From an uncultured Gammaproteobacteria bacterium (GTDB lineage Bacteria > Patescibacteriota > Microgenomatia > Daviesbacterales > UBA10151): a DNA stretch of 59,053 bases. Positions 1 to 59,053 of the stretch are shown piece after piece. The translations under genes were made by a program, and so were the position numbers. Below the pieces are notes generated by a model that worked only from the letters and a program-made list of their open reading frames with translations, had not been told where the DNA came from and did no database searches. Within the stretch, counting starts at the first letter, position 1. Every line of letters begins with the position of its first letter. Where the stretch lies: NCBI GenBank assembly GCA_964523905.1, contig CAZFYQ010000007.1, forward strand, positions 10,135 to 69,187. The letters run 5' to 3'.

Positions 1-10
1 GTGCTTTTCA

Positions 11-775
11 TTAGTTTTTTCTCTCCACCATAAACCGCAACATACTTTCTAAAAGTTGCTGCATTTTATCATCAGCAGTAATTTGACTAACCAGCTTTTT
101 CGCTTTTAAAATATATTCTAAGGCCTTTTTTCTGTCACCCTCCGTAGCTTCTCCGTCGAGCAAATCATCCTGAATCTGAAAAACAATGCCCACATCTTCT
201 CCAAACTCGCCTAACAAATTAATCTGCTCTTTACTAGCTCCAGCCAAAGTTGCACCCAGCTGAAGTGGACCGGCAATAGTATAACGAGCTGTTTTAAGCA
301 GGGCTGTAGTTTCCGGATCCAGCTTTTTTAAATCCATAATTTGACCAACAGCCGTATCCATTAAAGTATTGGCAAATATTTTTAGCGCCTCTTCTTTATT
401 AGGCAGCTTACTTTCTACAATCAGCTTCATACTTAAGAAAAATCCGAAGTCCCCTAAAGTCATAGCAACTTCCGAACTGGTCTTTTTGTACAAAGCAGGC
501 ACCCCTCTTCTCAAGGGACTTTGATCCATAATGTCATCATGCACCAAAATCGCGGTATGCAAAATTTCATAAGCGCAGGCCACATTAATAATTTCTTTAG
601 ACGTACCACCAGCTATTTGGAAACCTAGCATTATTAAACTCCCCCGTACCTTTTTACCACCTAAGCAGGCCTTAGTAAAATCGGAAGTTAACGGATACTG
701 ATATTTTTTTAAGAGAATTTGCGTTTGTTTTTCAATCTCTTTGGCGTCTTTTTGTAATAGCTCTTTGAAGTCCAT
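11..775 (-). CDS. (E)-polyprenyl diphosphate synthase (GGPP/FPP synthase family)
   Basis: 254-aa ORF with both Asp-rich motifs of trans-prenyltransferases (LVHDDIMDQ and FQIQDDLLD). It is divergent from the mevalonate operon. Confidence 0.85.
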   Translation of the reverse strand: MDFKELLQKDAKEIEKQTQILLKKYQYPLTSDFTKACLGGKKVRGSLIMLGFQIAGGTSKEIINVACAYEILHTAILVHDDIMDQSPLRRGVPALYKKTSSEVAMTLGDFGFFLSMKLIVESKLPNKEEALKIFANTLMDTAVGQIMDLKKLDPETTALLKTARYTIAGPLQLGATLAGASKEQINLLGEFGEDVGIVFQIQDDLLDGEATEGDRKKALEYILKAKKLVSQITADDKMQQLLESMLRFMVERKN

Positions 776-822
776 CTGCTAAATTTAACATATTTAGCCT
801 GTTTCTGGTAGAATTGACGTTT

Positions 823-850
823 GTCATCCTGAGCGATTAGCGAAGGATCT
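823..850. repeat. solo arm of the GTCATyCTGAnnG..GAAGrAT palindromic repeat family
   Basis: GTCATCCTGAGCGATTAGCGAAGGATCT is about 90% identical to the left arm at 32474. Its AAGGA lies 10 nt upstream of the hmgA ATG. Confidence 0.7.
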
Positions 851-855
851 ATTTT

Positions 856-2004
856 ATGAAAAACGCGACTACTTTACGAGACTATCCATCTGCTAGACTG
901 AGAAGAGATTTTTTAGCCAAACGGTTAAACATTAATTTGGATAACTTAGCTAATTTTAACTTTACAGAAGAATCAGTTTCTGGCCGTAATATAGAAAACT
1001 TAATCGGCGCTACTCAGATTCCACTGGGGATTGCCGGACCATTAAACATAAAGGGTCAAAGGCTAAGCGGAAATGATTACTATATTCCATTGGCCACTAC
1101 TGAAGGCGCACTAGTTGCTTCTATTTCTCGGGGAGCTAAGGCCATTTCTGAATCTGGCGGAGCCTATGTTGAGCTAAATAGTGTTGGGATTACCAGAAGT
1201 CCAGTTTTTAAAACATCAGGTATTAAAGAATGCGTTGCTGTAAAAATTTGGTTAGGAGAAAACTATCAAAAAATTAAAGAGATCACTGAGGCCACCTCTT
1301 CCCACTTAAAACTATTAAAGATTGATTCCAATTTTACAGGAAGAAGTTTATATATCAGATTTTTTTATGACTCTCAAGATGCCATGGGGATGAATATGGC
1401 CACCATTGCTACAGAGCAAGCTGTCCGTTTTATAGAAAAGAAAACCGGTATTAAATGTGTTTCTATCTCAGGTAACTATGATGTAGACAAAAAAGGCGCT
1501 TGGCTTAACTTTATCAATGGACGTGGTAAAAGAGTTTGGGCTGAGGTAGTAATAAACAAAGAGACGGCGATGAAGGTATTGAAAACTACACCTCAAGCAA
1601 TAGCTGAGATAGTTTATCGAAAATGCTTAGTGGGCTCAGCAATGGCGGGATCACTTGGTTTTAATGCGCACTATGCCAATGTGGTAGCAGCCATTTTTCT
1701 AGCCACCGGCCAAGATCCGGCACATGTGGTTGAAGGATCAATGGGTATAACCACAGCCGAAGTGTTAGATAATGGATCTCTCTATTTTTCTATCTATTTA
1801 CCAGCTCTGGTCGTTGGCACTGTTGGTGGTGGCACACATTTACCTACTCAACAAGCTGCTTTAGAGATTATGCAGGTTCAAAATGTGCTAGAATATTCCA
1901 CTCTTGTAGGCGCAGCTGTACTGGCTGGAGAACTATCTCTAATAGCCTCTTTAGCAGAAGGAAGCCTAGCTAAAGCCCACACAAAATTAGGAAGGAAAAA
2001 ATGA
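856..2004 (+). CDS. hmgA: HMG-CoA reductase, class I type (soluble)
   Basis: 382 aa with class I signatures ENLIGATQIPLGIAGPL, TTEGALVAS, DAMGMNM and GTVGGGT. No membrane domain. Confidence 0.9.
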   Translation: MKNATTLRDYPSARLRRDFLAKRLNINLDNLANFNFTEESVSGRNIENLIGATQIPLGIAGPLNIKGQRLSGNDYYIPLATTEGALVASISRGAKAISESGGAYVELNSVGITRSPVFKTSGIKECVAVKIWLGENYQKIKEITEATSSHLKLLKIDSNFTGRSLYIRFFYDSQDAMGMNMATIATEQAVRFIEKKTGIKCVSISGNYDVDKKGAWLNFINGRGKRVWAEVVINKETAMKVLKTTPQAIAEIVYRKCLVGSAMAGSLGFNAHYANVVAAIFLATGQDPAHVVEGSMGITTAEVLDNGSLYFSIYLPALVVGTVGGGTHLPTQQAALEIMQVQNVLEYSTLVGAAVLAGELSLIASLAEGSLAKAHTKLGRKK

Positions 2005-3044
2005 TCGGTATTGTATCCTATGGCACTTACATTCCTAAATACAGAATTAAACCAACTGATATTGCCACGGCCTGGGGCAAAGAAGCCCCGGAGGTGGAGC
2101 GGTCTTTGGGGGTATTTGAAAAAGCCATTGCCTCGATTGATGAAGATGCAGTTACTCTGGCTATTGAAGCCTCATCTCGGGCCCTAAACTATGCCAATAT
2201 TGACCCTAAAGACATTGGTGGCATTACCATTGGCTCAGAATCACATCCTTATGCAGTAAAACCTTCTTCTACGATTGTGGCGGAGATTTTAGGGATGGGT
2301 CATGATTACCTGGCTGCTGATTTGGAATTTGCTTGCAAAGCCGGCACTGCCGGGATTCAACTGTTATCCGGCTTAGTGGCTCAAAAAAAAGCTAAACTGG
2401 TAATGGCTGTCGGTAGCGATGTGGCCCAATCGAAACCTTCTGATGTCTTGGAATACACTGCCTCCTCTGCCGCAGCTTCCTATATATTAGGAGACCGCAA
2501 AACGATTGCCAACATTATTGATTTTACTTCCTTTTCCTCTGATACCGCTGATTTCTGGCGCAAAGATACGGAAAAATTCCCTTCTCACGGCGGTCGTTTT
2601 ACCGGAGAGCCAGCCTACTTTGCCCATGTGATGGGAGCTTCTAAAAAAATGTTGGAAAAAACCAAGCTGACCCCTCAAGATTTTGACTACGCGGTATTCC
2701 ATATGCCAAATGCCAAATTTCCCAAAGAAGTAGCTAAAAGATTGGGTTTTACTGAAGCGCAAATTAAACCGGGCTTTGTGGTTCCTCAGATTGGTAACCC
2801 TTATTCCGGCTCTTCTTTAGTAGGACTGGCAGCAACTTTGGATATTGCCAAACCCAAGCAAAAAATCTTTGTTTGTTCATATGGGTCCGGAGCCGGCTCT
2901 GATGCTTTTGTGATTGAAACTACGAGCCTATTACCGGCTTTTCAAAAAGCCAATCAGCATCCGGTAGAGCAGCAAATTAAACATAAAAAGCATATTGATT
3001 ACTCCTTGATTGCCAGAAATATCTTAACAAAATACAGAATATAA
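2001..3044 (+). CDS. HMG-CoA synthase, short archaeal-type
   Basis: 347-aa condensing enzyme (Cys context EFACKAGT). It overlaps hmgA by 4 nt and is followed by thiolase and DUF35, as in archaeal clusters. Confidence 0.85.
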   Translation: MIGIVSYGTYIPKYRIKPTDIATAWGKEAPEVERSLGVFEKAIASIDEDAVTLAIEASSRALNYANIDPKDIGGITIGSESHPYAVKPSSTIVAEILGMGHDYLAADLEFACKAGTAGIQLLSGLVAQKKAKLVMAVGSDVAQSKPSDVLEYTASSAAASYILGDRKTIANIIDFTSFSSDTADFWRKDTEKFPSHGGRFTGEPAYFAHVMGASKKMLEKTKLTPQDFDYAVFHMPNAKFPKEVAKRLGFTEAQIKPGFVVPQIGNPYSGSSLVGLAATLDIAKPKQKIFVCSYGSGAGSDAFVIETTSLLPAFQKANQHPVEQQIKHKKHIDYSLIARNILTKYRI

Positions 3045-3046
3045 CC

Positions 3047-4204
3047 ATGAAAATCAAAGTCGCTGGCACTGGTGTAACTAAATTTGGGGAACTTTGGGAT
3101 CAAACTCTGTTTGATCTGGCAGAGCAAGCCAGTCTTGAAGCGATTAATGATTCAAGATTAATGATTAAAGATATTGACGCAGTTTTTGTTGGCAACATGA
3201 TCTATGGTAAAGTGGCTGGACAAGATCATCTAGGGCCAGCAATTGCCTCACACTTAGGTATTAAAGGAGCGGCTTTTCGCATTGAAGGCGCCTGTGCTTC
3301 CGGTGGTTTGGCAGTACATTTGGCCATCCAGTCGCTTTTGGCCGGAACTTACAAGAAAGTATTGGTGGTGGGAGTAGAAAAAATGACCGATGCATCCATT
3401 GCTGAGATAACTTCGGCTTTAATGGGTGCTGGATCAGAAATGGAAAGAAAAGCCGGCTTAACTTTCCCGGGACTGTACGCTCTGATGGCCAAAGCCCATA
3501 TGGAAAAATATGGCACTACCAGAAAACACTTAGCTTCCGTGGCAGTTAAAAATCATTATCATGGCTCTTTAAATCCTAAAGCCCAATTCCCTTTCATAGT
3601 GACTGAGGAAAAAGTATTAAACAGCTCTTCCATTAGCTCTCCGTTTACTTTATTTGATGCCTCTCCAATTACTGATGGAGCAGCAGCTTTAGTTTTAACA
3701 ATAGATGATGGCGAAGACGGAGTCTTCATTACTGGATCTGCCGTGGCCACTGACACTGTTGATTTAGCAGACCGCAAATCCTTAACTGAGATTGCTGCAA
3801 CCAAGGAGGCCTCTCAAAAAGCTTTGCAACAAGCCGGGGTTAAGATTTCTGATATTGATGTGGCCGAGATTCATGATTGTTTTACCATTGCTGAAATCAT
3901 GGCCATGGAAGATTTAGGTTTTTGTAAAAAAGGTGACGGTGGTAAATATGTCTATAGCGGAGCTACTAGAATAGGCAGCCAAATTACCAAATTAGGCGGT
4001 AAAGTTCCGGTTAATACCTCTGGTGGTTTAAAAGCCTGCGGACACCCGGTTGGTGCAACAGGAGTAAAACAAATTGTCGAAATTGCTGATCAGTTAAGAA
4101 ACAGACTGGGCACAAGACAAGTCAAAGATGCCAAAATTGGTTTAACCCAGAATGTCGGAGGAACAGGAGCTACAGTGGTAGTTCACATATTACAAAATGA
4201 GTAG
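3047..4204 (+). CDS. acetyl-CoA acetyltransferase (archaeal-type thiolase)
   Basis: 385 aa. Active-site Cys context EGACASGG; C-terminal GHPVGATG and NVGGTGA motifs. Confidence 0.85.
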   Translation: MKIKVAGTGVTKFGELWDQTLFDLAEQASLEAINDSRLMIKDIDAVFVGNMIYGKVAGQDHLGPAIASHLGIKGAAFRIEGACASGGLAVHLAIQSLLAGTYKKVLVVGVEKMTDASIAEITSALMGAGSEMERKAGLTFPGLYALMAKAHMEKYGTTRKHLASVAVKNHYHGSLNPKAQFPFIVTEEKVLNSSSISSPFTLFDASPITDGAAALVLTIDDGEDGVFITGSAVATDTVDLADRKSLTEIAATKEASQKALQQAGVKISDIDVAEIHDCFTIAEIMAMEDLGFCKKGDGGKYVYSGATRIGSQITKLGGKVPVNTSGGLKACGHPVGATGVKQIVEIADQLRNRLGTRQVKDAKIGLTQNVGGTGATVVVHILQNE

Positions 4205-4499
4205 TCCAGTTACAATTTGGCGGTCGCATAAAACATTAAGTACCTCTTTAAATAAGGTAGGGCGGCTAATGGTTTGGACTAAGATTTTTGTGGCACCTGG
4301 TGGTTTTGAGCACCAAATCCCCTATTTAGTAGGTATTGTCAAATTTGCAGATGGCACCAAAATGCCTTTGCAAATTGTTGACTGTGAAGAATCCGATCTA
4401 AAACCTAATCAAAAAGTAATAACCGTTATCCGCAAAATTGGTAAAGCCAGGTCAGAAGACGTCATTGAATATGGCATTAAAGTTAAGCCACAACTATGA
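4197..4499 (+). CDS. DUF35-type OB-fold protein lacking the zinc ribbon
   Basis: 100 aa, overlapping the thiolase stop by 8 nt. Its position matches the DUF35 partner of the archaeal thiolase/HMGCS pair. It has only one Cys, so no CxxC..CxxC ribbon. Confidence 0.6.
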   Translation: MSSPVTIWRSHKTLSTSLNKVGRLMVWTKIFVAPGGFEHQIPYLVGIVKFADGTKMPLQIVDCEESDLKPNQKVITVIRKIGKARSEDVIEYGIKVKPQL

Positions 4500-4521
4500 T
4501 AACTAGTTGTGGTAAACCTCT

Positions 4522-5304
4522 ATGATCAAAGTTTCCGTCCCTGGCAAGATTCACTTGATTGGTGAACATACTGTAGTCTACGGAAAGCCAGCATTAATTT
4601 CGGCAATCAGTTTAAGAGTTTATCTGACCATTGGCAAAAAACTAGCTGATTACACATTTAAAACAGAAATACCCAAAGGAGCTGGACTGGGTTCTTCAGC
4701 AGCGGTTTCTGCAGCGGTGATTGCTGCAATGTTATCTTATTTGAAAGTTAAATGGGATAAAAATTTGGTTAATCACCTGACCTATGAGGCTGAAAAAACC
4801 TTTCATGGCACACCCTCTGGCGGAGATAATACTGCGGTAATCTATGGGGGAACGATTAGATTTCAAGCAGGAGCTTTCTCCCCCATTAAAACTAAGATTA
4901 AACAATTTATCCTGATTAATTCTGGTAAGCCAGTTGAATCAACAAAACAAATGGTTAAAGTAGCCAAGCCAAAAATTAATTTAATTCTCAAATCTCAAAC
5001 TAAATTAATTGAGAAGATGGTTACCGCTTTGGAAACAGGGGGAAATTTAATTCCCATTATAAAAAAAGCAGAAAAAAACCTGGAAAAAATTGGAGTGGTT
5101 GGAAACCTAGCTAAAAAGATTGTTAAAGATATTGAAAATCTTGGTGGTGCTGCTAAAATTTCCGGTGCCGGAGGCGTCAAGATGGGTTCTGGCATGCTAC
5201 TTTGTTACCATTCCAATCCTAAAATCCTGCTTAATTATGCCAAAAGTAAAAATTTAGAGGCTTTTACGGTAAAATTAGGGGCAGAGGGTTTAAGAAATGA
5301 ATAA
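4522..5304 (+). CDS. GHMP kinase, mevalonate-kinase-like (short, 260 aa)
   Basis: Motifs PGKIHLIGEHTVVYG, GAGLGSSAAVSAA, HGTPSGGDNT and ISGAGG. Confidence 0.75.
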   Translation: MIKVSVPGKIHLIGEHTVVYGKPALISAISLRVYLTIGKKLADYTFKTEIPKGAGLGSSAAVSAAVIAAMLSYLKVKWDKNLVNHLTYEAEKTFHGTPSGGDNTAVIYGGTIRFQAGAFSPIKTKIKQFILINSGKPVESTKQMVKVAKPKINLILKSQTKLIEKMVTALETGGNLIPIIKKAEKNLEKIGVVGNLAKKIVKDIENLGGAAKISGAGGVKMGSGMLLCYHSNPKILLNYAKSKNLEAFTVKLGAEGLRNE

Positions 5305-6286
5305 TATAACTGTTTCAGCACCGGGAAAATTAATGTTACTTGGAGAACATGCTGTGGTGTATGGCAGACCTTGTTTGGTTACTGCAGTTGACCAAAGAAT
5401 GTCTGTTACCATTGAGTTAACTGACCAACCAATCTTTGAGCTAGAAGCACCTGAAGTACAAATCACAAATTACAAAAAACAAATTACAAATTTAGGAACA
5501 GGAAACATCCCTAAAGGAGCACAGTTTGTCGAATTGGCAGTAAAAAACTACCTAACGTCATTGCGAGGAGCGGAGCGACGAAGCAATCTTTCAGGAATTA
5601 AAGTCAGCACTAAATCAGAATTTAGCTCTCAATTTGGATTTGGCTCTTCATCTGCCTCAACTGTTTGTGTAATTGCTGCTTTATCAAAGCTAACCAACCA
5701 ATCACTCTCTAACAAAGAATTGTTTGACCTGTCCTACAAAACTGTTTTAGATATCCAGGGCAAAGGATCTGGTTTTGATGTGGCAGCAGCCATTTTTGGT
5801 GGCACTTTACACTATATTACCGGTGGCAAACTAATTGAACCGGTAAACATCCCTTCTTTGCCTTTGATTATTGGCTATACGGGAGTAAAAGCTGATACTG
5901 TTACTTTAGTTAACCAGGTCTCGGATCTGGCACAAAAATACCCGGAAATTGTGGAGGATATTTATGACCAAATTTTATTGTTAGTTGAAATTGCCAAGGT
6001 TGGTTTAGAAAAAAACCATTTAGAAGAAGTTGGACAAGTGATGAATATCAACCAGGGGTTGCTGTCTGCTTTGGGAGTAAGTAGTGATAAGCTGGAAACC
6101 ATGATTTATGCTGCCAGGAATGCCGGAGCATACGGAGCAAAACTATCCGGAGCCGGTGGCGGAGATTGTATGATTGCTCTAGCTCCTCCATCTAAAATCT
6201 CTGCTGTTAAAAAAGCCATTGAAAAAGCCGGCGGACAAATACTTGAAGTAGAAACTAACGCTGAAGGAGTAAGAATAGAACCATGA
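5297..6286 (+). CDS. second GHMP kinase of the pathway (phosphomevalonate kinase candidate)
   Basis: Motifs APGKLMLLGEHAVVYG, GFGSSSAS, GSGFDVAAAIFGG and KLSGAGGGDCM. It overlaps the upstream kinase by 8 nt and carries two in-frame repeat insertions (5458-5492, 5557-5588). Confidence 0.7.
   Translation: MNNITVSAPGKLMLLGEHAVVYGRPCLVTAVDQRMSVTIELTDQPIFELEAPEVQITNYKKQITNLGTGNIPKGAQFVELAVKNYLTSLRGAERRSNLSGIKVSTKSEFSSQFGFGSSSASTVCVIAALSKLTNQSLSNKELFDLSYKTVLDIQGKGSGFDVAAAIFGGTLHYITGGKLIEPVNIPSLPLIIGYTGVKADTVTLVNQVSDLAQKYPEIVEDIYDQILLLVEIAKVGLEKNHLEEVGQVMNINQGLLSALGVSSDKLETMIYAARNAGAYGAKLSGAGGGDCMIALAPPSKISAVKKAIEKAGGQILEVETNAEGVRIEP
5458..5492. repeat. tandem heptamer tract (ACAAATY x5), in-frame in a GHMP kinase
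   Basis: ACAAATC ACAAATT ACAAAAA ACAAATT ACAAATT, translated as QITNYKKQITN. Confidence 0.8.
5557..5588. repeat. variant repeat arm inserted in-frame in the second GHMP kinase
   Basis: GTCATTGCGAGGAGCGGAGCGACGAAGCAATC, translated as SLRGAERRSNL. Confidence 0.6.
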
Positions 6287-7251
6287 AAGCCACTGCGATT
6301 GCGCCTTCCAACATTGCCTTTACCAAATACTGGGGCAGAAAAGATGAAACCTTAAGGCTTCCGGAAAACGGAAGTATTTCAATGTGTTTATCTAATCTAC
6401 TCACAACTACTACAGTCGACTTTAGCGACTCCTATGACTTAGACGACATTACAATTGACGGCCAGAAAGAAAATAACCGGGTCAGTGAACATTTAGATCG
6501 GATCAGAAAAATTGCTGGTATTAATTTAAAAGCTAAAGTAGTTTCCAAAAATAATTTCCCTTCTGGCACTGGCCTATCTTCTTCTGCTTCAGGCTTTGCT
6601 GCTTTAACAGTAGCCGCTACGGCTGCTGCTGGGCTTAAATTATCCGAAAAAGAGCTCTCAATCTTGGCAAGACTTGGCTCTGGTTCTGCTTGTAGATCCA
6701 TCCCTGATGGATTTGTGGAGTGGCTGGATGGTAATAATTCTGAAACTTCCTATGCCAAAACTATTTTCCCTGCCAATTACTGGCAGATTGCTGATGTAGT
6801 AGCAGTTGTTAGTACTGGTAAGAAAGAGGTGTCAACATCGGTAGGTCAGCAAATGGCTCTTTCTTCCCCATTTATGAAAACAAGACTGTCAAATATGGCA
6901 AAAAAGAATGCAAAAGTTAAGCATTTAATTGAACAAAAAAAGTTTGCAGAGTTTGGCGAATTGATACAAGCCGAGGCACTAGAGCTACATGCCATTATGT
7001 TAACCCAAACTCCCCATTTAATCTATTGGACCCCCGGGACTCTAAAGATTATGAAATTATGTTCTAAATGGAGAAACGAAGGACTTGGGGTCTATTTTAC
7101 TATTAATACTGGTCAAGATATTCACTTAATTGTGGAGCAAAAAAATGTTGAAAAATTAAAAAAGAAATTAAAACTCCTGCCCGAGGTTAAACAAATTATT
7201 GTTAATAACCCCGGGCCAGGAGCTAGGCTATCAAATAGCCATTTATTTTAA
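6283..7251 (+). CDS. mvaD: diphosphomevalonate decarboxylase
   Basis: 322 aa with APSNIAFTKYWGRKD, GLSSSASGFAAL and GSGSACRS motifs. 4-nt overlap with the upstream kinase. Confidence 0.85.
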   Translation: MKATAIAPSNIAFTKYWGRKDETLRLPENGSISMCLSNLLTTTTVDFSDSYDLDDITIDGQKENNRVSEHLDRIRKIAGINLKAKVVSKNNFPSGTGLSSSASGFAALTVAATAAAGLKLSEKELSILARLGSGSACRSIPDGFVEWLDGNNSETSYAKTIFPANYWQIADVVAVVSTGKKEVSTSVGQQMALSSPFMKTRLSNMAKKNAKVKHLIEQKKFAEFGELIQAEALELHAIMLTQTPHLIYWTPGTLKIMKLCSKWRNEGLGVYFTINTGQDIHLIVEQKNVEKLKKKLKLLPEVKQIIVNNPGPGARLSNSHLF

Positions 7252-7273
7252 AAAACCAACCTATTCTGGTTGG
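7250..7273 (-). terminator. intrinsic terminator of the idi-small ORF unit
   Basis: Minus strand CCAACC-AGAATA-GGTTGG followed by TTTTTT. The 5' arm lies in the last codons of the small ORF. Confidence 0.65.
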
Positions 7274-7446
7274 CTTAAAATTTCTACTCTTACCGCTGTT
7301 ATTGCTAGCTCTTCTACGCCACGCAATACAGGATCAGTTACAGGCCCGATGTAGTCGCTCCTCAATGGATGTGTTGAAGGACTACTACCAACTTCTGTAA
7401 CTCCCGTACCTAAACCAACTCTACCCTGACCTGATTCTCTTTCCAT
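7261..7446 (-). CDS. small hypothetical protein (61 aa) co-transcribed with idi
   Basis: The ATG at 7446 lies 5 nt downstream of a GGAGGTGA Shine-Dalgarno whose TGA is the idi stop codon. An intrinsic terminator overlaps the ORF's last codons. The track ORF (7261..7464) starts 18 nt further upstream. Confidence 0.6.
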   Translation of the reverse strand: MERESGQGRVGLGTGVTEVGSSPSTHPLRSDYIGPVTDPVLRGVEELAITAVRVEILSQPE

Positions 7447-7450
7447 ATAA

Positions 7451-7990
7451 TCACCTCCTTTCAAAAAAATTGTGAGTTTTCAAAATCTCCACCGCTCCTG
7501 GTACCCAAGGAGCATATTGTTGAGGATTTTCTGCAAAATCTTTTAGGAAATCGGCTTTTGATAACCATTTATATTCATAACCGGCTTCCGGATTAAGTTC
7601 AAATTGGCCATTATATTCGCCCACTATTAGATGACAGTATTCATTTTCGCAGTACTCTTTATATTTTCCGAAGTAATTAAAAGTTCCAAAATCTTTTAAC
7701 TGGACTTTTTCTGTGATGTTATATTCTCGATCTAAACAGCGGCTTGAGGCCTCATCAATAGTTTCATCTTTATTTTCCAGATGGAGTGGGTGAGTATCCG
7801 CAGTAAAACACCAGATATCATCAAATACTAAATGCTTTCTTCTTTGTAAAAGCATTTGGCCCTTTTCGTTAAAAAGCACAATGGTAATACCAATATGCCT
7901 TCGGCCTTCACCAATGTGCCCATCCATTCGGGGGATGTATTCTTGGAAGTTACCGTTATTATCACAAGCGAGGATAATTTGCTCTGACAT
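7451..7990 (-). CDS. idi: isopentenyl-diphosphate delta-isomerase, type 1 (Nudix fold)
   Basis: 179 aa with a Nudix-like core and Cys/Glu-containing segments (WCFTADTHP, EYCHLIVGE). Convergent with the mevalonate operon. Confidence 0.7.
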   Translation of the reverse strand: MSEQIILACDNNGNFQEYIPRMDGHIGEGRRHIGITIVLFNEKGQMLLQRRKHLVFDDIWCFTADTHPLHLENKDETIDEASSRCLDREYNITEKVQLKDFGTFNYFGKYKEYCENEYCHLIVGEYNGQFELNPEAGYEYKWLSKADFLKDFAENPQQYAPWVPGAVEILKTHNFFERR

Positions 7991-8035
7991 TAAGGAGAAT
8001 CATACACCAGTTATGTTATAATCGGAAGAATCAAA

Positions 8036-8413
8036 ATGAATAAAAACTGGCTCTATTTTATAGTTGGATTCATTGTTTTACTGGGTCTGTTTTATGCTTT
8101 AAAGCCAAAACCAACTGGCCCCACTAGCGTTGTTCCTGCACAAACTGCAAAAACCTTTACTTTGATAGTCCAGAATAAAAAATTAGTTTCTGGCCCGGAT
8201 ACTTTAAAGGTCACTGAAGGTGATAAAGTAACGATTAATATCACCAATGACGCCCCAGAAGAGCTACATTTGCATGGTTATGATAAACATATTGATTTAG
8301 AAGCCTCTAAGTCAGGACAACTTACTTTTACCGCCAATTTAACCGGCCGCTTCCCTTATGAGCTGGAAAACTCCAAAACCGAAATCGGCGCTTTAGAAGT
8401 CCAGCCAAAATGA
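8036..8413 (+). CDS. membrane-anchored cupredoxin-like protein
   Basis: N-terminal TM helix followed by a beta-rich domain resembling EfeO-type cupredoxin-like domains (VTEGDKVTINITND, ELHLHGYD, GQLTFTANLTGRFPYEL). It has no Cys/Met ligand set. Confidence 0.4.
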   Translation: MNKNWLYFIVGFIVLLGLFYALKPKPTGPTSVVPAQTAKTFTLIVQNKKLVSGPDTLKVTEGDKVTINITNDAPEELHLHGYDKHIDLEASKSGQLTFTANLTGRFPYELENSKTEIGALEVQPK

Positions 8414-8421
8414 CACGAAGT

Positions 8422-8511
8422 GTCATCCTGAGGGAGTGTACGACCGAAGGATCTCTCAACTTGTTTGAGCACACATTCGTGTGAGATTCTTCACTAATCG
8501 TTCAGAATGAC
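8422..8511. repeat. complete palindromic element (two inverted arms), intergenic
   Basis: The left arm is GTCATCCTGAGGGAGTGTACGACCGAAGGATCTC. The right arm, reverse-complemented, is GTCATTCTGAACGATTAGTGAAGAATCTC. The right arm supplies the ATG of the 8507 ORF. Confidence 0.75.
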
Positions 8512-9802
8512 AATTATAATACTTACATTAATATCTTTATTCATTCTTCCCTCACCGGCCTATGCTCATGCTTTTGGACAGCTCTATACCCTACCAATTC
8601 CTTTATGGCTTTATTTATACGGAGCCGGAGCTGCTTTGGTGGTGTCTTTTCTAATCATCGGCTTTTTTGCTAAAGAAGACTCAAGTCTAACCCTACCTAA
8701 GATCAATATTAAACTCCCTTCAGCAGCCATCTTTTTCCTGAAAGTTTTAAGCATTTTTCTATTTTTACTAACTATTTTAACTGGCTTTTTTGGCAGTCAG
8801 TCCGGCATTGAAAACTTTGCCGTTAACTTTTTCTGGATTATTTTTTTACTAGGTTTTACCTATTTATCTGCTATTTTGGGTGACATCTGGGGAGTTGTTA
8901 ATCCCTGGAAAATTATCCTTTCGCTATTTGGCAGCATAAAACCAATTATTAAATATCCAAAGCCTTTAGGTTATATACCGGCAATAATCTGTTATTTCTT
9001 TCTGATCTGGCTAGAACTACTGTCTGGAGGCCTGGGAATCATGCCTAAATCGCTCTCTGTAATTATTTTAATCTATAGTGCCATCACCATACTTTCGGTG
9101 ATAATTTTCGGCCAGGACTGGTTTAAATACGGAGAATTTTTCTCAGTGTTTTTTGGATTAATTGGTAAACTGTCTCCTTTTTCAAAAGCTAATTTACTGG
9201 ATGAAAAGCCACAACATTTTAGCTTGCTTTTATTTATTATTTTTATGCTTTCATCAACTGCTTTTGATGGTTTCCGCTCCACCATTATATATCTTCGGTA
9301 TTTTTATACTGTTAATTCTCTGCTACTGCTGACTCTTTCCCCGATCTTTTTTTTAAGTTTATATTTACTGGCAATTGTATTAATGAAAATGCTGGCTAAA
9401 ACTTCTCTTTCTATCCGTGATCTGGCTTTACAATTTAGCTTATCACTCCTTCCCATTGCCCTGGCATATAATGTAGCGCATTACTTTACTCTACTTTTGA
9501 TTTCCGGTCAGGGTATTATCCCCATTTTGTCAGATCCCTTTAACCAAGGCTTAAATTTATTTGGCACCAGCGATTATCAAACCAATGTTGGATTACTTAG
9601 TGCCGGACTGGTTTGGCATATTGAAGTAGCCTCAATTATCATCGGACATATACTAGCAGTAGTTTTAGCCCATTTGCTGGCTTTAAAAATCTTTACTCGG
9701 AAGCAGGCTTTTATCTCTCAAATCCCGATGCTGGTTTTAATGGTTTTATATACTATCACAGGGCTTTGGATTCTGTCCCAGCCGCTGACTGTGGGAGGAT
9801 AA
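8507..9802 (+). CDS. polytopic membrane protein (at least 10 hydrophobic helices)
   Basis: 431-aa, strongly hydrophobic ORF. The start codon lies inside the right arm of a palindromic repeat. His follows the predicted signal sequence (AYA/HAFGQ). Confidence 0.6.
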   Translation: MTIIILTLISLFILPSPAYAHAFGQLYTLPIPLWLYLYGAGAALVVSFLIIGFFAKEDSSLTLPKINIKLPSAAIFFLKVLSIFLFLLTILTGFFGSQSGIENFAVNFFWIIFLLGFTYLSAILGDIWGVVNPWKIILSLFGSIKPIIKYPKPLGYIPAIICYFFLIWLELLSGGLGIMPKSLSVIILIYSAITILSVIIFGQDWFKYGEFFSVFFGLIGKLSPFSKANLLDEKPQHFSLLLFIIFMLSSTAFDGFRSTIIYLRYFYTVNSLLLLTLSPIFFLSLYLLAIVLMKMLAKTSLSIRDLALQFSLSLLPIALAYNVAHYFTLLLISGQGIIPILSDPFNQGLNLFGTSDYQTNVGLLSAGLVWHIEVASIIIGHILAVVLAHLLALKIFTRKQAFISQIPMLVLMVLYTITGLWILSQPLTVGG

Positions 9803-9803
9803 T

Positions 9804-10718
9804 ATGAAAGGCGTAAGGCTTCAGGCAACAGTTTACAGTTTAATATTTTTTTTTCTACTGCCTGTGGCCTGCGGCCTGTGGCCTGTTTCGGCACATCTAG
9901 TTGGCCAGCCACCTTTTTTTAAGGTTAACGGGCTCTATTCTCAGCTTTACCCAGTCCCTGTTACTTCTTTAAATAACTTTGATCTGCCTCAAGACAGCGC
10001 ACCGGATAATTATTTGGTTAATGTGCCGATTAGCTTTGAGTTTGATGAGGCCCGTTTACCTGCTCCCAAAGATATTATTGAAAAAACTAAATTTGACTGG
10101 GATTTTACAGATGGCAGCCATGGTGAAGGTTTAAAACAAACCCACACTTTCACTAAAATCGGCTCATACATTATTAAAATTTATGCGGATGACGGCACTA
10201 CTCCTAAACCACAGCTTTTGGAATCAGTCTTGGTTAATGTGTTACCGGATAAAAATTATCATTTGCCGCAGGCTAAAATTTTGATAAATGGCTTGTCTGG
10301 TAAAGATCCCTTAACTGATGTTTTGCAGTTTAGTTTTAATCAACCGCTTCAAATGGACGGCACAAAAAGCACTAGTTCTTCTGGAATTGCAGAATATTTC
10401 TGGGATTTGGGTGATCAAAAATCAGCCTTGGGTGCTACCCAAACTCATTTGGAACCAAAAGATCTGTCTCAAGCCTTCATAGTACTGCGTGTTAAAGATA
10501 AAAACGGTTTAATTGCCGATCAGTTTGTGGAAGTCCAAAATGGTTTAAACGAACAAAATTCCAAACAAACTCCCTCTACTATTTCCCCCACTCCAGTCCC
10601 TTTGCCTAAGAAATCAAATCAACTACCACTAACTTTAGCTGCAATTGTTGGATTAATAATAGTTTTGTTTATGGCTCGACATTGGCTTCGGGGCCGTTAT
10701 CACGGTAAGCGTCAATAA
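9804..10718 (+). CDS. secreted PKD-domain protein with C-terminal membrane anchor
   Basis: Signal peptide; PKD signature FDWDFTDGSHGEG...HTF...GSYIIKIYADDG; a second, degenerate YFWDLGD repeat; a C-terminal TM helix and basic tail. Confidence 0.7.
   Translation: MKGVRLQATVYSLIFFFLLPVACGLWPVSAHLVGQPPFFKVNGLYSQLYPVPVTSLNNFDLPQDSAPDNYLVNVPISFEFDEARLPAPKDIIEKTKFDWDFTDGSHGEGLKQTHTFTKIGSYIIKIYADDGTTPKPQLLESVLVNVLPDKNYHLPQAKILINGLSGKDPLTDVLQFSFNQPLQMDGTKSTSSSGIAEYFWDLGDQKSALGATQTHLEPKDLSQAFIVLRVKDKNGLIADQFVEVQNGLNEQNSKQTPSTISPTPVPLPKKSNQLPLTLAAIVGLIIVLFMARHWLRGRYHGKRQ
9858..9885. repeat. tandem heptamer tract (NGGCCTG x4) in the PKD-protein signal peptide
   Basis: CTGCCTG TGGCCTG CGGCCTG TGGCCTG, translated as LPVACGLWPV. 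Confidence 0.75.
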
Positions 10719-10726
10719 AAATTTAA
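10667..10726. repeat. direct repeat copy A: relic of a DUF3105-gene 3' end
   Basis: About 83% identical to 12034-12094. The antisense strand still reads IDAYRDNGPEANVEP-TAA, against IDAYRDNGPEQTVEP-TAA in the intact gene. The sense strand forms the C-terminal tail of the PKD protein. Confidence 0.8.
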
Positions 10727-10730
10727 GATA

Positions 10731-10757
10731 CAGCTGCCCACGTTACATGGGCAACTG
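10731..10757 (-). terminator. hairpin downstream of the 120-aa ORF (possible terminator)
   Basis: CAGcTGCCCA...TGGGCAaCTG stem. On the minus strand it is followed, after 8 nt, by TTTTT. Confidence 0.35.
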
Positions 10758-10773
10758 CGCAAGACCTGCATTC

Positions 10774-11136
10774 CTAAACAGCCGACAGTACTCTTTCTGC
10801 CAAAACTGGATCATGAACCTGAGATATTTTAGTTCCTTTTAGTCTGCTTAACCAACCATGAATTTGATTTTCAGCTACCAAAACCGCATTTTGTTCTTGA
10901 TCTGTCCCTAAGACAGTTTGTACTTCAGTTCCACAAAACTGAGTTATTCCATCAACAATGTACAAAGCCTTAATCGGGTGCTTGTGCATTTCAATCTCCT
11001 CATCTAATTCCAAAGGCCCATGCACTGGTAATTGACCTTCAGATTTTAGCTGAGTGAATACTGCGTCTTGTTTCGCTGTTAATTTAAAAAACTGATAATT
11101 TGCTTCTCTTAATTCGCCTTCTTTCATGCTTAACAT
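10774..11136 (-). CDS. hypothetical protein (120 aa)
   Basis: Clean ORF with a GAGGGGGG Shine-Dalgarno upstream and a hairpin plus T-run downstream. No motif recognised. Confidence 0.5.
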   Translation of the reverse strand: MLSMKEGELREANYQFFKLTAKQDAVFTQLKSEGQLPVHGPLELDEEIEMHKHPIKALYIVDGITQFCGTEVQTVLGTDQEQNAVLVAENQIHGWLSRLKGTKISQVHDPVLAERVLSAV

Positions 11137-11259
11137 TCCCCCCCTCTTGTATTAAACAATCAAATATTACTACAGATTTTTTTTGCGTCAATTAAAGAAT
11201 ACTTTGTTAAAATAGTTTTAGCTTCAAATTAGCCAATTATAATTAATTTGTCGTAAATA

Positions 11260-11268
11260 TGATACAAT
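11260..11268 (+). promoter_or_regulatory. extended -10 promoter of the TrmB-family gene (leaderless spacing)
   Basis: TGaTACAAT, with the ATG at 11276 following a 7-nt gap and no Shine-Dalgarno. Confidence 0.45.
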
Positions 11269-11275
11269 AGTAAAA

Positions 11276-12034
11276 ATGCAAAATTACAGCGAGAGAGAAA
11301 AATATTATTTAGAACTTTTAACTGGGTTTGGATTAAAGGAAAAAGAGGCCCAGGTTTATTTAGCTTCTCTTACTCTTGGACAAACCGGAGTTACTGAAAT
11401 TGCCAAACAAGCCGGCATCCAGCGGACTTTTACTTATGATATTTTAGAAGAACTAAAAAAGCGTGGCTTAGTTTCAGTTGTTGATACTGCGGGTAAAAAG
11501 CATTTTCAGGCTATTTCTATTGAAAGTTTCCTTTTTTTAATGGAAGAAAAATTCGACCGCTTTAAGGCTTTTTTACCAGAACTTAAGGGCTTGGAAAAAG
11601 CGGTTAATAAACCCGGTGTGCAGTTTTTTCAGGGCATGGAAGGAATTAAGGCAGTACTACTGGATACCTTAAATCAACCAACCGGATCAGAAATCCTTTG
11701 TTTTTCCAACGCCCAGGGGCTTTATACTGAAGTTAAAAGACTTGAACAGTGGTATGTTGGGGAAAGAGTGAAAAGAGAAATAAATATGCGCTTTATTGCA
11801 CCCAATAACCCGGAAACCATGGAATACATTAAGCAGGATAAAAAACAAAAAAGGGAGTCTCGTACAGTCCCCCAGGAATTTTTCCCTTTTTATGCGGAAG
11901 TGGATATTTATGCAAATAAATTGGCTATTTTAAGTTTGGATCAAGAGGAACCAATTGCCATTATTATCGAATCAGAAGCAGTTGCAAAAACCCAAAGAAT
12001 GATTTTTGAGCTGGCCTGGAAAGGCGCGAAATAG
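11276..12034 (+). CDS. TrmB-family transcriptional regulator
   Basis: N-terminal winged HTH (LGQTGVTEIAKQAGIQRTFTYDILEELKKRGLV) and a C-terminal TrmB-like domain. Confidence 0.75.
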   Translation: MQNYSEREKYYLELLTGFGLKEKEAQVYLASLTLGQTGVTEIAKQAGIQRTFTYDILEELKKRGLVSVVDTAGKKHFQAISIESFLFLMEEKFDRFKAFLPELKGLEKAVNKPGVQFFQGMEGIKAVLLDTLNQPTGSEILCFSNAQGLYTEVKRLEQWYVGERVKREINMRFIAPNNPETMEYIKQDKKQKRESRTVPQEFFPFYAEVDIYANKLAILSLDQEEPIAIIIESEAVAKTQRMIFELAWKGAK

Positions 12035-12094
12035 TTTATGGCTCGACAGTTTGTTCAGGGCCGTTATCGCGGTAAGCGTCAATGAAAGCTTTAA
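12034..12094. repeat. direct repeat copy B: the authentic 3' end of the DUF3105 gene
   Basis: See copy A. The two copies bracket 10727-12033. Confidence 0.8.
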
Positions 12095-12719
12095 TCTTAC
12101 CTGAATTAAAGCTTTCTAATTTTTCAATCCGGTCCCAAGCGGTTAAAGTCAGTGGCACATCCATTCCAACTCGCGGCATGGCAATTAATTTATGCGGGCC
12201 AAACTTTTGCAACACATCTTTGATTTGATTTTCCATGCTGCTACAACTTCCATCAGAGAAGGATTTTGGCATCTGCTTTAAAGTTGCCGAAGCACTACCA
12301 TCAGTCCCATCTGTCATGGCAGTCTGCGCATAAACTGTGCTTACTATCCCCTGTTGCCTGTAACCTGTAACCTTTCTCTCGCAGTCATACCAGATAATCA
12401 CATAACCATGCTCCTGGGAATGCACTAAGTTACCATCTGCCCTTGGTTCGCTGTAAAACCCCTTGGTAATCCAGGAGCTGTAGTGTGGACCAAAAGTGGG
12501 CGGATTAGAAGGATAATTTAGAGCTGTTCCATCAGGAACATGCATCCGACATTTATCCCCAACACTTTTAGTATCCACTTTGGAAAAATCAATGACTTTA
12601 TCACAATTATAGTTTATTTTTTCACCGGGTAAAGGTTTGGTTGATTCAATAAATAACCAGCCCAAAAGAGCAACCATTATTACGACAATCACTCCGATAA
12701 TCAACCATTTATTTTGCAT
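12036..12719 (-). CDS. DUF3105-family membrane-anchored protein
   Basis: N-terminal TM helix and an HSQEHGYVIIWY motif typical of DUF3105. Adjacent to a DsbA-like gene. Confidence 0.6.
   Translation of the reverse strand: MQNKWLIIGVIVVIMVALLGWLFIESTKPLPGEKINYNCDKVIDFSKVDTKSVGDKCRMHVPDGTALNYPSNPPTFGPHYSSWITKGFYSEPRADGNLVHSQEHGYVIIWYDCERKVTGYRQQGIVSTVYAQTAMTDGTDGSASATLKQMPKSFSDGSCSSMENQIKDVLQKFGPHKLIAMPRVGMDVPLTLTAWDRIEKLESFNSGKIKAFIDAYRDNGPEQTVEP
12350..12370. repeat. tandem heptamer tract (CCTGTTG family x3) in the DUF3105 gene
   Basis: CCTGTTG CCTGTAA CCTGTAA, translated on the minus strand as TGYRQQG. Confidence 0.75.
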
Positions 12720-12726
12720 GAGGAAT

Positions 12727-13503
12727 TTATGAACTTAATTGGCAGTTATTAACCGACCAGGTTTTACCTTTAAGTTCTGCTTCAATTGCTCCTTTGAAGG
12801 TTTCGTAAGAACAGGCTCCGGAGATTTGTTTGCCATTAATGAAGGTGGCTGGTGTGCCATTTACACCGGCTTTTTGACCATCATCAAAATCAGCTTTAAC
12901 TTGAGCAGCATACTTATCTGACTCCAGACAAGTCTTAAATTGGTCGGCATTTAAATTCAAAGTTGAAGCAAAACCTTCTAACTTATCTTTGGTAAAGGCG
13001 CCGGAATTTTCCTGGCCCTGATGAGAATAGAGATAGTCATGATACGGCCAAAATTGACCTTGTTCATTAGCACATTCAGCTGCCTCCGAGCCCCAAGTTG
13101 ATTCCTGACCGAGGAAAGCATAACTTCTAAAAGCAAACTTAATCTTACCGGTGTTAACATAATCTTTCATTAAGCTTGATTCAACATCAGTAAACCATTT
13201 CTCACAAAAAGGACATTGAAAATCAGCAAATTCTACGACCGTGATTTTAGCGCTATCACTACCCTCAACCGGAAAATGACCACTAGCGACGTCAACTTTG
13301 GTTCCGGGTGCTGGAGCGGTGCTAGGTGCAGGAGAAGCAACTACCGTACCTGGGGCCGCTGCATATCCCCCGGCATTACCCATGGCAGTTGTTGGCTGAC
13401 CAATTTTAATTACTCCCCCATGCAGTAAAATTGATACGGAAATTAAAATACAACCTAGTAAAATTGCAACAGGAGTTGTCAAAAAGGGGTGCGGTCGATC
13501 CAT
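12727..13503 (-). CDS. DsbA-family thiol:disulfide oxidoreductase
   Basis: N-terminal TM helix and a thioredoxin-fold CxxC motif (FADFQCPFC). Confidence 0.85.
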   Translation of the reverse strand: MDRPHPFLTTPVAILLGCILISVSILLHGGVIKIGQPTTAMGNAGGYAAAPGTVVASPAPSTAPAPGTKVDVASGHFPVEGSDSAKITVVEFADFQCPFCEKWFTDVESSLMKDYVNTGKIKFAFRSYAFLGQESTWGSEAAECANEQGQFWPYHDYLYSHQGQENSGAFTKDKLEGFASTLNLNADQFKTCLESDKYAAQVKADFDDGQKAGVNGTPATFINGKQISGACSYETFKGAIEAELKGKTWSVNNCQLSS

Positions 13504-13517
13504 TGTTTTTCAGTCTA

Positions 13518-14102
13518 TCAATTAAATTGATTTTGCGCAACAGGTAAGCCTTTTTCCAGTAGAATTTCTACTGCCTTTATGGCTTGTTTTAACATGTGTT
13601 TAACCTGTGCATGTTCTGAATGTAAAAAAGGTTCTAAGACAAATTTTTCAGCAGAAATTGAGGCATGTTTATGCTCGCCGCTTTGGGTTTTTAAATTTCC
13701 AATACCTAACCTGACCCTGACAAACTGATCAGTACCCAAGGCCCCAATTATTGACTCTACTCCGTGATGACCAGCAGCTGCCCCACCTTGGCGCACTTTA
13801 ATCTTTCCTAAAGGCAAATCCAGTTCATCATGAATAATCACAATATCTTCTGGTGCCACTTTATAATAATCAGCCACCAGCTTTACTGCCATTCCGGAAT
13901 TATTCATATAGGTTTGGGGTTTAACTAGTAATAAATCTTTGGAAACTTTTGCAAATTGGGCTTTAAACTTTTTGCTGTCTTCCCAACTGTTGCCTGTTGC
14001 CTGTTGCCTGTCTGCTATCCTATCCACCAGCTCAAATCCCAAATTATGTCTGGTGCCAGCATATGATTCTTTTGGATTTCCTAAGCCAACAATTATTTTC
14101 AT
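13518..14102 (-). CDS. pth: peptidyl-tRNA hydrolase
   Basis: Motifs GLGNP, TRHNLGF, MNNSG and HDELDLP. Contains the in-frame heptamer tract DRQQATGNS. Confidence 0.9.
   Translation of the reverse strand: MKIIVGLGNPKESYAGTRHNLGFELVDRIADRQQATGNSWEDSKKFKAQFAKVSKDLLLVKPQTYMNNSGMAVKLVADYYKVAPEDIVIIHDELDLPLGKIKVRQGGAAAGHHGVESIIGALGTDQFVRVRLGIGNLKTQSGEHKHASISAEKFVLEPFLHSEHAQVKHMLKQAIKAVEILLEKGLPVAQNQFN
13987..14014. repeat. tandem heptamer tract (CTGTTGC x3 plus CTGTCTG) in pth
   Basis: Translated on the minus strand as DRQQATGNS. Confidence 0.85.
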
Positions 14103-14888
14103 TTATTCAAGCGCCTTTAAAATCTGGTCATGAATTATTCCATTTGATGCCACAATATTTAATCTTTCTTTAGTCCAAGCCGGTTCATTTCCCTCAAAAT
14201 CAGTCACCATTCCACCGGCTTCTCTAACAATAACAGCACCAGCCGCAAAATCCCAGGGGTAGGCATAATTAACATATAAATCCAACTTTCCGGCTGCCAG
14301 CATGCCAAAACTAACCACTGCTGAGCCAAAAGAATAGATATAACCAATTTTAGTAATTAGCTTATTAACATATAGATCCAGCTTATACTGTCTTCTGACA
14401 TTGTGGCCAAAATCTAATACCCCTACTGATTCTTTTAAGGTTTCTTTTCGTCTAACCTGAATTTTCTTATCATTTAAATACGCGCCCTGACCTTTGGTTC
14501 CCCAGTACAGTTGGTCAGAACTGGGATTATAAATCACTCCCAAAACCGGAATATCATTTTCCAGCAAAGCAATGGCCACTGAAAAAGAAGGAATGCCGGA
14601 ACCAAAAGAGATACTGCCATCAAGTGGATCAATAACCCAGGTATACTGGGAGTTTTTCTTTAAGTTAGTCTCTTCCTCTGCCACAATACTATGTTTGGGA
14701 AAGTTAGTCTCAATAATTTTAACAATAATTTTTTCAGCTTCTAAGTCCGCATCGGTTGCATAATCAGTGGGATCTTCATTTTTGATATTTTTATTTTGGA
14801 TTGTGCCGGCATATTTTAATATCACTTTGCCAGCTTCTTTGGCTGCTTCCTTTGCTACTTTTAATAATTGTTCATCCATATTAATCAA
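14103..14888 (-). CDS. inositol monophosphatase/FBPase-family phosphatase
   Basis: WVIDPLDGS and WDFAAG motifs of the IMPase family. Confidence 0.85.
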   Translation of the reverse strand: MINMDEQLLKVAKEAAKEAGKVILKYAGTIQNKNIKNEDPTDYATDADLEAEKIIVKIIETNFPKHSIVAEEETNLKKNSQYTWVIDPLDGSISFGSGIPSFSVAIALLENDIPVLGVIYNPSSDQLYWGTKGQGAYLNDKKIQVRRKETLKESVGVLDFGHNVRRQYKLDLYVNKLITKIGYIYSFGSAVVSFGMLAAGKLDLYVNYAYPWDFAAGAVIVREAGGMVTDFEGNEPAWTKERLNIVASNGIIHDQILKALE

Positions 14889-16176
14889 ACAAACCTAACT
14901 GGGGAACTGATGTTACCACTGGCTTCTTTTCTTCTACATTATTCCAGATTTTAACCACCCCGTAAACCCCATCATAGCCCGGATCAATGACCAGCTCCCC
15001 TTTTCTATCCTTATCAACTCCCTCTGCAATTCTTGGTCCGGACACTTTGGCGATTTCTGACAGATCTACTTTGGTTAAAACCTTAATTTCCCCACCCAGA
15101 GCAGTCACCAACTTTTTATACTCAACTTCAACCTTTTGGCTTGTTTTAGCAGTCCCTACCGATTCAGCAATTACTTGATTTAACGGCACTAACATTTTGT
15201 AACCAGGGCGATGAGGAAAAAGATTACTTTTAATCATTCCTTTGTCATTTGAAATTTGTAATTCATCATTCCCTCGCGAAGCGAGGGCTTGGACCCGTTC
15301 CATTACCCCCTCTGTTAAAGGTCTTTTACAAACCGGACAAGTTCTGCCGTTTTTTGCAGTATCCTCCGGAGTATATTTCACATTACAACTGCGATGTCCT
15401 GTGTAGTGATACTTACCTTCTTCAGGATAAAACTCAATCGTGCCAGCGACTTTAGCCTCTTTAATATCTTGCCACATTCTGTCGTAACCCTCTTCAAGGG
15501 TTCCGGCAAAAACAGTGGCTTCTCTACCTAAATTAGGCAAAGAATGAGCATCGGAAAAAGACAATATGGATTTAGTATCAAGCTCCTTAACTCGCCAGTT
15601 CATGGCCGGATCAGAAGATAAACCGGTTTCAATTCCATAAACATAAGGAGTTAAGTCTTCAAAGCATTCTTGCAAGCTGTCATAACCAGACATTGAACCT
15701 AAAATCCCGAACCAGGGAGTCCAAGCATGGGCCGGGATAAAAATTGCCTTGTCTGAGGCCTCAAGTGCCATGGAAAGCAGCTCTTTAGAAGGAATGCCGA
15801 CAATTGGCCGTCCATCAGATGCTAAGGTGGCTCTTCTTATCATTAAAGCCTTCTGGAATTTCTCTGCTGCCTCAAAAGAAGGCATGAAAATAAGATTATG
15901 AATCCTTCTGCCCTTACCGTTATGAGTATAAATTGAAGCTACTTCTACGGTCAAGGCAAATTTAATCTCTGAGCTATCATGAGTTAAAAACCCGGAGCCG
16001 TCTTCTTTAAGCTGAGATTTTAATTCTGCCAGCCATAAAGGATGCAAAAAGTCACCGGTTCCCAGAAGTGTAATTCCCTTTAGCTTCCCCCACTCTACTA
16101 AGTTAGGAATATTTAATTGTAAAGAGCAGGCCCGGGAAAATCTGGAGTGAATATGTAAGTCTGCCACATACGCCAT
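14881..16176 (-). CDS. endonuclease Q-like PHP-domain nuclease (TIGR00375-type)
   Basis: N-terminal ADLHIHSRFSRA PHP motif, GTGDFLHP, and a CPVC zinc-finger segment. Length and architecture resemble archaeal EndoQ. Confidence 0.65.
   Translation of the reverse strand: MAYVADLHIHSRFSRACSLQLNIPNLVEWGKLKGITLLGTGDFLHPLWLAELKSQLKEDGSGFLTHDSSEIKFALTVEVASIYTHNGKGRRIHNLIFMPSFEAAEKFQKALMIRRATLASDGRPIVGIPSKELLSMALEASDKAIFIPAHAWTPWFGILGSMSGYDSLQECFEDLTPYVYGIETGLSSDPAMNWRVKELDTKSILSFSDAHSLPNLGREATVFAGTLEEGYDRMWQDIKEAKVAGTIEFYPEEGKYHYTGHRSCNVKYTPEDTAKNGRTCPVCKRPLTEGVMERVQALASRGNDELQISNDKGMIKSNLFPHRPGYKMLVPLNQVIAESVGTAKTSQKVEVEYKKLVTALGGEIKVLTKVDLSEIAKVSGPRIAEGVDKDRKGELVIDPGYDGVYGVVKIWNNVEEKKPVVTSVPQLGLFD
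15264..15292. repeat. variant repeat arm inserted in-frame in the EndoQ-like gene
   Basis: TCATCATTCCCTCGCGAAGCGAGGGCTTG contains a perfect 7-bp hairpin (CCCTCGC-GAA-GCGAGGG). It is translated as QALASRGNDE. Confidence 0.5.
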
Positions 16177-16196
16177 GAGCGCATTTTACCACAACT

Positions 16197-16892
16197 TTAT
16201 TTATTAAAACTTACCTGCAATATAGTATCGCCCTGTTGATTCATTGAAGCATAGTACTGAGCATCTGGTGTACCAGATATTACTACTCCCCTCATTCTAT
16301 ATTGCCCACTACCTGAATTATCAGTCCAACCTCCGGTAAATTCTTTTATTGAAGCATCTAAACCACTAGGAAGATTATATGTTCCTCTTAGAAGACTTTC
16401 TAAGGTATCTTCAGAAATTAACCCTGTTTGATCACGCACAATCTCTAATCCAGGCACATAAAGTGGCTGTGGGATAGGTCTTGAGTGAGGTCCGTGATTA
16501 CTACTTAAATCTGCAACCAATAAGTTGTGTGTATCATAGTCATATCTTGTAACTAAATGGAAATCTTGTCCGCTTGCTGTTTTTATACCTCCTTGAATCA
16601 CACGTTCAACATGCTCAGCTGTTTCACCTCCGCTTGGATATAATCGCTGAATTCCCTGCCCAGCCTCAATAGTTGGCTCCGCACCTCCAAAATATTCGGG
16701 GTTAATATATCTCTTAGCTATAACCAGTCTTTCTTCTTTTTCCTGATCTGTAGCAGGATCAATTGCTAGAGCCTGCCGAGCTGTTGTCTTTTGTTGCCCG
16801 GGAGAAGCATCTAAGCTCTCAGCAACAAGCCACGCTGCCAATATAACTGCACCACCTCCCACCAGTAATTTACGCCTGCTTAATCTTTCCAT
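16197..16892 (-). CDS. secreted hypothetical protein (Tat-like signal)
   Basis: Start set at MERLSRRKLLVGGGAV. The longer track ORF (to 16973) would overlap the ligase 3' end by 56 nt. Confidence 0.5.
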   Translation of the reverse strand: MERLSRRKLLVGGGAVILAAWLVAESLDASPGQQKTTARQALAIDPATDQEKEERLVIAKRYINPEYFGGAEPTIEAGQGIQRLYPSGGETAEHVERVIQGGIKTASGQDFHLVTRYDYDTHNLLVADLSSNHGPHSRPIPQPLYVPGLEIVRDQTGLISEDTLESLLRGTYNLPSGLDASIKEFTGGWTDNSGSGQYRMRGVVISGTPDAQYYASMNQQGDTILQVSFNK

Positions 16893-16917
16893 TAGGACAA
16901 TGTTATCATAAATTTTT

Positions 16918-18627
16918 TTACTTTTTGTATTGTTGATTATACATCTCAATAAGCTCTTTAACAGTGGTCGCATCCTCCGCTTTTTTGTCTTTATCCCGAA
17001 AACTAACCAGTCTAGGAAATCTTAAGGCATAACCGGCACTATGATTTGGGCTAACAGTGATTTCATCAGCTAACACCTCAATTACAATTTCCGGTGCAAT
17101 CCAAACAGAGGGAGTTAATGTGGAATTTACTCTGGCTGGTTTTTTATCAGTTTTAATTTTATCAGCGCGTTTGTGAATTTCTCTCCATTCTTCATCAGTT
17201 AAACCAGTACCAATTTTAGAAACAGTTACAAATTCATCTTTAGCTTTATCATAAACTCCTACCAAAAGAGCCCCGGCACCAAAAGCTGATCTTTTCCCGC
17301 GACCAAAAATATAACCTAAAATCACACAATCAATCGTGTCTTTAAGTTCTCCGGATGAATGACGTTTTAATTTAACCCAGTTAAAATTCCTGGCTCCAGC
17401 TTCATAGGGAGAATCTAACCTTTTAACTACCAGTCCCTCCAGCCCATCAGCAATATACTCATCCAACATGGTTTGTAATTTTTTGGGATCGTCTGTTACT
17501 TCCCCCAGCTCCGGAAACAAAGTTTCACCATCTTTAATAGTAGTTTTCAAGATTTTTAACCGCTCAGTTAAGGGTAAATCAATTAAGGATTTGCCGTCTT
17601 TATATAAAATATCAAAACAAAAGGCTTTCAAAGGAATTTTTTTAGCTAGCTCATCAATGCCATATTTTCTACGTCTTTGAGTGGTTTCCTGAAATGGTAA
17701 AAATTCCCCACTTTCCGGGTTAAATCCAATGGATTCTGAATCTAAAATCGCGGTTTTAGCATGAATTTGTTTTAAAGCTCCTGCTACTACTTCCGGAAAC
17801 ATTGGCGTAGTTTCTTCTAAGTTTCTGGAAAATAGCCTCACTTTGTTTCCATCTTTGTGAATTTGTACCCTAAACCCATCCAATTTTCTTTGAGCATTAA
17901 CTTCCCCCATTTTCTCAATAACTTTTTCCGGATTTGGTAGTCTTTCTGCCAGCTGGGAACGGATGGGCCGTCCCACCACCACGGATAATTTCTCAACAGC
18001 TTTTAAACCACCAGCCCACAGTGTTTCTCCAATAAGTCCAAGATCTGAGACCCGGTTATATGCTCCTTCCAAAAGTTTTCTCTTAGATTTGTCACCCAGT
18101 TTTAACTTGGCAAAAGCATCCAAAATAGTGGGATCTCCAATTCCTAAACGCGAAGCTCCAAGTGGAACCCTAACCAAATGCTTGGCCGAAACCCCATCCA
18201 TTTTATCCAGCAGACCAGAGAGTAAAACAATTTTCTTTTCTACAGTCCCATCCCCATTCGTTTTAGCAATTTCTGTTAGGATCTCAAAAACTTGTTTTAT
18301 TCTTAAATCATTAATCTTTAATCTTAAATCTTTGGCATATTTTTCCGCTACCACTCCCAAATCTCCCACCTTCCCAAATTCTTTCAACACTTCTTCCCGA
18401 TCCACTTTATATGCCCGGGCAATTGCCTGAGCTACCAGCTTTTCACTCATCCCCATCTCTATAGCTTCATAAAAAGGCGCCACCCTGCCTTGCAAAAGAT
18501 ATGAAACCATCCCCACTTCTTCTTTGGAAACATCTTTAAAAAGCTCAGACAAAATATCTATCAAAGAAAGTCTGGAAGAGGTCCCTTCCAGCTTTTCAAA
18601 ATACTCAGCTAGCTTACTGAATGTCAT
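16918..18627 (-). CDS. lig: ATP-dependent DNA ligase (archaeal/eukaryotic Lig1-type)
   Basis: 569 aa with the adenylation motif KLDGFR and DNA-binding, adenylation and OB domains. Contains an AT-rich heptamer tract (DLRLKINDLRIK). Confidence 0.85.
   Translation of the reverse strand: MTFSKLAEYFEKLEGTSSRLSLIDILSELFKDVSKEEVGMVSYLLQGRVAPFYEAIEMGMSEKLVAQAIARAYKVDREEVLKEFGKVGDLGVVAEKYAKDLRLKINDLRIKQVFEILTEIAKTNGDGTVEKKIVLLSGLLDKMDGVSAKHLVRVPLGASRLGIGDPTILDAFAKLKLGDKSKRKLLEGAYNRVSDLGLIGETLWAGGLKAVEKLSVVVGRPIRSQLAERLPNPEKVIEKMGEVNAQRKLDGFRVQIHKDGNKVRLFSRNLEETTPMFPEVVAGALKQIHAKTAILDSESIGFNPESGEFLPFQETTQRRRKYGIDELAKKIPLKAFCFDILYKDGKSLIDLPLTERLKILKTTIKDGETLFPELGEVTDDPKKLQTMLDEYIADGLEGLVVKRLDSPYEAGARNFNWVKLKRHSSGELKDTIDCVILGYIFGRGKRSAFGAGALLVGVYDKAKDEFVTVSKIGTGLTDEEWREIHKRADKIKTDKKPARVNSTLTPSVWIAPEIVIEVLADEITVSPNHSAGYALRFPRLVSFRDKDKKAEDATTVKELIEMYNQQYKK
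18301..18335. repeat. AT-rich heptamer tract (TCTTAAA family x5) in the DNA ligase gene
   Basis: TCTTAAA TCATTAA TCTTTAA TCTTAAA TCTTTGG, translated as KDLRLKINDLRIK. Confidence 0.75.
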
Positions 18628-18662
18628 ACTTGGATTTTATATTAATGGATTCGGGTAAACAA

Positions 18663-18681
18663 CTGCTTAAAACTTAAGCAG
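18663..18681 (-). terminator. hairpin overlapping the response-regulator stop codon (possible terminator)
   Basis: Perfect 8-bp stem CTGCTTAA/TTAAGCAG, followed on the minus strand by TTGTTT. Confidence 0.35.
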
Positions 18682-19081
18682 ACTGAATGAGCTGCCTGGC
18701 GTGATCAACCATTTCTTGATAGTCAGTCATCTTTATGGGTTTGTATTTAACTTTTATACCAGCATCCTTTAATCCACCTTGAGGGAGTGCCCCAGGATTG
18801 CCTGTGTAAATCCAATACGACTGTGGTGAAGTTATTTGCCTTACTCTTCGAATTGATTGCATTTGAAGCAACATCTCAACTCCATCCATGCCTGGCATTT
18901 CCAGATCACTAAGTATCAGTTGGTGGAACTCAGGATTAGATTCTACAATCTCAATTCCTTCAGCAGGGGTAGCAACATCTGTAACATTTTGCCCTAAGAC
19001 ACTAAACATCGTCGAAGCCATTTTTCGGACTCCATTATCGTCATCTACTACTAAAACATTAATTGGTATTTCTACGCTCAT
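18674..19081 (-). CDS. stand-alone response-regulator receiver domain
   Basis: VLVVDDD acidic pocket, phospho-acceptor context LILSDLEMPGMDG, and a conserved Lys region. Confidence 0.8.
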   Translation of the reverse strand: MSVEIPINVLVVDDDNGVRKMASTMFSVLGQNVTDVATPAEGIEIVESNPEFHQLILSDLEMPGMDGVEMLLQMQSIRRVRQITSPQSYWIYTGNPGALPQGGLKDAGIKVKYKPIKMTDYQEMVDHARQLIQSA

Positions 19082-19156
19082 AAGTTATTTATTATACTAC
19101 AGGATACTCATTAAAACAAGTTTTGCTTATTTGGGGATTTGCTGTAGAATAATTTT

Positions 19157-19462
19157 ATGGAAGCCACAGCAGAAATTTCTATACCCACATCAGAACCTAT
19201 GCCACCACTTAGATACAATAGAAAGCTTGCCCGCTGGATGGGCGAAAATTTTGACCCTGAAAAGATTCCTCAAAGTTACAAAGATATGGGAAATGATAAA
19301 AAGGGAAGGCCCATTGGTCCTCGCCAGTTAGTTAAACAAATGGTTGATATTATAAAAATAAACAAAGTAAGAGGTACTCTGGCAGCAGCTGAACCAAAGC
19401 TTAAACAGGCGATCGAGGCTCATGTTAAAACTTCAGCAGCTCCTACTTCAGTAAGTAAGTAG
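19157..19462 (+). CDS. hypothetical protein (101 aa)
   Basis: ORF preceded by a TAGAAT box 6 nt upstream of the ATG. Its 3' end overlaps the convergent Fic gene by 20 nt. Confidence 0.4.
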   Translation: MEATAEISIPTSEPMPPLRYNRKLARWMGENFDPEKIPQSYKDMGNDKKGRPIGPRQLVKQMVDIIKINKVRGTLAAAEPKLKQAIEAHVKTSAAPTSVSK

Positions 19463-20519
19463 CTTTTTTGGTGCCGCCGACTTTTTTAATTAAACCTTTT
19501 TTACGCAGAAACATTAGCTCACGAAGCACTGTATCATCTGAAAAATCAGGGAAAATTTTGCGAAAATCTTTGTTAGTCATTGATTTATGACGATGCAAAT
19601 ATTCCATAATCATCATTTGTCTTTCATTTAAGGTTAGCTGCTCCCCTAACCGGTCTTTAACCCGAGCATCCACCGAAATTCTTTGTACTTTTTCTTTTAC
19701 TCGATTAAGTTCTATGGCCACTCCTTCTGTAAAATATTCGAGCCAAGGGGACAAATCCCGTTCATGAGTATCTAAAACCAGCTGGTTTGAAACCGATTGC
19801 AAAGTTAAATAATACTGCATCGGATTATCATCAAAATATTCTTCCAAGGAAAAGAACTTCCGAATATCATAGCCATCTAAAAACATCACCAAAGTTGCCA
19901 CTGCCCTAGCCACCCGACCATTACCATCCACAAACGGATGAATCCGAGCCAGTTCATAGTGAATAATCCCGGCTTTAATAATCGGATGCATAAGTTTTGC
20001 CTCATCAGAGTTTATCCAATCCACTAAATCCTCAATTAAATACGGCACCTCAGCTGCAGGAGGTGGTGTATAGGAAATTTGTCCAGTTTTGCTATTTTTA
20101 ATCACCACTTGTCTGACTCTAAATTTACCGGATGCCTCAGGTGCCAGTACTTTATCCGTGGTTAAACGGTGCATTTCCAAAATGGTTTCCATGGTAAAGT
20201 TGTAATAGCCAGAAGCACCAATTTGCACTTGCACGCCGTCGATAAACTTTAAAACATTTCTATAGTTAATAATTTCTTGAATATCACGCTCCCTGGCAAT
20301 TACTTCCTGACCTTCCAAAACATCTTTAACTTCTTCCTCTGATAGCGGATTTCCTTCCAAATGCGTGCCATGATGGACTGTCCGCTCCATAGCCTCTTTT
20401 CTAAACTTCGCTTCCCAGGCCGGAATTAAAGGCGCATTCATAATCACCTCTTTAGAAGCTTCTACAATACCAATATCTTTTAAAATTTTGTTAGTTATCG
20501 AGTATTTGGGGATGAACAT
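19443..20519 (-). CDS. Fic-family protein with C-terminal winged HTH
   Basis: Canonical Fic motif HPFVDGNGRVARA. Confidence 0.85.
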   Translation of the reverse strand: MFIPKYSITNKILKDIGIVEASKEVIMNAPLIPAWEAKFRKEAMERTVHHGTHLEGNPLSEEEVKDVLEGQEVIARERDIQEIINYRNVLKFIDGVQVQIGASGYYNFTMETILEMHRLTTDKVLAPEASGKFRVRQVVIKNSKTGQISYTPPPAAEVPYLIEDLVDWINSDEAKLMHPIIKAGIIHYELARIHPFVDGNGRVARAVATLVMFLDGYDIRKFFSLEEYFDDNPMQYYLTLQSVSNQLVLDTHERDLSPWLEYFTEGVAIELNRVKEKVQRISVDARVKDRLGEQLTLNERQMMIMEYLHRHKSMTNKDFRKIFPDFSDDTVLRELMFLRKKGLIKKVGGTKKATYLLK

Positions 20520-20558
20520 TACCAGATTATCGCTTATTTACCGCAAAAAATCTATTCT

Positions 20559-23500
20559 TTAGGTCTTCAAGTACTCTTGCCAGGACTTAATTTCTAAATC
20601 ATCCAGCTTTTTGGTAACCAAAGCTGTGGCTAAAAGCTCTGCTGCCTGCAAATTAGTAATCAAAGGCACTCCCAAATCAATACAATTTCTTCTAATAATA
20701 AATCCGTCAGTTTGCGCGGTTGTCCGACCCGGCTCACTAATATTAATCGCTAAATCAATCTCTTTTTTAATCAATAAATCCAAAACCGAAGGGCTTTTGG
20801 CCTCTGAGATCTTGTAAACCCGGGTGTTTTTAATGCCCTGTTTTAGTAAGAAAACCGAGGTTTGCTCTGTGGCATAGATCTTGAATCCTTTTGCGCTTAA
20901 GTTTTTGGCACTGCTTAGAAAATCCAGTTTATTTTTCTCTCCTCCCACTGACAAAAAGATGGATTTTTCCGGCAACTTAAATCCAACTGATAGCAGCGCT
21001 TTAAGATATGCTTCTGGTAAATCATCCCCAAAACAAGCCACTTCCCCTGTTGAAGACATTTCCACTCGCAGTCTGGGGTCAGCTCCTTTAATTCGATTAA
21101 AAGAAAACTGCGGAGCTTTAACTGCCACATAATCTAAGTCTAAAGTCTTGTTCTCAATAACAGGGGTTTTGCCTAAAATTACTTCAGTGGCAATCTCCAC
21201 AAAATTATTGCCAGTCACTTTGGAAACAAAAGGAAATGACCGGGAAGCCCGTAAATTAAGTTCAATTACTAAAATTTTATTATCTTTTGCTATAAACTGG
21301 ATGTTAAACGGACCAGTGATATTTAATTCTTTTAAGATTTTTCTGGTGGCGGACTTTAGTTGTCTGACTGTTTCTAAATACAAACGTTGTGGCGGCAATA
21401 CCATGGTGGCATCTCCGGAGTGAACCCCGGCATTTTCAATATGCTCAGAAATAGCATAAATCAAAAGCTTTCCATTTTGACCAACCCCATCTATTTCTAT
21501 TTCTTTAGCACCTTCAATAAACTTAGAAATCACCACTGGATGCTCAGCCGATACCTTGGTGGCTTGTTTTAAGAATTTTTTTAGATCCAGTGAGGAAAAA
21601 GCCACGTTCATCGCTGACCCAGATAAAACATACGATGGTCTGATTAAAACCGGATAACCAATCTTTTTGGCAAATTTAACTGCTTCATCAATTGTTTTTA
21701 AATTCATCCAGGCCGGCTGTTCAATTCCTAGCTTATCTAAAATTCCGGAGAATTTATGCCGATCTTCTGCTTGATCAATTGATACTGGAGAAGTTCCCAA
21801 GATTTTTAATCCCGCTTTGAAGCACTGTAGTGCTAAATTATTTGGTACCTGTCCTCCGAATCCTAAGACTAGGCTACCGCCCTCAATATCATAAATATCC
21901 GAGACTCGTTCAAAAGTTAACTCATCAAAATAAAGTTTATCAGCACTGTCATAATCCGTAGAAACTGTCTCTGGATTACAATTAATCATGATTGTCTCCA
22001 AACCGTTTTGCTTTAAAGTGTAAGCTGCAGTTACCGAACACCAGTCAAACTCTACCGAAGACCCAATCCGGTACGGCCCTGATCCCAGTACTATTGCCTT
22101 ATCATTTGTTTCTTGGTGGTTGTTTCTTGTTTCTTCACTCTCTTCTCCATGATATGTCAGATATAAATAATTAGTTTTAGCCGGATATTCTGCAGCCAAA
22201 GTATCAATGTGTTTTACTTTCGGTACTATGCCACTTTTTTTCCTGAAGTTTCTAACTTCTTGTTCGGTTTTTTTCAAAGCCTTAGCGATTAACTTATCCG
22301 AAAACCCCAGTTTCTTAGCTTCTTTGATATTTTCTACCTGTAAACTGTTAACTGTACCCTGTAACCTTTTCTCAAACTCCACCATCTGCTTAATCTGGTG
22401 CAAAAACCAAGGATCAATACCGGTAGCCTGATAAATACTGTCAACTGACTCACCTTCTGCAAACCTTTGAGAGATAATAAAAATTCTCTCAGTAGAAGGA
22501 GTCAGTTTGGTTTCATCAAGGTTACTGGCCAACAATCCATCCTGCCCTATTTCCAAACTTCTGATCGCTTTTTGTAATGCCTCGGGAAAACTTCTGCCAA
22601 TCGACATTACCTCTCCTACTGACTTCATTTCTGAGCCGATACTATCTTTAACATTGGCAAATTTCTGCAGATCCCAGCGCGGTATTTTAACTACCAGATA
22701 ATCCAAACTAGGTTCAAAAAAAGCAGAAGTAGACAGTGTCACCGAATTTTTCAGTTCTGGCAAATCGTAACCTAAACCAATCTTGGCGGCGATATAGGCC
22801 AATGGATATCCGGTAGCTTTGGAGGCTAAGGCAGATGATCTGGAAAGCCGGGCGTTCACTTCAATCACCCGGTAATCATTATTTTCCGGGTTTAAGGCAT
22901 ATTGAATATTACATTCTCCCACTATCCCTAAATGCTCAATTACTTGCAAAGATAATTTGCGTAAAAAATGATACTGGTAGTTATTTAAAGTTTGAGAAGG
23001 AGCCACCACAATACTCTCACCAGTATGCACACCTAAAGGATCTAAGTTTTCCATATTACAAACCGTAATTTTATTACCAAGCCCGTCTCTGACTATTTCA
23101 TATTCAATTTCTTTCCAGTGTTTTAAGTATTCTTCCACTGCCACTTGCGGAGCATGTCTTAAGGCATTCTCCAAAACCCTTTCCAGCTCTTTACTATCTT
23201 CCACCACTGAAGATCCCAATCCTCCTAAACTAAAACCAGACCGCACCAGTAACGGAAATCCGAGTCTTTGACCAATGGTTAATCCTTCTTTGACTGACCT
23301 GGCAAATCCGCCTTTGGGAACTTTAACATTAATTTCTGCCAGAGTCTTGGCAAACAGCTCCCGGTCTTCAGTAATTTCAATTGACTTAACCGGTGTTCCT
23401 AAAACTGTTAAATGATATTTTTTAAGCACTCCGCTTTTATGCAGTGCCAAACCACAATTTAAAGCTGTTTGGCCACCAAAAGACAACATTAAACCATCTG

Positions 23501-23732
23501 GTTTCTCCTTGGCGATCACTTTCTCGACAAAATACGGCGTTACGGGGAGAAAGTAAACTTTATCAGCCAAGTTTTGAGAGGTTTGAATGGTGGCAATATT
23601 AGGATTAATTAACACTGTCTCTATTCCCTCTTCTTTTAAAGCTTTTAAGGCCTGGGAACCGGAATAATCAAATTCTCCTGCTTCACCAATTTTTAATGCA
23701 CCTGAGCCTAACACCAGTATCTTTTTCATCAT
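20559..23732 (-). CDS. carB: carbamoyl-phosphate synthase large subunit
   Basis: 1057 aa with duplicated ATP-grasp halves and an MGS-like C-terminal domain. 4-nt overlap with carA. Confidence 0.95.
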   Translation of the reverse strand: MMKKILVLGSGALKIGEAGEFDYSGSQALKALKEEGIETVLINPNIATIQTSQNLADKVYFLPVTPYFVEKVIAKEKPDGLMLSFGGQTALNCGLALHKSGVLKKYHLTVLGTPVKSIEITEDRELFAKTLAEINVKVPKGGFARSVKEGLTIGQRLGFPLLVRSGFSLGGLGSSVVEDSKELERVLENALRHAPQVAVEEYLKHWKEIEYEIVRDGLGNKITVCNMENLDPLGVHTGESIVVAPSQTLNNYQYHFLRKLSLQVIEHLGIVGECNIQYALNPENNDYRVIEVNARLSRSSALASKATGYPLAYIAAKIGLGYDLPELKNSVTLSTSAFFEPSLDYLVVKIPRWDLQKFANVKDSIGSEMKSVGEVMSIGRSFPEALQKAIRSLEIGQDGLLASNLDETKLTPSTERIFIISQRFAEGESVDSIYQATGIDPWFLHQIKQMVEFEKRLQGTVNSLQVENIKEAKKLGFSDKLIAKALKKTEQEVRNFRKKSGIVPKVKHIDTLAAEYPAKTNYLYLTYHGEESEETRNNHQETNDKAIVLGSGPYRIGSSVEFDWCSVTAAYTLKQNGLETIMINCNPETVSTDYDSADKLYFDELTFERVSDIYDIEGGSLVLGFGGQVPNNLALQCFKAGLKILGTSPVSIDQAEDRHKFSGILDKLGIEQPAWMNLKTIDEAVKFAKKIGYPVLIRPSYVLSGSAMNVAFSSLDLKKFLKQATKVSAEHPVVISKFIEGAKEIEIDGVGQNGKLLIYAISEHIENAGVHSGDATMVLPPQRLYLETVRQLKSATRKILKELNITGPFNIQFIAKDNKILVIELNLRASRSFPFVSKVTGNNFVEIATEVILGKTPVIENKTLDLDYVAVKAPQFSFNRIKGADPRLRVEMSSTGEVACFGDDLPEAYLKALLSVGFKLPEKSIFLSVGGEKNKLDFLSSAKNLSAKGFKIYATEQTSVFLLKQGIKNTRVYKISEAKSPSVLDLLIKKEIDLAINISEPGRTTAQTDGFIIRRNCIDLGVPLITNLQAAELLATALVTKKLDDLEIKSWQEYLKT
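22106..22133. repeat. heptamer tract (TTGTTTC family x4) in carB
   Basis: TTGTTTC TTGGTGG TTGTTTC TTGTTTC, translated as EETRNNHQETN in the linker between the two CPS halves. Confidence 0.7.
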
Positions 23733-24778
23733 TTTATTGACTCCAGAAATTCATCAAACAAAAACCCTGCGTCCATTGGTCCAGGGGCTGCTTCCGGATG
23801 AAATTGCACTGCTAAAAAAGGCTTGGTTTTATGCCTGATTCCCTCATTAGTACCATCATTTAAATTAACAAACCATTCCTGCCAGTCTTTACTTAAAGAT
23901 TTCATATCCACGGCAAAGCCATGATTTTGAGAAGTAATAATGGCCCGACCAGTAGACTGATTAATCACCGGCTGATTTTGTCCTCGGTGGCCAAATTTTA
24001 GCTTGTAGGTATCTCCTCCTGCAGCCAAGGCTAAGATTTGACTGCCTAAACAAATTCCTAAAGTTGGAATGCCTTTGTTTAAAACCCCACGGACGTTTTC
24101 GATGGTTTGTTTAGCTTGTTTAGGATCACCTGGTCCATTTGAAATAAATACTCCGTCAAACTTGAAACTAGCAGTTAAAGGATCAAAGTCCCAAGGCACT
24201 CTGGTTACCTTTACTCCTCTTTTAACCAAACTTCTAACAATATTTTCTTTAGCTCCGCAATCAATCAAAATAATATTTTTCTTGCCCTCTCCAAAAACTT
24301 CTACTTTATTTGTGCTTACATTTGCTAGAACATTTTCAGAATTTGGATCATAAATTTGATTTGAGATTTGAGATTTGAGATTTGAGATTTTTCCTAGCAT
24401 AACTCCATGTTCTCTTAATTTTCTGGTTAGTTGTCTGGTATCAATTCCCTGCACAGCTGGTATACCCTCATCTTTTAACCATTGACCCAAAGTGCGTTCA
24501 GATTCAAAATGAGATGGATTATCAATATAATTTTGCACAATTAAACCTTTAACCTGAATTTTTTTTGATTCCCAAAACTCTTTAGAAGGAACTCCGTAAT
24601 TACCCACCAAAGGATAGGTTAAAACAAGAATCTGGCCATAATATGATGGATCAGTTAGAGATTCCGGATAACCAACTAAACCGGTATTAAAAACTACCTC
24701 TCCTGAGGTGCTACCCTCTGCTCCAAAACTTTCTCCTAAAAAAACTGTCCCATCGGACAGAGTTAATTTACCTTGCAT
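23729..24778 (-). CDS. carA: carbamoyl-phosphate synthase small (glutaminase) subunit
   Basis: Class I GATase with GICLGSQ (Cys) and FHPE (His). Contains the GATTTGA heptamer tract (NLKSQISNQ). Confidence 0.95.
   Translation of the reverse strand: MQGKLTLSDGTVFLGESFGAEGSTSGEVVFNTGLVGYPESLTDPSYYGQILVLTYPLVGNYGVPSKEFWESKKIQVKGLIVQNYIDNPSHFESERTLGQWLKDEGIPAVQGIDTRQLTRKLREHGVMLGKISNLKSQISNQIYDPNSENVLANVSTNKVEVFGEGKKNIILIDCGAKENIVRSLVKRGVKVTRVPWDFDPLTASFKFDGVFISNGPGDPKQAKQTIENVRGVLNKGIPTLGICLGSQILALAAGGDTYKLKFGHRGQNQPVINQSTGRAIITSQNHGFAVDMKSLSKDWQEWFVNLNDGTNEGIRHKTKPFLAVQFHPEAAPGPMDAGFLFDEFLESIK
24358..24390. repeat. heptamer tract (GATTTGA x4.5) in carA
   Basis: Perfect GATTTGA repeats, translated as NLKSQISNQ. 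Confidence 0.85.
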
Positions 24779-24795
24779 AATCTCCTTTTTTCTAT

Positions 24796-25719
24796 CTAAA
24801 GCCTTCCTAAAACTAACGCTAGTAATGCTTCTCTAATATATAAACCATTCCTGGCTTGTTGAAAATAAATTGCTTTAGGAGATGCATCGACCTCAGGATC
24901 TATCTCACCTACTCTAGGTAATGGATGCATTAAAACACAATGTTTGGGTAGAACTTCCAAAGTTTTTTTATTAATTACATAGGCATATTTTTTGGTATCC
25001 CCTGTCATATATTCTTTTGGTATTCTTCCTGCGTAAATTACATCTGGTTTGATCTGGGCTAGAGTTTTATTTAGGTCTTTCATATTGATTGTCATATCTT
25101 CAAAATTATTGCTTCTAAATTCTTTTTCCATTTCTAAACCAGCTGGAGCAACTCCGTACATCTTATTATTCTTAAATTTGTTTAAGGCAATAGCTAGACT
25201 TCTCATTGGTCGGTAATGTTTGGGGTCACCAACATAAGCTATCTTTATATCATCTAGTCTGCCAAAAACTTTAAATATAGTATAAAGATCTAACAGAGTC
25301 TGGGTAGGATGTTGATTTGGACCATCCCCTCCGTTAATTACTGGAATATCAGCAATATCTGCTGCTCTTTTTGCTGAACCAACTTCAGGATGTCTGATAA
25401 TTAATACATCAGCATAAGCATCAATTATTCTAATAGTATCTTCAAAAGTCTCACCTTTATGAATACTGGTTGACTCCGGATCATTAAAACCGATAATCCC
25501 CATACCGATCTTTTGGGCGGCTGATTTAAAGGATTGTTCAGTCCTGGTGGAGGGTTCAAAAAATAATAACCCGGCAATTTTACCCTGGGCAATGGTGTAA
25601 TTAGAGCGATCGCTTTTGACAAAAGTAGGATCAAATTTTTTGGCGATTTTAAGGATATAAAGTAATTCTTCTTTAGAAAAATCGTTTATGTCTATAATGT
25701 CCCTACCTTTAAAATTCAT
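24796..25719 (-). CDS. pyrB: aspartate carbamoyltransferase catalytic subunit
   Basis: FFEPSTRT, HPTQ and HPLPR motifs. Confidence 0.95.
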   Translation of the reverse strand: MNFKGRDIIDINDFSKEELLYILKIAKKFDPTFVKSDRSNYTIAQGKIAGLLFFEPSTRTEQSFKSAAQKIGMGIIGFNDPESTSIHKGETFEDTIRIIDAYADVLIIRHPEVGSAKRAADIADIPVINGGDGPNQHPTQTLLDLYTIFKVFGRLDDIKIAYVGDPKHYRPMRSLAIALNKFKNNKMYGVAPAGLEMEKEFRSNNFEDMTINMKDLNKTLAQIKPDVIYAGRIPKEYMTGDTKKYAYVINKKTLEVLPKHCVLMHPLPRVGEIDPEVDASPKAIYFQQARNGLYIREALLALVLGRL

Positions 25720-25728
25720 AATTTTTCC

Positions 25729-25835
25729 AAAAAAAATCCGCCCTAGGCGGATAAAATTTGATATTCAAACTGATTTCTAACTCCGTAAACTCGCATAACC
25801 TTGGTTAAGTTTACTCACATCCCACTAATCTGTCA
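25729..25835 (-). promoter_or_regulatory. pyrB leader: promoter, 17-codon leader ORF and intrinsic terminator (candidate attenuator)
   Basis: Minus strand: TTGACA (25835-25830), 17-nt spacer, TAAACT (25812-25807). Leader ORF 25796-25743 encodes MRVYGVRNQFEYQILSA. Its TAG stop lies in the loop of the hairpin ATCCGCC-TAG-GGCGGAT, which is followed by T8 (25752-25729). The pyrB ATG is at 25719. Confidence 0.5.
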
Positions 25836-25847
25836 AGTAAATAAAGT

Positions 25848-26906
25848 TTAAGGTCTTAATATTTGCCCATATGGACCGATCACTTGTCCATTTTCAAAAA
25901 CAGTCTGTCCTCTTAAAACGACCTTTGTTACTTTGCCCGTCACTTCCCTTCCCTCAAAAGGGCTCCACTTACATTTAGTAAATAACTGGTCGCCAGTAAT
26001 AGTATATTTTTCATCCAGGTCAACTTCTACCAAACTATCCGGTTGCTCTGGAATATCAAAAATTCGTCTGGGATTTTTGGAGGTTAGATCTATAACTTGC
26101 TGAGTAGTGAGCCTTCCCTCGCTAACTGCGGTTAGTAAAAGAGGAAGACTAGTTTCCAAACCAGGTACACCATTAACAACCGTTCCAGGGGCTTCTTTCT
26201 CCTCTTTAGTGTGAGGTGCATGATCAGAGGCAATCATGTCAATGTAATCCAAGTTAGCCCACAAAGCTTGCTGATCCTCTTTTGTAGCCAAAGGCGGTCT
26301 CATCATGCCAAATGGACCTAGTTTTTTAACATCCTCCTCTGTTAAGAAAAGGTGGTGACAGGAAACTTCACAGCTGATACTTAACCCTTCCTGTTTAGCT
26401 TGTTTGATCTGATTAATTTCAGAGGCTTGTGAAATATGGCAAACATGCAACTTTTGCTTAAATTTCCTGGCCAAATTAATGGCCTTTGCTAAAGTTTCCC
26501 CTTCTGCATGAACCATAATTATTTTGCCCTTCGGCCATTTGGAGAAAACATCCTCCAAAGCCTGTTCATCCTCCATTAATAAATCCCCGGTGGTGTGATT
26601 CATATAAACTTTCAAAGCAAACACTTGGTTTTTAACTTGTTCAAAATACTGACTGCTGGTAGGAGTAGCTCCAAAATTAAATCCCACATCAGCGTAAATT
26701 CGACCGGTAGCCAGGGTAATTTTCTGTTCTAAAGCTTCAGGAGAAATAGTGGGAATGGGATTATTTGGCATATCTAAAATCGCTGTGTAGCCTCCGGCAA
26801 TAGCAGCCTTTGTGCCAGTTTCAAAATCCTCTTTTTGAGTAGCCCCTGGTTCCCTTAAATGAGTGTGGACATCAATTAGTCCGGGTAAAGTAATTATCTT
26901 TGACAT
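25848..26906 (-). CDS. pyrC: dihydroorotase (short form)
   Basis: Amidohydrolase motifs DVHTHLREPG and DHAPH, in pyr operon context. Confidence 0.85.
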   Translation of the reverse strand: MSKIITLPGLIDVHTHLREPGATQKEDFETGTKAAIAGGYTAILDMPNNPIPTISPEALEQKITLATGRIYADVGFNFGATPTSSQYFEQVKNQVFALKVYMNHTTGDLLMEDEQALEDVFSKWPKGKIIMVHAEGETLAKAINLARKFKQKLHVCHISQASEINQIKQAKQEGLSISCEVSCHHLFLTEEDVKKLGPFGMMRPPLATKEDQQALWANLDYIDMIASDHAPHTKEEKEAPGTVVNGVPGLETSLPLLLTAVSEGRLTTQQVIDLTSKNPRRIFDIPEQPDSLVEVDLDEKYTITGDQLFTKCKWSPFEGREVTGKVTKVVLRGQTVFENGQVIGPYGQILRP

Positions 26907-26936
26907 TAGCTTAAATGTTAGCTTATAATCGTAATT

Positions 26937-27203
26937 ATGGCAACCGAAACACAGAAAGAAAAAACTTTTAGAGAAGAATTATTTGAACAATTAGTTACTC
27001 TTTCCACCACTGGATTTGGACTGGTAGCAGCCTTGGCCTGGAATGATGCAGTACAGGAATTTGTTAAACAATATATTCAACCTTTTTATCCAAATGGCGG
27101 AGTAATCTCTAAATTCCTCTATGCTTTGTTCATTACTTTGCTGGCAGTACTGATTACCTATCAACTATCCCGCTTGGCAGCCCGCTTTGGTGTTAAGAAG
27201 TAA
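26937..27203 (+). CDS. small two-helix membrane protein
   Basis: 88 aa with two hydrophobic helices. Function unknown. Confidence 0.5.
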   Translation: MATETQKEKTFREELFEQLVTLSTTGFGLVAALAWNDAVQEFVKQYIQPFYPNGGVISKFLYALFITLLAVLITYQLSRLAARFGVKK

Positions 27204-27222
27204 ACCGTAGGACTATTTCCTT

Positions 27223-28299
27223 TCAGGAATTAATTTTTCCGTCTTCTACCTTTAAGATTCTGGCTGAATCCAAAAAGCTTTGAGGAATATTTTCCAGTTC
27301 CACTGTGGCAATAATGGTTTGCTGTTTACTTACAGCTTCTACAATATGGGCCCGGTGAGTTGCATCAAGTTCTGAAAATACATCATCTAATAAAAGAATT
27401 GGTCTTTTACCCATTATTTTAGCCATATATTCTAGCTGCGCCATTTTAAAAGCTAAAGTGGCTGTTCTTTGCTCCCCACGAGATCCAAAATGGGCAATAT
27501 TTCTACCATCCTGTGTTACAGCAAAATCATCCCTGTGTGGTCCTATCAAAGTCACTGCTGCTGCCACTTCCCGATTGGTTGTGGCTTCTAATTTCTCAAT
27601 TGACAAGGGACTTGGTCGATACTCAAACTGAAAATCTCCTAAAGGTTTATCCAAATGATTTATAAGAAAATCTTGATGCTTCGCAATAAAATCAAAAAAC
27701 TCTTGCCGGGCTGTAGAAATCACCTGACCTTTAACAAATAACTCTTTGGTCCAGTAATCCAGCTCATCAACTTTGGCCAAACCTTCCCTAATTCTTTTTA
27801 AGACTCTGTTTCTGTTAGTTAAAATCTGCTCATACAGAGTTAGTGCCTTTTTGTAGGAACTATCTACCTGAGCCAGTCCTAAATCCAAATGCCACCTACG
27901 TAGACTGGGAGATCCGGTTACCAGATTAATATCAGATGGGTAAAAAATTACTGCCGGTAAGTTACCAATAAAATCAACCGCCCGTTTGGCAATACCATTA
28001 ACCATTACCTTTTTTCTAAAAGCCACATCAGAACCTGGCCGGTTAATTACTACCAACAGTTCAGTTTCCGGATCTGATAAAAATCCTTCTACTCTACCAA
28101 ACTCTTGACCTTTTTTAATTAATTCATCTTCAGTTTCCGCCCGTAGAGATTTAGTAGTCGAAAGTAGATAAATAGCCTCTAAAATATTGGATTTCCCCGC
28201 AGCATTATTACCGACAAAAATAGTCGGACGATTATCAAAATCCAAAGACAGGTTGGAATAATTACGAAAGTTGATTAGATTTAAACTTTTAAGAAACAT
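27223..28299 (-). CDS. recF: DNA replication/repair protein RecF
   Basis: Walker A GNNAAGKSN and Walker B LLLDDVFSELD. SMC-like architecture. Confidence 0.9.
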   Translation of the reverse strand: MFLKSLNLINFRNYSNLSLDFDNRPTIFVGNNAAGKSNILEAIYLLSTTKSLRAETEDELIKKGQEFGRVEGFLSDPETELLVVINRPGSDVAFRKKVMVNGIAKRAVDFIGNLPAVIFYPSDINLVTGSPSLRRWHLDLGLAQVDSSYKKALTLYEQILTNRNRVLKRIREGLAKVDELDYWTKELFVKGQVISTARQEFFDFIAKHQDFLINHLDKPLGDFQFEYRPSPLSIEKLEATTNREVAAAVTLIGPHRDDFAVTQDGRNIAHFGSRGEQRTATLAFKMAQLEYMAKIMGKRPILLLDDVFSELDATHRAHIVEAVSKQQTIIATVELENIPQSFLDSARILKVEDGKINS

Positions 28300-29671
28300 C
28301 CTTTTCCCAGTGTCCCATCCCTAGAAAATCTTTCATTTTATTTGGCAAAATTTTACCAGGTAGAAAAAGAGCTGGTTTTATACCAAAAAATCCAATTAAC
28401 ATAATCGTTATACCCAAACCAACAAAAATAGGAGCAGTGCCAAAGATATCTGCCAAAATTCCAGTCAGGAAAACCGGTACTAAAGATAGGGCTGACATGG
28501 CTACTCCCAGCACCGCAAACACCTTACCCCGATCACTATCTCCGGTATTTTCCTGTAACACAGTTTGAGTTGGCACCATAATCGAAACCATGGCAATGCC
28601 CATTAAAAATGAGCCAATGGCCAATACAGTTGAAAGTGAGGGCTGAGTAATAAAACTTAAGGCTTTTGGCCCATGATGAAAATACTTAACAGCTGGTGAA
28701 ATAATTGGGGCATTACCCACCAGGAAAAACAGCAGTCCGCCAAAAATTACCGCTTTGCCAACCAAAGATCTCCTGATAAACCGATGAGCCAGTTTACTTA
28801 AGATAAAACCACCGGCCACAATCCCTAGCCCCAAAGGAATTACCACCACATAAGAAGCCTCTGTAGCTTTAATTCGCAAAGAATTTTCCAAAAATCCCGG
28901 CACCAACACTGCCAAAATCCCAATTACCATTTGCACACCGGCTAAAATACCAATGGAAGTTAAAACCGGTAAGTTATTTTTAACTAACCGCATGGTTCTG
29001 GCAATTTCCTGCAAACTGACTTTTTGAATCGCCAAATACTGCCCTTTTTTCAAAGCCAGCAGCAGCTCCTTGCCTTGTTGATTAGGCGGAGTCACAATGG
29101 ATGGAAAAGTTAAAGCCAGCACAAAAGCAATTGCTAAGGCCGCTCCGCCAAAACCAAAAACAAAATCAATTCCCAAATGATTAATTAATGGACCAGCCAA
29201 TCCAAAACCTAGCAAAAAACAGCAATACAGTGTCACTGAAAAAATGGAATTAGCAGTGGTTAATTGATTTTTTTTAACTACCAAAGGAATTGCCGAAGCC
29301 TCAGTCGGAGCATAAAATTGGCCAAAAGTACTGCTGATGAAAGTAATCAAAAGCACCACCGGATAACTTTCCTTTAAAAAAATCAGACTAAAAAAAGCCA
29401 GCGATAAAAAGAAGTTAATTACCAAAATAATTTTTCTTCGATCAATAATATCAACCAATACCCCGGCAAACAAACCTAAAATTGCTGCCGGCAAGTAAAT
29501 TGCAAATAACAAAGCCGACACTGCCGTATTAGAGCCGGTTAAGCTAAATACCCAAATAATCAAGGCAAAATTTAAAGAATTAAAAGATAGTTGCACCAAA
29601 ATCTGGTTAACCCAGAGGTTTAAAAATCCCCGGTTTTTAATTACCGAGGAAAATGTAGGGTTTTCTGCCAT
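28289..29671 (-). CDS. MFS transporter
   Basis: 460 aa with about 12 hydrophobic helices and a basic DRRK loop between TM2 and TM3. Confidence 0.75.
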   Translation of the reverse strand: MAENPTFSSVIKNRGFLNLWVNQILVQLSFNSLNFALIIWVFSLTGSNTAVSALLFAIYLPAAILGLFAGVLVDIIDRRKIILVINFFLSLAFFSLIFLKESYPVVLLITFISSTFGQFYAPTEASAIPLVVKKNQLTTANSIFSVTLYCCFLLGFGLAGPLINHLGIDFVFGFGGAALAIAFVLALTFPSIVTPPNQQGKELLLALKKGQYLAIQKVSLQEIARTMRLVKNNLPVLTSIGILAGVQMVIGILAVLVPGFLENSLRIKATEASYVVVIPLGLGIVAGGFILSKLAHRFIRRSLVGKAVIFGGLLFFLVGNAPIISPAVKYFHHGPKALSFITQPSLSTVLAIGSFLMGIAMVSIMVPTQTVLQENTGDSDRGKVFAVLGVAMSALSLVPVFLTGILADIFGTAPIFVGLGITIMLIGFFGIKPALFLPGKILPNKMKDFLGMGHWEKDVS

Positions 29672-29693
29672 AGACTATTCCTGATTATACTTT

Positions 29694-30569
29694 TTATACG
29701 CTCTTTTGACAATTTGGACAAAAGTATGTACCTCTTCCACCCAGTTGGAGCTTCTTTATTTCTGTGCCACAGATTTTACAAGGTCGTTTGTCTTTCCAGT
29801 AAACAAAGGCATAATCTAGAAAATATCCTTTTTTACCATCCGGATCTACAAAATGAGTTTTACTGGAACCACCATGTTTAATCCCATCTTTTAAAGCCTT
29901 AATTGTCCCTTCATACAATGATTGGAACTGCTTATCAGTTAAACTACCTACTTTAATCCGCGGATCTAATTTCCCGTTAAAACAAGCTTCATTAGCATAA
30001 ATATTGCCTACTCCGGAAACTACAGACTGATCCATTAATGCCACTTTAATTGGCATGGATTTATGACGCAGCAGATTAGTTTTTAAAACCTCCCAGCTAA
30101 AACCTTTTTCCAAAGGTTCTGGTCCAAGTCCCTCCACATACTTTTCTATTTCTACTTTGTCTGTTGCAACTTCCTTAACCCAACCAAACCGTCGTTGATC
30201 ATTAAAATATAGTAAAGATTTATCTGAAAAAGTAAAAATAACTCTGGTTGTTTTATTTGGCATCTCTAATCTCATGTCTTGAGTGGGATGACCTCCGATA
30301 AATCTACTGTTGCCTGTACCCTGTTGCCTGTCCACTATTACTAGCTGTCCAGTCATCTTCAGATGAATTGCTAAGGAAATACCCGAACTTAAATCTATGA
30401 CTAACAGCTTAGAAAAACGCCTGATATTGAGTACTTTTTTACCCTGCACTATTTTACTATCTCCAATGAAAGATTTGGGAGCCAACACCTCAATTTCCTT
30501 AATAGTTAGTCCAATAATTTTCTTTTGTAGGCCAAGTCTGATGGTTTCAACTTCTGGAAGCTCCGGCAT
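29694..30569 (-). CDS. mutM: formamidopyrimidine-DNA glycosylase
   Basis: N-terminal MPELPEVE, H2TH region, and C-terminal zinc finger CKICGT...CPNCQ. Contains the heptamer tract DRQQGTGNS. Confidence 0.9.
   Translation of the reverse strand: MPELPEVETIRLGLQKKIIGLTIKEIEVLAPKSFIGDSKIVQGKKVLNIRRFSKLLVIDLSSGISLAIHLKMTGQLVIVDRQQGTGNSRFIGGHPTQDMRLEMPNKTTRVIFTFSDKSLLYFNDQRRFGWVKEVATDKVEIEKYVEGLGPEPLEKGFSWEVLKTNLLRHKSMPIKVALMDQSVVSGVGNIYANEACFNGKLDPRIKVGSLTDKQFQSLYEGTIKALKDGIKHGGSSKTHFVDPDGKKGYFLDYAFVYWKDKRPCKICGTEIKKLQLGGRGTYFCPNCQKSV
30307..30333. repeat. heptamer tract (CTGTTGC CTGTACC CTGTTGC CTGTCC) in mutM
   Basis: Translated as DRQQGTGNS. Confidence 0.85.
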
Positions 30570-30573
30570 TAGT

Positions 30574-31155
30574 TTAATTAACTTTCTTTCCTAGTTTGAA
30601 TTTAACTATCACAAAAAGTGTAGATGCCATTAGTAATAAGTAAAGCGAAAAACCATAATGGGGAAAATCCCATTGTTTAATTGTCAGCAGTGTAATTATT
30701 GAGCCTATTACTCCCATCAAATAGGTTACTGAACTTTCTGTTTCAGGAGCCTTAATTGATTTTAAAATTGTAGGAGCAGCTGCCAAAGCATCAGCTAAAA
30801 TGGAAAAAAAGATAGCTATATCTCCTACTTTTGTAAATAACCATAGGATTAACCCTACCACTGAAACAGCTCCACAAATTAAATCAAAACTGGAAATTTT
30901 CCACTGGGCTTTTTTATTGATAAAGGAAGCAAAAAATATCACAAATGGCCCAAAGCCTACAGCAAATGTCAGTAAGGATACTAAACCAACCCCTTGATTA
31001 AGCTGGGCTACAAAGGCAATCATGGGAGCCAATCCCCATAAAAACCAAGTTACTTTATTTGGTTTAACTTTTCCAGATAATGTACCTTTAAGGTAGCTCA
31101 GATAACCATAGAGGGTCAAAACAACTGCTAAATAGATAAACTTTTCATCCAGCAT
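30574..31155 (-). CDS. integral membrane protein (about 6 TM helices)
   Basis: 193-aa hydrophobic ORF. Confidence 0.5.
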   Translation of the reverse strand: MLDEKFIYLAVVLTLYGYLSYLKGTLSGKVKPNKVTWFLWGLAPMIAFVAQLNQGVGLVSLLTFAVGFGPFVIFFASFINKKAQWKISSFDLICGAVSVVGLILWLFTKVGDIAIFFSILADALAAAPTILKSIKAPETESSVTYLMGVIGSIITLLTIKQWDFPHYGFSLYLLLMASTLFVIVKFKLGKKVN

Positions 31156-31173
31156 ATTAAGAGGATTTTAACA

Positions 31174-31425
31174 CTATTTATAAAAAGGCAGTTGGTTTCT
31201 AAGAGCATCTACAAAATTTAAAACTTCATTTTCATGGCTAATTACAATGGTTACTAGTCCGGCAAAAACGATTGAGGGTAAATGGCTTCTTAGACTTTCT
31301 TGCATTGGGCTTCTTTGCGCAGTCTCATGCCCTCTTAAGTTGGTACCACTCCCAGGCAAAAAATCCTTAATTGCCCTGGAAAATTCTTGTCCATGTCGAA
31401 TAATATCTGGAGAGAGAACAGCCAT
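31174..31425 (-). CDS. hypothetical protein (83 aa)
   Basis: Co-oriented ORF filling the gap. A TTGACA box (31457-31462) lies upstream. An antisense alternative ORF (31247..31495) runs into the aldolase gene. Confidence 0.4.
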   Translation of the reverse strand: MAVLSPDIIRHGQEFSRAIKDFLPGSGTNLRGHETAQRSPMQESLRSHLPSIVFAGLVTIVISHENEVLNFVDALRNQLPFYK

Positions 31426-31465
31426 ACAATCTAATCAAATACCTTTTGCAGGGGCTTGTCAAATG

Positions 31466-32464
31466 CTAGGCAGAGAGTTTACCCAAGCGGGCTAAAGAGA
31501 CTTTTTTAAGGCGGGATAAAAAGCCTTGTTGGCCTGCTTCGACATTCTCTTGCTTACCAGCCCAAATCATTAAAGCTTCATCCTGCAAAGCCCGGCCATA
31601 GGAAAAACTGAGTTGCCAAGGGCTACCTGGAATCAGATTGATCTCGTGTAAATTCTCTGTGGCTTGATCCGGAGTTTGACCGCCAGACAAAAATACAATT
31701 CCTGGAACCTCACTCGGCACTGTTTGTTTAAAAGTTTCCACTGTAGCTTTGGCAATTTCCTGACTGGATGCCTGAACAGGACTGGTTTTTCCGGCAATTA
31801 CCATATTTGGCTTTAAAATCATGCCTTCAAGTAATACTCCAGCTGCTTTTAGCTCGGCAAAAACTTTGTTAAGAGTCCTGGTGGTTACTTGCTGACATAC
31901 TTCCAGAGTGTTACTCCAATCCATTAGCACCTCTGGCTCTACAATGGGTACAATCCTGGCTTGCTGACAAAGTAATGCATATTGAGCCAGGCGTTTAGCA
32001 TTTTCAGCAATACAATCATCTGTAGGAATTCCTTCTCCAATGGTAATTACTGCTCTCCACTTGGCAAATTTCGCTCCCATCTTGGCATATTCTGCTAATC
32101 TTTCAGCCAAGCCATCCAATCCTTCAGTAATCTTTTCTCCTGAGTGATTTTCCATATCTACTGCCCCTTTATCTACTTTAATTCCTGGTAAAATGCTTTT
32201 ACTTTGCAGAAAGTCCGGCATCGGAATTCCATCGATACTTTGCCTAATGGTTTCATCATATAAAATTACACCACTTAAATACTCCTCTGCCCCTGGAGTG
32301 GTAAACAGCATTTTTCGATAAGCTAAATTTGTTTCCGGGCTGGAAGTTAAGCCGATTTTATCAAACCGTTTTTGAATGGTTTTATCCGATTCATCAGCAG
32401 CCAGGATTCCTTTGCCAGCTGCTACCATCTGATTTGCGATTTCTTTAAGTAAATTTGTATCCAT
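31466..32464 (-). CDS. fructose-bisphosphate aldolase, class I (Schiff-base, eukaryote-like)
   Basis: 332 aa with the GILAADES motif and class I FBA-like sequence throughout. Confidence 0.85.
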   Translation of the reverse strand: MDTNLLKEIANQMVAAGKGILAADESDKTIQKRFDKIGLTSSPETNLAYRKMLFTTPGAEEYLSGVILYDETIRQSIDGIPMPDFLQSKSILPGIKVDKGAVDMENHSGEKITEGLDGLAERLAEYAKMGAKFAKWRAVITIGEGIPTDDCIAENAKRLAQYALLCQQARIVPIVEPEVLMDWSNTLEVCQQVTTRTLNKVFAELKAAGVLLEGMILKPNMVIAGKTSPVQASSQEIAKATVETFKQTVPSEVPGIVFLSGGQTPDQATENLHEINLIPGSPWQLSFSYGRALQDEALMIWAGKQENVEAGQQGFLSRLKKVSLARLGKLSA

Positions 32465-32473
32465 AATACTCTT

Positions 32474-32539
32474 GTCATTCTGAGCGATTAGCGAAGAATA
32501 TAATCCTGAAATTATACCCTTCGTTTCACTCAGGGTGAC
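32474..32539. repeat. complete palindromic element between the GlpX-like and aldolase genes
   Basis: GTCATTCTGAGCGATTAGCGAAGAATAT ... ATACCCTTCGTTTCACTCAGGGTGAC. Confidence 0.75.
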
Positions 32540-32540
32540 A

Positions 32541-33539
32541 CTATCGATGTATTTTAGTATCTATATTTACCCCTGTGCTGTCAACAGTTAAGGTAGTTAC
32601 TTGGTGGCCACCACCTTTTTCCTCTACCCCTTTTAAAGTAAACCATTTATTTTCCTCTGTAATAGTGGTAAAAGTGACCAGACAATCCTCTAATTTTCCT
32701 GAAACCAGATCATCTACTGACCAAACTTTTCCATATTTAGACTGAGTTACTTTATCCCCTGACCAGCCCTTGGCCTCAACTGCTGCACCAAGAGCCTTAC
32801 CAGCTACAGCTGCAATAATACCCTCTTCAAATCCACCACTGCCCATGATTAAATGAATGCCTTTTTTATGGGTAGAAGGGTCTGTAAAAGACAAAATAGA
32901 TGGCAAAAAGTCTCCGGCTTTTAGCAAAATTAGATTAACCCCAAATTTTTCGCAGGCATTGATGTAACGAGCATTTCTATCCCGATCAAGGATGACCACA
33001 TTAATTTCTTCTGCCTGAACCTTAAAAGTATCAACTACTTCTGCCAGATTTTCTTCAACAGAATTAGTCATGGAAATCTTACCCTTAAGCTGCGGTGGAC
33101 CAAATAATTTATCCATGTAATCAATATCCCCGGGAGTTGCCATTAGACCATGATGAGAAGAAACAGCCATCACGGAAATAGCCCCGGGTGTGTTTAATTT
33201 AGCGGCTTTTGAACCTTCCACCACATCATTTACCATATCCAGTTTTAAATCCCCACTGCCAAATACTCCTTCCAGAGTTGGCAAAGCTTCTCCATATTGA
33301 TGAACATGCTTTCTACCCTCACTGCCCACAATTTCTAAAACAAACGGAATGTCAGTTAAAGCAGTCGCCATGGCGTCAACTCCAGCCTGATCAATTAGCT
33401 TTTCTCTTTTAATCGACTCTTCTTCTGTTAACAAGTCATCCTTGGAAAATCCCTGTTCTTTAATCAAACGGGAAACGGAAATAGCAGTAAGTTCTGTTGC
33501 GCGAGTAAGATGTTTTTTAACTTCGTCCATGTTTAGCAA
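32541..33539 (-). CDS. glpX: GlpX-like class II fructose-1,6-bisphosphatase
   Basis: Collinear with GlpX motifs as remembered: DVVEGS (DPIEGT), DYMDKL (MYMEKL), GSGGFEEGIIAAVAGKAL (GIGGAPEGVVSAAVIRAL). Confidence 0.7.
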   Translation of the reverse strand: MLNMDEVKKHLTRATELTAISVSRLIKEQGFSKDDLLTEEESIKREKLIDQAGVDAMATALTDIPFVLEIVGSEGRKHVHQYGEALPTLEGVFGSGDLKLDMVNDVVEGSKAAKLNTPGAISVMAVSSHHGLMATPGDIDYMDKLFGPPQLKGKISMTNSVEENLAEVVDTFKVQAEEINVVILDRDRNARYINACEKFGVNLILLKAGDFLPSILSFTDPSTHKKGIHLIMGSGGFEEGIIAAVAGKALGAAVEAKGWSGDKVTQSKYGKVWSVDDLVSGKLEDCLVTFTTITEENKWFTLKGVEEKGGGHQVTTLTVDSTGVNIDTKIHR

Positions 33540-34638
33540 TTAAATCTAACACTTCTTGCTTAAATCTTTCAACAGAGAACTTTTCAGCATTTTTGCGTAA
33601 ATCTTCTTGGTTAAATTTAGCATTGGCAAATTTCTGCAAAGCACCTACTAATGCATCTACTGTTACCATCCCCGGACCACCATATAAAAGTCCGGTTTTA
33701 TCATCAATCACTGTTTCCAAAAAGCCACCTGAAGCCGGAGCAATCACCGGAGTACCAGCGGCTTGAGCTTCAATAGAAGTAATCCCAAAATCTTCATCCT
33801 CTGCAGCTACAATTAAAGCCTTGGCATTTTGCAAGAGGTCTATCCTCTTCTCATCGCTAACCCATCCAATGAGTTCAATAGATTTATGATTTAAGATTAA
33901 AGATTTAAGATTTTCTAACTCAGGGCCGGTGCCTGCAATTTTTAATGGCAAATTTAATTCCTGACAAGCTTCGATTATGATATCCACTCCCTTCCCTCTT
34001 GCCAGTCTACTAAGGACTAAAAAGTAATCACCTTTTTTGCCTAATGCCTGTTGCCTAATGCCTGTTACATCAACCGGCGGATACACCACCACTGAGTCTC
34101 TTCTGTAAAACTTTTTAATGCGGTTTTGAATATTTTTGGAATTGGCAATTAGCAGATCCGGCCTTTGGGAAACTTCAAAATCATAAATCCGCATAATGTG
34201 GTTAATTAACTCTCCACCTAAACGTGTCCACCAATGCTTTTTATAATTAAAAGAGGTGGTATAGCCATATAAAAATCTGGGTGGAGTATGGATATAACTT
34301 AAATGCAAAGTTTCCGGCTTGGTAATTACGGATTTGGATAAATGTGTAGCCGATGAAGAAGAAATCACCAGGTCATATTCGGAAAGATCAAAACTTTCAA
34401 ACATCATTGGGGCAAAGACTCTAAAAGGAGACAGTAGCCGGTTAGCAAAGGGGAATTTCTGAAACCAGGAAGGCCTAATATCCCAATCGGAAAACCGCTT
34501 GCCATTCTCCCCCATCAATTTTAAGTTGACATAGGTAGTATAAACCGGAGCCTTCGGAAACATCTCATGTAAAGTTTCCAAAACTCTTTCTGCCCCACCA
34601 TATTCCCTTAAAAAATCATGAGCAAGTGCTACTTTCAT
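33517..34638 (-). CDS. glycosyltransferase family 4 (GT-B)
   Basis: C-terminal E-x7-E region EDFGITSIEAQAAGTPVIA. Contains two heptamer tracts. Confidence 0.8.
   Translation of the reverse strand: MKVALAHDFLREYGGAERVLETLHEMFPKAPVYTTYVNLKLMGENGKRFSDWDIRPSWFQKFPFANRLLSPFRVFAPMMFESFDLSEYDLVISSSSATHLSKSVITKPETLHLSYIHTPPRFLYGYTTSFNYKKHWWTRLGGELINHIMRIYDFEVSQRPDLLIANSKNIQNRIKKFYRRDSVVVYPPVDVTGIRQQALGKKGDYFLVLSRLARGKGVDIIIEACQELNLPLKIAGTGPELENLKSLILNHKSIELIGWVSDEKRIDLLQNAKALIVAAEDEDFGITSIEAQAAGTPVIAPASGGFLETVIDDKTGLLYGGPGMVTVDALVGALQKFANAKFNQEDLRKNAEKFSVERFKQEVLDLIAKHGRS
33881..33915. repeat. AT-rich heptamer tract (GATTTAA family x5) in the GT4 gene
   Basis: GATTTAT GATTTAA GATTAAA GATTTAA GATTTTC, translated as ENLKSLILNHK. 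This is the opposite orientation to the tract at 18301. Confidence 0.75.
34041..34068. repeat. heptamer tract (CTAATGC CTGTTGC CTAATGC CTGTTAC) in the GT4 gene
   Basis: Translated as VTGIRQQALG. Confidence 0.85.
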
Positions 34639-35438
34639 GCAGTCTTAGCTATTTCGATTAGTTGCTCAAAGGACAGTTTGGTGGGTTTGGAATCTGGGGC
34701 TGATGAAGATCCGCAGATTACCATATGATGAGATTGGTGTAAAAACCAGGTTGCTTCCGGATCCTCTGCTATTACTTTATCAAAAATGCCTTTGATATCT
34801 TTTTCCGGTGCAAAGTATTGGACTGAATTGTATTTGGGATCATACATTAAAAACAAATCTCCCCCCTGCTCCCGACAAAATTCTCTATTAACAGTTTCAG
34901 AAACAACTGCCACTGCTTTACCAAAAACAGATTCAAATTCAGTTCTCTTTTCCCAGTCTAATATGGACTGCTCTTTTTGCATCAATACTGGCAGAATCCG
35001 ATTTAAGATTTCTTCCCCCAATTCAACTGATTTCTTGGAACTATCCTGAGAGTTATCCTTAATTCTGATAAATGACTGAATACTAAATTCATCAAACGCT
35101 GAAGACGGAGCTTTACCGGTATCTATTAATTGATTCCAGTTAATTAGCTTGGCAAAAGCTTTTTGGGTAATATCATCTTGGGGAATTTTCCCGGCCTGAT
35201 TTAAATATCCATAAACCAAAGTCCCGGCACAGGTCTCTAATCCTTCTTTATGTTCATCAAACTGACCTCCGCCGGTGCCAATATATATTTTATCAGCTGA
35301 TTCATCAGAGGCTGCATCGCGGGAAGCTGAAATAAATTCCAAATTAGCTTCTTTAAATTCCGGATCATATTTTCTAAACAGCCACATCCCTAAGATATCA
35401 TCTAAATGTGGATTGATATGTGTTACGAGAGTTTTCAT
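34635..35438 (-). CDS. hypothetical protein, possibly a MYG1/UPF0160-like metal-dependent hydrolase
   Basis: The LVTHINPHLDD...GTGGGQFDEH pattern resembles the MYG1 THxxxxHxDE...GG.YD..H arrangement. This is weak and recalled from memory. Confidence 0.4.
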   Translation of the reverse strand: MKTLVTHINPHLDDILGMWLFRKYDPEFKEANLEFISASRDAASDESADKIYIGTGGGQFDEHKEGLETCAGTLVYGYLNQAGKIPQDDITQKAFAKLINWNQLIDTGKAPSSAFDEFSIQSFIRIKDNSQDSSKKSVELGEEILNRILPVLMQKEQSILDWEKRTEFESVFGKAVAVVSETVNREFCREQGGDLFLMYDPKYNSVQYFAPEKDIKGIFDKVIAEDPEATWFLHQSHHMVICGSSSAPDSKPTKLSFEQLIEIAKTA

Positions 35439-35453
35439 GTATACTATTCTAAC

Positions 35454-36356
35454 ATGCTAGTGCTTAAAAAACTCATCTTTGGCATCTTTTTTCTGATTAC
35501 TTTTGCACTCTTAGTTTTCAAAATCAGTCCATTTTTACAGTCATATAATTCGGTGTTATCTTTATCTTTAAATAATTATCTGCAATATTTAATGCTGACC
35601 GCTTTAATTAGTTTATCCTCTTTTTTCTTTGTACTATTTGTAGCTTTTTCATTTAACTGGAAAGTAATTGTGCCAGTGGTACTGCTAGGCTCAGCTTTGG
35701 CCATTATTTTACAAGATCCGGCTCTTAGTTTAACCTTATTTGTCACTGCTTCTGTTAGTTTCCTACTAAATCTACTGGGACTGGAAAATACCTTAAAAAG
35801 TTATTTAACTTTTCAGCCAACGGCTCTGCTTGGCCCTGCTATTAAAGGCCTTTCAGGACTATTAATTATTAGCTTTTCTTTAGTGTTTTTCTTATCAGCC
35901 AACCGGGCGGTGGCTGCAAACGGTTTTCAAATCCCGGATAGTTTTCTGGATCCGATTTTAGGCCTGCTACCATCTCAACCAACTGAGTCTGATACTGGAA
36001 GTAATTTACCTTCACTTAACTCCACTCAAATTGCCCTGTTAAAACAAAATCCTGGCTTACTTAAACAATACGGTTTTGATCCCAGTATTTTAGATAATAT
36101 TAAACCTTCTTCTTCAGTGACTAATAATTTGGCCAAACAAACTGCCAAAGCTGCTTTAAATACCCTGATAAAACCTTACCAGGCATTTGTACCGGCTATA
36201 CTGGCCATCATCTTTTTTGGATCCTTGGAAACCTTTAGCTGGCTGATTAGTTTACTGGTTAATCCTCTACTTTGGTTAACCTTTTTAATCCTGGAAAAAA
36301 CCGGTTTTGTTACATTTACAGAAGAGCAAAGGATAGTTCGCAAAATGGTAATTTAG
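35454..36356 (+). CDS. integral membrane protein
   Basis: Start moved to MLVLKK (35454) to avoid overlap with the divergent gene. Several TM helices. Confidence 0.5.
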   Translation: MLVLKKLIFGIFFLITFALLVFKISPFLQSYNSVLSLSLNNYLQYLMLTALISLSSFFFVLFVAFSFNWKVIVPVVLLGSALAIILQDPALSLTLFVTASVSFLLNLLGLENTLKSYLTFQPTALLGPAIKGLSGLLIISFSLVFFLSANRAVAANGFQIPDSFLDPILGLLPSQPTESDTGSNLPSLNSTQIALLKQNPGLLKQYGFDPSILDNIKPSSSVTNNLAKQTAKAALNTLIKPYQAFVPAILAIIFFGSLETFSWLISLLVNPLLWLTFLILEKTGFVTFTEEQRIVRKMVI

Positions 36357-38506
36357 ATTTTAAGAGGCTGCATTTCACCCCAGTTGGGACCAACTTTAAG
36401 ATCCACTACTACTGGTACATCCAGTTTTAAGGCCTGTTCCATTTTTTCCCTTACCATTTTAGCAACTTCTTTTACAGAATCTGCTTCACACTCAAATAAA
36501 AGCTCATCATGAATCTGCAGTATCAGGCGACAGGCTTCAGGCGACAGGCTGTAGTGATCTGTTGCCTGTTGCCTACTGCCTACTGCCTTGTCTATCTCAA
36601 CCATCGCTTTTTTAATCATGTCCGCCGCTGTCCCCTGCACCGGATGATTGATGGCAGCTCTTTCTCCAGCTGCTTTAATCATTCTATTGCCGGCTTGCAG
36701 TTCCGGGATATATCTTTTTCTGCCCCATAAAGTTTCAACATAACCTTTTTCATAGCCTTTGGCTAAGGTTTCCTGCATCCACTGGGAAATTTTAGGAAAC
36801 TCGGCAAAGTATTCCAAAATATATTGCTGGGCAATCTCATATGGCACTTTTAACTGACGAGACAAAGCATGCGGGCCTTGACCATAAAGTGTGGCAAAGT
36901 TCATGGTTTTGCCAACCATCCGCTGCCCTTTGTCCACTTTCTCAACCGGCACCTTAAAGATTTTCGCCGCAGTGGCACTATGAATATCCAATCCTTTATC
37001 AAAAGCTTCTTTTAATGCCTCATCCCCGGAAAAATGCGCCATAATCCGAAGCTCAATTTGAGAATAATCAGCTGCCAAAAGCACTTTTCCTTTGGGCACA
37101 ATAAAAGCTTGTCTGATTTTCCCGCCCACTTCTCCCACTGGGATATTTTGTAAATTAGGATTAGTAGAAGAAAGCCTGCCAGTGGCTGCTCCTTCGACAT
37201 TAAAAGTGGAATGAATCCGACCATCTTCCCCTACTGATTGTGGCAGCGCATCAATATAAGTAGACACCAGCTTAAACAGTTGCCGATATTCCAGAAGTAG
37301 TGGAATCATTGGATGAGCCGGGGCTAATTCTTTTAAAGTTTCTTCATCAGTTGATCTTCCGGTTTTAGTCTTTCGAAACACCGGCAGTTTTAATTCATCA
37401 AATAAAATTACCTGCAACTGCTTTGGGCTATTTAAATTAAATTCATGACCAACAGATGAATAGATTTCCTTTTCCAGAGTAGCTACTCTTTTTTTCAAGT
37501 CTTTGCCTAGTTTATCTAATAACTTTAAATCAACTAAAATGCCGTTTTTGGACATTTTTTCTAAGACCGGAGTAACTGCCTGATCCAAATCAGCAGTAAC
37601 ACCTGTTTCTTTTGGTTTAGGTGCCTCCTCTTTCATTTCATAACCGGGAATTCTGGCCAGTAAACTTTTAAATTCCAGTTCTTCAAAAAGTTTAATTACC
37701 TCATTTTTATCAAAATCATGCACCACACATTTGGTTAAATCCAGCTTGATGGGGGCTTCCAGATCTATGGTGGCCAACTGCTTACTCATTACTGCATCCT
37801 CTGCTCCAGCTGCCAACAAATTTTGCATTCTTTCCGGCAAGGTTTTTAAATTCTCCGGTTTATAAATCTCTTCAACAGTGCCAAACTGATGAATTAATTT
37901 AGTAGCAGACACATCCCCAATTCCCGATACTCCGGGAATATTATCTGAAGCATCCCCGGCTAAACCTTTGTAATCCCGCAGCTGATCAGGGGAAAACCCA
38001 TACCGCATCATAAACTCCTCTACCCCATATAACCCCACATCAGCCAAAGTTTTTTTCGGCATTAAAATCTTGACCCGGTCATTAATAAGCTGCATGATAT
38101 CCCGATCTCCAGTTAGAATAATAATTTCCAGTGCCGGTTCTTTCTCAGCCTGTCTGGTTAAAGTACCAATTAAATCATCAGCTTCATATCCTGATAAACT
38201 AAACTCCGGTAAATTAAAAGCCTTAGCCAGCTCATGAACTCTTTTGTATTGATTACTCAAAGCCTGGTCTGTCTCTGCTCTGGTGGCTTTATACTGAGTA
38301 TAGGCCTGATGGCGAAAAGTAGGTCCTTTTTCATCCCAGGTTAAAGCTAGATAATCCGGTTTTAAATCAGATAACGCTTTTAAAAGCATGGAGGAAAATC
38401 CATAAACGGCATTGACCAGTTCTCCCATGCCTGTGGTAAAAGGTGGTGTGGCATGATAGGCCCTATGAAGCAGCGCATTCCCATCAATTAATACCAATCT
38501 CTTCAT
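36353..38506 (-). CDS. polA: DNA polymerase I (5' nuclease + polymerase, no 3'-5' exonuclease domain)
   Basis: 717 aa. An N-terminal FEN-like domain is followed, after a ~20-aa linker, by family A polymerase motifs (DYSQIELR, RMVGKTMNFATLYG, QIHDELLFE). Confidence 0.9.
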   Translation of the reverse strand: MKRLVLIDGNALLHRAYHATPPFTTGMGELVNAVYGFSSMLLKALSDLKPDYLALTWDEKGPTFRHQAYTQYKATRAETDQALSNQYKRVHELAKAFNLPEFSLSGYEADDLIGTLTRQAEKEPALEIIILTGDRDIMQLINDRVKILMPKKTLADVGLYGVEEFMMRYGFSPDQLRDYKGLAGDASDNIPGVSGIGDVSATKLIHQFGTVEEIYKPENLKTLPERMQNLLAAGAEDAVMSKQLATIDLEAPIKLDLTKCVVHDFDKNEVIKLFEELEFKSLLARIPGYEMKEEAPKPKETGVTADLDQAVTPVLEKMSKNGILVDLKLLDKLGKDLKKRVATLEKEIYSSVGHEFNLNSPKQLQVILFDELKLPVFRKTKTGRSTDEETLKELAPAHPMIPLLLEYRQLFKLVSTYIDALPQSVGEDGRIHSTFNVEGAATGRLSSTNPNLQNIPVGEVGGKIRQAFIVPKGKVLLAADYSQIELRIMAHFSGDEALKEAFDKGLDIHSATAAKIFKVPVEKVDKGQRMVGKTMNFATLYGQGPHALSRQLKVPYEIAQQYILEYFAEFPKISQWMQETLAKGYEKGYVETLWGRKRYIPELQAGNRMIKAAGERAAINHPVQGTAADMIKKAMVEIDKAVGSRQQATDHYSLSPEACRLILQIHDELLFECEADSVKEVAKMVREKMEQALKLDVPVVVDLKVGPNWGEMQPLKI
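36524..36586. repeat. inverted pair of heptamer tracts (4 + 4 units) inside polA
   Basis: CAGGCGA CAGGCTT CAGGCGA CAGGCTG - TAGTGAT - CTGTTGC CTGTTGC CTACTGC CTACTGC, translated as GSRQQATDHYSLSPEACRL. Confidence 0.85.
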
Positions 38507-38525
38507 TCGGGTATAATATCATAGG

Positions 38526-39572
38526 ATGAAAAAAGTAGTAATCTTTTATTCAAAAACTGCCGGAGGACATTTAAAAACTGCTGAGGCTATTGCTGATAGT
38601 TTAAAACAAAAAGATTTGGAAATTGTGATGTTAGATGCCCTGGAGCAAACTAGCTGGGGATTTAAAATTAATCCAGCCTCTGCCTACGGCATCTTATCTG
38701 GACCTTTGAAGCCACTGTTTAACCTATTGTATCGATTAACCAATAACCGGATCGGTATTAAGGCATCCCGTGGTCTAATTAAACTGGTTTGGGGTCGTCA
38801 ATTTAAAAAGCTCATTGAATACGAAGAGCCAGATTTAATCATTACCACTCATCACTTTATCTCTCCTAGCACCATTAATAGTTTAAAAAGCCAATACCCT
38901 TTTGTGACAGTAGTTACTGACTTAGGTGCTCCGCACCGGATTTGGTTTGATAAAAAAGCTGATAAAATTATTACCCCTACTCCTGAGTTAGCCAAATTAA
39001 CTAAGCTGCTATTAAAATCCAGTGATGATCAGATTGTCCATTTAGGTTATCCGCTTAAAGATGAATTTAAACCAGAAGAAAAACGCCAGTTTTCCAATAC
39101 TATCTTAATCATTGGTGGCGGGTTGGGCGCGGGTAAGATTGAGCAGCAACTGATGCTACTGCAAGAACAATTACCAGATAAGAAATTAATCGTAGTTTGC
39201 GGATTTAACAAAAATTTATTTACCAAACTTTCCAAAGTTAAAAGCACCAGTACCCAGCTATTTGGATTTGTTGACAATATTGATGAGCTGATGCTTAAGT
39301 CTGATTTGGTAATTACCAAAGCCGGACCCGGCACTATTATTGAAGCAGCCCAAATGCAAAGACCAATGATTATTACTGACTGGATTGGACTACAGGAAAA
39401 GGAAAATATTAAGTTTGTTTTGGATAATAAACTGGGGATCTTTTGCCCGGAGCTTAAACAACTACCTAACGCCGTATCACAAATTTATCAAAATTACAGT
39501 GACTATCAAAATTCGAAAAACTGGAGTGGCTTAAAAGAAATTACCGCTTATTTAAACAAGCTTTTAGCGTAG
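38526..39572 (+). CDS. GT28-type glycosyltransferase (MGDG synthase/UgtP-like)
   Basis: The N-terminal IFYSKTAGGHLKTAEAI motif resembles diacylglycerol glycosyltransferases. GT-B length. Confidence 0.65.
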   Translation: MKKVVIFYSKTAGGHLKTAEAIADSLKQKDLEIVMLDALEQTSWGFKINPASAYGILSGPLKPLFNLLYRLTNNRIGIKASRGLIKLVWGRQFKKLIEYEEPDLIITTHHFISPSTINSLKSQYPFVTVVTDLGAPHRIWFDKKADKIITPTPELAKLTKLLLKSSDDQIVHLGYPLKDEFKPEEKRQFSNTILIIGGGLGAGKIEQQLMLLQEQLPDKKLIVVCGFNKNLFTKLSKVKSTSTQLFGFVDNIDELMLKSDLVITKAGPGTIIEAAQMQRPMIITDWIGLQEKENIKFVLDNKLGIFCPELKQLPNAVSQIYQNYSDYQNSKNWSGLKEITAYLNKLLA

Positions 39573-40531
39573 TTTAAATACTCCGGATATCCTTGCTGCT
39601 TCATCCAGTACCACCACTCTACTCCCCATAAATAATTCTCGGCAAACGGAAGACGCTTGGTATATTCAATGTTAGCTTTAAAATCAGCCAGTGAGAACCG
39701 TTTGCTTTGGGTGACCGGATAAATCTCCGTCGGATCAGTCATTGATAACCAGGGCTCAGTTTGCAGTTCTGTCACAATGATTGGTTTATTTTGTAATTTT
39801 TGAATTAACCAAGCTTTAATCTGATAAAACCCGGCTGGGAAAAAATAGGGCGTATAAGCATGCAAAGAACTATTATATGACTTTCTGTAAATAGAAATTC
39901 CTAAACTATCTCCGAGGCTTGTGGCCTGCAGCCAATCCCCCCATTCACCAGAATCAGTAATAATGATTGGCCGATGATCTAATTTCTTTACTAAATTAAC
40001 CTCTTGTTGTAAAAATGTTTTATCCGGCGGGTCACAATTTTCTCCAAACCAACCTATTAACGGTTCATTTTCCACCTGCCAGGCAGTGATAGCGGAATTA
40101 TCTTTGTAGCGTTCAACTACTTTTTCAATTAGCTGCAAGACCAGCTGCTGCCTTTTGGTAACTGGTAGAGATTTGGCCCAACTCGGTATTTGGCATTCTG
40201 GCCAGCGGGGTTGTTTATCCCCTACGACTAAAATAACTTGGGCTTGTCTTTTGACTGCCTCAGTCAGTAAAAAATCAGTTTCGGAAAAATCAAAATGGCC
40301 GTTAGTTTTTTCCAGACGATCCCAATCACTGGGTAATCTTAGATGCTTAACTTTTAGTTCATCTAAGATTTGTAGATAAGTTTTTTTCCAGTCTAGTCCT
40401 AAATACTGAGCATATTTAGGGACAAAGGTCACACCATAGGCAATACTTTTTTGTTGATTAAAAAAGGGCAAAACAAGCATTAACAAAATGAGGATTAGGG
40501 CTACACCAAGGAGCAGTTTGATAAAAGTCAT
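39548..40531 (-). CDS. membrane-anchored clan GH-A-like glycoside hydrolase
   Basis: N-terminal TM helix and a WQVENEP acid/base-type motif. The family is not resolved. Confidence 0.5.
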   Translation of the reverse strand: MTFIKLLLGVALILILLMLVLPFFNQQKSIAYGVTFVPKYAQYLGLDWKKTYLQILDELKVKHLRLPSDWDRLEKTNGHFDFSETDFLLTEAVKRQAQVILVVGDKQPRWPECQIPSWAKSLPVTKRQQLVLQLIEKVVERYKDNSAITAWQVENEPLIGWFGENCDPPDKTFLQQEVNLVKKLDHRPIIITDSGEWGDWLQATSLGDSLGISIYRKSYNSSLHAYTPYFFPAGFYQIKAWLIQKLQNKPIIVTELQTEPWLSMTDPTEIYPVTQSKRFSLADFKANIEYTKRLPFAENYLWGVEWWYWMKQQGYPEYLNYAKSLFK

Positions 40532-40553
40532 CTACCTTATTCTACATTATTCT

Positions 40554-40583
40554 TTGACAAGGTTTAAGCTGATTATGTATCAT
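40554..40583 (+). promoter_or_regulatory. promoter of the GT2 gene (leaderless spacing)
   Basis: TTGACA-18-TATCAT, with the ATG at 40591 following a 7-nt gap. Confidence 0.4.
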
Positions 40584-40590
40584 TACGTCA

Positions 40591-41313
40591 ATGAAATTAC
40601 CGCTTAGTATTATTATCCCTACCTTTAATGAAGGTTTGTACCTGCCAAAGCTTTTAAAATCAATTAAAAACCAAACTGTTCAGCCAAAAGAAATTATTAT
40701 TGCCGATGCTTTTTCAACTGATAATACCCGTGCTATTGCCCGGGCTTTTAAGCTAAAACTGGTAGACGGGGGTTTGCCTGCCATTTCCCGAAACTTAGGA
40801 GCCAGTATTGCCACACAACCATTGCTGCTCTTTTTAGATGCTGATGTGGTGATCCCCAGCTATTTTCTGGAAAAAACCATCGCCGAGATGACTGAGAAAA
40901 ATTTAGACATTGCTTCTTGTTTTGTCAGGCCGCGTTCCAGTTTAAAGATTGATAAATTCCTGCACCGCTTTGCCAATCAATACATGCGAATTACTCAAAA
41001 AATTCACCCGCATGTGCCGGGATTTTGTATTTTTATTAAAAGAGATACCCACGAAGCAATTAACGGCTTTGATGAGTCACTGGTGTTAGCTGAGGACCAG
41101 GATTATGTTAAGCGGGCTAAAAAGGTTGGTAAATTTGCTTATCTAAAATCCTATAAAATCCCGGTCTCTGTTAGAAGGCTGACCAAAGACGGGAGACTTC
41201 GAATTGCCTTAACCTATGTCGCAATTGAACTGCATTTAATTTTTATGGGTAAAATCCGCAAGAATATCTTTGGTTATAAATTCGGTCATTTTGATAAGCT
41301 TCCACACAACTGA
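40591..41313 (+). CDS. glycosyltransferase family 2
   Basis: LSIIIPTFNE start and the DxD motif FLDADVV. Confidence 0.8.
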   Translation: MKLPLSIIIPTFNEGLYLPKLLKSIKNQTVQPKEIIIADAFSTDNTRAIARAFKLKLVDGGLPAISRNLGASIATQPLLLFLDADVVIPSYFLEKTIAEMTEKNLDIASCFVRPRSSLKIDKFLHRFANQYMRITQKIHPHVPGFCIFIKRDTHEAINGFDESLVLAEDQDYVKRAKKVGKFAYLKSYKIPVSVRRLTKDGRLRIALTYVAIELHLIFMGKIRKNIFGYKFGHFDKLPHN

Positions 41314-41320
41314 AACTGCG

Positions 41321-41890
41321 TTACCGGAGATTACATTTCTCGGCTCTTTGGGTGAGTACGAATACCTCAGTTTGGCTTAAGGCTGATGAAGAAGCTTCAG
41401 TTTTTAAGAAATCACAGGCCGGTAACTTATCTGCTTTGGACAAATCTTTTCGCAAACTTAGCTGATTAATGGCTGCCCGAACTGCCATCCGAGCTTGTGT
41501 ATTACTTACCTGAGGGTAATCTGTGAGTAAATCACTTAACTGGGCCTTTAGAAGCGGTTCTGTTAAAGGTGCTTGGGGAATACTGCTTAAACTGGATTTG
41601 TAATTTTCTAAACTGGCAGCAATCAAATCCTGGCTATTACTTAAAGTCAAAGTATTTACTTCCTGGATTCTTCTTTTGGAAAATTCAATTTGCTTTTGAA
41701 TTTTGGCAGGATATTTAAAGCTAAGTTTCATTTCCAGATCTTCTCTAATTACTTCCAGAAAATAAAACGGCGAAGCCGGGGAAATCTTGGCAAACCCAAG
41801 CTCACTGCCACTGGCAAAAACATTAAAACATGGAGGTAAAAACAAGGCTAAACTAACAATGAAAATAATCGCCAAATGGATAATCCGCAT
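41321..41890 (-). CDS. secreted helical hypothetical protein
   Basis: Signal peptide followed by helical, low-complexity sequence. Confidence 0.5.
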   Translation of the reverse strand: MRIIHLAIIFIVSLALFLPPCFNVFASGSELGFAKISPASPFYFLEVIREDLEMKLSFKYPAKIQKQIEFSKRRIQEVNTLTLSNSQDLIAASLENYKSSLSSIPQAPLTEPLLKAQLSDLLTDYPQVSNTQARMAVRAAINQLSLRKDLSKADKLPACDFLKTEASSSALSQTEVFVLTQRAEKCNLR

Positions 41891-41908
41891 TGATCAATAC
41901 TACCATAT

Positions 41909-43750
41909 TTAGCTTCTTTTTTTGCCGACGATTTTTTCAAATTCGTCAGTATCCAGGGTTTCTTTTTCAAGAAGGGCTTTGGCAACTTTATCCAGTTTTA
42001 GTTTCTCTTTCTTTAAAATAGCTTGAGCTTGTTTAAAACAAGTATCCAAAATTCTTTTTACTTCCACATCAACTGCATCATGTAACTTAGTGGACATCCC
42101 TTCTCCTTCATCCCCTCTCCAACCACTAAAAGCTGATCTTTCACTAATATTAATCGGCCCCAGGCCACTCATACCATATTGAGTGACCATGGCTTTGGCA
42201 ATGTTACTGGCTACTTCAATATCTGATGCAGCTCCGGTTGAGATATCTTTAAAAATTAACTCCTCTGCAGCTTGGCCTCCTAAAGCCGCAGTAATTTGTT
42301 CCAAAAGCCTTGATTTAGTTTCATTAGAACGATCCTCGGTGGGAGGAAATAGCGTGTGTCCACCAGATGCTCCCCGGGAAATGATCGAGATTCGATGTAC
42401 CGGATCAACATTAGGTAAACTATGTCCAACTAAAGCATGTCCGGCTTCATGATAAGCTGCTAATTTGCGGTCTTTATCAGATTGCATTCTTTTTCTTTGG
42501 GGACCGAGCTTTTCTTTAGTAGCTGCTTCTTCCAAATCTTTGGAGTCAATTTTAGTTTTACTTTCTCTGGCTGCTAAAATAGCGGCCTCATTTAACATAT
42601 TAGCCAAATCAGCCCCGGAAAATCCCACAGTTCTTCTGGCCAGTCTTTCAACACTGACATCGTCAGTAAACGGTTTACCTTTCATATGCAGTTCAATAAT
42701 GGATTTGCGGTCTTCCAAATCAGGAAGAGACAGTGCCACTCTTCTGTCAAACCGACCTGGTCTAACCAAAGCCGCATCCAATAAGTCCGGCCTATTGGTA
42801 GCTGCTAAAACAATCACATGGTCATTAGGAGTAAATCCATCCATCTCTACCAAGATCTGATTTAAAGTCTGTTCTCTTTCATCATGTCCACCAGACATAC
42901 TCATCCCCCGTTGCCTACCAATTGACTCCACCTCATCAATAAAAATAATGGCTGGTCCGGCTTTTTTAGCCTGAGCAAACATGTCTCTAACTCTGGCAGC
43001 ACCAACTCCCACTAACATTTCCATAAATTCTGATCCGGCAATAGAAAAGAAAGGCACACCCGCTTCTCCGGCTACTGCTCTTGAGAGTAAAGTCTTACCA
43101 GTTCCTGCCGGACCAATCATTAATACTCCTTTGGGGATTTTAGCTCCCAAGGCTTTAAATTTATCCGGAGTTTTTAAAAATTCTACCACTTCTGCGAGTT
43201 CTCTTTTAGCTTCTTCTGCTCCGGCTACATCAGTAAATTTAATTTGGGGGGCATCTTTGGAAAAAAGCCTAGCCTTAGACTGGGCAAAGGAAAAAATTCC
43301 CTGACCGGCCTCCCTGGCATTTCTAAATAGTAGAAACATTAGTCCTACTAAAATTACCACTGGCAAAACAGCTGATAATACCCCGATCCAGGCTTGTTGT
43401 GCTGATAAATCATGAACATCAATGGTGACAGTTTTGGGATCGACCCCAGATGATTGTAGAATTTGGTAAATTGATTCACCCTCTTCTTTATGAGCATCCA
43501 TTTTTTGATCACCAGCTTTGTAATCAGCAGTAATTTTGTTGCCTTCAATAGTAAGTTTTGCAACTTTTCCGGATTTAATATCAGAAACAATTTGAGAAAT
43601 TGGTACTTGGTTATTGGAAGTTTGTGGGCCACCGGAGACTTGATAGAAAAATACCAAAGCCCCCAAAGCAATTAAAGCATAAATTGCCAAACCTTTGAGA
43701 ATCCCGAACATTCTTTTGTTTAAGTTGATTTTCTTTCTGCCATTAGCCAT
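41909..43750 (-). CDS. ftsH: ATP-dependent zinc metalloprotease FtsH
   Basis: Two N-terminal TM helices, Walker A GPAGTGKT, an SRH region and the HEAGHA zinc motif. Confidence 0.95.
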
Positions 43751-43799
43751 AAGCGTACAATGTGGCTGATTATATCACTCTGTATGTAAGATTGCTATC

Positions 43800-45071
43800 T
43801 TAGGCTGCTTTTGTTTGTGGGTAATTTCTTAAAACCCTACTCCATTTGTCTACCCGATACCGATTGATCCAGTGAGTTGCGCCTATGGCAAACTCAAGAG
43901 TCTTACCTTTACTGGTAGCTATAACATTATTCCGACCTTCTTTGTCTAGACTTTTAATAAAACCTTTGCTTGGGAAAGATAAAGGATCAATTATTCCTCT
44001 TCTAATAAACGCTCGGATATTTTCAGTATCCATTGGCACGCCCTTCATCATATGTAATAAATCAGCTCTGGCTACCTCTTTTTTTAAACTAGCTTGTTGT
44101 TTATTATCCTGCCAATCAATTCCTTTTTGGGTTAAGACCTGCTGGTATTTTCCAAAGAAAATTTGCTCAGCTTCAATTGCTGATTCAATTCTGGGATCAT
44201 AAATACTTCTGAATGACGTTTCTGCAGCAAAGGCTAAAGGAATTTGTAGCTCTTTTATATCTACTGGTCCATGATCTGCTACAGGATTATCTAATAAAAG
44301 TCTTACTCTACTTTGCTGCTCCTTAGTTAAATTACTAAAGGCCAAACCTAAAAGAGAACTACTAAAAGACATTCCCTGCAAAATTGCTTTAGTGTCTGGG
44401 TCATTTGCCGCTAATACTGTATCTATAAATTCTCCGTATAATTTCCCATATGGCTCTACCCCATCTTCTACTGCTTTTACCCACTGCTCTGTTACTTTAC
44501 CCCCTAAACCTTGCGGATAACCAACAGAATAAACTTCAACATCCTTATCCCAAACAAATGTGGATGGGATTGAATTAATTACACGATCGTAAACTATATC
44601 CCAAGGAGTAAAAGGATGACCTGCTGGAGGATAGGCAAAACCGGTAAATATCATGTAAATTAATTTTGGTTTTGGGGCTGAGGAATCTTGATCTACTCCT
44701 TTTCTAGCAGTTATTTCATTAACTGAAACTTTAGTATAGGGAAAACTTAAATTTGGATCATTATGTGGATGGAAAATAGCCAAATTATCCACTCCTTGCT
44801 GGTCAGTTTTCTCTAAAATTCCTCTTACTGTATCGACCTGTTCTGGATGCTTTTTCTTCATTTCATTTAAAGCTGCCCAGAAATATGGAGAACGCAAAGG
44901 CGCACTATCTAATTTTTCACTTTCTGGAATTTGCGGTGGTTTTTCTTTAAATAGCTTTTTGGCTATTAATGCAGCTGCTATAGTTGCAATGGTTGTTAGA
45001 AAAACCCTTCTGGTAATTTTAGGATGAGTTATCTCCTTTGGAAGAAACTCATGTTGATTTTCTATTGTCAT
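43800..45071 (-). CDS. membrane-anchored hypothetical protein (423 aa)
   Basis: N-terminal TRRVFLTTIATIAAALIA anchor. No motif recognised. Confidence 0.5.
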   Translation of the reverse strand: MTIENQHEFLPKEITHPKITRRVFLTTIATIAAALIAKKLFKEKPPQIPESEKLDSAPLRSPYFWAALNEMKKKHPEQVDTVRGILEKTDQQGVDNLAIFHPHNDPNLSFPYTKVSVNEITARKGVDQDSSAPKPKLIYMIFTGFAYPPAGHPFTPWDIVYDRVINSIPSTFVWDKDVEVYSVGYPQGLGGKVTEQWVKAVEDGVEPYGKLYGEFIDTVLAANDPDTKAILQGMSFSSSLLGLAFSNLTKEQQSRVRLLLDNPVADHGPVDIKELQIPLAFAAETSFRSIYDPRIESAIEAEQIFFGKYQQVLTQKGIDWQDNKQQASLKKEVARADLLHMMKGVPMDTENIRAFIRRGIIDPLSFPSKGFIKSLDKEGRNNVIATSKGKTLEFAIGATHWINRYRVDKWSRVLRNYPQTKAA

Positions 45072-45092
45072 TTAGCCTATATTATACCAATT

Positions 45093-45419
45093 TTAACGGA
45101 GTTTTGTTCCTGCAGACACTTTGGAGGTTGGTTTTATAGGATAGGGTTTATCAGTATCAGTTGCCAAAAGCATTCCGGCAGATTCCAGTCCCATCATCAT
45201 CCGCGGCTCTAAATTTACTACATAAATAAACTGCTTGCCCACCAGTTGCTCGGGCTTGTACCATTTTTTAATCCCGGATAAAATCTGTCGCGTTCCTAAT
45301 TCCCCAAAATCCACGATCTGCTTAATTAACTTTTCTGACCCTTCCACATCAGTTGCTTCCAGAATCGTCCCTACTCTTAGCTCAACCTTTGCAAAATCAT
45401 CAATTGTAATCATAATCAA
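45093..45419 (-). CDS. tRNA-binding domain protein (CsaA/Trbp111-like)
   Basis: FAKVELRVGTILEA OB-fold motif. Overlaps the trpS 3' end by 20 nt. Confidence 0.75.
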   Translation of the reverse strand: MIMITIDDFAKVELRVGTILEATDVEGSEKLIKQIVDFGELGTRQILSGIKKWYKPEQLVGKQFIYVVNLEPRMMMGLESAGMLLATDTDKPYPIKPTSKVSAGTKLR

Positions 45420-46404
45420 TTCCCATGGCTTTTTTAACTTCTTCCAACGTTTTTTGAGCCTCTAATCTAGCCTTCTCAGTACCTTCTTTTAGAATTTTAG
45501 CAATCAGTTCTGGCTGCTTTTCATATTCTGCACGCTTTTTTCTAATGGGCTCTAAGAAATTATTTAACACTTCCACCAGGTACTTTTTTACCTCAACATC
45601 CCCTACTGTCCCGCTTTTATATCTATTTTTGTACTCAGTTATTTTTTCTTTATCAGTACCAAATACATCCAGATAAACAAACACCGGGTTACCCTCAATA
45701 TGACCAGGATCGGTGGCCTTAAGCCGAGTAGGATCGGTATACATACTCATCACCTTTTTCTCTACTTCTTCAGCAGAATCAGAAAGTTTAATATCATTGC
45801 CAGCTGATTTACTCATTTTTGATTGTCCATCAGTACCAGGCAATAGTGGTAAGTCCATTGGAATCAAAGCCTCAGGAATTGGCAAAACTTCTTCGTAAGT
45901 CCGATTAAAATCACGGGCAATTTCTTTGGTAACTTCTAAATGAGAGGCCTGGTCTTTACCAACTGGCACTAAATTGGCTTTCACCATTAAAATATCCGCT
46001 GCCTGCAGTACTGGATAACCTAATAAGCCATAGGAGGGGGTAGTGATATGTGCATTATTCATTACTTCTTTTAAAGTTGGCATCCGATCCAGTCTGGGCA
46101 CTGTGGTTAACATGCCAAAAATTAAAGCCAGCTCGGTCACCTCCGGAATTGCAGATTGAACATAAATTGTGACTTTTTCCGGATTAATCCCTACTGATAA
46201 ATAATCCAGCACCTGATCTTTGATATTCCCCCCCAACTTTGCAGTATCCGCTTTTTCCGGTTTAGTAGTCAGGGTATGCAAATCCGCTACAATTAAGAAA
46301 GTCTCATACTCATCCTGCAACTTCACCCTGTTTTTAAGCGAGCCAATATAGTGACCCAAATGTAATTTACCAGTGGGACGATCTCCGGTTAAAATGCGTT
46401 TCAT
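45400..46404 (-). CDS. trpS: tryptophan--tRNA ligase
   Basis: Class I HIGH (GKLHLGHY) and KMSKS motifs; 334 aa. Confidence 0.95.
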   Translation of the reverse strand: MKRILTGDRPTGKLHLGHYIGSLKNRVKLQDEYETFLIVADLHTLTTKPEKADTAKLGGNIKDQVLDYLSVGINPEKVTIYVQSAIPEVTELALIFGMLTTVPRLDRMPTLKEVMNNAHITTPSYGLLGYPVLQAADILMVKANLVPVGKDQASHLEVTKEIARDFNRTYEEVLPIPEALIPMDLPLLPGTDGQSKMSKSAGNDIKLSDSAEEVEKKVMSMYTDPTRLKATDPGHIEGNPVFVYLDVFGTDKEKITEYKNRYKSGTVGDVEVKKYLVEVLNNFLEPIRKKRAEYEKQPELIAKILKEGTEKARLEAQKTLEEVKKAMGIDYDYN

Positions 46405-46426
46405 ATTTTTAGTGTACCATACCTAA

Positions 46427-46696
46427 TTAGTTTAAATTAACCACAAAACCACCCTTAATTCTTTCTTCACTTGGAAATGAACTTACTGCTATAACCTCCA
46501 GTTTACTTCTTTGTTTCGCTAAATCTTTTAATGCTTCAATTTGTCTCATGGTAAATGGAGTTCTTCCTACCAGTAATTCCCCCTCTGCTTGATCGGGAAT
46601 ACAAGCAGGTTCCCCGTAAAATTTAACTACAATCTGACCTTCCGGTGGAACCGGTACTTCAACTTTGGGATGAAATCTTGGTTGTCCTTCTTTCAT
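46427..46696 (-). CDS. hypothetical protein (89 aa)
   Basis: Clean co-oriented ORF with no recognised motif. Confidence 0.45.
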   Translation of the reverse strand: MKEGQPRFHPKVEVPVPPEGQIVVKFYGEPACIPDQAEGELLVGRTPFTMRQIEALKDLAKQRSKLEVIAVSSFPSEERIKGGFVVNLN

Positions 46697-46757
46697 ATTT
46701 TTTCAATTAAAAATCCCTGTAAAACCACAAATAAATTGTGAGTTCACAAGGGACAGA

Positions 46758-47012
46758 CTAAACTACCTTAAATTTTCCTTTTTGTATTTCTTTTGAACCG
46801 CGGGTTACGGTGGCAATACCAACTCCTAAATCTTCTGCAATCTCATGTTGCGCAATACCTTTTTTTAAGCGCTTCACAATTTGCAGCCTGGTTGGTATTT
46901 CTTCCAGTTCCTTGGGGGTAAAAATACCTTCCAAGAAATTTTTCATCTCTTCCCTGTTTTTAATATCCAACAACACTTCAATTAATTCATTTAACTGATT
47001 ACTGGTAGACAT
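46758..47012 (-). CDS. TrpR-like YerC/YecD-family DNA-binding protein
   Basis: 84 aa with the motifs FTPKELEEIPTRLQIV and GIATVTRGSKE. It has a consensus promoter of its own. Confidence 0.7.
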   Translation of the reverse strand: MSTSNQLNELIEVLLDIKNREEMKNFLEGIFTPKELEEIPTRLQIVKRLKKGIAQHEIAEDLGVGIATVTRGSKEIQKGKFKVV

Positions 47013-47021
47013 TAATATACT

Positions 47022-47050
47022 ATTATACTAGTATGCTGATATATTGTCAA
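47022..47050 (-). promoter_or_regulatory. consensus promoter of the YerC-like gene
   Basis: Minus strand TTGACA (47050-47045), 17-nt spacer, TATAAT (47027-47022). The ATG at 47012 follows a 9-nt gap. Confidence 0.55.
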
Positions 47051-47059
47051 GAAGTAAAT

Positions 47060-47443
47060 TTATTTGCGTCGCAAGCCCAATGCTCTTCCTAAAGCTCTCC
47101 AGTTACTGGAAGGTGGTGTGGATTCAAGTGAGGTACTTTCTAATTTTCTTGTAAGTTCATACATTCCGAATCTGCGATCAGCAATATCTGCAACAGGTGC
47201 GTTAGTATTAAGTACTCTACCATCAGCAAGGGCAACCATTTCTACAGCCATCTTTCCCCCAGGACGAAATTCTCCAAGTCCAACTTCCACTTGATCTACA
47301 TGAATATTTGCGGAATTACGTGCATCGGGAACAAGGGCTTCCCCTAGAAATCTATCTCCGGGTCTTGGTTTAAGACGCCCTCCAGGAGCTACCGGAATTC
47401 CAATGTGCGCTTCTATATATATTTGACTATCTGGGGTAACCAT
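47060..47443 (-). CDS. hypothetical protein (127 aa, Gly/Pro/Arg-rich)
   Basis: It has its own TTGACA-17-TAAAAC promoter 6 nt from the ATG. Its composition is atypical for the window. Confidence 0.5.
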   Translation of the reverse strand: MVTPDSQIYIEAHIGIPVAPGGRLKPRPGDRFLGEALVPDARNSANIHVDQVEVGLGEFRPGGKMAVEMVALADGRVLNTNAPVADIADRRFGMYELTRKLESTSLESTPPSSNWRALGRALGLRRK

Positions 47444-47449
47444 ATTTTA

Positions 47450-47478
47450 GTTTTATTAAAAATCTAGATTCTTGTCAA
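47450..47478 (-). promoter_or_regulatory. promoter of the 127-aa orphan ORF (leaderless spacing)
   Basis: Minus strand TTGACA-17-TAAAAC, with the ATG 6 nt downstream. Confidence 0.45.
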
Positions 47479-47503
47479 TAAGACAATTATTATAGGTCCT
47501 TTA

Positions 47504-48250
47504 TTAATCCTTGTCAAGTTTACGAGGGGCTTCACCGTCATATTCAATTTCCTCTGTGGGGATTCTTCTAAAAGGTTTTTCGCGCACCCATTCTTCAAAA
47601 ATGTGGGCTACCATACCTACTACTCTACCAATGATAAAGAATCCTTTACCTAACCGATAATCAAAACCCATGTCAGAAATTACAGCGGCAATGGCTCCGT
47701 CCACATTAATAGGGATTTTTTTACCCTTTTTTTCTTCCAGCAGTTTTTCAACATTCACAGCCAGTTCACAGTATTCTCCGTAAAAACCTAAGTCTTTGGC
47801 TTTTTGGAAAATCTGTACTGCCCTGGGGTCTGTTGTATAAACTTTATGGCCATATCCTGGAATCCGCTCACCAGATCCAGTTACTTTTTCAAACAGCTTT
47901 TCTGCACTCAAACCCATTTGCAAAAGTCTGGCGCATTCTTCTATGGCCCCACCGTGTGACTCACCCACTCCTAAAACACCAGCTGCAACCGCCGCTTGCA
48001 TGGGATTTCCGGCTGATGCCGAGTTTCTGGCATTGGTAATCGAGGGCGGGCCCATGCCATTATCCATGGTGGAGATTAAAATACCATCAAGCATGGCTCT
48101 TTCTTTTTCAGTTGGCAGCTCGCCTTTTAGCTCCAGCCAGATAGCCTCAGTAAAGTTAACTTTATCAATCAAATCAGTCATTTTATAGCCGTGAATCTGG
48201 GCTTCACCGTTAACAATTCCGGCAATTGAGGTTTTCCACTTTTTATCCAT
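47504..48250 (-). CDS. citryl-CoA lyase-like protein (short citrate-synthase-family domain)
   Basis: 248 aa with citrate-synthase catalytic contexts ESHGGAIE and GYGHKVYTTDPRA. Confidence 0.7.
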   Translation of the reverse strand: MDKKWKTSIAGIVNGEAQIHGYKMTDLIDKVNFTEAIWLELKGELPTEKERAMLDGILISTMDNGMGPPSITNARNSASAGNPMQAAVAAGVLGVGESHGGAIEECARLLQMGLSAEKLFEKVTGSGERIPGYGHKVYTTDPRAVQIFQKAKDLGFYGEYCELAVNVEKLLEEKKGKKIPINVDGAIAAVISDMGFDYRLGKGFFIIGRVVGMVAHIFEEWVREKPFRRIPTEEIEYDGEAPRKLDKD

Positions 48251-48254
48251 AAGT

Positions 48255-48833
48255 TTATTTAAACATCATTGTAGCAAAAAAAGCTATGACCAGCGTGGCA
48301 ATCCAAACAGCACCAGTTTCTTTAGTTAACAGGTCTTCTCTGTTTTCTACTTCTCTAATGGACCGGCCGGCTAAAACAAATCCCGGGGCCGCTCCTTCAT
48401 ATTTAGTAACAATAGCCGCAATTCGAACGTTGGGCTTTGGTTCCCAGGTAAACCGCTCCTGGTGATGAGCTTTAACATAGTCAAATACTCCAGCTGGAGG
48501 TACGGGAATTCTGCCATCAATGACAGCCTGCGAACTTTGTGGTTGACCCTGATCATTAAAGACAATTGCAAAAGGGCTCAAACTTTTAGATGGATCTACC
48601 TCGGTTTTACCAAGTAAGTCAGAGGCCTTAGTCCCGCTTTCCAAGACCGTAGCATCATCTTCTGACATTTGGATTTGCGGATCATTGGCACTTTGACGAT
48701 AATTTTGGTGTACAGCAACATAAATGAGCCCACAAAAAGCAGTGATAATAATAACAATAGGCACAAAATGTTTAATTTTTGAAATCACAATACTTAGTAT
48801 TATATACCAGTTTGTTGAGAAGAAGATGGCCAA
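48255..48833 (-). CDS. bitopic membrane protein, unknown function
   Basis: Hydrophobic helices at the N- and C-termini. Confidence 0.5.
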   Translation of the reverse strand: MAIFFSTNWYIILSIVISKIKHFVPIVIIITAFCGLIYVAVHQNYRQSANDPQIQMSEDDATVLESGTKASDLLGKTEVDPSKSLSPFAIVFNDQGQPQSSQAVIDGRIPVPPAGVFDYVKAHHQERFTWEPKPNVRIAAIVTKYEGAAPGFVLAGRSIREVENREDLLTKETGAVWIATLVIAFFATMMFK

Positions 48834-49444
48834 GTAGCCTGCATATGCTTTCTAAGTAACTCATTCACTGCAAATAATCTTTGTTGCTCTGAAAAAGACG
48901 GTGTGTAGAAATCACCATATTCTCCGTCTCTTTGTACTCTCATCATACTAGGCCCACAAAGCATGAAATTTGCTTCTGGCTGAGGTGGTACTGCTTGTTG
49001 CAAATGTAGAAATGAAAAAACAATTAACCATCTACTATCTTTAACAAGTTGTAAATCAACCTGGTACTTTCTGGTCTCTCCGGCATCTACCAGTAACGAT
49101 GGACGTTCGTTGATTTTATATAAGGGGGATCCATACACAAACTCTCGATCATCTCCTTCAGGGTATCTTTCATTTTTTCCTTGGGTTAACTCATAAAATC
49201 TTAGAGAAAGATCTTTACTATATCGCATGCTTAAATTATATTCGACAGGATCAGGAGTGGATTCAGGAGTTACTTTGTGAGGTCTTAACCATGATAGTCC
49301 TAGGAAACCTTTGTGTCCATTTACAGGCGTAGTCTCATGTACCTTATAAGGTTGCGGATCAAAAATAAGCCCTTCAATAGCTTCAACATATTGACTGGCC
49401 TGTCTGCCTGTTACAGGTATAATTTTTCTCTCAAGGTCTGCCAT
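48800..49444 (-). CDS. hypothetical protein
   Basis: Start set at MADLERK. No motif recognised. Overlaps the next gene by 34 nt. Confidence 0.45.
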   Translation of the reverse strand: MADLERKIIPVTGRQASQYVEAIEGLIFDPQPYKVHETTPVNGHKGFLGLSWLRPHKVTPESTPDPVEYNLSMRYSKDLSLRFYELTQGKNERYPEGDDREFVYGSPLYKINERPSLLVDAGETRKYQVDLQLVKDSRWLIVFSFLHLQQAVPPQPEANFMLCGPSMMRVQRDGEYGDFYTPSFSEQQRLFAVNELLRKHMQATWPSSSQQTGI

Positions 49445-49506
49445 ATTTGACAGAATTCTACAGCGAATACTCCGCAAAGTCAACTATAGGGTATTAAACT
49501 TTTATA

Positions 49507-49854
49507 TTATGCTTCAACAATAACTTTTCTTCCGTGATCAAATGTAACTTTAAACTTATTCGTTACTCTTCTTCCAATTAAAGGTTCATCACCTAAGGCT
49601 GTAATTAAAACATCAAGCGGTTTGAATTTTCCTAACTTAACTTTTCCTAAAAAATAAGGAGCGCTAACGTTCTTTCCATTAGCCAAAGTCCAGGAAAAAT
49701 AACCCTCAGGAGGTTTCCCATTTAGAATCATTTCCGGCGGCATAGTGATATCTCCATCAAAACCAGTATCTACTAAAACCTCTGTTTTGAAATTTCTATT
49801 TAATACTTGAATAGTTGCCTGAAGATAAGGAAAACGCGAACTTGTCAAACTCAT
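49507..49854 (-). CDS. retropepsin-like (clan AA) aspartic protease
   Basis: 115 aa with a VLVDTGFDGD active-site-like motif. Confidence 0.65.
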   Translation of the reverse strand: MSLTSSRFPYLQATIQVLNRNFKTEVLVDTGFDGDITMPPEMILNGKPPEGYFSWTLANGKNVSAPYFLGKVKLGKFKPLDVLITALGDEPLIGRRVTNKFKVTFDHGRKVIVEA

Positions 49855-49857
49855 AAT

Positions 49858-50091
49858 TTATCGCCATTTACCAACCGCTATATCCCCTACCTTAAAAATA
49901 AAGTTTCCAGGACCAAAGTTTTTTGATGCTTTCTTGGCCAACTCGAAAAGATTGGTGCCTAAAATCGTTTTACCTTTTTGAGAAACAGCCAAAAACTGAC
50001 CCCAATGCTCTTTTTCCAAAGGCTTACCATATTTGGTATATAATTTACCGGACATTAGTTCTAATTTTTTTGGATCCTGGTATGCTTTCAT
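49858..50091 (-). CDS. small protein paired with the clan AA protease
   Basis: 77 aa, ending 3 nt upstream of the protease gene. Confidence 0.5.
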   Translation of the reverse strand: MKAYQDPKKLELMSGKLYTKYGKPLEKEHWGQFLAVSQKGKTILGTNLFELAKKASKNFGPGNFIFKVGDIAVGKWR

Positions 50092-50110
50092 AGAAGTTTA
50101 TTATACCATG

Positions 50111-50995
50111 CTACTTTAACAATTCTGGAATCTCATCCGGAGTTTTGGCAAGTAATACTCCAGCATCTTTTAATGCATTAATTTTAGATTTATAACTACC
50201 TTTATCCCCGTATACAATCGCTCCTGCATGACCTAATTTAGTTCCCTGAGGTAAACTTTCAGCAAACAAACCGGAGATAAAAGCCACCACTTTTTTAGTG
50301 AATTTCCCACTCTTTATCATCTCGGCTGCTTCTTCTTCATAAGTGCCACCAATTTCTCCAAATAACACTACAGCTGTAGTCTGTAGGTCTTTTTCAAACT
50401 CTTCCAGCAGATCTGTAAAAGCCGAGCCAATTAAAATATCTCCTCCAATTCCAATTACAGTTGATTGACCAATGCCATTTTTAGTTAAAATCCAAGCAGT
50501 TTCTGAGGCCATTCCCCCGCTTTTGGAAATTACTCCAACATTTCCTTTGGTAAAAACTACCCGCGGGTCTTCTCCGCCAATTTGTCCCACTTTTCCTATC
50601 CCTGGTGAAATAATTCCCATGGAGGAAGGACCAACTATTTTGACACCTGCTTTTTTAGCCATTGCCAAAGCTTTAGCAGTATCAGCAATTGGCACATGCT
50701 CTGTAAACACATCAATTAAAGGAATCTTGGCTTTAATTGCCTCGGTCATGGCTCCTAATGCAGCAAAATTAGGCACGGAAATTAAAGAGGTATTTATTGC
50801 TGGATGATTTTCTAAGGCCTCAGCAATCGAGTTATAAACCGGAATCCCATGAACCTCTTGTCCACCTTTTCCTGGAGTCACTCCAGCAAGGACTTTAGTG
50901 CCATAATTTTTCATTTGCAATGCCACCTTGGAACCTTCTTTCCCAGTGATTCCTTGGACTAGCACTTTTGTTTTTTCGTTAACTAATATTGGCAT
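50111..50995 (-). CDS. CoA-ligase alpha-type subunit (SucD / citryl-CoA synthetase small subunit-like)
   Basis: MPILVNEKTKVLVQGITGKEG, GVTPGKGG and the phospho-His loop LGHAGAIV. Start set at ATG 50995; the track's GTG at 51007 lies inside a repeat arm. Confidence 0.85.
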   Translation of the reverse strand: MPILVNEKTKVLVQGITGKEGSKVALQMKNYGTKVLAGVTPGKGGQEVHGIPVYNSIAEALENHPAINTSLISVPNFAALGAMTEAIKAKIPLIDVFTEHVPIADTAKALAMAKKAGVKIVGPSSMGIISPGIGKVGQIGGEDPRVVFTKGNVGVISKSGGMASETAWILTKNGIGQSTVIGIGGDILIGSAFTDLLEEFEKDLQTTAVVLFGEIGGTYEEEAAEMIKSGKFTKKVVAFISGLFAESLPQGTKLGHAGAIVYGDKGSYKSKINALKDAGVLLAKTPDEIPELLK

Positions 50996-51002
50996 AATTG
51001 TT

Positions 51003-51063
51003 GTCACCCTGAACGCAGTGAAGGGTATAATTAAATTATATCCTTCGTTTCACTCAGGATGAC
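51003..51063. repeat. complete palindromic element between the two CoA-ligase-type subunit genes
   Basis: GTCACCCTGAACGCAGTGAAGGGTATAAT ... ATTATATCCTTCGTTTCACTCAGGATGAC. The right arm supplies the last codons (LSS) and the TGA stop codon of the upstream gene. Confidence 0.75.
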
Positions 51064-52205
51064 AATTTCCTTTCGTATGCTAAATCTACTATTGTCTTTG
51101 CAGTTGCTGTCATCGGAGTTTCGCGACCAAAAATGTGAAAATTAAAGCCTTCTTTTTGGCCAATTAGTTTAAGCTCTTCAAAAGCTTTTTGATCATTTGG
51201 TCCACCGCGTCTTATGACAATTGGATAAGTTGGTTTTGGTTTAACCTCTCTTAAACCCTCTACTACTCCCATTAATGTTTCATAAATATCAGTAAAATTA
51301 GCAGTCCCTCCCACTATCCACAGCCCTTTTAAACCAGGTTTAGACAATAATACTTGAGTAAGTTTTTTTAATTTCTCCCTAGGTGGATTACCAGAGTGTT
51401 CAGTATAATTAGCCGGCTTTCCACCCAAAGCAATTAAAGCATCCATGTTTACTACGCTTCCCCCGCCTCCGGCAGCTAGTACTGCAATATCTCCATCTAA
51501 ATCCCAATATACAGAACCGGCGGTTCCACGGTGATCTCCTTGATCAATTTTTCTGGCCTCAATTTCCCTTTCAGTTGAAGCTCTACCAAACAAATTTCTT
51601 TCCGGAAATTTCATATCCCTTCGAAAATCCGCATCATCATCCAAAATCACCTTGCTATCCAAAGCAATCACCAGCCCATCTTTGGCAATTACCAGAGGAT
51701 TAATTTCTGCCAACTCACAGTCATATTTTAAAAATACTTCCCAAAGTTTATTGGCAGTATCAATTAAATTTGCAGGTAAATCTTGTTCAAAGGGCCCTTT
51801 ATTTATATCAACCGGGTAAGTTTTAGCGCCTTTTCCTTCAGCTCCGGTACCCCCTTCACCAAAAGTCATCACCGGGCCGCGAGCCTCTGTTGAGTAGGAA
51901 AAAGATAAATAATATTCCTGATCTTCTTTAGCAATTTCTTCTTCCACCAAAATCTTTTCTACTTTTTCGCCGTTAACTTCTTTTGCAAATAATTCTTTCG
52001 CACTGTTGCCTAATGCCTGTTGCCTGTCCACTCTTATTATTCCTCCTGCTTCTTTTCTTTTGCCAGATAAAACCTGAGCTTTTAAAACGACAGGAACTGT
52101 CGTCCCCGACTTGATCGGGGACCCAGATGTAATAAGTTGACTTTCTGGAATATTAATCCCACAATTTTTAAATAGCTGTTTCCCTTCAAATTCATAAAGT
52201 AACAT
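51054..52205 (-). CDS. ATP-grasp beta-type subunit of the ATP-citrate lyase/citryl-CoA synthetase branch
   Basis: AAGGGGSVV...ANYTEHSGNP, IVGGTANFTD, IVIRRGGPN and HIFGRETPMTA match my memory of the ACLY N-terminal half better than SucC. The stop codon lies inside a repeat arm. Confidence 0.75.
   Translation of the reverse strand: MLLYEFEGKQLFKNCGINIPESQLITSGSPIKSGTTVPVVLKAQVLSGKRKEAGGIIRVDRQQALGNSAKELFAKEVNGEKVEKILVEEEIAKEDQEYYLSFSYSTEARGPVMTFGEGGTGAEGKGAKTYPVDINKGPFEQDLPANLIDTANKLWEVFLKYDCELAEINPLVIAKDGLVIALDSKVILDDDADFRRDMKFPERNLFGRASTEREIEARKIDQGDHRGTAGSVYWDLDGDIAVLAAGGGGSVVNMDALIALGGKPANYTEHSGNPPREKLKKLTQVLLSKPGLKGLWIVGGTANFTDIYETLMGVVEGLREVKPKPTYPIVIRRGGPNDQKAFEELKLIGQKEGFNFHIFGRETPMTATAKTIVDLAYERKLSS
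52003..52030. repeat. heptamer tract (CTGTTGC CTAATGC CTGTTGC CTGTCCA) in the ACL-like beta subunit gene
   Basis: Translated as DRQQALGNS. Confidence 0.85.
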
Positions 52206-52246
52206 ATGCGCTGATTTTATCAGAGTTAACTAATGATTAAAACTAA

Positions 52247-53005
52247 TTAAACTGCAGCAATTTGACGAAGAGGAAATAGCAATTTAGCAAAGGGGTTCAC
52301 TGCTGGATCCTTAAAAGCTTCACTATCTTCATGCATCTCGCCATATCCAACTCTAGCAAGTGCTTCTACAAATTTTCTGGGTAACCCTTGAGCTAATTGG
52401 TCTAATTCAGGAACCCTACGTAGACTTGGTGCCTTCCTTGCACCTTCCTCGTACGCTGCCACAATTTGCGCTAGCCCTGGATTTGGAAACAATCTTATAT
52501 TAACTGCTCTACCTAGCCGTATCTCATGAACCTCATCAAATCCTAATTTCTCAAACGCTTTCTGAGCATTATTATCTTCAGGGAATAAGGGAGATTGAAC
52601 AAAAGCAGCTTTACCCCCAACTGAATTATCAACTAAAAGACCTTCTATCCGAACTAAAAGACTTTTATTAGTAGGCTCGTTAAAGAAAACCTGACCAAAT
52701 TCAAAAGCATCACGAGTAAGCTTAAAGGGACTGTCATCGTCAAATGGAAAGCTTCTTAGGAACCTATTCATTTCGGCTGTATTGACTCGCCTTGAATGTT
52801 CATTATCTAAAAAGGGTATCGCCGTTGTAGGAGCAATTATCATATTCACTACTTCAAATTCCTTCCACTTCCAGTGTTTAGGATCTGCAGCCTCCGCCAG
52901 ACCCACCTGTCGAAGGGTTGTAATATCAGAGGCAATTACAATATCAGGTCTAGCTCTAACTTGATCTACTCTACTAATCTCAGGATTTAATCTCATGGGA
53001 GACAT
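52247..53005 (-). CDS. hypothetical protein (252 aa)
   Basis: Clean ORF with no recognised motif. Confidence 0.5.
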   Translation of the reverse strand: MSPMRLNPEISRVDQVRARPDIVIASDITTLRQVGLAEAADPKHWKWKEFEVVNMIIAPTTAIPFLDNEHSRRVNTAEMNRFLRSFPFDDDSPFKLTRDAFEFGQVFFNEPTNKSLLVRIEGLLVDNSVGGKAAFVQSPLFPEDNNAQKAFEKLGFDEVHEIRLGRAVNIRLFPNPGLAQIVAAYEEGARKAPSLRRVPELDQLAQGLPRKFVEALARVGYGEMHEDSEAFKDPAVNPFAKLLFPLRQIAAV

Positions 53006-53033
53006 TTTATATTATTACAGGATAAAATTCAAA

Positions 53034-53345
53034 TTAACTGGGGACAAATTTAATTTCTAAATGGGTATTTAAGGCCTTTGCTAGTTTTTGTAAAAAGGCA
53101 ATGGAAGGATTAGCTTTACCTGATTCCAACCGGGAAATAACTGATTGTTTAGTGCCAATTTTTTTGGCTAAAATACTTTGGGTTAATCCTTTATGTACTC
53201 TGGCATCAATCATTGCCCTAATAACCTCAAACTCCGGCTGTAAACGATCATATTCAGCCTTAAGTTTAGGATTTTTTAATGATTCATTGAAAAAATCATC
53301 AAAATCTCTGTGTTGTCTATCCTCGGGTTTAATTAATTTATTCAT
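53034..53345 (-). CDS. XRE-family HTH antitoxin (HigA-like)
   Basis: HTH segment LTQSILAKKIGTKQSVISRLESG. Lies downstream of a RelE/Gp49-like gene. Confidence 0.75.
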   Translation of the reverse strand: MNKLIKPEDRQHRDFDDFFNESLKNPKLKAEYDRLQPEFEVIRAMIDARVHKGLTQSILAKKIGTKQSVISRLESGKANPSIAFLQKLAKALNTHLEIKFVPS

Positions 53346-53381
53346 ATCAAGGATACCTTGTAATCTTCCTTTCAGTCAGAT

Positions 53382-53399
53382 TATAGCATATATGCTATA
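53382..53399. promoter_or_regulatory. 18-bp perfect palindrome overlapping a TGcTATAAT box between toxin and antitoxin genes
   Basis: TATAGCATA|TATGCTATA spans the toxin stop codon. On the minus strand it contains an extended -10 (TGCTATAAT) about 38 nt upstream of the antitoxin ATG. Confidence 0.5.
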
Positions 53400-53739
53400 T
53401 TATCTCTCTCATTCTGTCAACTGCCAGTTTTAATTCCCTACTTGGAGTTTTTTGAGTTTTCTTTTTAAATGCATGAAGCAAATAGTATTCGTTATTTTTA
53501 ATAGTATAGAAAATTCTAATAGAAACACTCCCTGAGATTCTTAGCTCATATAATTTATCCTGCAATTTTTTGATTAATGGAGGTTGTAAAAAAGGCCCAC
53601 CCTGCTTCAGAAGAGTTACTGCAGTAAGAATTTTAGCGTAGGTTTTTTCATCTTGAGCTTTAATAAACTCCTCGACTGGTAATTCACCGCGGGTAGTTTG
53701 AAAAGATTTAACTGTCCAGGTTCTTACTGGAGTATCCAT
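53395..53739 (-). CDS. RelE/ParE-superfamily toxin (phage Gp49/HigB-like)
   Basis: 114 aa with LYELRI...IRIFY...LLHAFKKK typical of Gp49-like toxins. Toxin-first gene order. Confidence 0.7.
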   Translation of the reverse strand: MDTPVRTWTVKSFQTTRGELPVEEFIKAQDEKTYAKILTAVTLLKQGGPFLQPPLIKKLQDKLYELRISGSVSIRIFYTIKNNEYYLLHAFKKKTQKTPSRELKLAVDRMREII

Positions 53740-53742
53740 TTA

Positions 53743-55032
53743 TTATTTAAGCTTGTCTCTAAACTGATCGTAGCTGGTTAAAGCCGGACTATGATCTGTA
53801 ACTTCCAGCTCCTGTTTGACCAGTACTTTTTTATTATCTTCCAGGTCATGATATAAAATTACTCCTGGGCCAACCATAGAATTAGCCCCAATCTTGGTCC
53901 CAGGCATGGTAGAAGCATTGACCCCCACTCTTGATCCTCTCCCGGCAATTAATCCTAGTTTATGACGACCGGTATCCAGCTTTTCTTCTCCCATACGGAT
54001 AGTATGATCATCCAAACGCAGATTAGCCAGTACTGCACCAGAACCCATGCCAAAATCTCCCTCAATTACTGAATCCCCAATGTAATTGGTATGAAACCAG
54101 GAGTTGGCTCCAATGTAGCTTCTGGTGATATCAGAGTTAAAACCGGTGACAGTTCCCTCTTCCAAATCAGATTCTCTAATCATGGTGTTATTTCCTACGA
54201 TCACATTTTTACCAATATATACCGGGCCTTTAATCACTGCCCCTTCAAACACTTTAACCCCCTCTTCTATTAGCACAGAACCTGTAATAATAGCGCTTTT
54301 AGCTATCATTGCTCCCGGGGAAATTTTATCCTCAATACCTTGTAATAAGTGCTCTAGGATATCTAAAATCTGCCAAGGGTATTTTAAAGGAATCCAAGTG
54401 CCTTCATATTTTACAAACTTTACTTCTACCCCATCTTGTAACATCTGATTTAGCGCCACCTCATAGACATCATCTTTATCCGACACTGCTTTTTCCAAAG
54501 CAACAATTAGCTTTTGACCATCTTTGAAGTAATCCACTACCAATTTTACTAAATCTGATGGCTCATTACCCTCTCCTGGTTTTTCTACTATTGCCTCTAC
54601 CCTGTTGCCTGTGGCCTCTTTAATATATCCTCCGGGGAAATAGCTGGATACTTTTAAGCCTGGAAAAACTATCTCTGCTCCGCCTTTGGCCACCTGAGAA
54701 TAAATAGACTCATCTACAATATCTTCGGCATTAACAATTAAGATTTCTCCGTTAATTAAATCTTTGGCAGATAAAATTGCACTAGCCATACCCTTAGCTT
54801 CTTCCTGAACAACAATAGTACCGGCTAAACCAAGCTCATTTAAGATTCCTTCAATTACAGTTTTATTCTCTACTCTGGAAACGATGATTACCTCCTCCGG
54901 GTTAATCGCTTGCTTAATTTTTTTAAGATTATGATACAAAAGCGGTTTTCCCAAAAAAGGAATTAAACACTTATCCGTTTGAATCGGCCACATTCTTTTA
55001 CCATGTCCTGCTGCGAGTACTATTAATTTCAT
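53743..55032 (-). CDS. sugar-phosphate nucleotidyltransferase with left-handed beta-helix domain (GlmU/GCD1-like)
   Basis: N-terminal LAAGHGKRMWP motif and C-terminal hexapeptide repeats. Confidence 0.75.
   Translation of the reverse strand: MKLIVLAAGHGKRMWPIQTDKCLIPFLGKPLLYHNLKKIKQAINPEEVIIVSRVENKTVIEGILNELGLAGTIVVQEEAKGMASAILSAKDLINGEILIVNAEDIVDESIYSQVAKGGAEIVFPGLKVSSYFPGGYIKEATGNRVEAIVEKPGEGNEPSDLVKLVVDYFKDGQKLIVALEKAVSDKDDVYEVALNQMLQDGVEVKFVKYEGTWIPLKYPWQILDILEHLLQGIEDKISPGAMIAKSAIITGSVLIEEGVKVFEGAVIKGPVYIGKNVIVGNNTMIRESDLEEGTVTGFNSDITRSYIGANSWFHTNYIGDSVIEGDFGMGSGAVLANLRLDDHTIRMGEEKLDTGRHKLGLIAGRGSRVGVNASTMPGTKIGANSMVGPGVILYHDLEDNKKVLVKQELEVTDHSPALTSYDQFRDKLK
54601..54616. repeat. short heptamer tract (CCTGTTG CCTGTGG) in the nucleotidyltransferase gene
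   Basis: Translated as EATGNR. Confidence 0.6.
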
Positions 55033-55051
55033 AGGTTTATGATACTACTTT

Positions 55052-55129
55052 TGGTACCAGGGGTGGGGATCGAACCCACGAACCTCTTCGTTATGATTGA
55101 AGCGCTCTAACCAACTGAGCTACCCTGGC
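55052..55129 (-). tRNA. tRNA-Met (anticodon CAT), probably elongator; CCA encoded
   Basis: Manual cloverleaf: acceptor GCCAGGG/CCCTGGT (G1-U72 wobble), D arm GCTC/GAGC, anticodon loop ATCATAA, T arm GTGGG-TTCGATC-CCCAC, then ACCA. Oddities are an A31xC39 mismatch and a 6-nt variable loop. A lysidine-type tRNA-Ile2 cannot be excluded. Confidence 0.85.
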
Positions 55130-55130
55130 A

Positions 55131-55258
55131 TACGTCATCTTGCGTAGCAGACTCCTGGGTCAAATACTTATTATATTCCGACTTCGTCGGTAAAAAGATA
55201 TTGACCCGTTGAATTGTCATTTAGACAATTCAACCCATTGAGCTACGCTGCCAAACGT
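55131..55258. other. unassigned multi-hairpin element upstream of tRNA-Met
   Basis: Closing 7-bp helix GCGTAGC/GCTACGC (55142-55148 with 55242-55248). It encloses the helix GGGTCAA/TTGACCC with an inner CCGAC-TTC-GTCGG hairpin, and a perfect 11-bp hairpin GTTGAATTGTC-ATTTA-GACAATTCAAC. The minus-strand 5' end GGCAGCGTAGCTCAATGGG resembles a tRNA 5' end. Confidence 0.4.
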
Positions 55259-55285
55259 GGCTAAATTGTACCAGATGATGAGAAT

Positions 55286-56653
55286 TTAAACAAAAAGGGA
55301 ATAAATAGTGGCTAGACCAGTGATTACCATAGCTAAAGTTATTAGCCAACCAAAGAAAGCAGAGATCGGCCCATTAGCCTTATCCCCCATTACTTTTTTG
55401 TTACTACTTAAAAGCACAATTAGCACCAAAATCACCGGCGCAATTAAGCCATTACCAATAGCAGTATAGATTAACACTTTAACTACATCCAAATGCAGAA
55501 AATTAATTCCTAAACCAAATAATGTGGAGATAATAATCACTCCATAAAAAGCATTGGCCTCTTTTAGTTTTCTATATAGACCATACTTCCAACCAAAGCT
55601 TTCTGAAAGAGCATATGAAGCTGATCCGGCTAACACTGGAATTGCTAACAGCCCGGTGCCAATAATTCCGGCAGTAAATAAAAGATAAGTAAAGTCTCCG
55701 GCAATTGGACGCAAAGCCTCGGCAGCATCAGCAGCAGTAGTAATGGTTGTAATACCATGGCTAAATAAAGTGGCGGCACAGGCCGCAATAATAAAAAACA
55801 TCACCAAATTAGACAAAAACATTCCAGACCAAACATCCAGTCGCATGTTTTTGATAGCCTCATCATCAGTACCTTTTCGAAGAGCCAAAGTTAATTTGCC
55901 TTGCAAAATCTCCTCCTCTACTTCCTGGGAAGTCTGCCAGAAAAATAAATATGGTGAAATGGTAGTACCTAACACAGCAGTAACCAGAAAAATCTGGTCT
56001 TTGGAAAAACTAATTGCCGGAATAAAAGTACCCTTAATTAAATCATTAACATTCAAATGAGTGCTTAAAGCAGAAAAAACATAGGTCAGCAAAATTAATG
56101 CCAGCCATTTTAAATATTTGGCATATTTATCATAAGTAGTAAAAATCTGCAAGGCCAAAGAAAAAACCGTAAAGCCTAAGATCAAAGTATTAAAGCTAAC
56201 CTGCGGTGCCAAAAGCTGAGCTGCCTTAGCCATTGCTCCCAGGTCAGCTCCAATGTTTAAAGAATTAACCCCAAACAGTAAAAAGGTACAAAGATATAAC
56301 ACCCATTTGGGATAAAACTTTCTAATATTTGCTGCCAGGCCCCGACCAGTTACCAGACCAATCCGGGCACACATTTCCTGTACTACAGCCATTAAAGGAA
56401 AGGTAAACGGCGCCAGCCAGAGTAACTTAAAACCATACTGGGCCCCGGCCTGAGAATAAGTGGCAATTCCAGATGGATCATCATCTGCTGCACCGGTAGT
56501 TAAACCAGGCCCCAGAGTTTTCCAGTAATCCTTGGCTTTTATGATATCTTTTTGATAGCGGATGCGATTAACCAGTCTTTCTGAAGTATCAATGGTATTA
56601 CCTAAAGCCCTGGCCGGAGCCTCTGCAACGCTCTTAAAAAACTTTTTGGTCAT
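55286..56653 (-). CDS. NRAMP-family divalent metal (Mn/Fe) transporter
   Basis: 455 aa with about 11 TM helices and an N-terminal DDDPSGIATYSQAGAQYGF motif region. Confidence 0.8.
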   Translation of the reverse strand: MTKKFFKSVAEAPARALGNTIDTSERLVNRIRYQKDIIKAKDYWKTLGPGLTTGAADDDPSGIATYSQAGAQYGFKLLWLAPFTFPLMAVVQEMCARIGLVTGRGLAANIRKFYPKWVLYLCTFLLFGVNSLNIGADLGAMAKAAQLLAPQVSFNTLILGFTVFSLALQIFTTYDKYAKYLKWLALILLTYVFSALSTHLNVNDLIKGTFIPAISFSKDQIFLVTAVLGTTISPYLFFWQTSQEVEEEILQGKLTLALRKGTDDEAIKNMRLDVWSGMFLSNLVMFFIIAACAATLFSHGITTITTAADAAEALRPIAGDFTYLLFTAGIIGTGLLAIPVLAGSASYALSESFGWKYGLYRKLKEANAFYGVIIISTLFGLGINFLHLDVVKVLIYTAIGNGLIAPVILVLIVLLSSNKKVMGDKANGPISAFFGWLITLAMVITGLATIYSLFV

Positions 56654-56708
56654 GACTTTAAGAGTAAACTTTGGAACCTAACTTAGTCAAGTCAGAAAGT
56701 GCATTTAA

Positions 56709-56737
56709 TTGACATGCTCTCCCCTGCGAGCTACAAT
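56709..56737 (+). promoter_or_regulatory. consensus sigma70-type promoter of the intron-containing tRNA
   Basis: TTGACA (56709-56714), 17-nt spacer, TACAAT (56732-56737). tRNA nucleotide C1 lies 7 nt downstream, so the transcript may start at or next to the mature 5' end. Confidence 0.6.
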
Positions 56738-56743
56738 ATCGAA

Positions 56744-56999
56744 CGCGGGGAAGTGTAACGGCTGCACACAAGGCTCAAAATGGGCCCGTAGATAGGTAAC
56801 TATTTGCGAGAACCTGGCTATATCGGTGAAACCCTTTTAGGGCAATACCGAGGGAAGTCCTTCGATTAACACTCAGGACCCCGTAGAGACTACACGCCGG
56901 GGGTCCGATATTTCGGATCGTGATATAGTCCAACCCTTGTAGTAATACAAGTTCAAGTGCATAATCTTGAGGCAGTAGGTTCGACTCCTACCCCCGCAA
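56744..56999 (+). tRNA. initiator-type tRNA-Met (anticodon CAT) interrupted by a group I intron; CCA not encoded
   Basis: The exons 56744-56775 and 56960-56999 join to a canonical 72-nt cloverleaf. The acceptor CGCGGGG/CCCCGCA plus A73 is identical to E. coli tRNA-fMet, including the C1xA72 mismatch. Other elements: D arm GTGT/GCAC, anticodon arm CAAGG-CTCATAA-TCTTG, T arm GTAGG-TTCGACT-CCTAC. Confidence 0.85.
56776..56959 (+). ncRNA. group I intron (IC3-like), 184 nt, between U33 and C34 of the tRNA
   Basis: P1 GGCU/GGCC with a U-G wobble at the splice site; P2 56788-56807 (GUAA loop); P3 CCUGGC/GCCGGG; P4 UCGG/CCGA flanking GAAACCC..AGGGCAAU; P6 with an AA bulge; P7 G(A)GACUA/UAGUCC; P8 56902-56919; P9 CUUGUA-GUAA-UACAAG; terminal G at 56959. 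Confidence 0.8.
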
Positions 57000-57000
57000 C

Positions 57001-57252
57001 ATGTGGTTTGTGTATATTCTTCTTTGCAAAGACTCCAGTTTCTACACCGGAATGACTAATGACCTTGATAAACGCTTTGCCGAACATAAAAAGGGCACTG
57101 GGGGACGCTATACCCGCTCCCATCCACCGATCAAGATCGCCTATTCTGAGAGTTTTCCTACCAAATCCCAGGCTCTTAAAAGAGAATCTGAAATTAAATC
57201 CTGGCCCAGACAAAAGAAAATTAAGACTTTTAATTTAACAAAACAGTGGTAA
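57001..57252 (+). CDS. GIY-YIG nuclease-superfamily small protein (UPF0213/YhbQ-like)
   Basis: 83 aa with the FVYILLC..FYTGMTNDL..R..EH signature. The ATG starts 2 nt after the tRNA discriminator base. Confidence 0.8.
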   Translation: MWFVYILLCKDSSFYTGMTNDLDKRFAEHKKGTGGRYTRSHPPIKIAYSESFPTKSQALKRESEIKSWPRQKKIKTFNLTKQW

Positions 57253-57303
57253 AATGTTTGTCCTATGGATTCCTGCAACTAATTTAGCTTCAATTTAAAG
57301 ATT

Positions 57304-57657
57304 TTAGCGGAAAAAGACCTCCCACCACCCAAGCCAATTAGCTAGGCGTGGTTTAGCTGACTGCGAGGCTACTCCCATCACTGCTTTTAGCTTATCTTCC
57401 GGAATAATCACTAAGGTTTCTCCTGGTTTAGCCAAACCAAGCTCGTTTCTAGCCTGAGCTTCAATAAATTCCTTGGTTGTAACAGCTTTTAGCTGATCTT
57501 GTAGCTTTCTATTTTGAGCTTCCAGCTTGTAAACAGCTTCTGCCTGAGCAGATAACCTTTTTTCTGAGCTCAAGGCACTGGTAATTTGCACCACTAAATT
57601 ATAGGCAATAATTGCTGCTACCAGTATAATCGTGCCTACGGTTAATTTCTTAATCAT
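57304..57657 (-). CDS. septum-formation initiator (FtsB/DivIC-like)
   Basis: Start set at MIKKLTVG. One TM helix, then a coiled coil (KLEAQNRKLQDQL) and an ARNELGLAKPGE motif. Confidence 0.65.
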   Translation of the reverse strand: MIKKLTVGTIILVAAIIAYNLVVQITSALSSEKRLSAQAEAVYKLEAQNRKLQDQLKAVTTKEFIEAQARNELGLAKPGETLVIIPEDKLKAVMGVASQSAKPRLANWLGWWEVFFR

Positions 57658-57683
57658 AAATACCTGACTTAAGCTCTCGCATG

Positions 57684-57731
57684 ACACTCTTGACAAGAGT
57701 GTCCTAAGAGGACCTTAGTCCTCGCAGGACT
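57684..57731. promoter_or_regulatory. cluster of three inverted repeats upstream of the recombinase gene
   Basis: ACACTCTTG-A-CAAGAGTGT (57684-57702), GTCCT-AAG-AGGAC (57701-57713) and AGTCCT-CGC-AGGACT (57717-57731). There is also a duplicated TTGACAA..GAGT..CCTA..AAG block at 57690 and 57733. Confidence 0.4.
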
Positions 57732-57732
57732 G

Positions 57733-57761
57733 TTGACAAAAGAGTCCTATAAGTTTACAAT
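57733..57761 (+). promoter_or_regulatory. consensus promoter of the recombinase gene (leaderless spacing)
   Basis: TTGACA-17-TACAAT, with the ATG at 57769 following a 7-nt gap. Confidence 0.55.
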
Positions 57762-57768
57762 AGATGTT

Positions 57769-58635
57769 ATGAGTACTTTGAGAGATGCACATAATCAATT
57801 TGTAGAATACCTTAAGGGTAAATCACGCTCCTCTGCTACTATCTTAGCCTATGGCAAAGATATTGATCAACTAGTCAGCTTCCTGGAAGCTTTGGGTAAA
57901 ACTGAGGTTTCCACTGTGGAAACCCCTGATTTACAGACTTTTATGGATGATTTAGCCAAAAAAGCCTACACTGCCAAGTCAATTTCCAGAAAAACCAATT
58001 CTACCAAAACTTTCTTTAAATTCTTGAAGGCTGAAAGCCTTCTAACAGGTGATCCTGCTACCGGATTGTCCCACCCTAAATTTGAGAATAAACCTCCACG
58101 AATTTTAACTAAACTGGAATACCGGGCTTTAAGAGATGCTGCTAAATCTGATGTTCGAATGATTGCCGTAATTGAACTTTTGCTACAAACCGGAGTTAGA
58201 ATTGGTGAGCTGGCTAAGATTAGAATTGAAGATGTTAATACTACTGACACCACTGTTCATGTGCCTCCGTTTGAAGATACCAGAGAAAGAACTATTCCGT
58301 TAAATAAACCAGCTGCAGAAACTATTGCTAAATATTTAGAAATCAGACCAGCCTCCCCTTCTCATAGCCTGTTTATTACCAAAACCGGCCGACCGTTACT
58401 AATTAGGAATATCCGTACTGCCATTGATAGATACTTTAGATTAGCCGGTATTAAAGAGGCCAAGGTCAATGATTTGCGTCATACCTGGGTAGCTTATCAG
58501 CTACAATCAGGAGTTCCGATGACTGTAGTTTCCAAACTAGCCGGCCATAAAAGACTTTCCACTACTGAAAGATATCTCCAATTCATCCAAGGAGCCAACA
58601 ACGGTTCCGCTAAAGTTAAGCTCGAAGAACTTTAA
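57769..58635 (+). CDS. tyrosine recombinase (XerC/XerD-like integrase)
   Basis: C-terminal catalytic residues in LRHTWVAYQL and GHKRLSTTERY. ATG 57769 is preferred over the track's TTG 57733, because 57733-57738 reads as a -35 box. Confidence 0.85.
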   Translation: MSTLRDAHNQFVEYLKGKSRSSATILAYGKDIDQLVSFLEALGKTEVSTVETPDLQTFMDDLAKKAYTAKSISRKTNSTKTFFKFLKAESLLTGDPATGLSHPKFENKPPRILTKLEYRALRDAAKSDVRMIAVIELLLQTGVRIGELAKIRIEDVNTTDTTVHVPPFEDTRERTIPLNKPAAETIAKYLEIRPASPSHSLFITKTGRPLLIRNIRTAIDRYFRLAGIKEAKVNDLRHTWVAYQLQSGVPMTVVSKLAGHKRLSTTERYLQFIQGANNGSAKVKLEEL

Positions 58636-58961
58636 TGGAAATTGAACCTTCAGTAAATACCTTTCAAATAACTTGCAGGGGAGCAGTTTTAGAAAACCCA
58701 TTAAGTGAAGCCGTAGATGTATTAGTAACCTATCAAAATGGAGAGAAACCAAGAGTAAGTTGTCCTTATTTAGCCCCCTTAAACCAGGGTAGATCTTTTG
58801 GGCCGCTATATGCCTGTTTAGTTGGATATACTGATACAGATTCCTTGTTAAAAGAAATCGCTACGAGGAGAGGTGTTGATACAGCAGGAAAAACCCCTGC
58901 AAAAATAGTTCAAACTCTTACGCCAGGTATACCTAGATGCATATATAAATATCCTCGCTAA
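58635..58961 (+). CDS. hypothetical Cys-containing protein (108 aa)
   Basis: Its ATG overlaps the recombinase TAA by 1 nt (translational coupling). Confidence 0.45.
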   Translation: MEIEPSVNTFQITCRGAVLENPLSEAVDVLVTYQNGEKPRVSCPYLAPLNQGRSFGPLYACLVGYTDTDSLLKEIATRRGVDTAGKTPAKIVQTLTPGIPRCIYKYPR

Positions 58962-58981
58962 AAGTTGGCACGGAGTTAAAG

Positions 58982-59053
58982 TAGGCCCGGAAGGAGTTGA
59001 ACCCTCGTCACGACTGTATAAGAATCGGGTATTAACCGTTATACGACGGGCCT
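58982..59053 (-). tRNA. tRNA-Ile (anticodon TAT); CCA not encoded; 5' end coincides with the window end
   Basis: Manual cloverleaf: AGGCCCG/CGGGCCT acceptor, GTAT/ATAC D stem, CGATT-CTTATAC-AGTCG anticodon arm, 4-nt variable loop, GAGGG-TTCAACT-CCTTC T arm, discriminator A. Confidence 0.8.

Follow-up and report, generated by a model that had tools for sequence, protein, structure and literature searches.

Heptamer Tracts in a Daviesbacteria Contig

The window, a stretch of 59,053 nucleotides, belongs to a member of Candidatus Daviesbacteria (CPR/Microgenomates), a group of tiny uncultured bacteria. It carries tandem tracts with a 7-nt unit, among them those of the CCTGTTG type, each composed of two to four heptamers. 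The features are:

2703–2718, plus strand: HMG-CoA-synthase-like gene, short (ATGCCAA)x2.3
3142–3172, plus strand: thiolase-like gene, GATTAATGATTMAA x2.2
5458–5490, plus strand: GHMP-kinase gene, (ACAAATY)-type, with the A-rich strand as sense strand
9804–10718, plus strand: gene encoding a PKD-domain protein that has a signal peptide
9822–9842, plus strand: start of the PKD-domain gene, 5' arm of a heptamer-arm hairpin, CAGGCAACAGTTTACAGTTTA
9860–9886, plus strand: 3' arm of that hairpin, (GCCTGTG/GCCTGCG)x3.9, read as LPVACGLWPV, in the signal peptide's hydrophobic core
12350–12373, minus strand: DUF3105 gene, solo tract, sense AGGTTACAGGTTACAGGCAACAGG, KVTGYRQQG
13987–14011, minus strand: peptidyl-tRNA hydrolase (Pth) gene, solo tract, (ACAGGCA)x3.6, DRQQATGNS
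18306–18332, minus strand: ATP-dependent DNA ligase gene, linker, (AAGATTT)-type, KDLRLKINDL, length unchanged
22106–22135, minus strand: carB, (AAGAAAC)-type
24358–24390, minus strand: carA, perfect (AAATCTC)x4.7, read as KISNLKSQISN
30307–30331, minus strand: mutM, solo tract in a lineage-specific loop, ACAGGCA ACAGGGT ACAGGCA ACAG, DRQQGTGNS
33881–33913, minus strand: GT4 glycosyltransferase gene, site B, (AAATCTT)-type, read as ENLKSLILNHK
34037–34066, minus strand: GT4 gene, perfect at period 14 (AACAGGCATTAGGC x2.1), TGIRQQALGK
36523–36550, minus strand: PolA gene, 3' hairpin arm (gene sense), AGCCTGTCGCCTGA x2, SLSPEACRL
36559–36588, minus strand: PolA gene, 5' hairpin arm, AGGCAGT AGGCAGT AGGCAAC AGGCAAC AG, KAVGSRQQAT
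52003–52027, minus strand: ATP-grasp/ACL-like subunit gene, solo tract, ACAGGCA ACAGGCA TTAGGCA ACAG, DRQQALGNS
54601–54616, minus strand: NTP-transferase/hexapeptide gene, short tract (~2 units), ATGNR

With at most one mismatch, CCTGTTGCCTG has 16 matches at 10 loci in the window, against 0.78 expected, a number that none of 100 shuffles equalled. Altogether, 20 period-7/14 segments (2.3 expected) cover about 2.5% of this DNA; 9–10 of them are of the CCTGTTG type and the remainder consist of AT-rich units. Once these segments are masked, no lag-7 signal is left in the window. Several tracts are perfect at period 14 and imperfect at period 7. The short (ATGCCAA)x2.3 tract, kept at the orthologous site in L011 and L012, may be ordinary conserved coding sequence.

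An earlier note on this DNA had described the CCTGTTG family, and its observations are partly confirmed. The tracts lie where it placed them, far above chance, and each is contained in an ORF and read through, although its census missed a second inverted copy at 9822–9842. The peptides are as it had given them (DRQQATGNS in Pth, DRQQGTGNS in MutM, DRQQALGNS in the ATP-grasp/ACL-like protein, GIRQQALG in GT4, SRQQAT in PolA, YRQQG in DUF3105 and ATGNR in the NTP-transferase). It was also right that the core unit is free of stop codons on both strands, and that a DNA-level phenomenon is superimposed on unrelated, mostly housekeeping genes. The constant reading frame is close to trivial, because three heptamers traverse all three codon phases and every in-frame reading thus yields QQATGNR, cyclically permuted. 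Not so trivial is a near-identical module of 27–29 nt, (GTG)GACAGGCAACAGGnnnnAGGCAACAGT, which the MutM, ACL-like and Pth genes have in common, with the same ends.

A Lineage-Wide Preference for Period 7

The phenomenon extends well beyond this contig. In 1.63 Mb of Microgenomates DNA, tandem repeats of period 7 (n=146) and its harmonics 14 (n=104) and 21 (n=49) stand out from all other periods between 4 and 22, which have at most 14 tracts each; triplet-shuffled DNA, the control for these counts, gave 3. In related DNA, 86% of the period-7 tracts are intragenic, and intergenic hairpins with heptamer arms are also present, located at gene ends like terminators. The sense strand of the tracts is A-rich (41% A, 25% T). 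More than 60 different heptamers are used, and no common terminal sequence was found among them. Given this diversity and the dominance of period 7, CCTGTTG/ACAGGCA is the amplified unit of this genome rather than a universal motif, and its tracts are one local family of a Daviesbacteria-wide heptamer-repeat habit. One unit is dispersed above expectation also in other genomes, for example L003, L004, L025, L048 and L101, identical units recur within a locus about four times as often as they do between loci, and the AAATCTC unit of carA recurs in L092 at a non-orthologous site, in an aminoacyl-tRNA synthetase.

Tract Orientation

The earlier note held that tract polarity follows the chromosome rather than the gene, and CCTGTTG might accordingly be a polar signal oriented by replichore, such as a Chi-like site, a KOPS-like guide for FtsK or a DNA-uptake sequence. 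Nine loci on the plus strand against two on the minus strand within 45 kb, a unit that is stop-free on both strands, and a cumulative GC skew that declines without reversal through the region, as in Microgenomates genomes with their strong strand asymmetry (PMC7143001), are all in keeping with such a role. However, strand bias and gene strand are completely confounded, since between 12 and 57 kb almost every gene lies on the minus strand, and both minus-strand copies are hairpin arms. The sole plus-strand gene with tracts has both orientations, as a hairpin, because of the inverted copy at 9822–9842. When loci are oriented by gene, ACAGG-type tracts are gene-sense at a ratio of about 40:5, all five exceptions being 3' hairpin arms, and when tracts of every family, ACAGG/CCTGT among them, are counted in well-supported minority-strand ORFs, the sense strand is again the A-rich one, 5 vs 2. 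Known polar signals are, moreover, single words and not two to five tandem copies. Here the motif forms tandem arrays: nearly all of the 10 CCTGTTG words on the plus strand lie within tandem tracts, and the 4 minus-strand words outside them correspond to background (~2–3 by chance, as estimated from base composition). At the equivalent protein sites, finally, relatives carry other heptamers, of which there are more than 60. We thus regard a polar signal as highly improbable.

Overwriting and Indels at Reused Protein Sites

Different heptamers occupy the same protein sites in different species: Pth (site 1), the loops of MutM and PolA, GT4 (sites A and B), the ACL-like protein, DNA ligase and an aminoacyl-tRNA synthetase. 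The site equivalent to the window's GT4 tract has ACAGGCA in L101, GTACAGG in L007, AAAGTGC in L052, AGTCGTC in L124 and AAGATTT in L016 and L104; at the DUF3105 site, L009 has the same family (ATGYRQQG) and L021 other heptamers. In PolA, where the tract falls in a hypervariable loop before motif C, 33 of 60 orthologs have heptamer tracts, that of L112 forming a hairpin of the same AGGCA family. Many orthologs of tract genes have no tract at all, such as that of the NTP-transferase/hexapeptide gene in L130.

The earlier note had also proposed that the peptides are extra residues, and this is borne out for some genes and not for others. MutM is 6 aa longer than its nearest relative, within the lineage-specific loop, and PolA is 10 aa longer than Klenow, in a hypervariable hotspot; Pth exceeds the Daviesbacteria baseline by 2 aa but aligns to M. 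tuberculosis Pth without gaps, and the ACL-like protein has the same length as most orthologs. The MutM, PolA and GT4 sites are indel hotspots, with differences of +3, +6, +8, +9 and +10 aa at the MutM site and lengths from 4 to 34 aa at the PolA site. Elsewhere, many patches are overwritten rather than inserted, because protein length is unchanged. In the ligase, 33 nt for HKRADKIKVDH are replaced by (CAAAGTT)x5, and in Pth, DYYKIAPED gives way to TTNYQLPTTN, encoded by (ACTACCA)x4, with the conserved Y and P retained and a series of forms that grade from weak to perfect periodicity; an aminoacyl-tRNA synthetase and the MutM linker are likewise overwritten at unchanged length. Arrays also change in concert: in L012, AAAATTC and AAAGTTC alternate perfectly at period 14, whereas its relatives are uniform.

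It is conceivable, albeit unlikely, that mobile or selfish elements of very small size make up the tracts, i.e., heptamer modules, often hairpins, that are copied in trans by an enzyme and later decay, protein loops being the permissive sites of gene-dense genomes. Rickettsia palindromic elements, cyanobacterial SDRs and REP/REPIN would be their counterparts. The module with identical ends in three genes, the presence of one unit family at ten sites in 59 kb, the dispersal of single units in other genomes and the hairpin architecture of many tracts would all fit such elements. So would the PolA hotspot, which differs in length among orthologs and whose content is wholly different between strains with 95.7% identity in aligned PolA-region DNA, and a second, clearly discrete mini-element, CATTGCGAG-N6-24-GAAGCAATC, found within a window gene and at the same hotspots as the heptamer tracts. 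Yet replacements at unchanged length that keep conserved residues and show graded intermediates speak against such elements, as do MutM-site indels of varied size, with no fixed element length, and more than 60 units without shared termini. The arms of the Pth hairpin border a conserved coding segment and thus did not arrive in a single insertion. A scan of 46 window ORFs turned up no transposase, RAYT or reverse transcriptase. The mini-insertion process suggested earlier is partly supported: the indel hotspots and the shared module fit it, the many tracts that replace sequence at constant length do not.

Nucleotide Conservation and Hairpin Pairing

Tracts are conserved as DNA. The Pth tract, which is identical in an independent assembly (Logan contig L001), matches that of L131 at 29 of 30 nt, the proteins being 73% identical, and the ACL-like tract matches that of L130 at 25 of 26 nt (proteins 76% identical), in both cases with no synonymous change. 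Orthologous ACAGGCA tracts thus reach 96–97% identity between species with about 75% protein identity, implying homogenisation or constraint.

One might instead invoke phase-variable contingency repeats, or selection on the protein that favors a hydrophilic and flexible QQATGN-like linker and yields the DNA periodicity only incidentally. The encoded peptides are hydrophilic and lie in loops (the Pth tract runs from the last part of helix 1 through the next loop, modelled for residues 31–39 as helix end and loop with a pLDDT of ~67), and ORF repeats with a unit length not divisible by three are a classic substrate of phase variation. We consider either most unlikely, given that identity resides at the nucleotide level, third codon positions included, that the period is 7 nt rather than 3 or 21, and that intergenic DNA shows the same phenomenon. 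The hosts, furthermore, are housekeeping or essential genes (Pth, PolA, ligase, carAB, aminoacyl-tRNA synthetase), and copy numbers are low (2–5), with no length differences of ±7 or ±14 nt in the few near-identical locus pairs compared.

An inverted partner lies within 90 nt of 40 of the 146 tracts, compared to 9 of 146 in the control, and the arms of these hairpins co-vary. The PKD-gene hairpin (9815–9890) folds with -26.9 kcal/mol (z -3.5, 0 of 200 shuffles) and the PolA hairpin (36518–36595) with -31.3 kcal/mol (z -4.3); L060 and L100 have hairpins of other units at an N-terminal position similar to that of the former. Arms of the Pth hairpin pair with -26 to -32 kcal/mol within a genome and with -12 to -19 kcal/mol across genomes.

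Might the tracts then be functional nucleic-acid elements? They could act as terminators, stabilisers or processing sites in mRNA or ssDNA, or as arrays bound by a protein with about 7 nt per monomer (Csp/OB-fold-like) or by a complementary small RNA through which the host genes are co-regulated. The strong conservation of tract DNA, the co-variation of arms within genomes, the stable folding of both window hairpins, the occurrence of hairpins of different units at the same N-terminal or loop positions and the terminator-like intergenic hairpins speak for this option, as does CspB, which, as cited in PMC4679880, binds heptamer repeats with one protein per unit. Units vary by site and genome, however, so that no sequence-specific reader fits, and tracts are solo and unstructured in six of the eight window host genes. 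Sense-strand hairpin mismatches are more often A·C (29) than G·U (14), which does not point to selection on an mRNA hairpin; tract position follows protein tolerance and not a consistent position in the mRNA, and many orthologs do without. Function of this kind appears improbable to us, if less so than a polar signal.

Discussion

How might heptamer patches arise? We favor, with about as much doubt as conviction, a scenario whereby they are STRR-like repeats produced by templated copying of DNA in a 7-nt register and filtered by coding selection, presumably without a cellular function of their own. A nascent or invading strand would transiently misalign by one or two units, or alternatively switch to a nearby complementary tract, copy a few bases and then realign. 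Such events might add tandem heptamers in indel-tolerant loops and elsewhere overwrite a weakly constrained stretch without altering its length; they would keep the units of an array alike, as in concerted evolution, and two nearby arms complementary. A unit family might reach new genomic sites by ectopic conversion or template switching between tracts. Purifying selection would then retain solely those patches that bring neither stop codons nor a frame change and whose peptides can be tolerated, and this filter would account for the apparently constant polarity: ACAGGCA in sense encodes the hydrophilic QQATGNR, which loops may tolerate, and CCTGTTG in sense the hydrophobic PVACCLL, which would be acceptable nowhere but in a signal peptide or, once modified, in a 3' hairpin arm.

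Several points count against the copying scenario. It offers no reason for a register of 7 rather than 6 or 8, the few near-identical locus pairs showed no ±7 or ±14 nt differences, the swap of the PolA hotspot between strains with 95.7% identity in aligned PolA-region DNA resembles cassette replacement more than gradual conversion, and the strong nucleotide conservation of tracts could equally reflect function rather than copying. The near-identical module in three genes and the fourfold excess of identical units within loci both argue for copying between sites, for which purely local seeding is insufficient. The earlier note's interpretation is partly supported. It offered three readings, and a hotspot of slippage or recombination is the nearest of them if taken as 7-nt-register templating, albeit without ±7 nt length polymorphism in near-identical genome pairs.

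The earlier note knew of nothing of the kind, but heptanucleotide tandem repeats are already a known, unexplained class, represented by cyanobacterial STRR, by the heptamer excess in long SSRs and by TAACTGA and GGGNATC repeats (PMC4692102, PMC4679880). That excess, according to the summary in PMC4679880, was tied to polymerase slippage with a 7-nt contact (Mrazek et al., 2007). We did not find an intragenic, hairpin-paired CPR form in the literature searched. The Daviesbacteria tracts resemble cyanobacterial STRR and heptamer long SSRs, and seem to be their counterpart within coding DNA.

Results

Tandem Heptamers within Housekeeping Genes

The window is gene-dense housekeeping DNA (mevalonate pathway, carAB, pyrB, recF, ftsH, an aminoacyl-tRNA synthetase and an ATP-dependent DNA ligase), and homologs of its peptidyl-tRNA hydrolase (Pth) belong to Candidatus Daviesbacteria (CPR/Microgenomates). 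Dispersed through it is a heptanucleotide that reads CCTGTTG on the plus strand and, in the sense of minus-strand genes, belongs to an ACAGGCA family. At one mismatch or fewer, CCTGTTGCCTG has 16 matches at 10 loci of the 59-kb window, compared with a mean of 0.78 and a maximum of 3 in dinucleotide shuffles. Tandem Repeats Finder and our own scans place two to four tandem heptamers at approximately 9860, 12350, 13987, 30307, 34037, 36523, 36559 and 52003, and a shorter tract at 54601. An earlier note, made from the sequence alone, had listed these sites correctly and missed an inverted copy at 9822-9842; it had also stated that the tracts are read through within ORFs, and indeed all lie within long ORFs and the peptides it quoted are correct translations. 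Pfam assigns the hosts as follows.

Genes that host CCTGTTG/ACAGGCA tracts
9804-10718, plus strand: PKD-domain protein with signal peptide
DUF3105 protein
Peptidyl-tRNA hydrolase (Pth)
MutM
GT4 glycosyltransferase
DNA polymerase I (PolA)
ATP-grasp/ATP-citrate-lyase-like (ACL-like) subunit
NTP-transferase

A near-identical module, (GTG)GACAGGCAACAGGnnnnAGGCAACAGT, is common to MutM, the ACL-like gene and Pth. Rfam has no match at the tracts. An assembly artefact is ruled out: the Pth tract is identical in an independent assembly (Logan contig L001), and similar tracts recur in relatives assembled at NCBI, JGI and ENA. A cyanobacterial origin is likewise ruled out, by the Daviesbacteria homologs and by the single occurrence in the window of HIP1 (GCGATCGC), the cyanobacterial octamer. 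It is barely credible that the tracts reflect selection on the peptide alone or serve phase variation, the latter because their hosts, among them Pth, PolA, MutM, DNA ligase, carA/carB and an aminoacyl-tRNA synthetase, are not surface, restriction-modification or other dispensable genes.

A General Period of Seven

The window contains 20 segments with a period of 7 or 14, where 2.3 are expected; they cover about 2.5% of it, and 20 of 20 lie inside ORFs. The ACAGGCA/CCTGTTG family accounts for nine or ten of them, and AT-rich units for the remainder, exemplified by a perfect (AAATCTC)x4.7 in carA. Pervasive weak 7-nt periodicity is ruled out, as the lag-7 excess of identity disappears once the tracts are masked. 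The source genome is represented by a 69-kb contig, 59 kb of which was read, and its relatives by stretches of up to 20 kb around 50 Pth loci from species-representative genomes and 78 PolA loci from metagenomes. Tracts were counted by period over 1.63 Mb of Microgenomates DNA from these loci, which oversample a few hotspots, with triplet-shuffled DNA as the control.

Tandem tracts by period in 1.63 Mb of Microgenomates DNA
Period 7: 146 tracts; triplet-shuffled, 3
Period 14: 104 tracts; triplet-shuffled, 1
Period 21: 49 tracts; triplet-shuffled, 1
Any other period from 4 to 22: at most 14 tracts; triplet-shuffled, at most 3

According to mechanical ORF calls, 126 of the 146 tracts (86%) lie in ORFs. 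Their sense strand is A-rich, and they comprise more than 60 distinct units without shared ends. Because the period of seven is general and the units of relatives are so many, CCTGTTG is the amplified unit of this genome and no special word. The distribution is patchy: tracts occur in most of the sampled Daviesbacteria loci and in some Levyibacteria loci, and are absent from the two loci labelled Gottesmanbacteria, from most sampled Microgenomates loci of higher G+C (>0.45) and from all sampled loci of other phyla.

Among pairs of tracts, 4.4% have identical units within a locus and 1.0% between loci, compared with 0.1-0.2% under the null, so that identity is about four times commoner within a locus than between loci. 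We rejected a small repertoire of favoured units, since the effect is modest (0.94% of between-locus pairs versus 0.14-0.22% under the null) and stems partly from orthology. The commonest Daviesbacteria unit is TCAGTCG/AGTCGTC (peptide LSVVSRQ), found in related loci at L012 19282-19311 and L057 21797-21819 and in the PolA hotspot of L058, L070, L104 and L111.

Overwriting and Length Variation at Orthologous Sites

Orthologous protein sites carry different heptamers from species to species. Residues ~27-40 of Pth are encoded by (ACAGGCA)n in the window, by (AAGTGCA)n in L017, by (AAGGGnn)n in L005, L006 and L012 and by (AGTAnnA)n in L002 and L004, at a nearly constant length that exceeds the KKLNLVD baseline by 2 aa. 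The window Pth aligns without gaps to that of M. tuberculosis, and in the AlphaFold model residues 31-39 form the end of helix 1 and a lower-confidence loop. At residues ~71-80, a conserved DYYKIAPED is replaced by TTNYQLPTTN, that is (ACTACCA)x4, at unchanged length; other genomes hold partly periodic intermediates, and the conserved Tyr and Pro are retained. In DNA ligase, 33 nt encoding HKRADKIKVDH have become (CAAAGTT)x5, base for base, in four genomes. The ACL-like DRQQALGNS occupies the columns of EKQVEIKEK and EIQDLRFKI in orthologs, again with length unchanged, and the MutM linker and the aminoacyl-tRNA synthetase follow the same pattern.

Other sites vary in length. The MutM loop is an indel hotspot (+3 to +10 aa), where the window protein has 6 aa more than its nearest relative, within a lineage-specific insertion of 15 aa relative to solved MutM structures. 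GT4 has two indel-hotspot sites, of which site B is insertion-like. In PolA, the length of the loop preceding motif C spans 4 to 34 aa; heptamer tracts occupy this loop in 33 of 60 orthologs, and the window protein has 10 aa more there than Klenow; one pair of PolA regions is 95.7% identical in DNA, yet wholly different at this loop. Relative to orthologs, MutM, PolA and GT4 site B thus look insertion-like, whereas length is unchanged in the ligase, the ACL-like subunit, Pth 71-80 and the MutM linker. The suggestion in the earlier note that the peptides are extra residues in loops accordingly holds only in part, as many patches were overwritten without change in length.

Events of plus or minus 7 nt were not found in the near-identical locus pairs (92-100% identical) L075/L108, L099/L110, L053/L055, L071/L128 and L107/L112; their gaps trace to a run of GA dinucleotides, to unrelated cassettes and to the PolA hotspot. 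For the ten host proteins, no strain variants were found either, 10 of 10 being singleton 90% clusters. The contigs of one of these pairs, L075 and L108, are 99.2% identical but differ by a completely unrelated cassette of 340-425 nt at the end of a minus-strand gene (L075 14388-14731, L108 14388-14812) and, at ~17.77-17.94 kb in the GT4 region, by a highly divergent patch of mosaic structure. These two differences have no relation to heptamers, and both suggest localised recombination.

Might the tracts be mini mobile elements akin to Rickettsia palindromic elements (RPE) or small dispersed repeats (SDR)? The module shared by three genes, the turnover at hotspots and the presence of a second, true mini-element would all fit such elements, which would nevertheless have to account for length-neutral replacement, for indels of varying size and for the absence of shared ends, and we consider this explanation unlikely. 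Transposase, reverse transcriptase and RAYT genes were not detected among the 46 window ORFs scanned, a set that leaves out about 14 small ORFs.

Conserved Tract DNA and Concerted Change of Units

Tract DNA is conserved far beyond the genes that carry it. Between the window and the related locus L131, the Pth tract differs at 1 of 30 nt and the proteins are 73% identical; for the ACL tract of L130 the figures are 1 of 26 nt and 76%. Neither tract has a synonymous change, and the flanks are about 80% identical. Concerted change is visible in the ligase array of L012, where one substitution is common to two units in perfect period-14 alternation, and in the window several tracts repeat perfectly every 14 nt and imperfectly every 7 nt. 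Together, this conservation and concerted change indicate either ongoing homogenisation within arrays or a constraint at the DNA level. Some copying between sites is pointed to by the module shared by MutM, the ACL-like gene and Pth and by the frequencies of identical units within and between loci.

Pairing of Arrays into Hairpins

Among the relatives, 40 of 146 tracts lie no more than 90 nt from a tract of reverse-complementary sequence, compared with 9 in a composition-matched control. Each arm is itself an array of heptamers, in which roughly one position per unit is mismatched, and a perfectly complementary arm would often create a stop codon. Hairpins with heptamer arms also occur between genes in relatives, at gene ends. 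Two window loci form hairpins, and the other six tracts are solo and unstructured.

Predicted hairpins in the window
9815-9890: start of the PKD-protein gene, -26.9 kcal/mol, z -3.5
36518-36595: polA, -31.3 kcal/mol, z -4.3

In several genomes, two variable sites of Pth are complementary to one another across a conserved coding segment. Their units differ from genome to genome, and arms from one genome pair at -26 to -32 kcal/mol versus a mean of -12 to -19 kcal/mol for arms combined across genomes. Such co-variation, together with the nucleotide conservation of the tracts, is what one would expect of functional hairpins or binding arrays. We nonetheless regard a function of this kind as distinctly improbable, given the diversity of units, the existence of solo tracts and the kinds of sense-strand mismatch. 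These are A.C in 29 cases and G.U in 14; G.U is therefore not in excess, and there is no sign of selection on mRNA folding.

Orientation of the Tracts

The earlier note had offered, as one of several options, that the tracts constitute a polar chromosomal signal resembling Chi, KOPS or uptake sequences. By locus, the window has nine tracts in the plus-strand orientation and two in the minus-strand orientation, both of the latter being hairpin arms. Read in gene sense, ACAGG occurs at eight loci and CCTGT at two, namely in the signal-peptide core LPVACGLWPV and in the modified 3' arm of PolA, SLSPEACRL. Since nearly all genes from 12 to 57 kb lie on the minus strand and GC skew tracks the gene strand, gene polarity and chromosome polarity are inseparable within the window, whose sole plus-strand host gene carries both orientations. 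Indirect evidence favours an orientation that follows the gene rather than the chromosome. In gene-oriented loci of relatives CAGGnnACAGG occurs on the sense strand at about 40:5, the five exceptions being 3' arms. Well-supported ORFs on the minority strand hold seven tracts, five with an A-rich and two with a T-rich sense strand, of which three represent one orthologous site; so small a sample is no more than suggestive. The roughly fourfold lower tract density on that strand was dismissed as an artefact of resampling the PolA, Pth, ligase and GT4 hotspots. The sense bias can be attributed to a peptide filter, because one orientation encodes the hydrophilic QQATGNR and the other the hydrophobic PVACCLL.

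Outside tandem arrays the word is not over-represented: CCTGTTG occurs 10 times on the plus strand, almost always in tracts, and 4 times on the minus strand, with about 2-3 per strand expected by chance from base composition. Among the 46 scanned ORFs we saw no RecBCD/AddAB, FtsK gamma domain or competence receptor; RecF, PolA and an ATP-dependent ligase are encoded. With both orientations in the plus-strand gene and the 40:5 bias in gene sense, the proposal of a polar signal has become highly improbable.

Cumulative GC skew falls monotonically over 8000-59053 of the window (C > G on the plus strand, skew about -0.13 to -0.19). It tracks the long run of minus-strand genes and recalls the strand disparity of other Microgenomates, some of which show extreme asymmetry over the whole chromosome (PMC7143001).

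A Second Dispersed Element and Other Features of the Window

Distinct from the heptamer tracts is a second dispersed element, CATTGCGAG-N6-24-GAAGCAATC, which lies at 5556-5590 in a GHMP-kinase gene (5297-6286, plus strand) and has 30 matches in 20 related loci. Its ends are conserved, its centre is variable and often self-complementary, and it is translated in frame; in other frames it yields VIASEAKQS or SSLRGA, filling the PolA hotspot of L052, L057, L074, L075 and L088. In these respects it resembles an intragenic mini-element of the SDR/REP type.

The polA gene (36353-38506) encodes only 717 aa, in which a short hypervariable linker connects the 5'-nuclease domain to the polymerase domain; no 3'-5' exonuclease domain can be recognised. 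The DNA ligase (16918-18627) is of the ATP-dependent and not the NAD-dependent type. Both may be relevant to a slippage-prone replication and repair system.

A complete-looking mevalonate operon (856-7251) contains HMG-CoA reductase, an HMG-CoA synthase-like and thiolase-like pair accompanied by a small OB-fold protein, two GHMP kinases and diphosphomevalonate decarboxylase, and is adjoined by a polyprenyl synthetase gene. A group I intron (56746-56998, plus strand; Rfam match 56766-56952, 68.8 bits) splits an apparent tRNA gene, recognised by eye from its halves GCGGGGA... and ...GGTTCGACTCCTACCCCCGCA, where ARAGORN calls no tRNA; directly after it stands a free-standing GIY-YIG nuclease ORF (57001-57252, Pfam E 2e-20).

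Discussion

How might tandem heptamers come to lie within conserved genes? Such repeats were first described in bacteria in 1990, and no other kind of long simple repeat is as common. With about even confidence, we infer that the tracts arise by templated copying of DNA in a 7-nt register, combined with coding selection. We envision that transient misalignment or slippage in this register during copying, and template switching that may include the complementary arm, would add tandem heptamers in tolerant loops and overwrite weakly constrained stretches while keeping their length. The same events would homogenise arrays and hold arms complementary. Unit families also spread to some extent between sites, and coding selection would filter the products for frame, absence of stops and tolerability of the peptide. 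An excess of heptamers has been ascribed earlier to polymerase slippage with a 7-nt contact (Mrazek et al., 2007, as cited in PMC4679880).

A bolder proposal, which we regard as a long shot, is that Daviesbacteria, and possibly all heptamer-rich bacteria, own a dedicated or idiosyncratic templated overwriting activity that operates in a 7-nt register, writes tandem heptamers and their complements without changing length, and keeps dispersed copies identical. A polymerase, primase, recombinase or reverse-transcriptase step, perhaps with genome-specific oligonucleotide templates, might provide it. If true, protein loops would be continually re-invented, and the activity would represent a new mutational or gene-conversion mechanism that also explains the cyanobacterial short tandemly repeated repetitive (STRR) sequences.

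Non-triplet repeats within essential genes are surprising, and they represent a non-standard origin of protein-loop diversity in ultra-small genomes. Their location inside conserved genes turns ortholog alignments into exact anchors, which reveal the length-neutral overwriting, the concerted change of units, the co-variation of arms and the conservation of tract DNA. Because of these coding anchors, the old question of how heptamer repeats arise becomes tractable, and copying in a 7-nt register becomes directly testable by comparative genomics and by the biochemistry of the exonuclease-less PolA and the ATP-dependent ligase. The tracts also bear on how CPR proteins are annotated and aligned, since low-complexity 'inserts' of the type of QQATGNS, KVQSAKC, TTNYQLP and SVVSRQS are repeat DNA rather than conserved motifs.

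Comparison with Known Repeat Systems

The tracts fit the class of heptanucleotide tandem repeats that comprises STRR, the heptamer excess among long simple sequence repeats (SSRs), TAACTGA and GGGNATC. They differ from descriptions of that class in being intragenic, in frame and often length-neutral, frequently paired in hairpins, conserved at orthologous sites and hosted by CPR bacteria; full-text literature searches returned no paper that links heptamer repeats to CPR/Patescibacteria. The STRR heptanucleotides of heterocystous cyanobacteria, reportedly described by Mazel et al. in 1990 (a paper listed among the references of PMC4692102), are said to be largely intergenic and to number about 100 per genome in Calothrix. 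As in STRR, tandem heptanucleotides of few copies fall into a few genome-specific families dispersed at many sites, here 10 sites of one family in 59 kb. Neither a predominantly intergenic location nor restriction to heterocystous cyanobacteria holds for the Daviesbacteria tracts: they belong to a CPR bacterium, the window has all 20 of its segments inside genes, many are length-neutral and a quarter of the tracts form complementary pairs.

Rickettsia palindromic elements are mentioned in PMC1779305 and PMC10969869. Reportedly described by Ogata et al. in 2000, they are said to be in-frame insertions of 100-150 bp in housekeeping genes, with a family consensus and translated as additional surface peptide. 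Here, too, repeat DNA is translated in frame at permissive sites of unrelated housekeeping genes, patchily among orthologs. Unlike those elements, the tracts measure 16-35 nt and the hairpins ~65 nt, and both consist of tandem heptamers that lack a consensus and are often length-neutral. In Nostoc, Elhai et al. are said to have described in 2008 SDR of 21-27 nt, some sharing a hairpin, often within heptamer arrays and with evidence of recent mobility. Whereas those are discrete, non-repetitive inserts in arrays, the arrays themselves are the subject here, and the closer analogue of SDR is the CATTGCGAG...GAAGCAATC element. Chi, KOPS and DNA-uptake sequences are single genome-wide words with replichore-linked skew and a dedicated reader protein. 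The window tracts resemble them as a short oligomer over-represented on one strand, but form tandem arrays and hairpins of species-specific units, and their bias is confounded with gene strand.

As cited in PMC4679880 and PMC4692102, Mrazek, Guo and Shah (2007) found heptanucleotides in excess among long SSRs, mainly in large genomes of non-pathogens and outside genes, and coding DNA was expected to hold only units that are multiples of three. In Daviesbacteria, period 7 likewise exceeds all other unit lengths, but the repeats lie inside genes, in frame, and in a small genome. Direct repeats of TAACTGA are found in marine Beggiatoaceae, cyanobacteria and Bacteroidetes (PMC4679880), and G-quadruplex repeats of GGGNATC in Xanthomonas and Nostoc (PMC4692102). 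In both cases a single unit dominates, lies for the most part between genes near a start or stop codon and is under-represented within coding sequence. The present tracts share with these repeats the dispersed tandem heptamers and the restriction of one orientation by stop codons, and differ in their many units, their coding location and their lack of G-tracts. TCAGTCG is one mismatch from TCAGTTA, the reverse complement of TAACTGA (peptide LSVISYQ, PMC4679880), a likeness that could be due to chance or to a unit common to several phyla.

Follow-up and report, generated by a model that had tools for sequence, protein, structure and literature searches.

A predicted 184-nt group I intron in a probable initiator tRNA(CAU) gene of a Microgenomates-type bacterium

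In the window, by which we mean the whole 59,053-nt stretch of DNA that was analyzed, a tRNA(CAU) gene of a Microgenomates-type bacterium is very probably split between U33 and C34 by an ORF-less group I intron of 184 nt, and its product is probably an initiator. On the sequence evidence, it appears close to certain that this is a real group I intron, spliced out of a functional tRNA gene. We infer self-splicing, the tertiary contacts, and the initiator function, the mechanism being drawn by homology with characterized group I introns.

Exons, intron anatomy, and predicted splicing

All features of the gene lie on the plus strand. The 5′ exon (56744-56775, 32 nt) comprises the acceptor strand CGCGGGG, A8 and A9, the D arm, the anticodon-stem 5′ strand, C32, and U33. 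The 40 nt of the 3′ exon (56960-56999) comprise CAU, A37 and A38, UCUUG, the variable loop, the T arm, CCCCGCA, and A73, with no CCA encoded at the 3′ end of the gene. As originally predicted, the joined exons form a 72-nt cloverleaf, called as tRNA-Met(CAT) by ARAGORN, with the acceptor stem CGCGGGG/CCCCGCA, a C1×A72 mismatch, A73, and the anticodon loop CU-CAU-AA. The split gene was missed by ARAGORN both in the default run and in intron mode (-i, 56600-57100) and was verified by manual splicing. In 103 homologues, pairing in the D, anticodon, and T stems of the joined exons reaches 100% and includes compensatory changes, which indicates that selection acts on the spliced product.

A sigma-70-type promoter (TTGACA-17-TACAAT, 11 of 12 matches, 56709-56737) ends 6 nt before tRNA position 1. 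The consensus promoter of the original prediction is thus present, and its spacing predicts that the transcript has no 5′ leader or one of just 1-2 nt. Of 106 family loci, 81 have a similar promoter in the 70 nt upstream; the −10 box is separated from tRNA position 1 by 6 nt in 6 loci and by 9-10 nt in 35.

The intron (56776-56959, 184 nt) was assigned to group I by Rfam and by covariation within its family. The Infernal search with Intron_gpI (RF00028) gave a significant match at 56766-56952 that covers the full model (1-253), with 68.8 bits (gathering score, 50) and an E value of 2.2e-15. No ORF of at least 80 aa lies inside 56776-56959 (an 86-aa minus-strand ORF at 56953-57213 overlaps the last 7 bases), in agreement with the claim that the intron is ORF-less, and an intron-encoded endonuclease was rejected on this ground.

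Both splice sites are where they had been placed. P1 (56772-56786, Rfam alignment) pairs GGCU (56772-56775) and C56776 with the internal guide G-GGCC (56782-56786), and the U56775·G56783 wobble within it marks the 5′ splice site; this U·G pair is kept in all 103 family sequences, and P1 is 99% paired. The guide triplet AUG (56780-56782) can form P10 with CAU (56960-56962), with which the 3′ exon begins. Family-wide, 90% of the P10 cells are paired, and AUG, UUG, or GUG directly precedes GGGCY in the guide. The terminal G (omega G, 56959) is the last intron base at the 3′ splice site, and it is present in 14 of 14 family loci of the genome scan, where the pattern did not require it.

The helices from P2 to P9, including the GUAA loops on P2 and P9, could likewise be confirmed by folding, the Rfam alignment, and covariation. 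P2 (56787-56808) has 9 bp, both-side changes in 9 of 9 pairs, and a GUAA tetraloop, L2 (56796-56799), that is a GNRA loop in 97 of the 103 family sequences. In P3, CCUGGC (56813-56818) pairs with GCCGGG (56896-56901) according to the family alignment, with both-side changes in 5 of 6 pairs and 99.8% of the cells paired. The P4-P5 domain (56823-56851) consists of P4 (UCGGUG/UACCGA), J4/5 (AAA), P5 (CCCU/AGGG with a 3-nt loop), and J5/4 (CAA). P4 is almost invariant, with no variation in four of its pairs and slight variation in the outer two, and P5 covaries, with C-G pairs conserved across the family. The fold further gives P6 (GGG/CCC, interrupted by an AA bulge) and P6a (GUCC/GGAC, capped by a loop of 15 nt) at 56852-56882; both-side changes occur in 6 of 7 pairs, and 70% of the cells are paired in this variable region, which aligns poorly.

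J6/7 and the 5′ strand of P7 (GUAGAGACUA, 56883-56892) are followed by P8 (56903-56918, fold), which has 6 bp (GUCCGA/UCGGAU), a UAUU loop, and both-side changes in 5 of 5 aligned pairs, and by J8/7 and the 3′ strand of P7 (CGUGAUAUAGUCC, 56919-56931, Rfam alignment). The core segments singled out in the original prediction are therefore in place, GUAGAGACUA at 56883-56892 and GAUAUAGUCC at 56922-56931. P7 pairs GACUA with UAGUC (56926-56930) and can be extended by G56886-C56931 if A56887 is bulged, so that the bulged-A pair that had been proposed is possible. This helix, which we presume to be the guanosine-binding one by analogy with solved group I introns, is invariant in 103 of 103 sequences, but its bases, like GAUAUAGUCC, belonged to the search pattern, and the invariance alone is uninformative. 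P9 (56936-56951) has 6 bp, both-side changes in 5 of 6 pairs, 96% of the cells paired, and a GUAA tetraloop, L9 (56942-56945), that is a GNRA loop in 101 of the 103 sequences.

P1 to P9 and their junctions account for all 184 nt, with P2 present and without P2.1, P5abc, P7.1/7.2, or P9.1 extensions. The minimum-free-energy fold of the pre-tRNA recovers P1, P2, P3, P4, P5, P6, P8, and P9 together with the tRNA stems (z = −4.74), and none of 200 shuffles folded equally well.

By homology, splicing might proceed as follows. Transcription from the gene's own promoter would add little leader sequence or none, and the intron would fold into P1-P10, the GUAA loops L2 and L9 docking on CC:GG helices of P8 and P5. 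An external guanosine bound at P7 would attack the phosphate after U33, which is marked by the U·G wobble in P1, and the terminal G56959 would next occupy the same site. P10 (CAU with AUG) would align the 3′ exon, and ligation of the exons would yield the 72-nt tRNA.

The intron family and its size range

At least 114 homologous loci with mapped boundaries were collected from public genomes and metagenomes, a sample biased by the search pattern, so that the counts hold among the matches listed. The metagenome pattern demanded a G at the intron end and the genome-scan pattern did not; the apparent invariance of P7, J8/7, the terminal G, and CAUAA is partly imposed by the search patterns. Boundaries in the CAU family were set from conserved exon sequence. 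A brute-force scan, in which every U...G splice around 120 genome loci was tried and ARAGORN was run on 441,702 candidates, yielded several alternative 3′ splice sites per locus, and its results were used only for loci that could be resolved by hand (L071, L056, L059, and others).

The named loci all belong to Microgenomates (CPR), namely Daviesbacteria (the closest among the matches listed, 76% identity), Levybacteria, Roizmanbacteria, and Gottesmanbacteria. One of the loci, L115, lies in the complete Microgenomates genome CP066685.1 (762,565 bp). Judging by these relatives, the window is part of a Microgenomates-type (CPR/Patescibacteria) genome, which bears out the original suggestion of a CPR-type origin. 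The split gene groups with a Daviesbacteria-like subclade, in which the tRNA has A8 A9 and the T loop is the canonical UUCGACU.

Covariation, the evidence expected from related genomes if the helices were real, was evaluated on 103 distinct sequences, aligned with MAFFT without structural information. There, 89.2% of the cells are paired, compared with 76.9% in shuffles and 36-47% when the partners are slid. Both-side changes occur in 35 of 56 pairs, and compensatory changes are found in P2, P3, P5, P6, P8, and P9. A chance match was rejected on the E value (2e-15) and this covariation.

These data also bear on whether the intron could be a decayed relic without autonomous splicing, either in a pseudogene or in a gene whose splicing depends wholly on proteins. 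The element is indeed very small, with P5 at the family minimum and no ORF, and Rfam misses two of its close relatives (L201 and L134) even at E ≤ 0.001. Against decay, the core helices and junctions are all intact, more than 100 loci show compensatory changes, purifying selection acts on the tRNA exons, and the promoter is strong. A relic is hence very improbable, and a pseudogene in particular was rejected by the covariation in both intron and exons; some dependence on a protein cofactor is conceivable. The Intron_gpI match and the covariation support what was first proposed, a group I intron that interrupts the anticodon loop of this tRNA(CAU) gene.

It had also been suggested that this might be one of the smallest natural group I introns. 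With 184 nt, it is indeed shorter than the 205 nt of the Azoarcus intron, a benchmark that follows from a 208-nt seed sequence minus 3 exon bases. However, among the at least 114 loci of our pattern-biased sample, at least seven introns are shorter (180-183 nt) and at least two are equal in length, the median being ~198 nt among the matches listed, and another CPR genome has a tRNA-Asn gene with an intron of 180 nt. A length of ~180-200 nt is therefore normal in this population, and the window intron is neither an outlier nor a size record. Its small size is mainly due to P5, which at 11 nt is at the family minimum (family median, 19 nt). Our literature search on the smallest group I intron returned nothing usable; one paper gives most fungal nuclear introns as longer than 200 nt and mentions degenerate elements of 56-81 nt (PMC3160393).

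If they are active, as their sequences suggest, these introns would be natural, complete group I ribozymes of 180-190 nt, ~10% below the Azoarcus model. Knowledge of how such introns work is unchanged by these findings.

Nature of the host tRNA and implications

The host tRNA(CAU) is likely to be a divergent form of the lineage's initiator tRNA(fMet). Several features of its sequence point in this direction: the CAU anticodon, the lack of a strong 1-72 pair, A73, G2-C71, and C3-G70. The acceptor stem and discriminator (CGCGGGG/CCCCGCA-A) are identical to those of E. coli tRNA-fMet. In the 103 family sequences, pair 1-72 is C·A in 63, U-A in 37, and G-C in none, and A73 (103/103), G2-C71 (100), and C3-G70 (103) are kept.

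Two initiator hallmarks are absent, as the caveats to the original prediction had correctly stated. Three G-C pairs in the anticodon stem are near-universal in initiators. In the window tRNA, the stem is CAAGG/UCUUG, and positions 29-41, 30-40, and 31-39 hold A-U (A29-U41), G-C (G30-C40), and G·U (G31·U39), as they do in 99-101 of the 103 family sequences. Pair 11-24 is U-A instead of A-U; U11-A24 occurs in 99 of the 103, and A11-U24 is restricted to four canonical-like members. Intermediate forms, in favor of an initiator, also occur: L131 and L124 combine A11-U24 with AGG/CCU, and the canonical GGG/CCC is found in L169 and L194; in all of these, an intron interrupts the same site.

The surrounding genes help to distinguish between an initiator and an elongator. 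The window contains an uninterrupted elongator-type tRNA-Met(CAU) gene, with G1 paired to position 72 (55052-55129), and a tRNA-Ile(UAU) gene (58981-59053). Beside the family loci, there are likewise 71 tRNA-Met(CAU) genes of the elongator type, all uninterrupted, and 37 tRNA-Ile(UAU) genes. With these neighbors, elongator AUG and AUA codons are already served.

The split gene could instead encode an elongator tRNA-Met, or a single tRNA-Met used for both initiation and elongation. CAU and A73 would fit such a tRNA, as would the elongator-like U11-A24 and the U1-A72 pair seen in 36% of the family. Against it stand the C1×A72 mismatch in 61% of the family and the separate elongator-type tRNA-Met(CAU) gene, both at 55052-55129 and beside 71 family loci, so that we regard this reading as unlikely.

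A role as tRNA-Ile2, with a lysidine-modified CAU anticodon reading AUA, would leave the intron itself unchanged. U11-A24 and the absence of the three G-C pairs would suit it, U39/C40 (AAUCU) resembles the anticodon arm of E. coli tRNA-Ile2, and one family member bears the tFind/tRNAscan-SE label Gba28.Ile2.2Ug in a published seed alignment. Conversely, the acceptor stem is of the initiator type, and position 1-72 is a mismatch or a weak U-A in all 103 sequences, a weakness unexpected for an elongator that needs to bind EF-Tu. Moreover, the tRNA-Ile(UAU) gene in the window (58981-59053) and those beside 37 family loci are not what a need for tRNA-Ile2 would predict, and in bacteria known to have tRNA-Ile(UAU), tilS and tRNA-Ile2 are dispensable or absent (PMC3575796). 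A tRNA-Ile2 is thus quite improbable. The original initiator assignment therefore stands in part: the acceptor stem, a 1-72 pair that is never G-C, and the Met and Ile(UAU) neighbors favor the initiator, while the two missing hallmarks and the published Ile2 label weigh against it. A search of the literature on CPR initiator tRNAs found nothing relevant.

If the initiator assignment is right, the mature initiator would function without the three G-C pairs, without A11-U24, and, in most members, without a canonical T loop, and IF3 and the 30S P site would then have to discriminate differently. We consider it possible, with rather more doubt than confidence, that the intron-split tRNA is the only initiator in the Microgenomates superphylum, that all initiation there depends on the self-excision of a ribozyme of ~180-200 nt, and that a GIY-YIG protein is a free-standing partner nuclease for the maintenance or mobility of the intron. 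Were it the sole initiator, a whole CPR superphylum would initiate with a tRNA that lacks the three G-C pairs, and the role of this signature could be tested in nature. For annotation, genomes of the lineage will seem to be without an initiator tRNA unless mapping is intron-aware, because tRNA finders miss the split gene.

A small GIY-YIG gene recurs directly downstream of the split tRNA gene. The neighboring GIY-YIG protein (83 aa) scored 19.5 bits against the NCBIfam model for group I intron endonucleases (cutoff, 56), and it was not called as a homing endonuclease.

Relation to known group I introns

The arrangement is not new in kind, contrary to what the original prediction implied. U33/C34 is site 2, the classical fMet.2Ug site, and group I introns in the anticodon loop of tRNA-fMet were, as that prediction had stated, already known. 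The family is also represented in a published seed alignment, where the sequence Gba28.Ile2.2Ug belongs with the window intron (Williams 2020, bioRxiv 10.1101/2020.01.27.920355). The two share the tRNA body type, the insertion site GGCU|CA...G|CAUAAUCU, the core (GGCUAUAUCGGU, CAAUACCGAGG, CCGUAGAGACUAYACGCC, and GAUAUAGUCC), and the GUAA loop on P9, with 83% identity over the aligned positions. They differ in length (193 nt in Gba28, 184 nt in the window) and in the reading of the host, labeled Ile2 in the publication and taken as an initiator here, and the window gene falls in the Daviesbacteria-like subclade. Three loci of our sample (L171, L127, and L196) share their splice-site-proximal ends with Gba28, two of them also its 193-nt length.

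The cyanobacterial tRNA-fMet intron (fMet.2Ug, IC3) resembles the window intron in its U33/C34 site, its CAU tRNA, and the CGCGGGG acceptor. Some of its copies carry the PD-(D/E)XK homing endonuclease I-SspI. Our scans recovered canonical initiators with an fMet.2Ug-type intron (L016, L018, L169, and L194) and copies with a PF11645 PD-(D/E)XK ORF in the P1 loop (L122, L206, and L209). In the classical fMet lineage, J3/4 is AAAYU and P6 is GCC..GGU, the 3′ domain is longer, with two hairpins in addition to a P9.0 helix, and the length without an ORF is 203-250 nt. In the window intron, by contrast, J3/4 is UAUA, P6 is GGG..CCC, and P9 forms a single hairpin, and the host lacks GGG/CCC; J3/4 UAUA or UGUA, this P6, and the single hairpin are common to it and 99 of the 103 family sequences. 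As the classical IC3 signature (J3/4 AAAUU, P6 GCC..GGU, P9.0 enclosing two hairpins) is absent, and Rfam assigns no group I subgroups, we made no IC3 assignment. The window intron would work like an IC3 intron, but it represents a separate CPR lineage.

The Azoarcus pre-tRNA-Ile(CAU) intron (Ile2.5Ug, IC3) shares the GUAGAGACUA core with the window intron. Both are minimal P1-P10 introns with no peripheral domains and with GNRA loops on P2 and P9. The Azoarcus intron follows U36 and is 205 nt long, whereas the window intron follows U33 and has 184 nt, and in place of the GAAA loops and 11-nt receptors of Azoarcus, GUAA loops face CC:GG helices in the window intron. With more than 100 natural variants, the family offers material for comparing this putative GUAA-helix docking with the receptors of Azoarcus. 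Self-splicing of the Azoarcus intron was shown experimentally, whereas that of the window intron is predicted.

Closer to home, other CPR introns found in the same genome scan, in tRNA-Asp, tRNA-Asn, tRNA-Tyr, and 23S rRNA genes, share AUAUCGGUGAA, AAUACCGNGG, CCGUAGAGACUA, and GAUAUAGUCC with the window intron, as do the tmRNA introns of the seed alignment. They differ in their host genes and in their insertion positions (35/36, between these two nucleotides, in Asp, Asn, and Tyr tRNAs), and they measure 180-250 nt. Lui et al. 2021 noted that tRNA genes of the CPR contain group I introns.

The split tRNA gene and its intron

A base-by-base reading of 56500-57300 verified every base that the original prediction had assigned to a tRNA(CAU) gene split by a 184-nt intron: the 5' exon CGCGGGGAAGTGTAACGGCTGCACACAAGGCT (56744-56775, +), the intron, which starts with CAAAAUGGGCC and ends with AAGUG (56776-56959, +), and the 3' exon CATAATCTTGAGGCAGTAGGTTCGACTCCTACCCCCGCAA (56960-56999, +). 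The exons, joined by hand, were called as tRNA-Met(CAT) by ARAGORN, in agreement with the claim that they form a tRNA once spliced; the intron mode of ARAGORN gave no call at the split locus. The Rfam Intron_gpI model, proposed as a check, matched 56766-56952 (+) over its whole length with 68.8 bits (gathering score 50, E = 2.2e-15), and this was the sole group I match within the window. Energy folding alone recovered P1, P2, P3, P4, P5, P6/P6a, P8, and P9 along with the acceptor, D, and T stems of the tRNA, and the pre-tRNA fold had a z-score of -4.74, with 0 of 200 shuffles folding equally well.

P1 pairs 56772-56776 with 56782-56786 and places the U56775·G56783 pair at the splice site, while P10 pairs AUG (56780-56782) with CAU (56960-56962). 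P2 (56787-56808) has 9 bp and a GUAA loop (L2), and is followed by P3 (56813-56818 with 56896-56901), P4 (56823-56828 with 56846-56851), P5 (56832-56842, 4 bp with a 3-nt loop), P6/P6a (56852-56882), P8 (56903-56918), and P9 (56936-56951), which also carries a GUAA loop (L9). P7 is formed by GACUA (56888-56892) and UAGUC (56926-56930), and the predicted bulged A is A56887, which allows an additional pair, G56886-C56931. The last intron base, G56959, is the omega G, and the 184 nt leave no space for any peripheral domain. By homology, splicing would take the usual group I route: P7 would bind an external G, which would attack after U33; the omega G would then replace this G, and P10 would align CAU as the exons are ligated. 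Catalysis, protein independence, and the tertiary contacts are expected by analogy with known introns.

The promoter-like consensus site reported ahead of the tRNA is real (TTGACA-17-TACAAT, 56709-56737, +, 11/12 matches), with 6 nt between its end and tRNA position 1. Of the 106 loci listed, 81 have a strong sigma-70-like promoter no more than 70 nt upstream. The -10 box ends 6 nt short of position 1 in six loci, the window included, and 9-10 nt short of it in 35. From this spacing, primary transcripts with 5' leaders of 0-4 nt are predicted, so that RNase P would have little or nothing to remove. Downstream, an 83-aa GIY-YIG-only ORF (57001-57252, +; Pfam E = 2.4e-20) starts 2 nt past the discriminator base, a gap that holds no separate promoter. 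Small homologous ORFs lie within 300 nt downstream of the split tRNA, on the same strand, in 18 of the 103 family loci listed, with only about six other copies in the 845 kb searched. This ORF may be either a free-standing partner nuclease or a selfish gene targeting the tRNA flanks; its protein scored far below the cutoff of the NCBIfam "group I intron endonuclease" model. Two ATP-citrate-lyase/succinyl-CoA-ligase-type domain genes (50111-52205, -), a Gp49/HigB-like toxin gene (53395-53739, -), and a XerC/D-type tyrosine recombinase gene (57733-58635, +), overlapped by a second consensus promoter match (57733-57761), have no connection to the intron.

The intron structure is conserved among related loci

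Scanning one genome per species with the pattern GTAGAGACTAN{18,48}GATATAGTCC returned at least 120 loci, and the matches listed were mostly from CPR/Patescibacteria, many being tRNA or 23S rRNA genes split by group I introns. At least 14 loci were CAU tRNAs with an intron after GGCU; 12 of the 14 listed had the unusual tRNA of the window (Daviesbacteria, Levybacteria, Roizmanbacteria, Gottesmanbacteria, and several generically labelled MAGs), and two were canonical initiator tRNAs (L016, Omnitrophota; L018, Planctomycetales). A metagenome scan with the same pattern plus ...GCATAA gave at least 120 loci, and both intron boundaries were mapped in at least 114 loci of the two scans pooled. Since the closest complete relative among the matches listed is a locus from a Daviesbacteria MAG (L053, 76% identity), the window is assigned by sequence to a Microgenomates-type CPR bacterium, which bears out the suspected CPR-type genome.

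The genome scan also found many other CPR tRNA genes (L071, L056, L059, L050, L096, L114, L007, and others), of the Asn GUU, Tyr GUA, and Asp GUC types, that are split between positions 35 and 36 by a group I intron of 180-205 nt; the core motifs of CPR 23S rRNA introns are those of the CPR tRNA introns. Some relatives with the same insertion site carry an I-SspI-like PD-(D/E)XK ORF (PF11645, E = 2.5e-43) in the P1 loop (introns L122, L206, and L209, in near-canonical initiator tRNAs with a GGAGCAGCC D arm and a CAAGG/CCUUG anticodon stem) or a LAGLIDADG ORF in P6 (intron L168, in a Microgenomates-type tRNA). In contrast, the window copy carries none: no ORF of at least 80 aa lies inside it.

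Pairs were counted after 103 distinct family sequences had been aligned with MAFFT, without structural information. The proportion of paired cells was 89.2%, against 76.9% in shuffles (0 of 500 as high) and 36-47% after sliding the partners by 1-3 columns. The covariation sought in related loci is thus present, with changes on both sides in 35 of 56 pairs (P2 9/9, P3 5/6, P9 5/6, P8 5/5, P6 6/7, and P5 2/3). P3 is 99.8% paired, with variants such as CCUGGC/GCCGGG, CUUAGC/GCUAAG, and UUUGGC/GCCAAA, and P4 is nearly invariant, varying slightly in its two outer pairs. P7 is invariant, but its bases were imposed by the search patterns, which also fixed J8/7, the omega G, and CAUAA, so the invariance of all these carries no weight. 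The U·G pair at the 5' splice site occurs in 103/103 sequences. GNRA loops at L2 (97/103) and L9 (101/103), together with conserved C-G pairs (the two inner ones of P5 and one of P8), fit a docking of L9 on P5 and of L2 on P8 as in the Azoarcus intron, the structure of which is the basis on which these contacts are proposed.

Pairing reaches 96.9% in the joined exons as a whole and 100% in their D, anticodon, and T stems, where 27-43, 28-42, and pairs along the whole T stem show compensatory changes; therefore, selection acts on the spliced tRNA. We consider this exon covariation the strongest indirect evidence for accurate intron removal, and this conserved group I intron is genuine and very probably spliced.

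Identity of the host tRNA

The host tRNA is likely an initiator, as proposed, although only part of the expected features were found. Its acceptor stem and discriminator base (CGCGGGG/CCCCGCA-A) are those of bacterial tRNA-fMet, and among the 103 homologues pair 1-72 is never G-C (C·A 63, U-A 37, C·U 2, A·A 1), with A73, G2-C71, and C3-G70 essentially invariant. The absence of two initiator hallmarks, the three G-C pairs and A11-U24, counts against this call. Graded forms share one and the same intron site: GGG/CCC (L169, L194), AGG/CCU with A11-U24 (L131, L124), and the Microgenomates type AGG/UCU.

The 845 kb flanking at least 114 family loci contained 71 uninterrupted elongator-type tRNA-Met(CAU), 37 tRNA-Ile(UAU), and hardly any other tRNAs. 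The window has one of each, at 55052-55129 (-) and 58981-59053 (-), respectively, and the separate elongator-type gene makes it unlikely that the split gene encodes an elongator or dual-use tRNA-Met. Among bacteria, isoleucine tRNAs with a UAU anticodon are uncommon, and the presence of one suggests AUA decoding without lysidine in the window's lineage. Bacteria without tilS read AUA by a UAU tRNA (PMC3575796); with AUA decoded in this way here, the two CAU tRNAs are most simply initiator and elongator Met. The related seed sequence Gba28.Ile2.2Ug was labelled "Ile2" by tFind, but a tRNA-Ile2 host is quite improbable here, as AUA is already served by tRNA-Ile(UAU) in the window and the family flanks. 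On balance, this divergent Microgenomates tRNA, with its intron at the classical fMet site, is probably the initiator, and a whole superphylum may have an initiator tRNA that is obligatorily intron-split and structurally atypical.

Clustering of the split tRNA(CAU) with elongator-type tRNA-Met(CAU) and tRNA-Ile(UAU) was seen at family loci L027-L238. Most family tRNAs in the alignment have non-canonical T loops (CGCAACU 28, CGCGACU 12, UGCGAUU 10; expected UUCRANY), and their D loops have just 5-7 nt, often without GG (ACAGU, AGAGUU). Judged by eye, D loops with GG apparently occur alongside UUC T loops, and those with AG alongside T loops of the CGC/UGC kind. The window tRNA has more canonical loops (D AACGGCU, 56757-56763; T UUCGACU, 56980-56986), yet has A8, not U8.

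Intron size and comparison with known introns

Family introns span 180-292 nt (median ~198 nt) in a sample of at least 114 loci shaped by the search pattern, so still shorter ones probably exist; four ORF-bearing copies among the matches listed reach 624-656 nt. Calling the 184-nt intron one of the smallest is correct in the literal sense, as the Azoarcus intron has 205 nt, but its length is low-end yet typical in a continuous distribution. At least two introns equal it and at least seven are shorter (L201, 180 nt; L145 and L179, 181; L134 and L240, 182; L158 and L180, 183), ruling out a size record. The main source of its shortness is the small P5 (11 nt, the family minimum; median 19).

L145, L240, and L179 score above the Rfam gathering score. 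L201, although missed by Intron_gpI even at E ≤ 0.001, can be aligned with the other family members, and energy folding yields its P1-P6 and P8. Neither L134 nor L071 was reported at that threshold; the latter (Wildermuthbacteria), outside the family, is a tRNA-Asn(GUU) gene split between U35 and U36 by an intron of 180 nt with a clean P1 (GCUGU/GCAGC). As all three align with Rfam-positive relatives, CPR tRNA group I introns are under-detected by the standard model. The family is a supply of natural 180-190-nt ribozymes.

Group I introns in CPR tRNAs were remarked on by Lui et al. 2021. Williams 2020 (bioRxiv 10.1101/2020.01.27.920355) described four classical types, Leu.3Ug, Arg.5Ug, fMet.2Ug, and Ile2.5Ug, all IC3, as well as 17 new types, and found 0.49 interrupted genes per genome in metagenomic "unnamed phyla". 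Site 2 in that numbering lies after the second loop base (U33|C34), so the window intron occupies the classical tRNA-fMet site. It shares 83% identity over aligned positions with Gba28.Ile2.2Ug (193 nt) from the same study, compared to 67% with the Azoarcus intron, and on this sequence comparison the two plainly belong to one family.

Two core lineages occur at the U33|C34 site within the alignment. The classical one has J3/4 AAAY, GAGCCAAG...GGUGUAGAGACUA, and a long 3' domain, in canonical or near-canonical initiators, whereas the Microgenomates lineage has J3/4 UAUA/UGUA, GAGGGAA...CCGUAGAGACUA, and a single P9, a core common to CPR 23S rRNA, tmRNA, and other tRNA introns. Because its core is shared with CPR introns, unlike that of the classical lineage, the window intron is not filed as IC3 by sequence signature, though its architecture is IC3-like. 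It is a newly added member of an already catalogued family, at a site already known for fMet.
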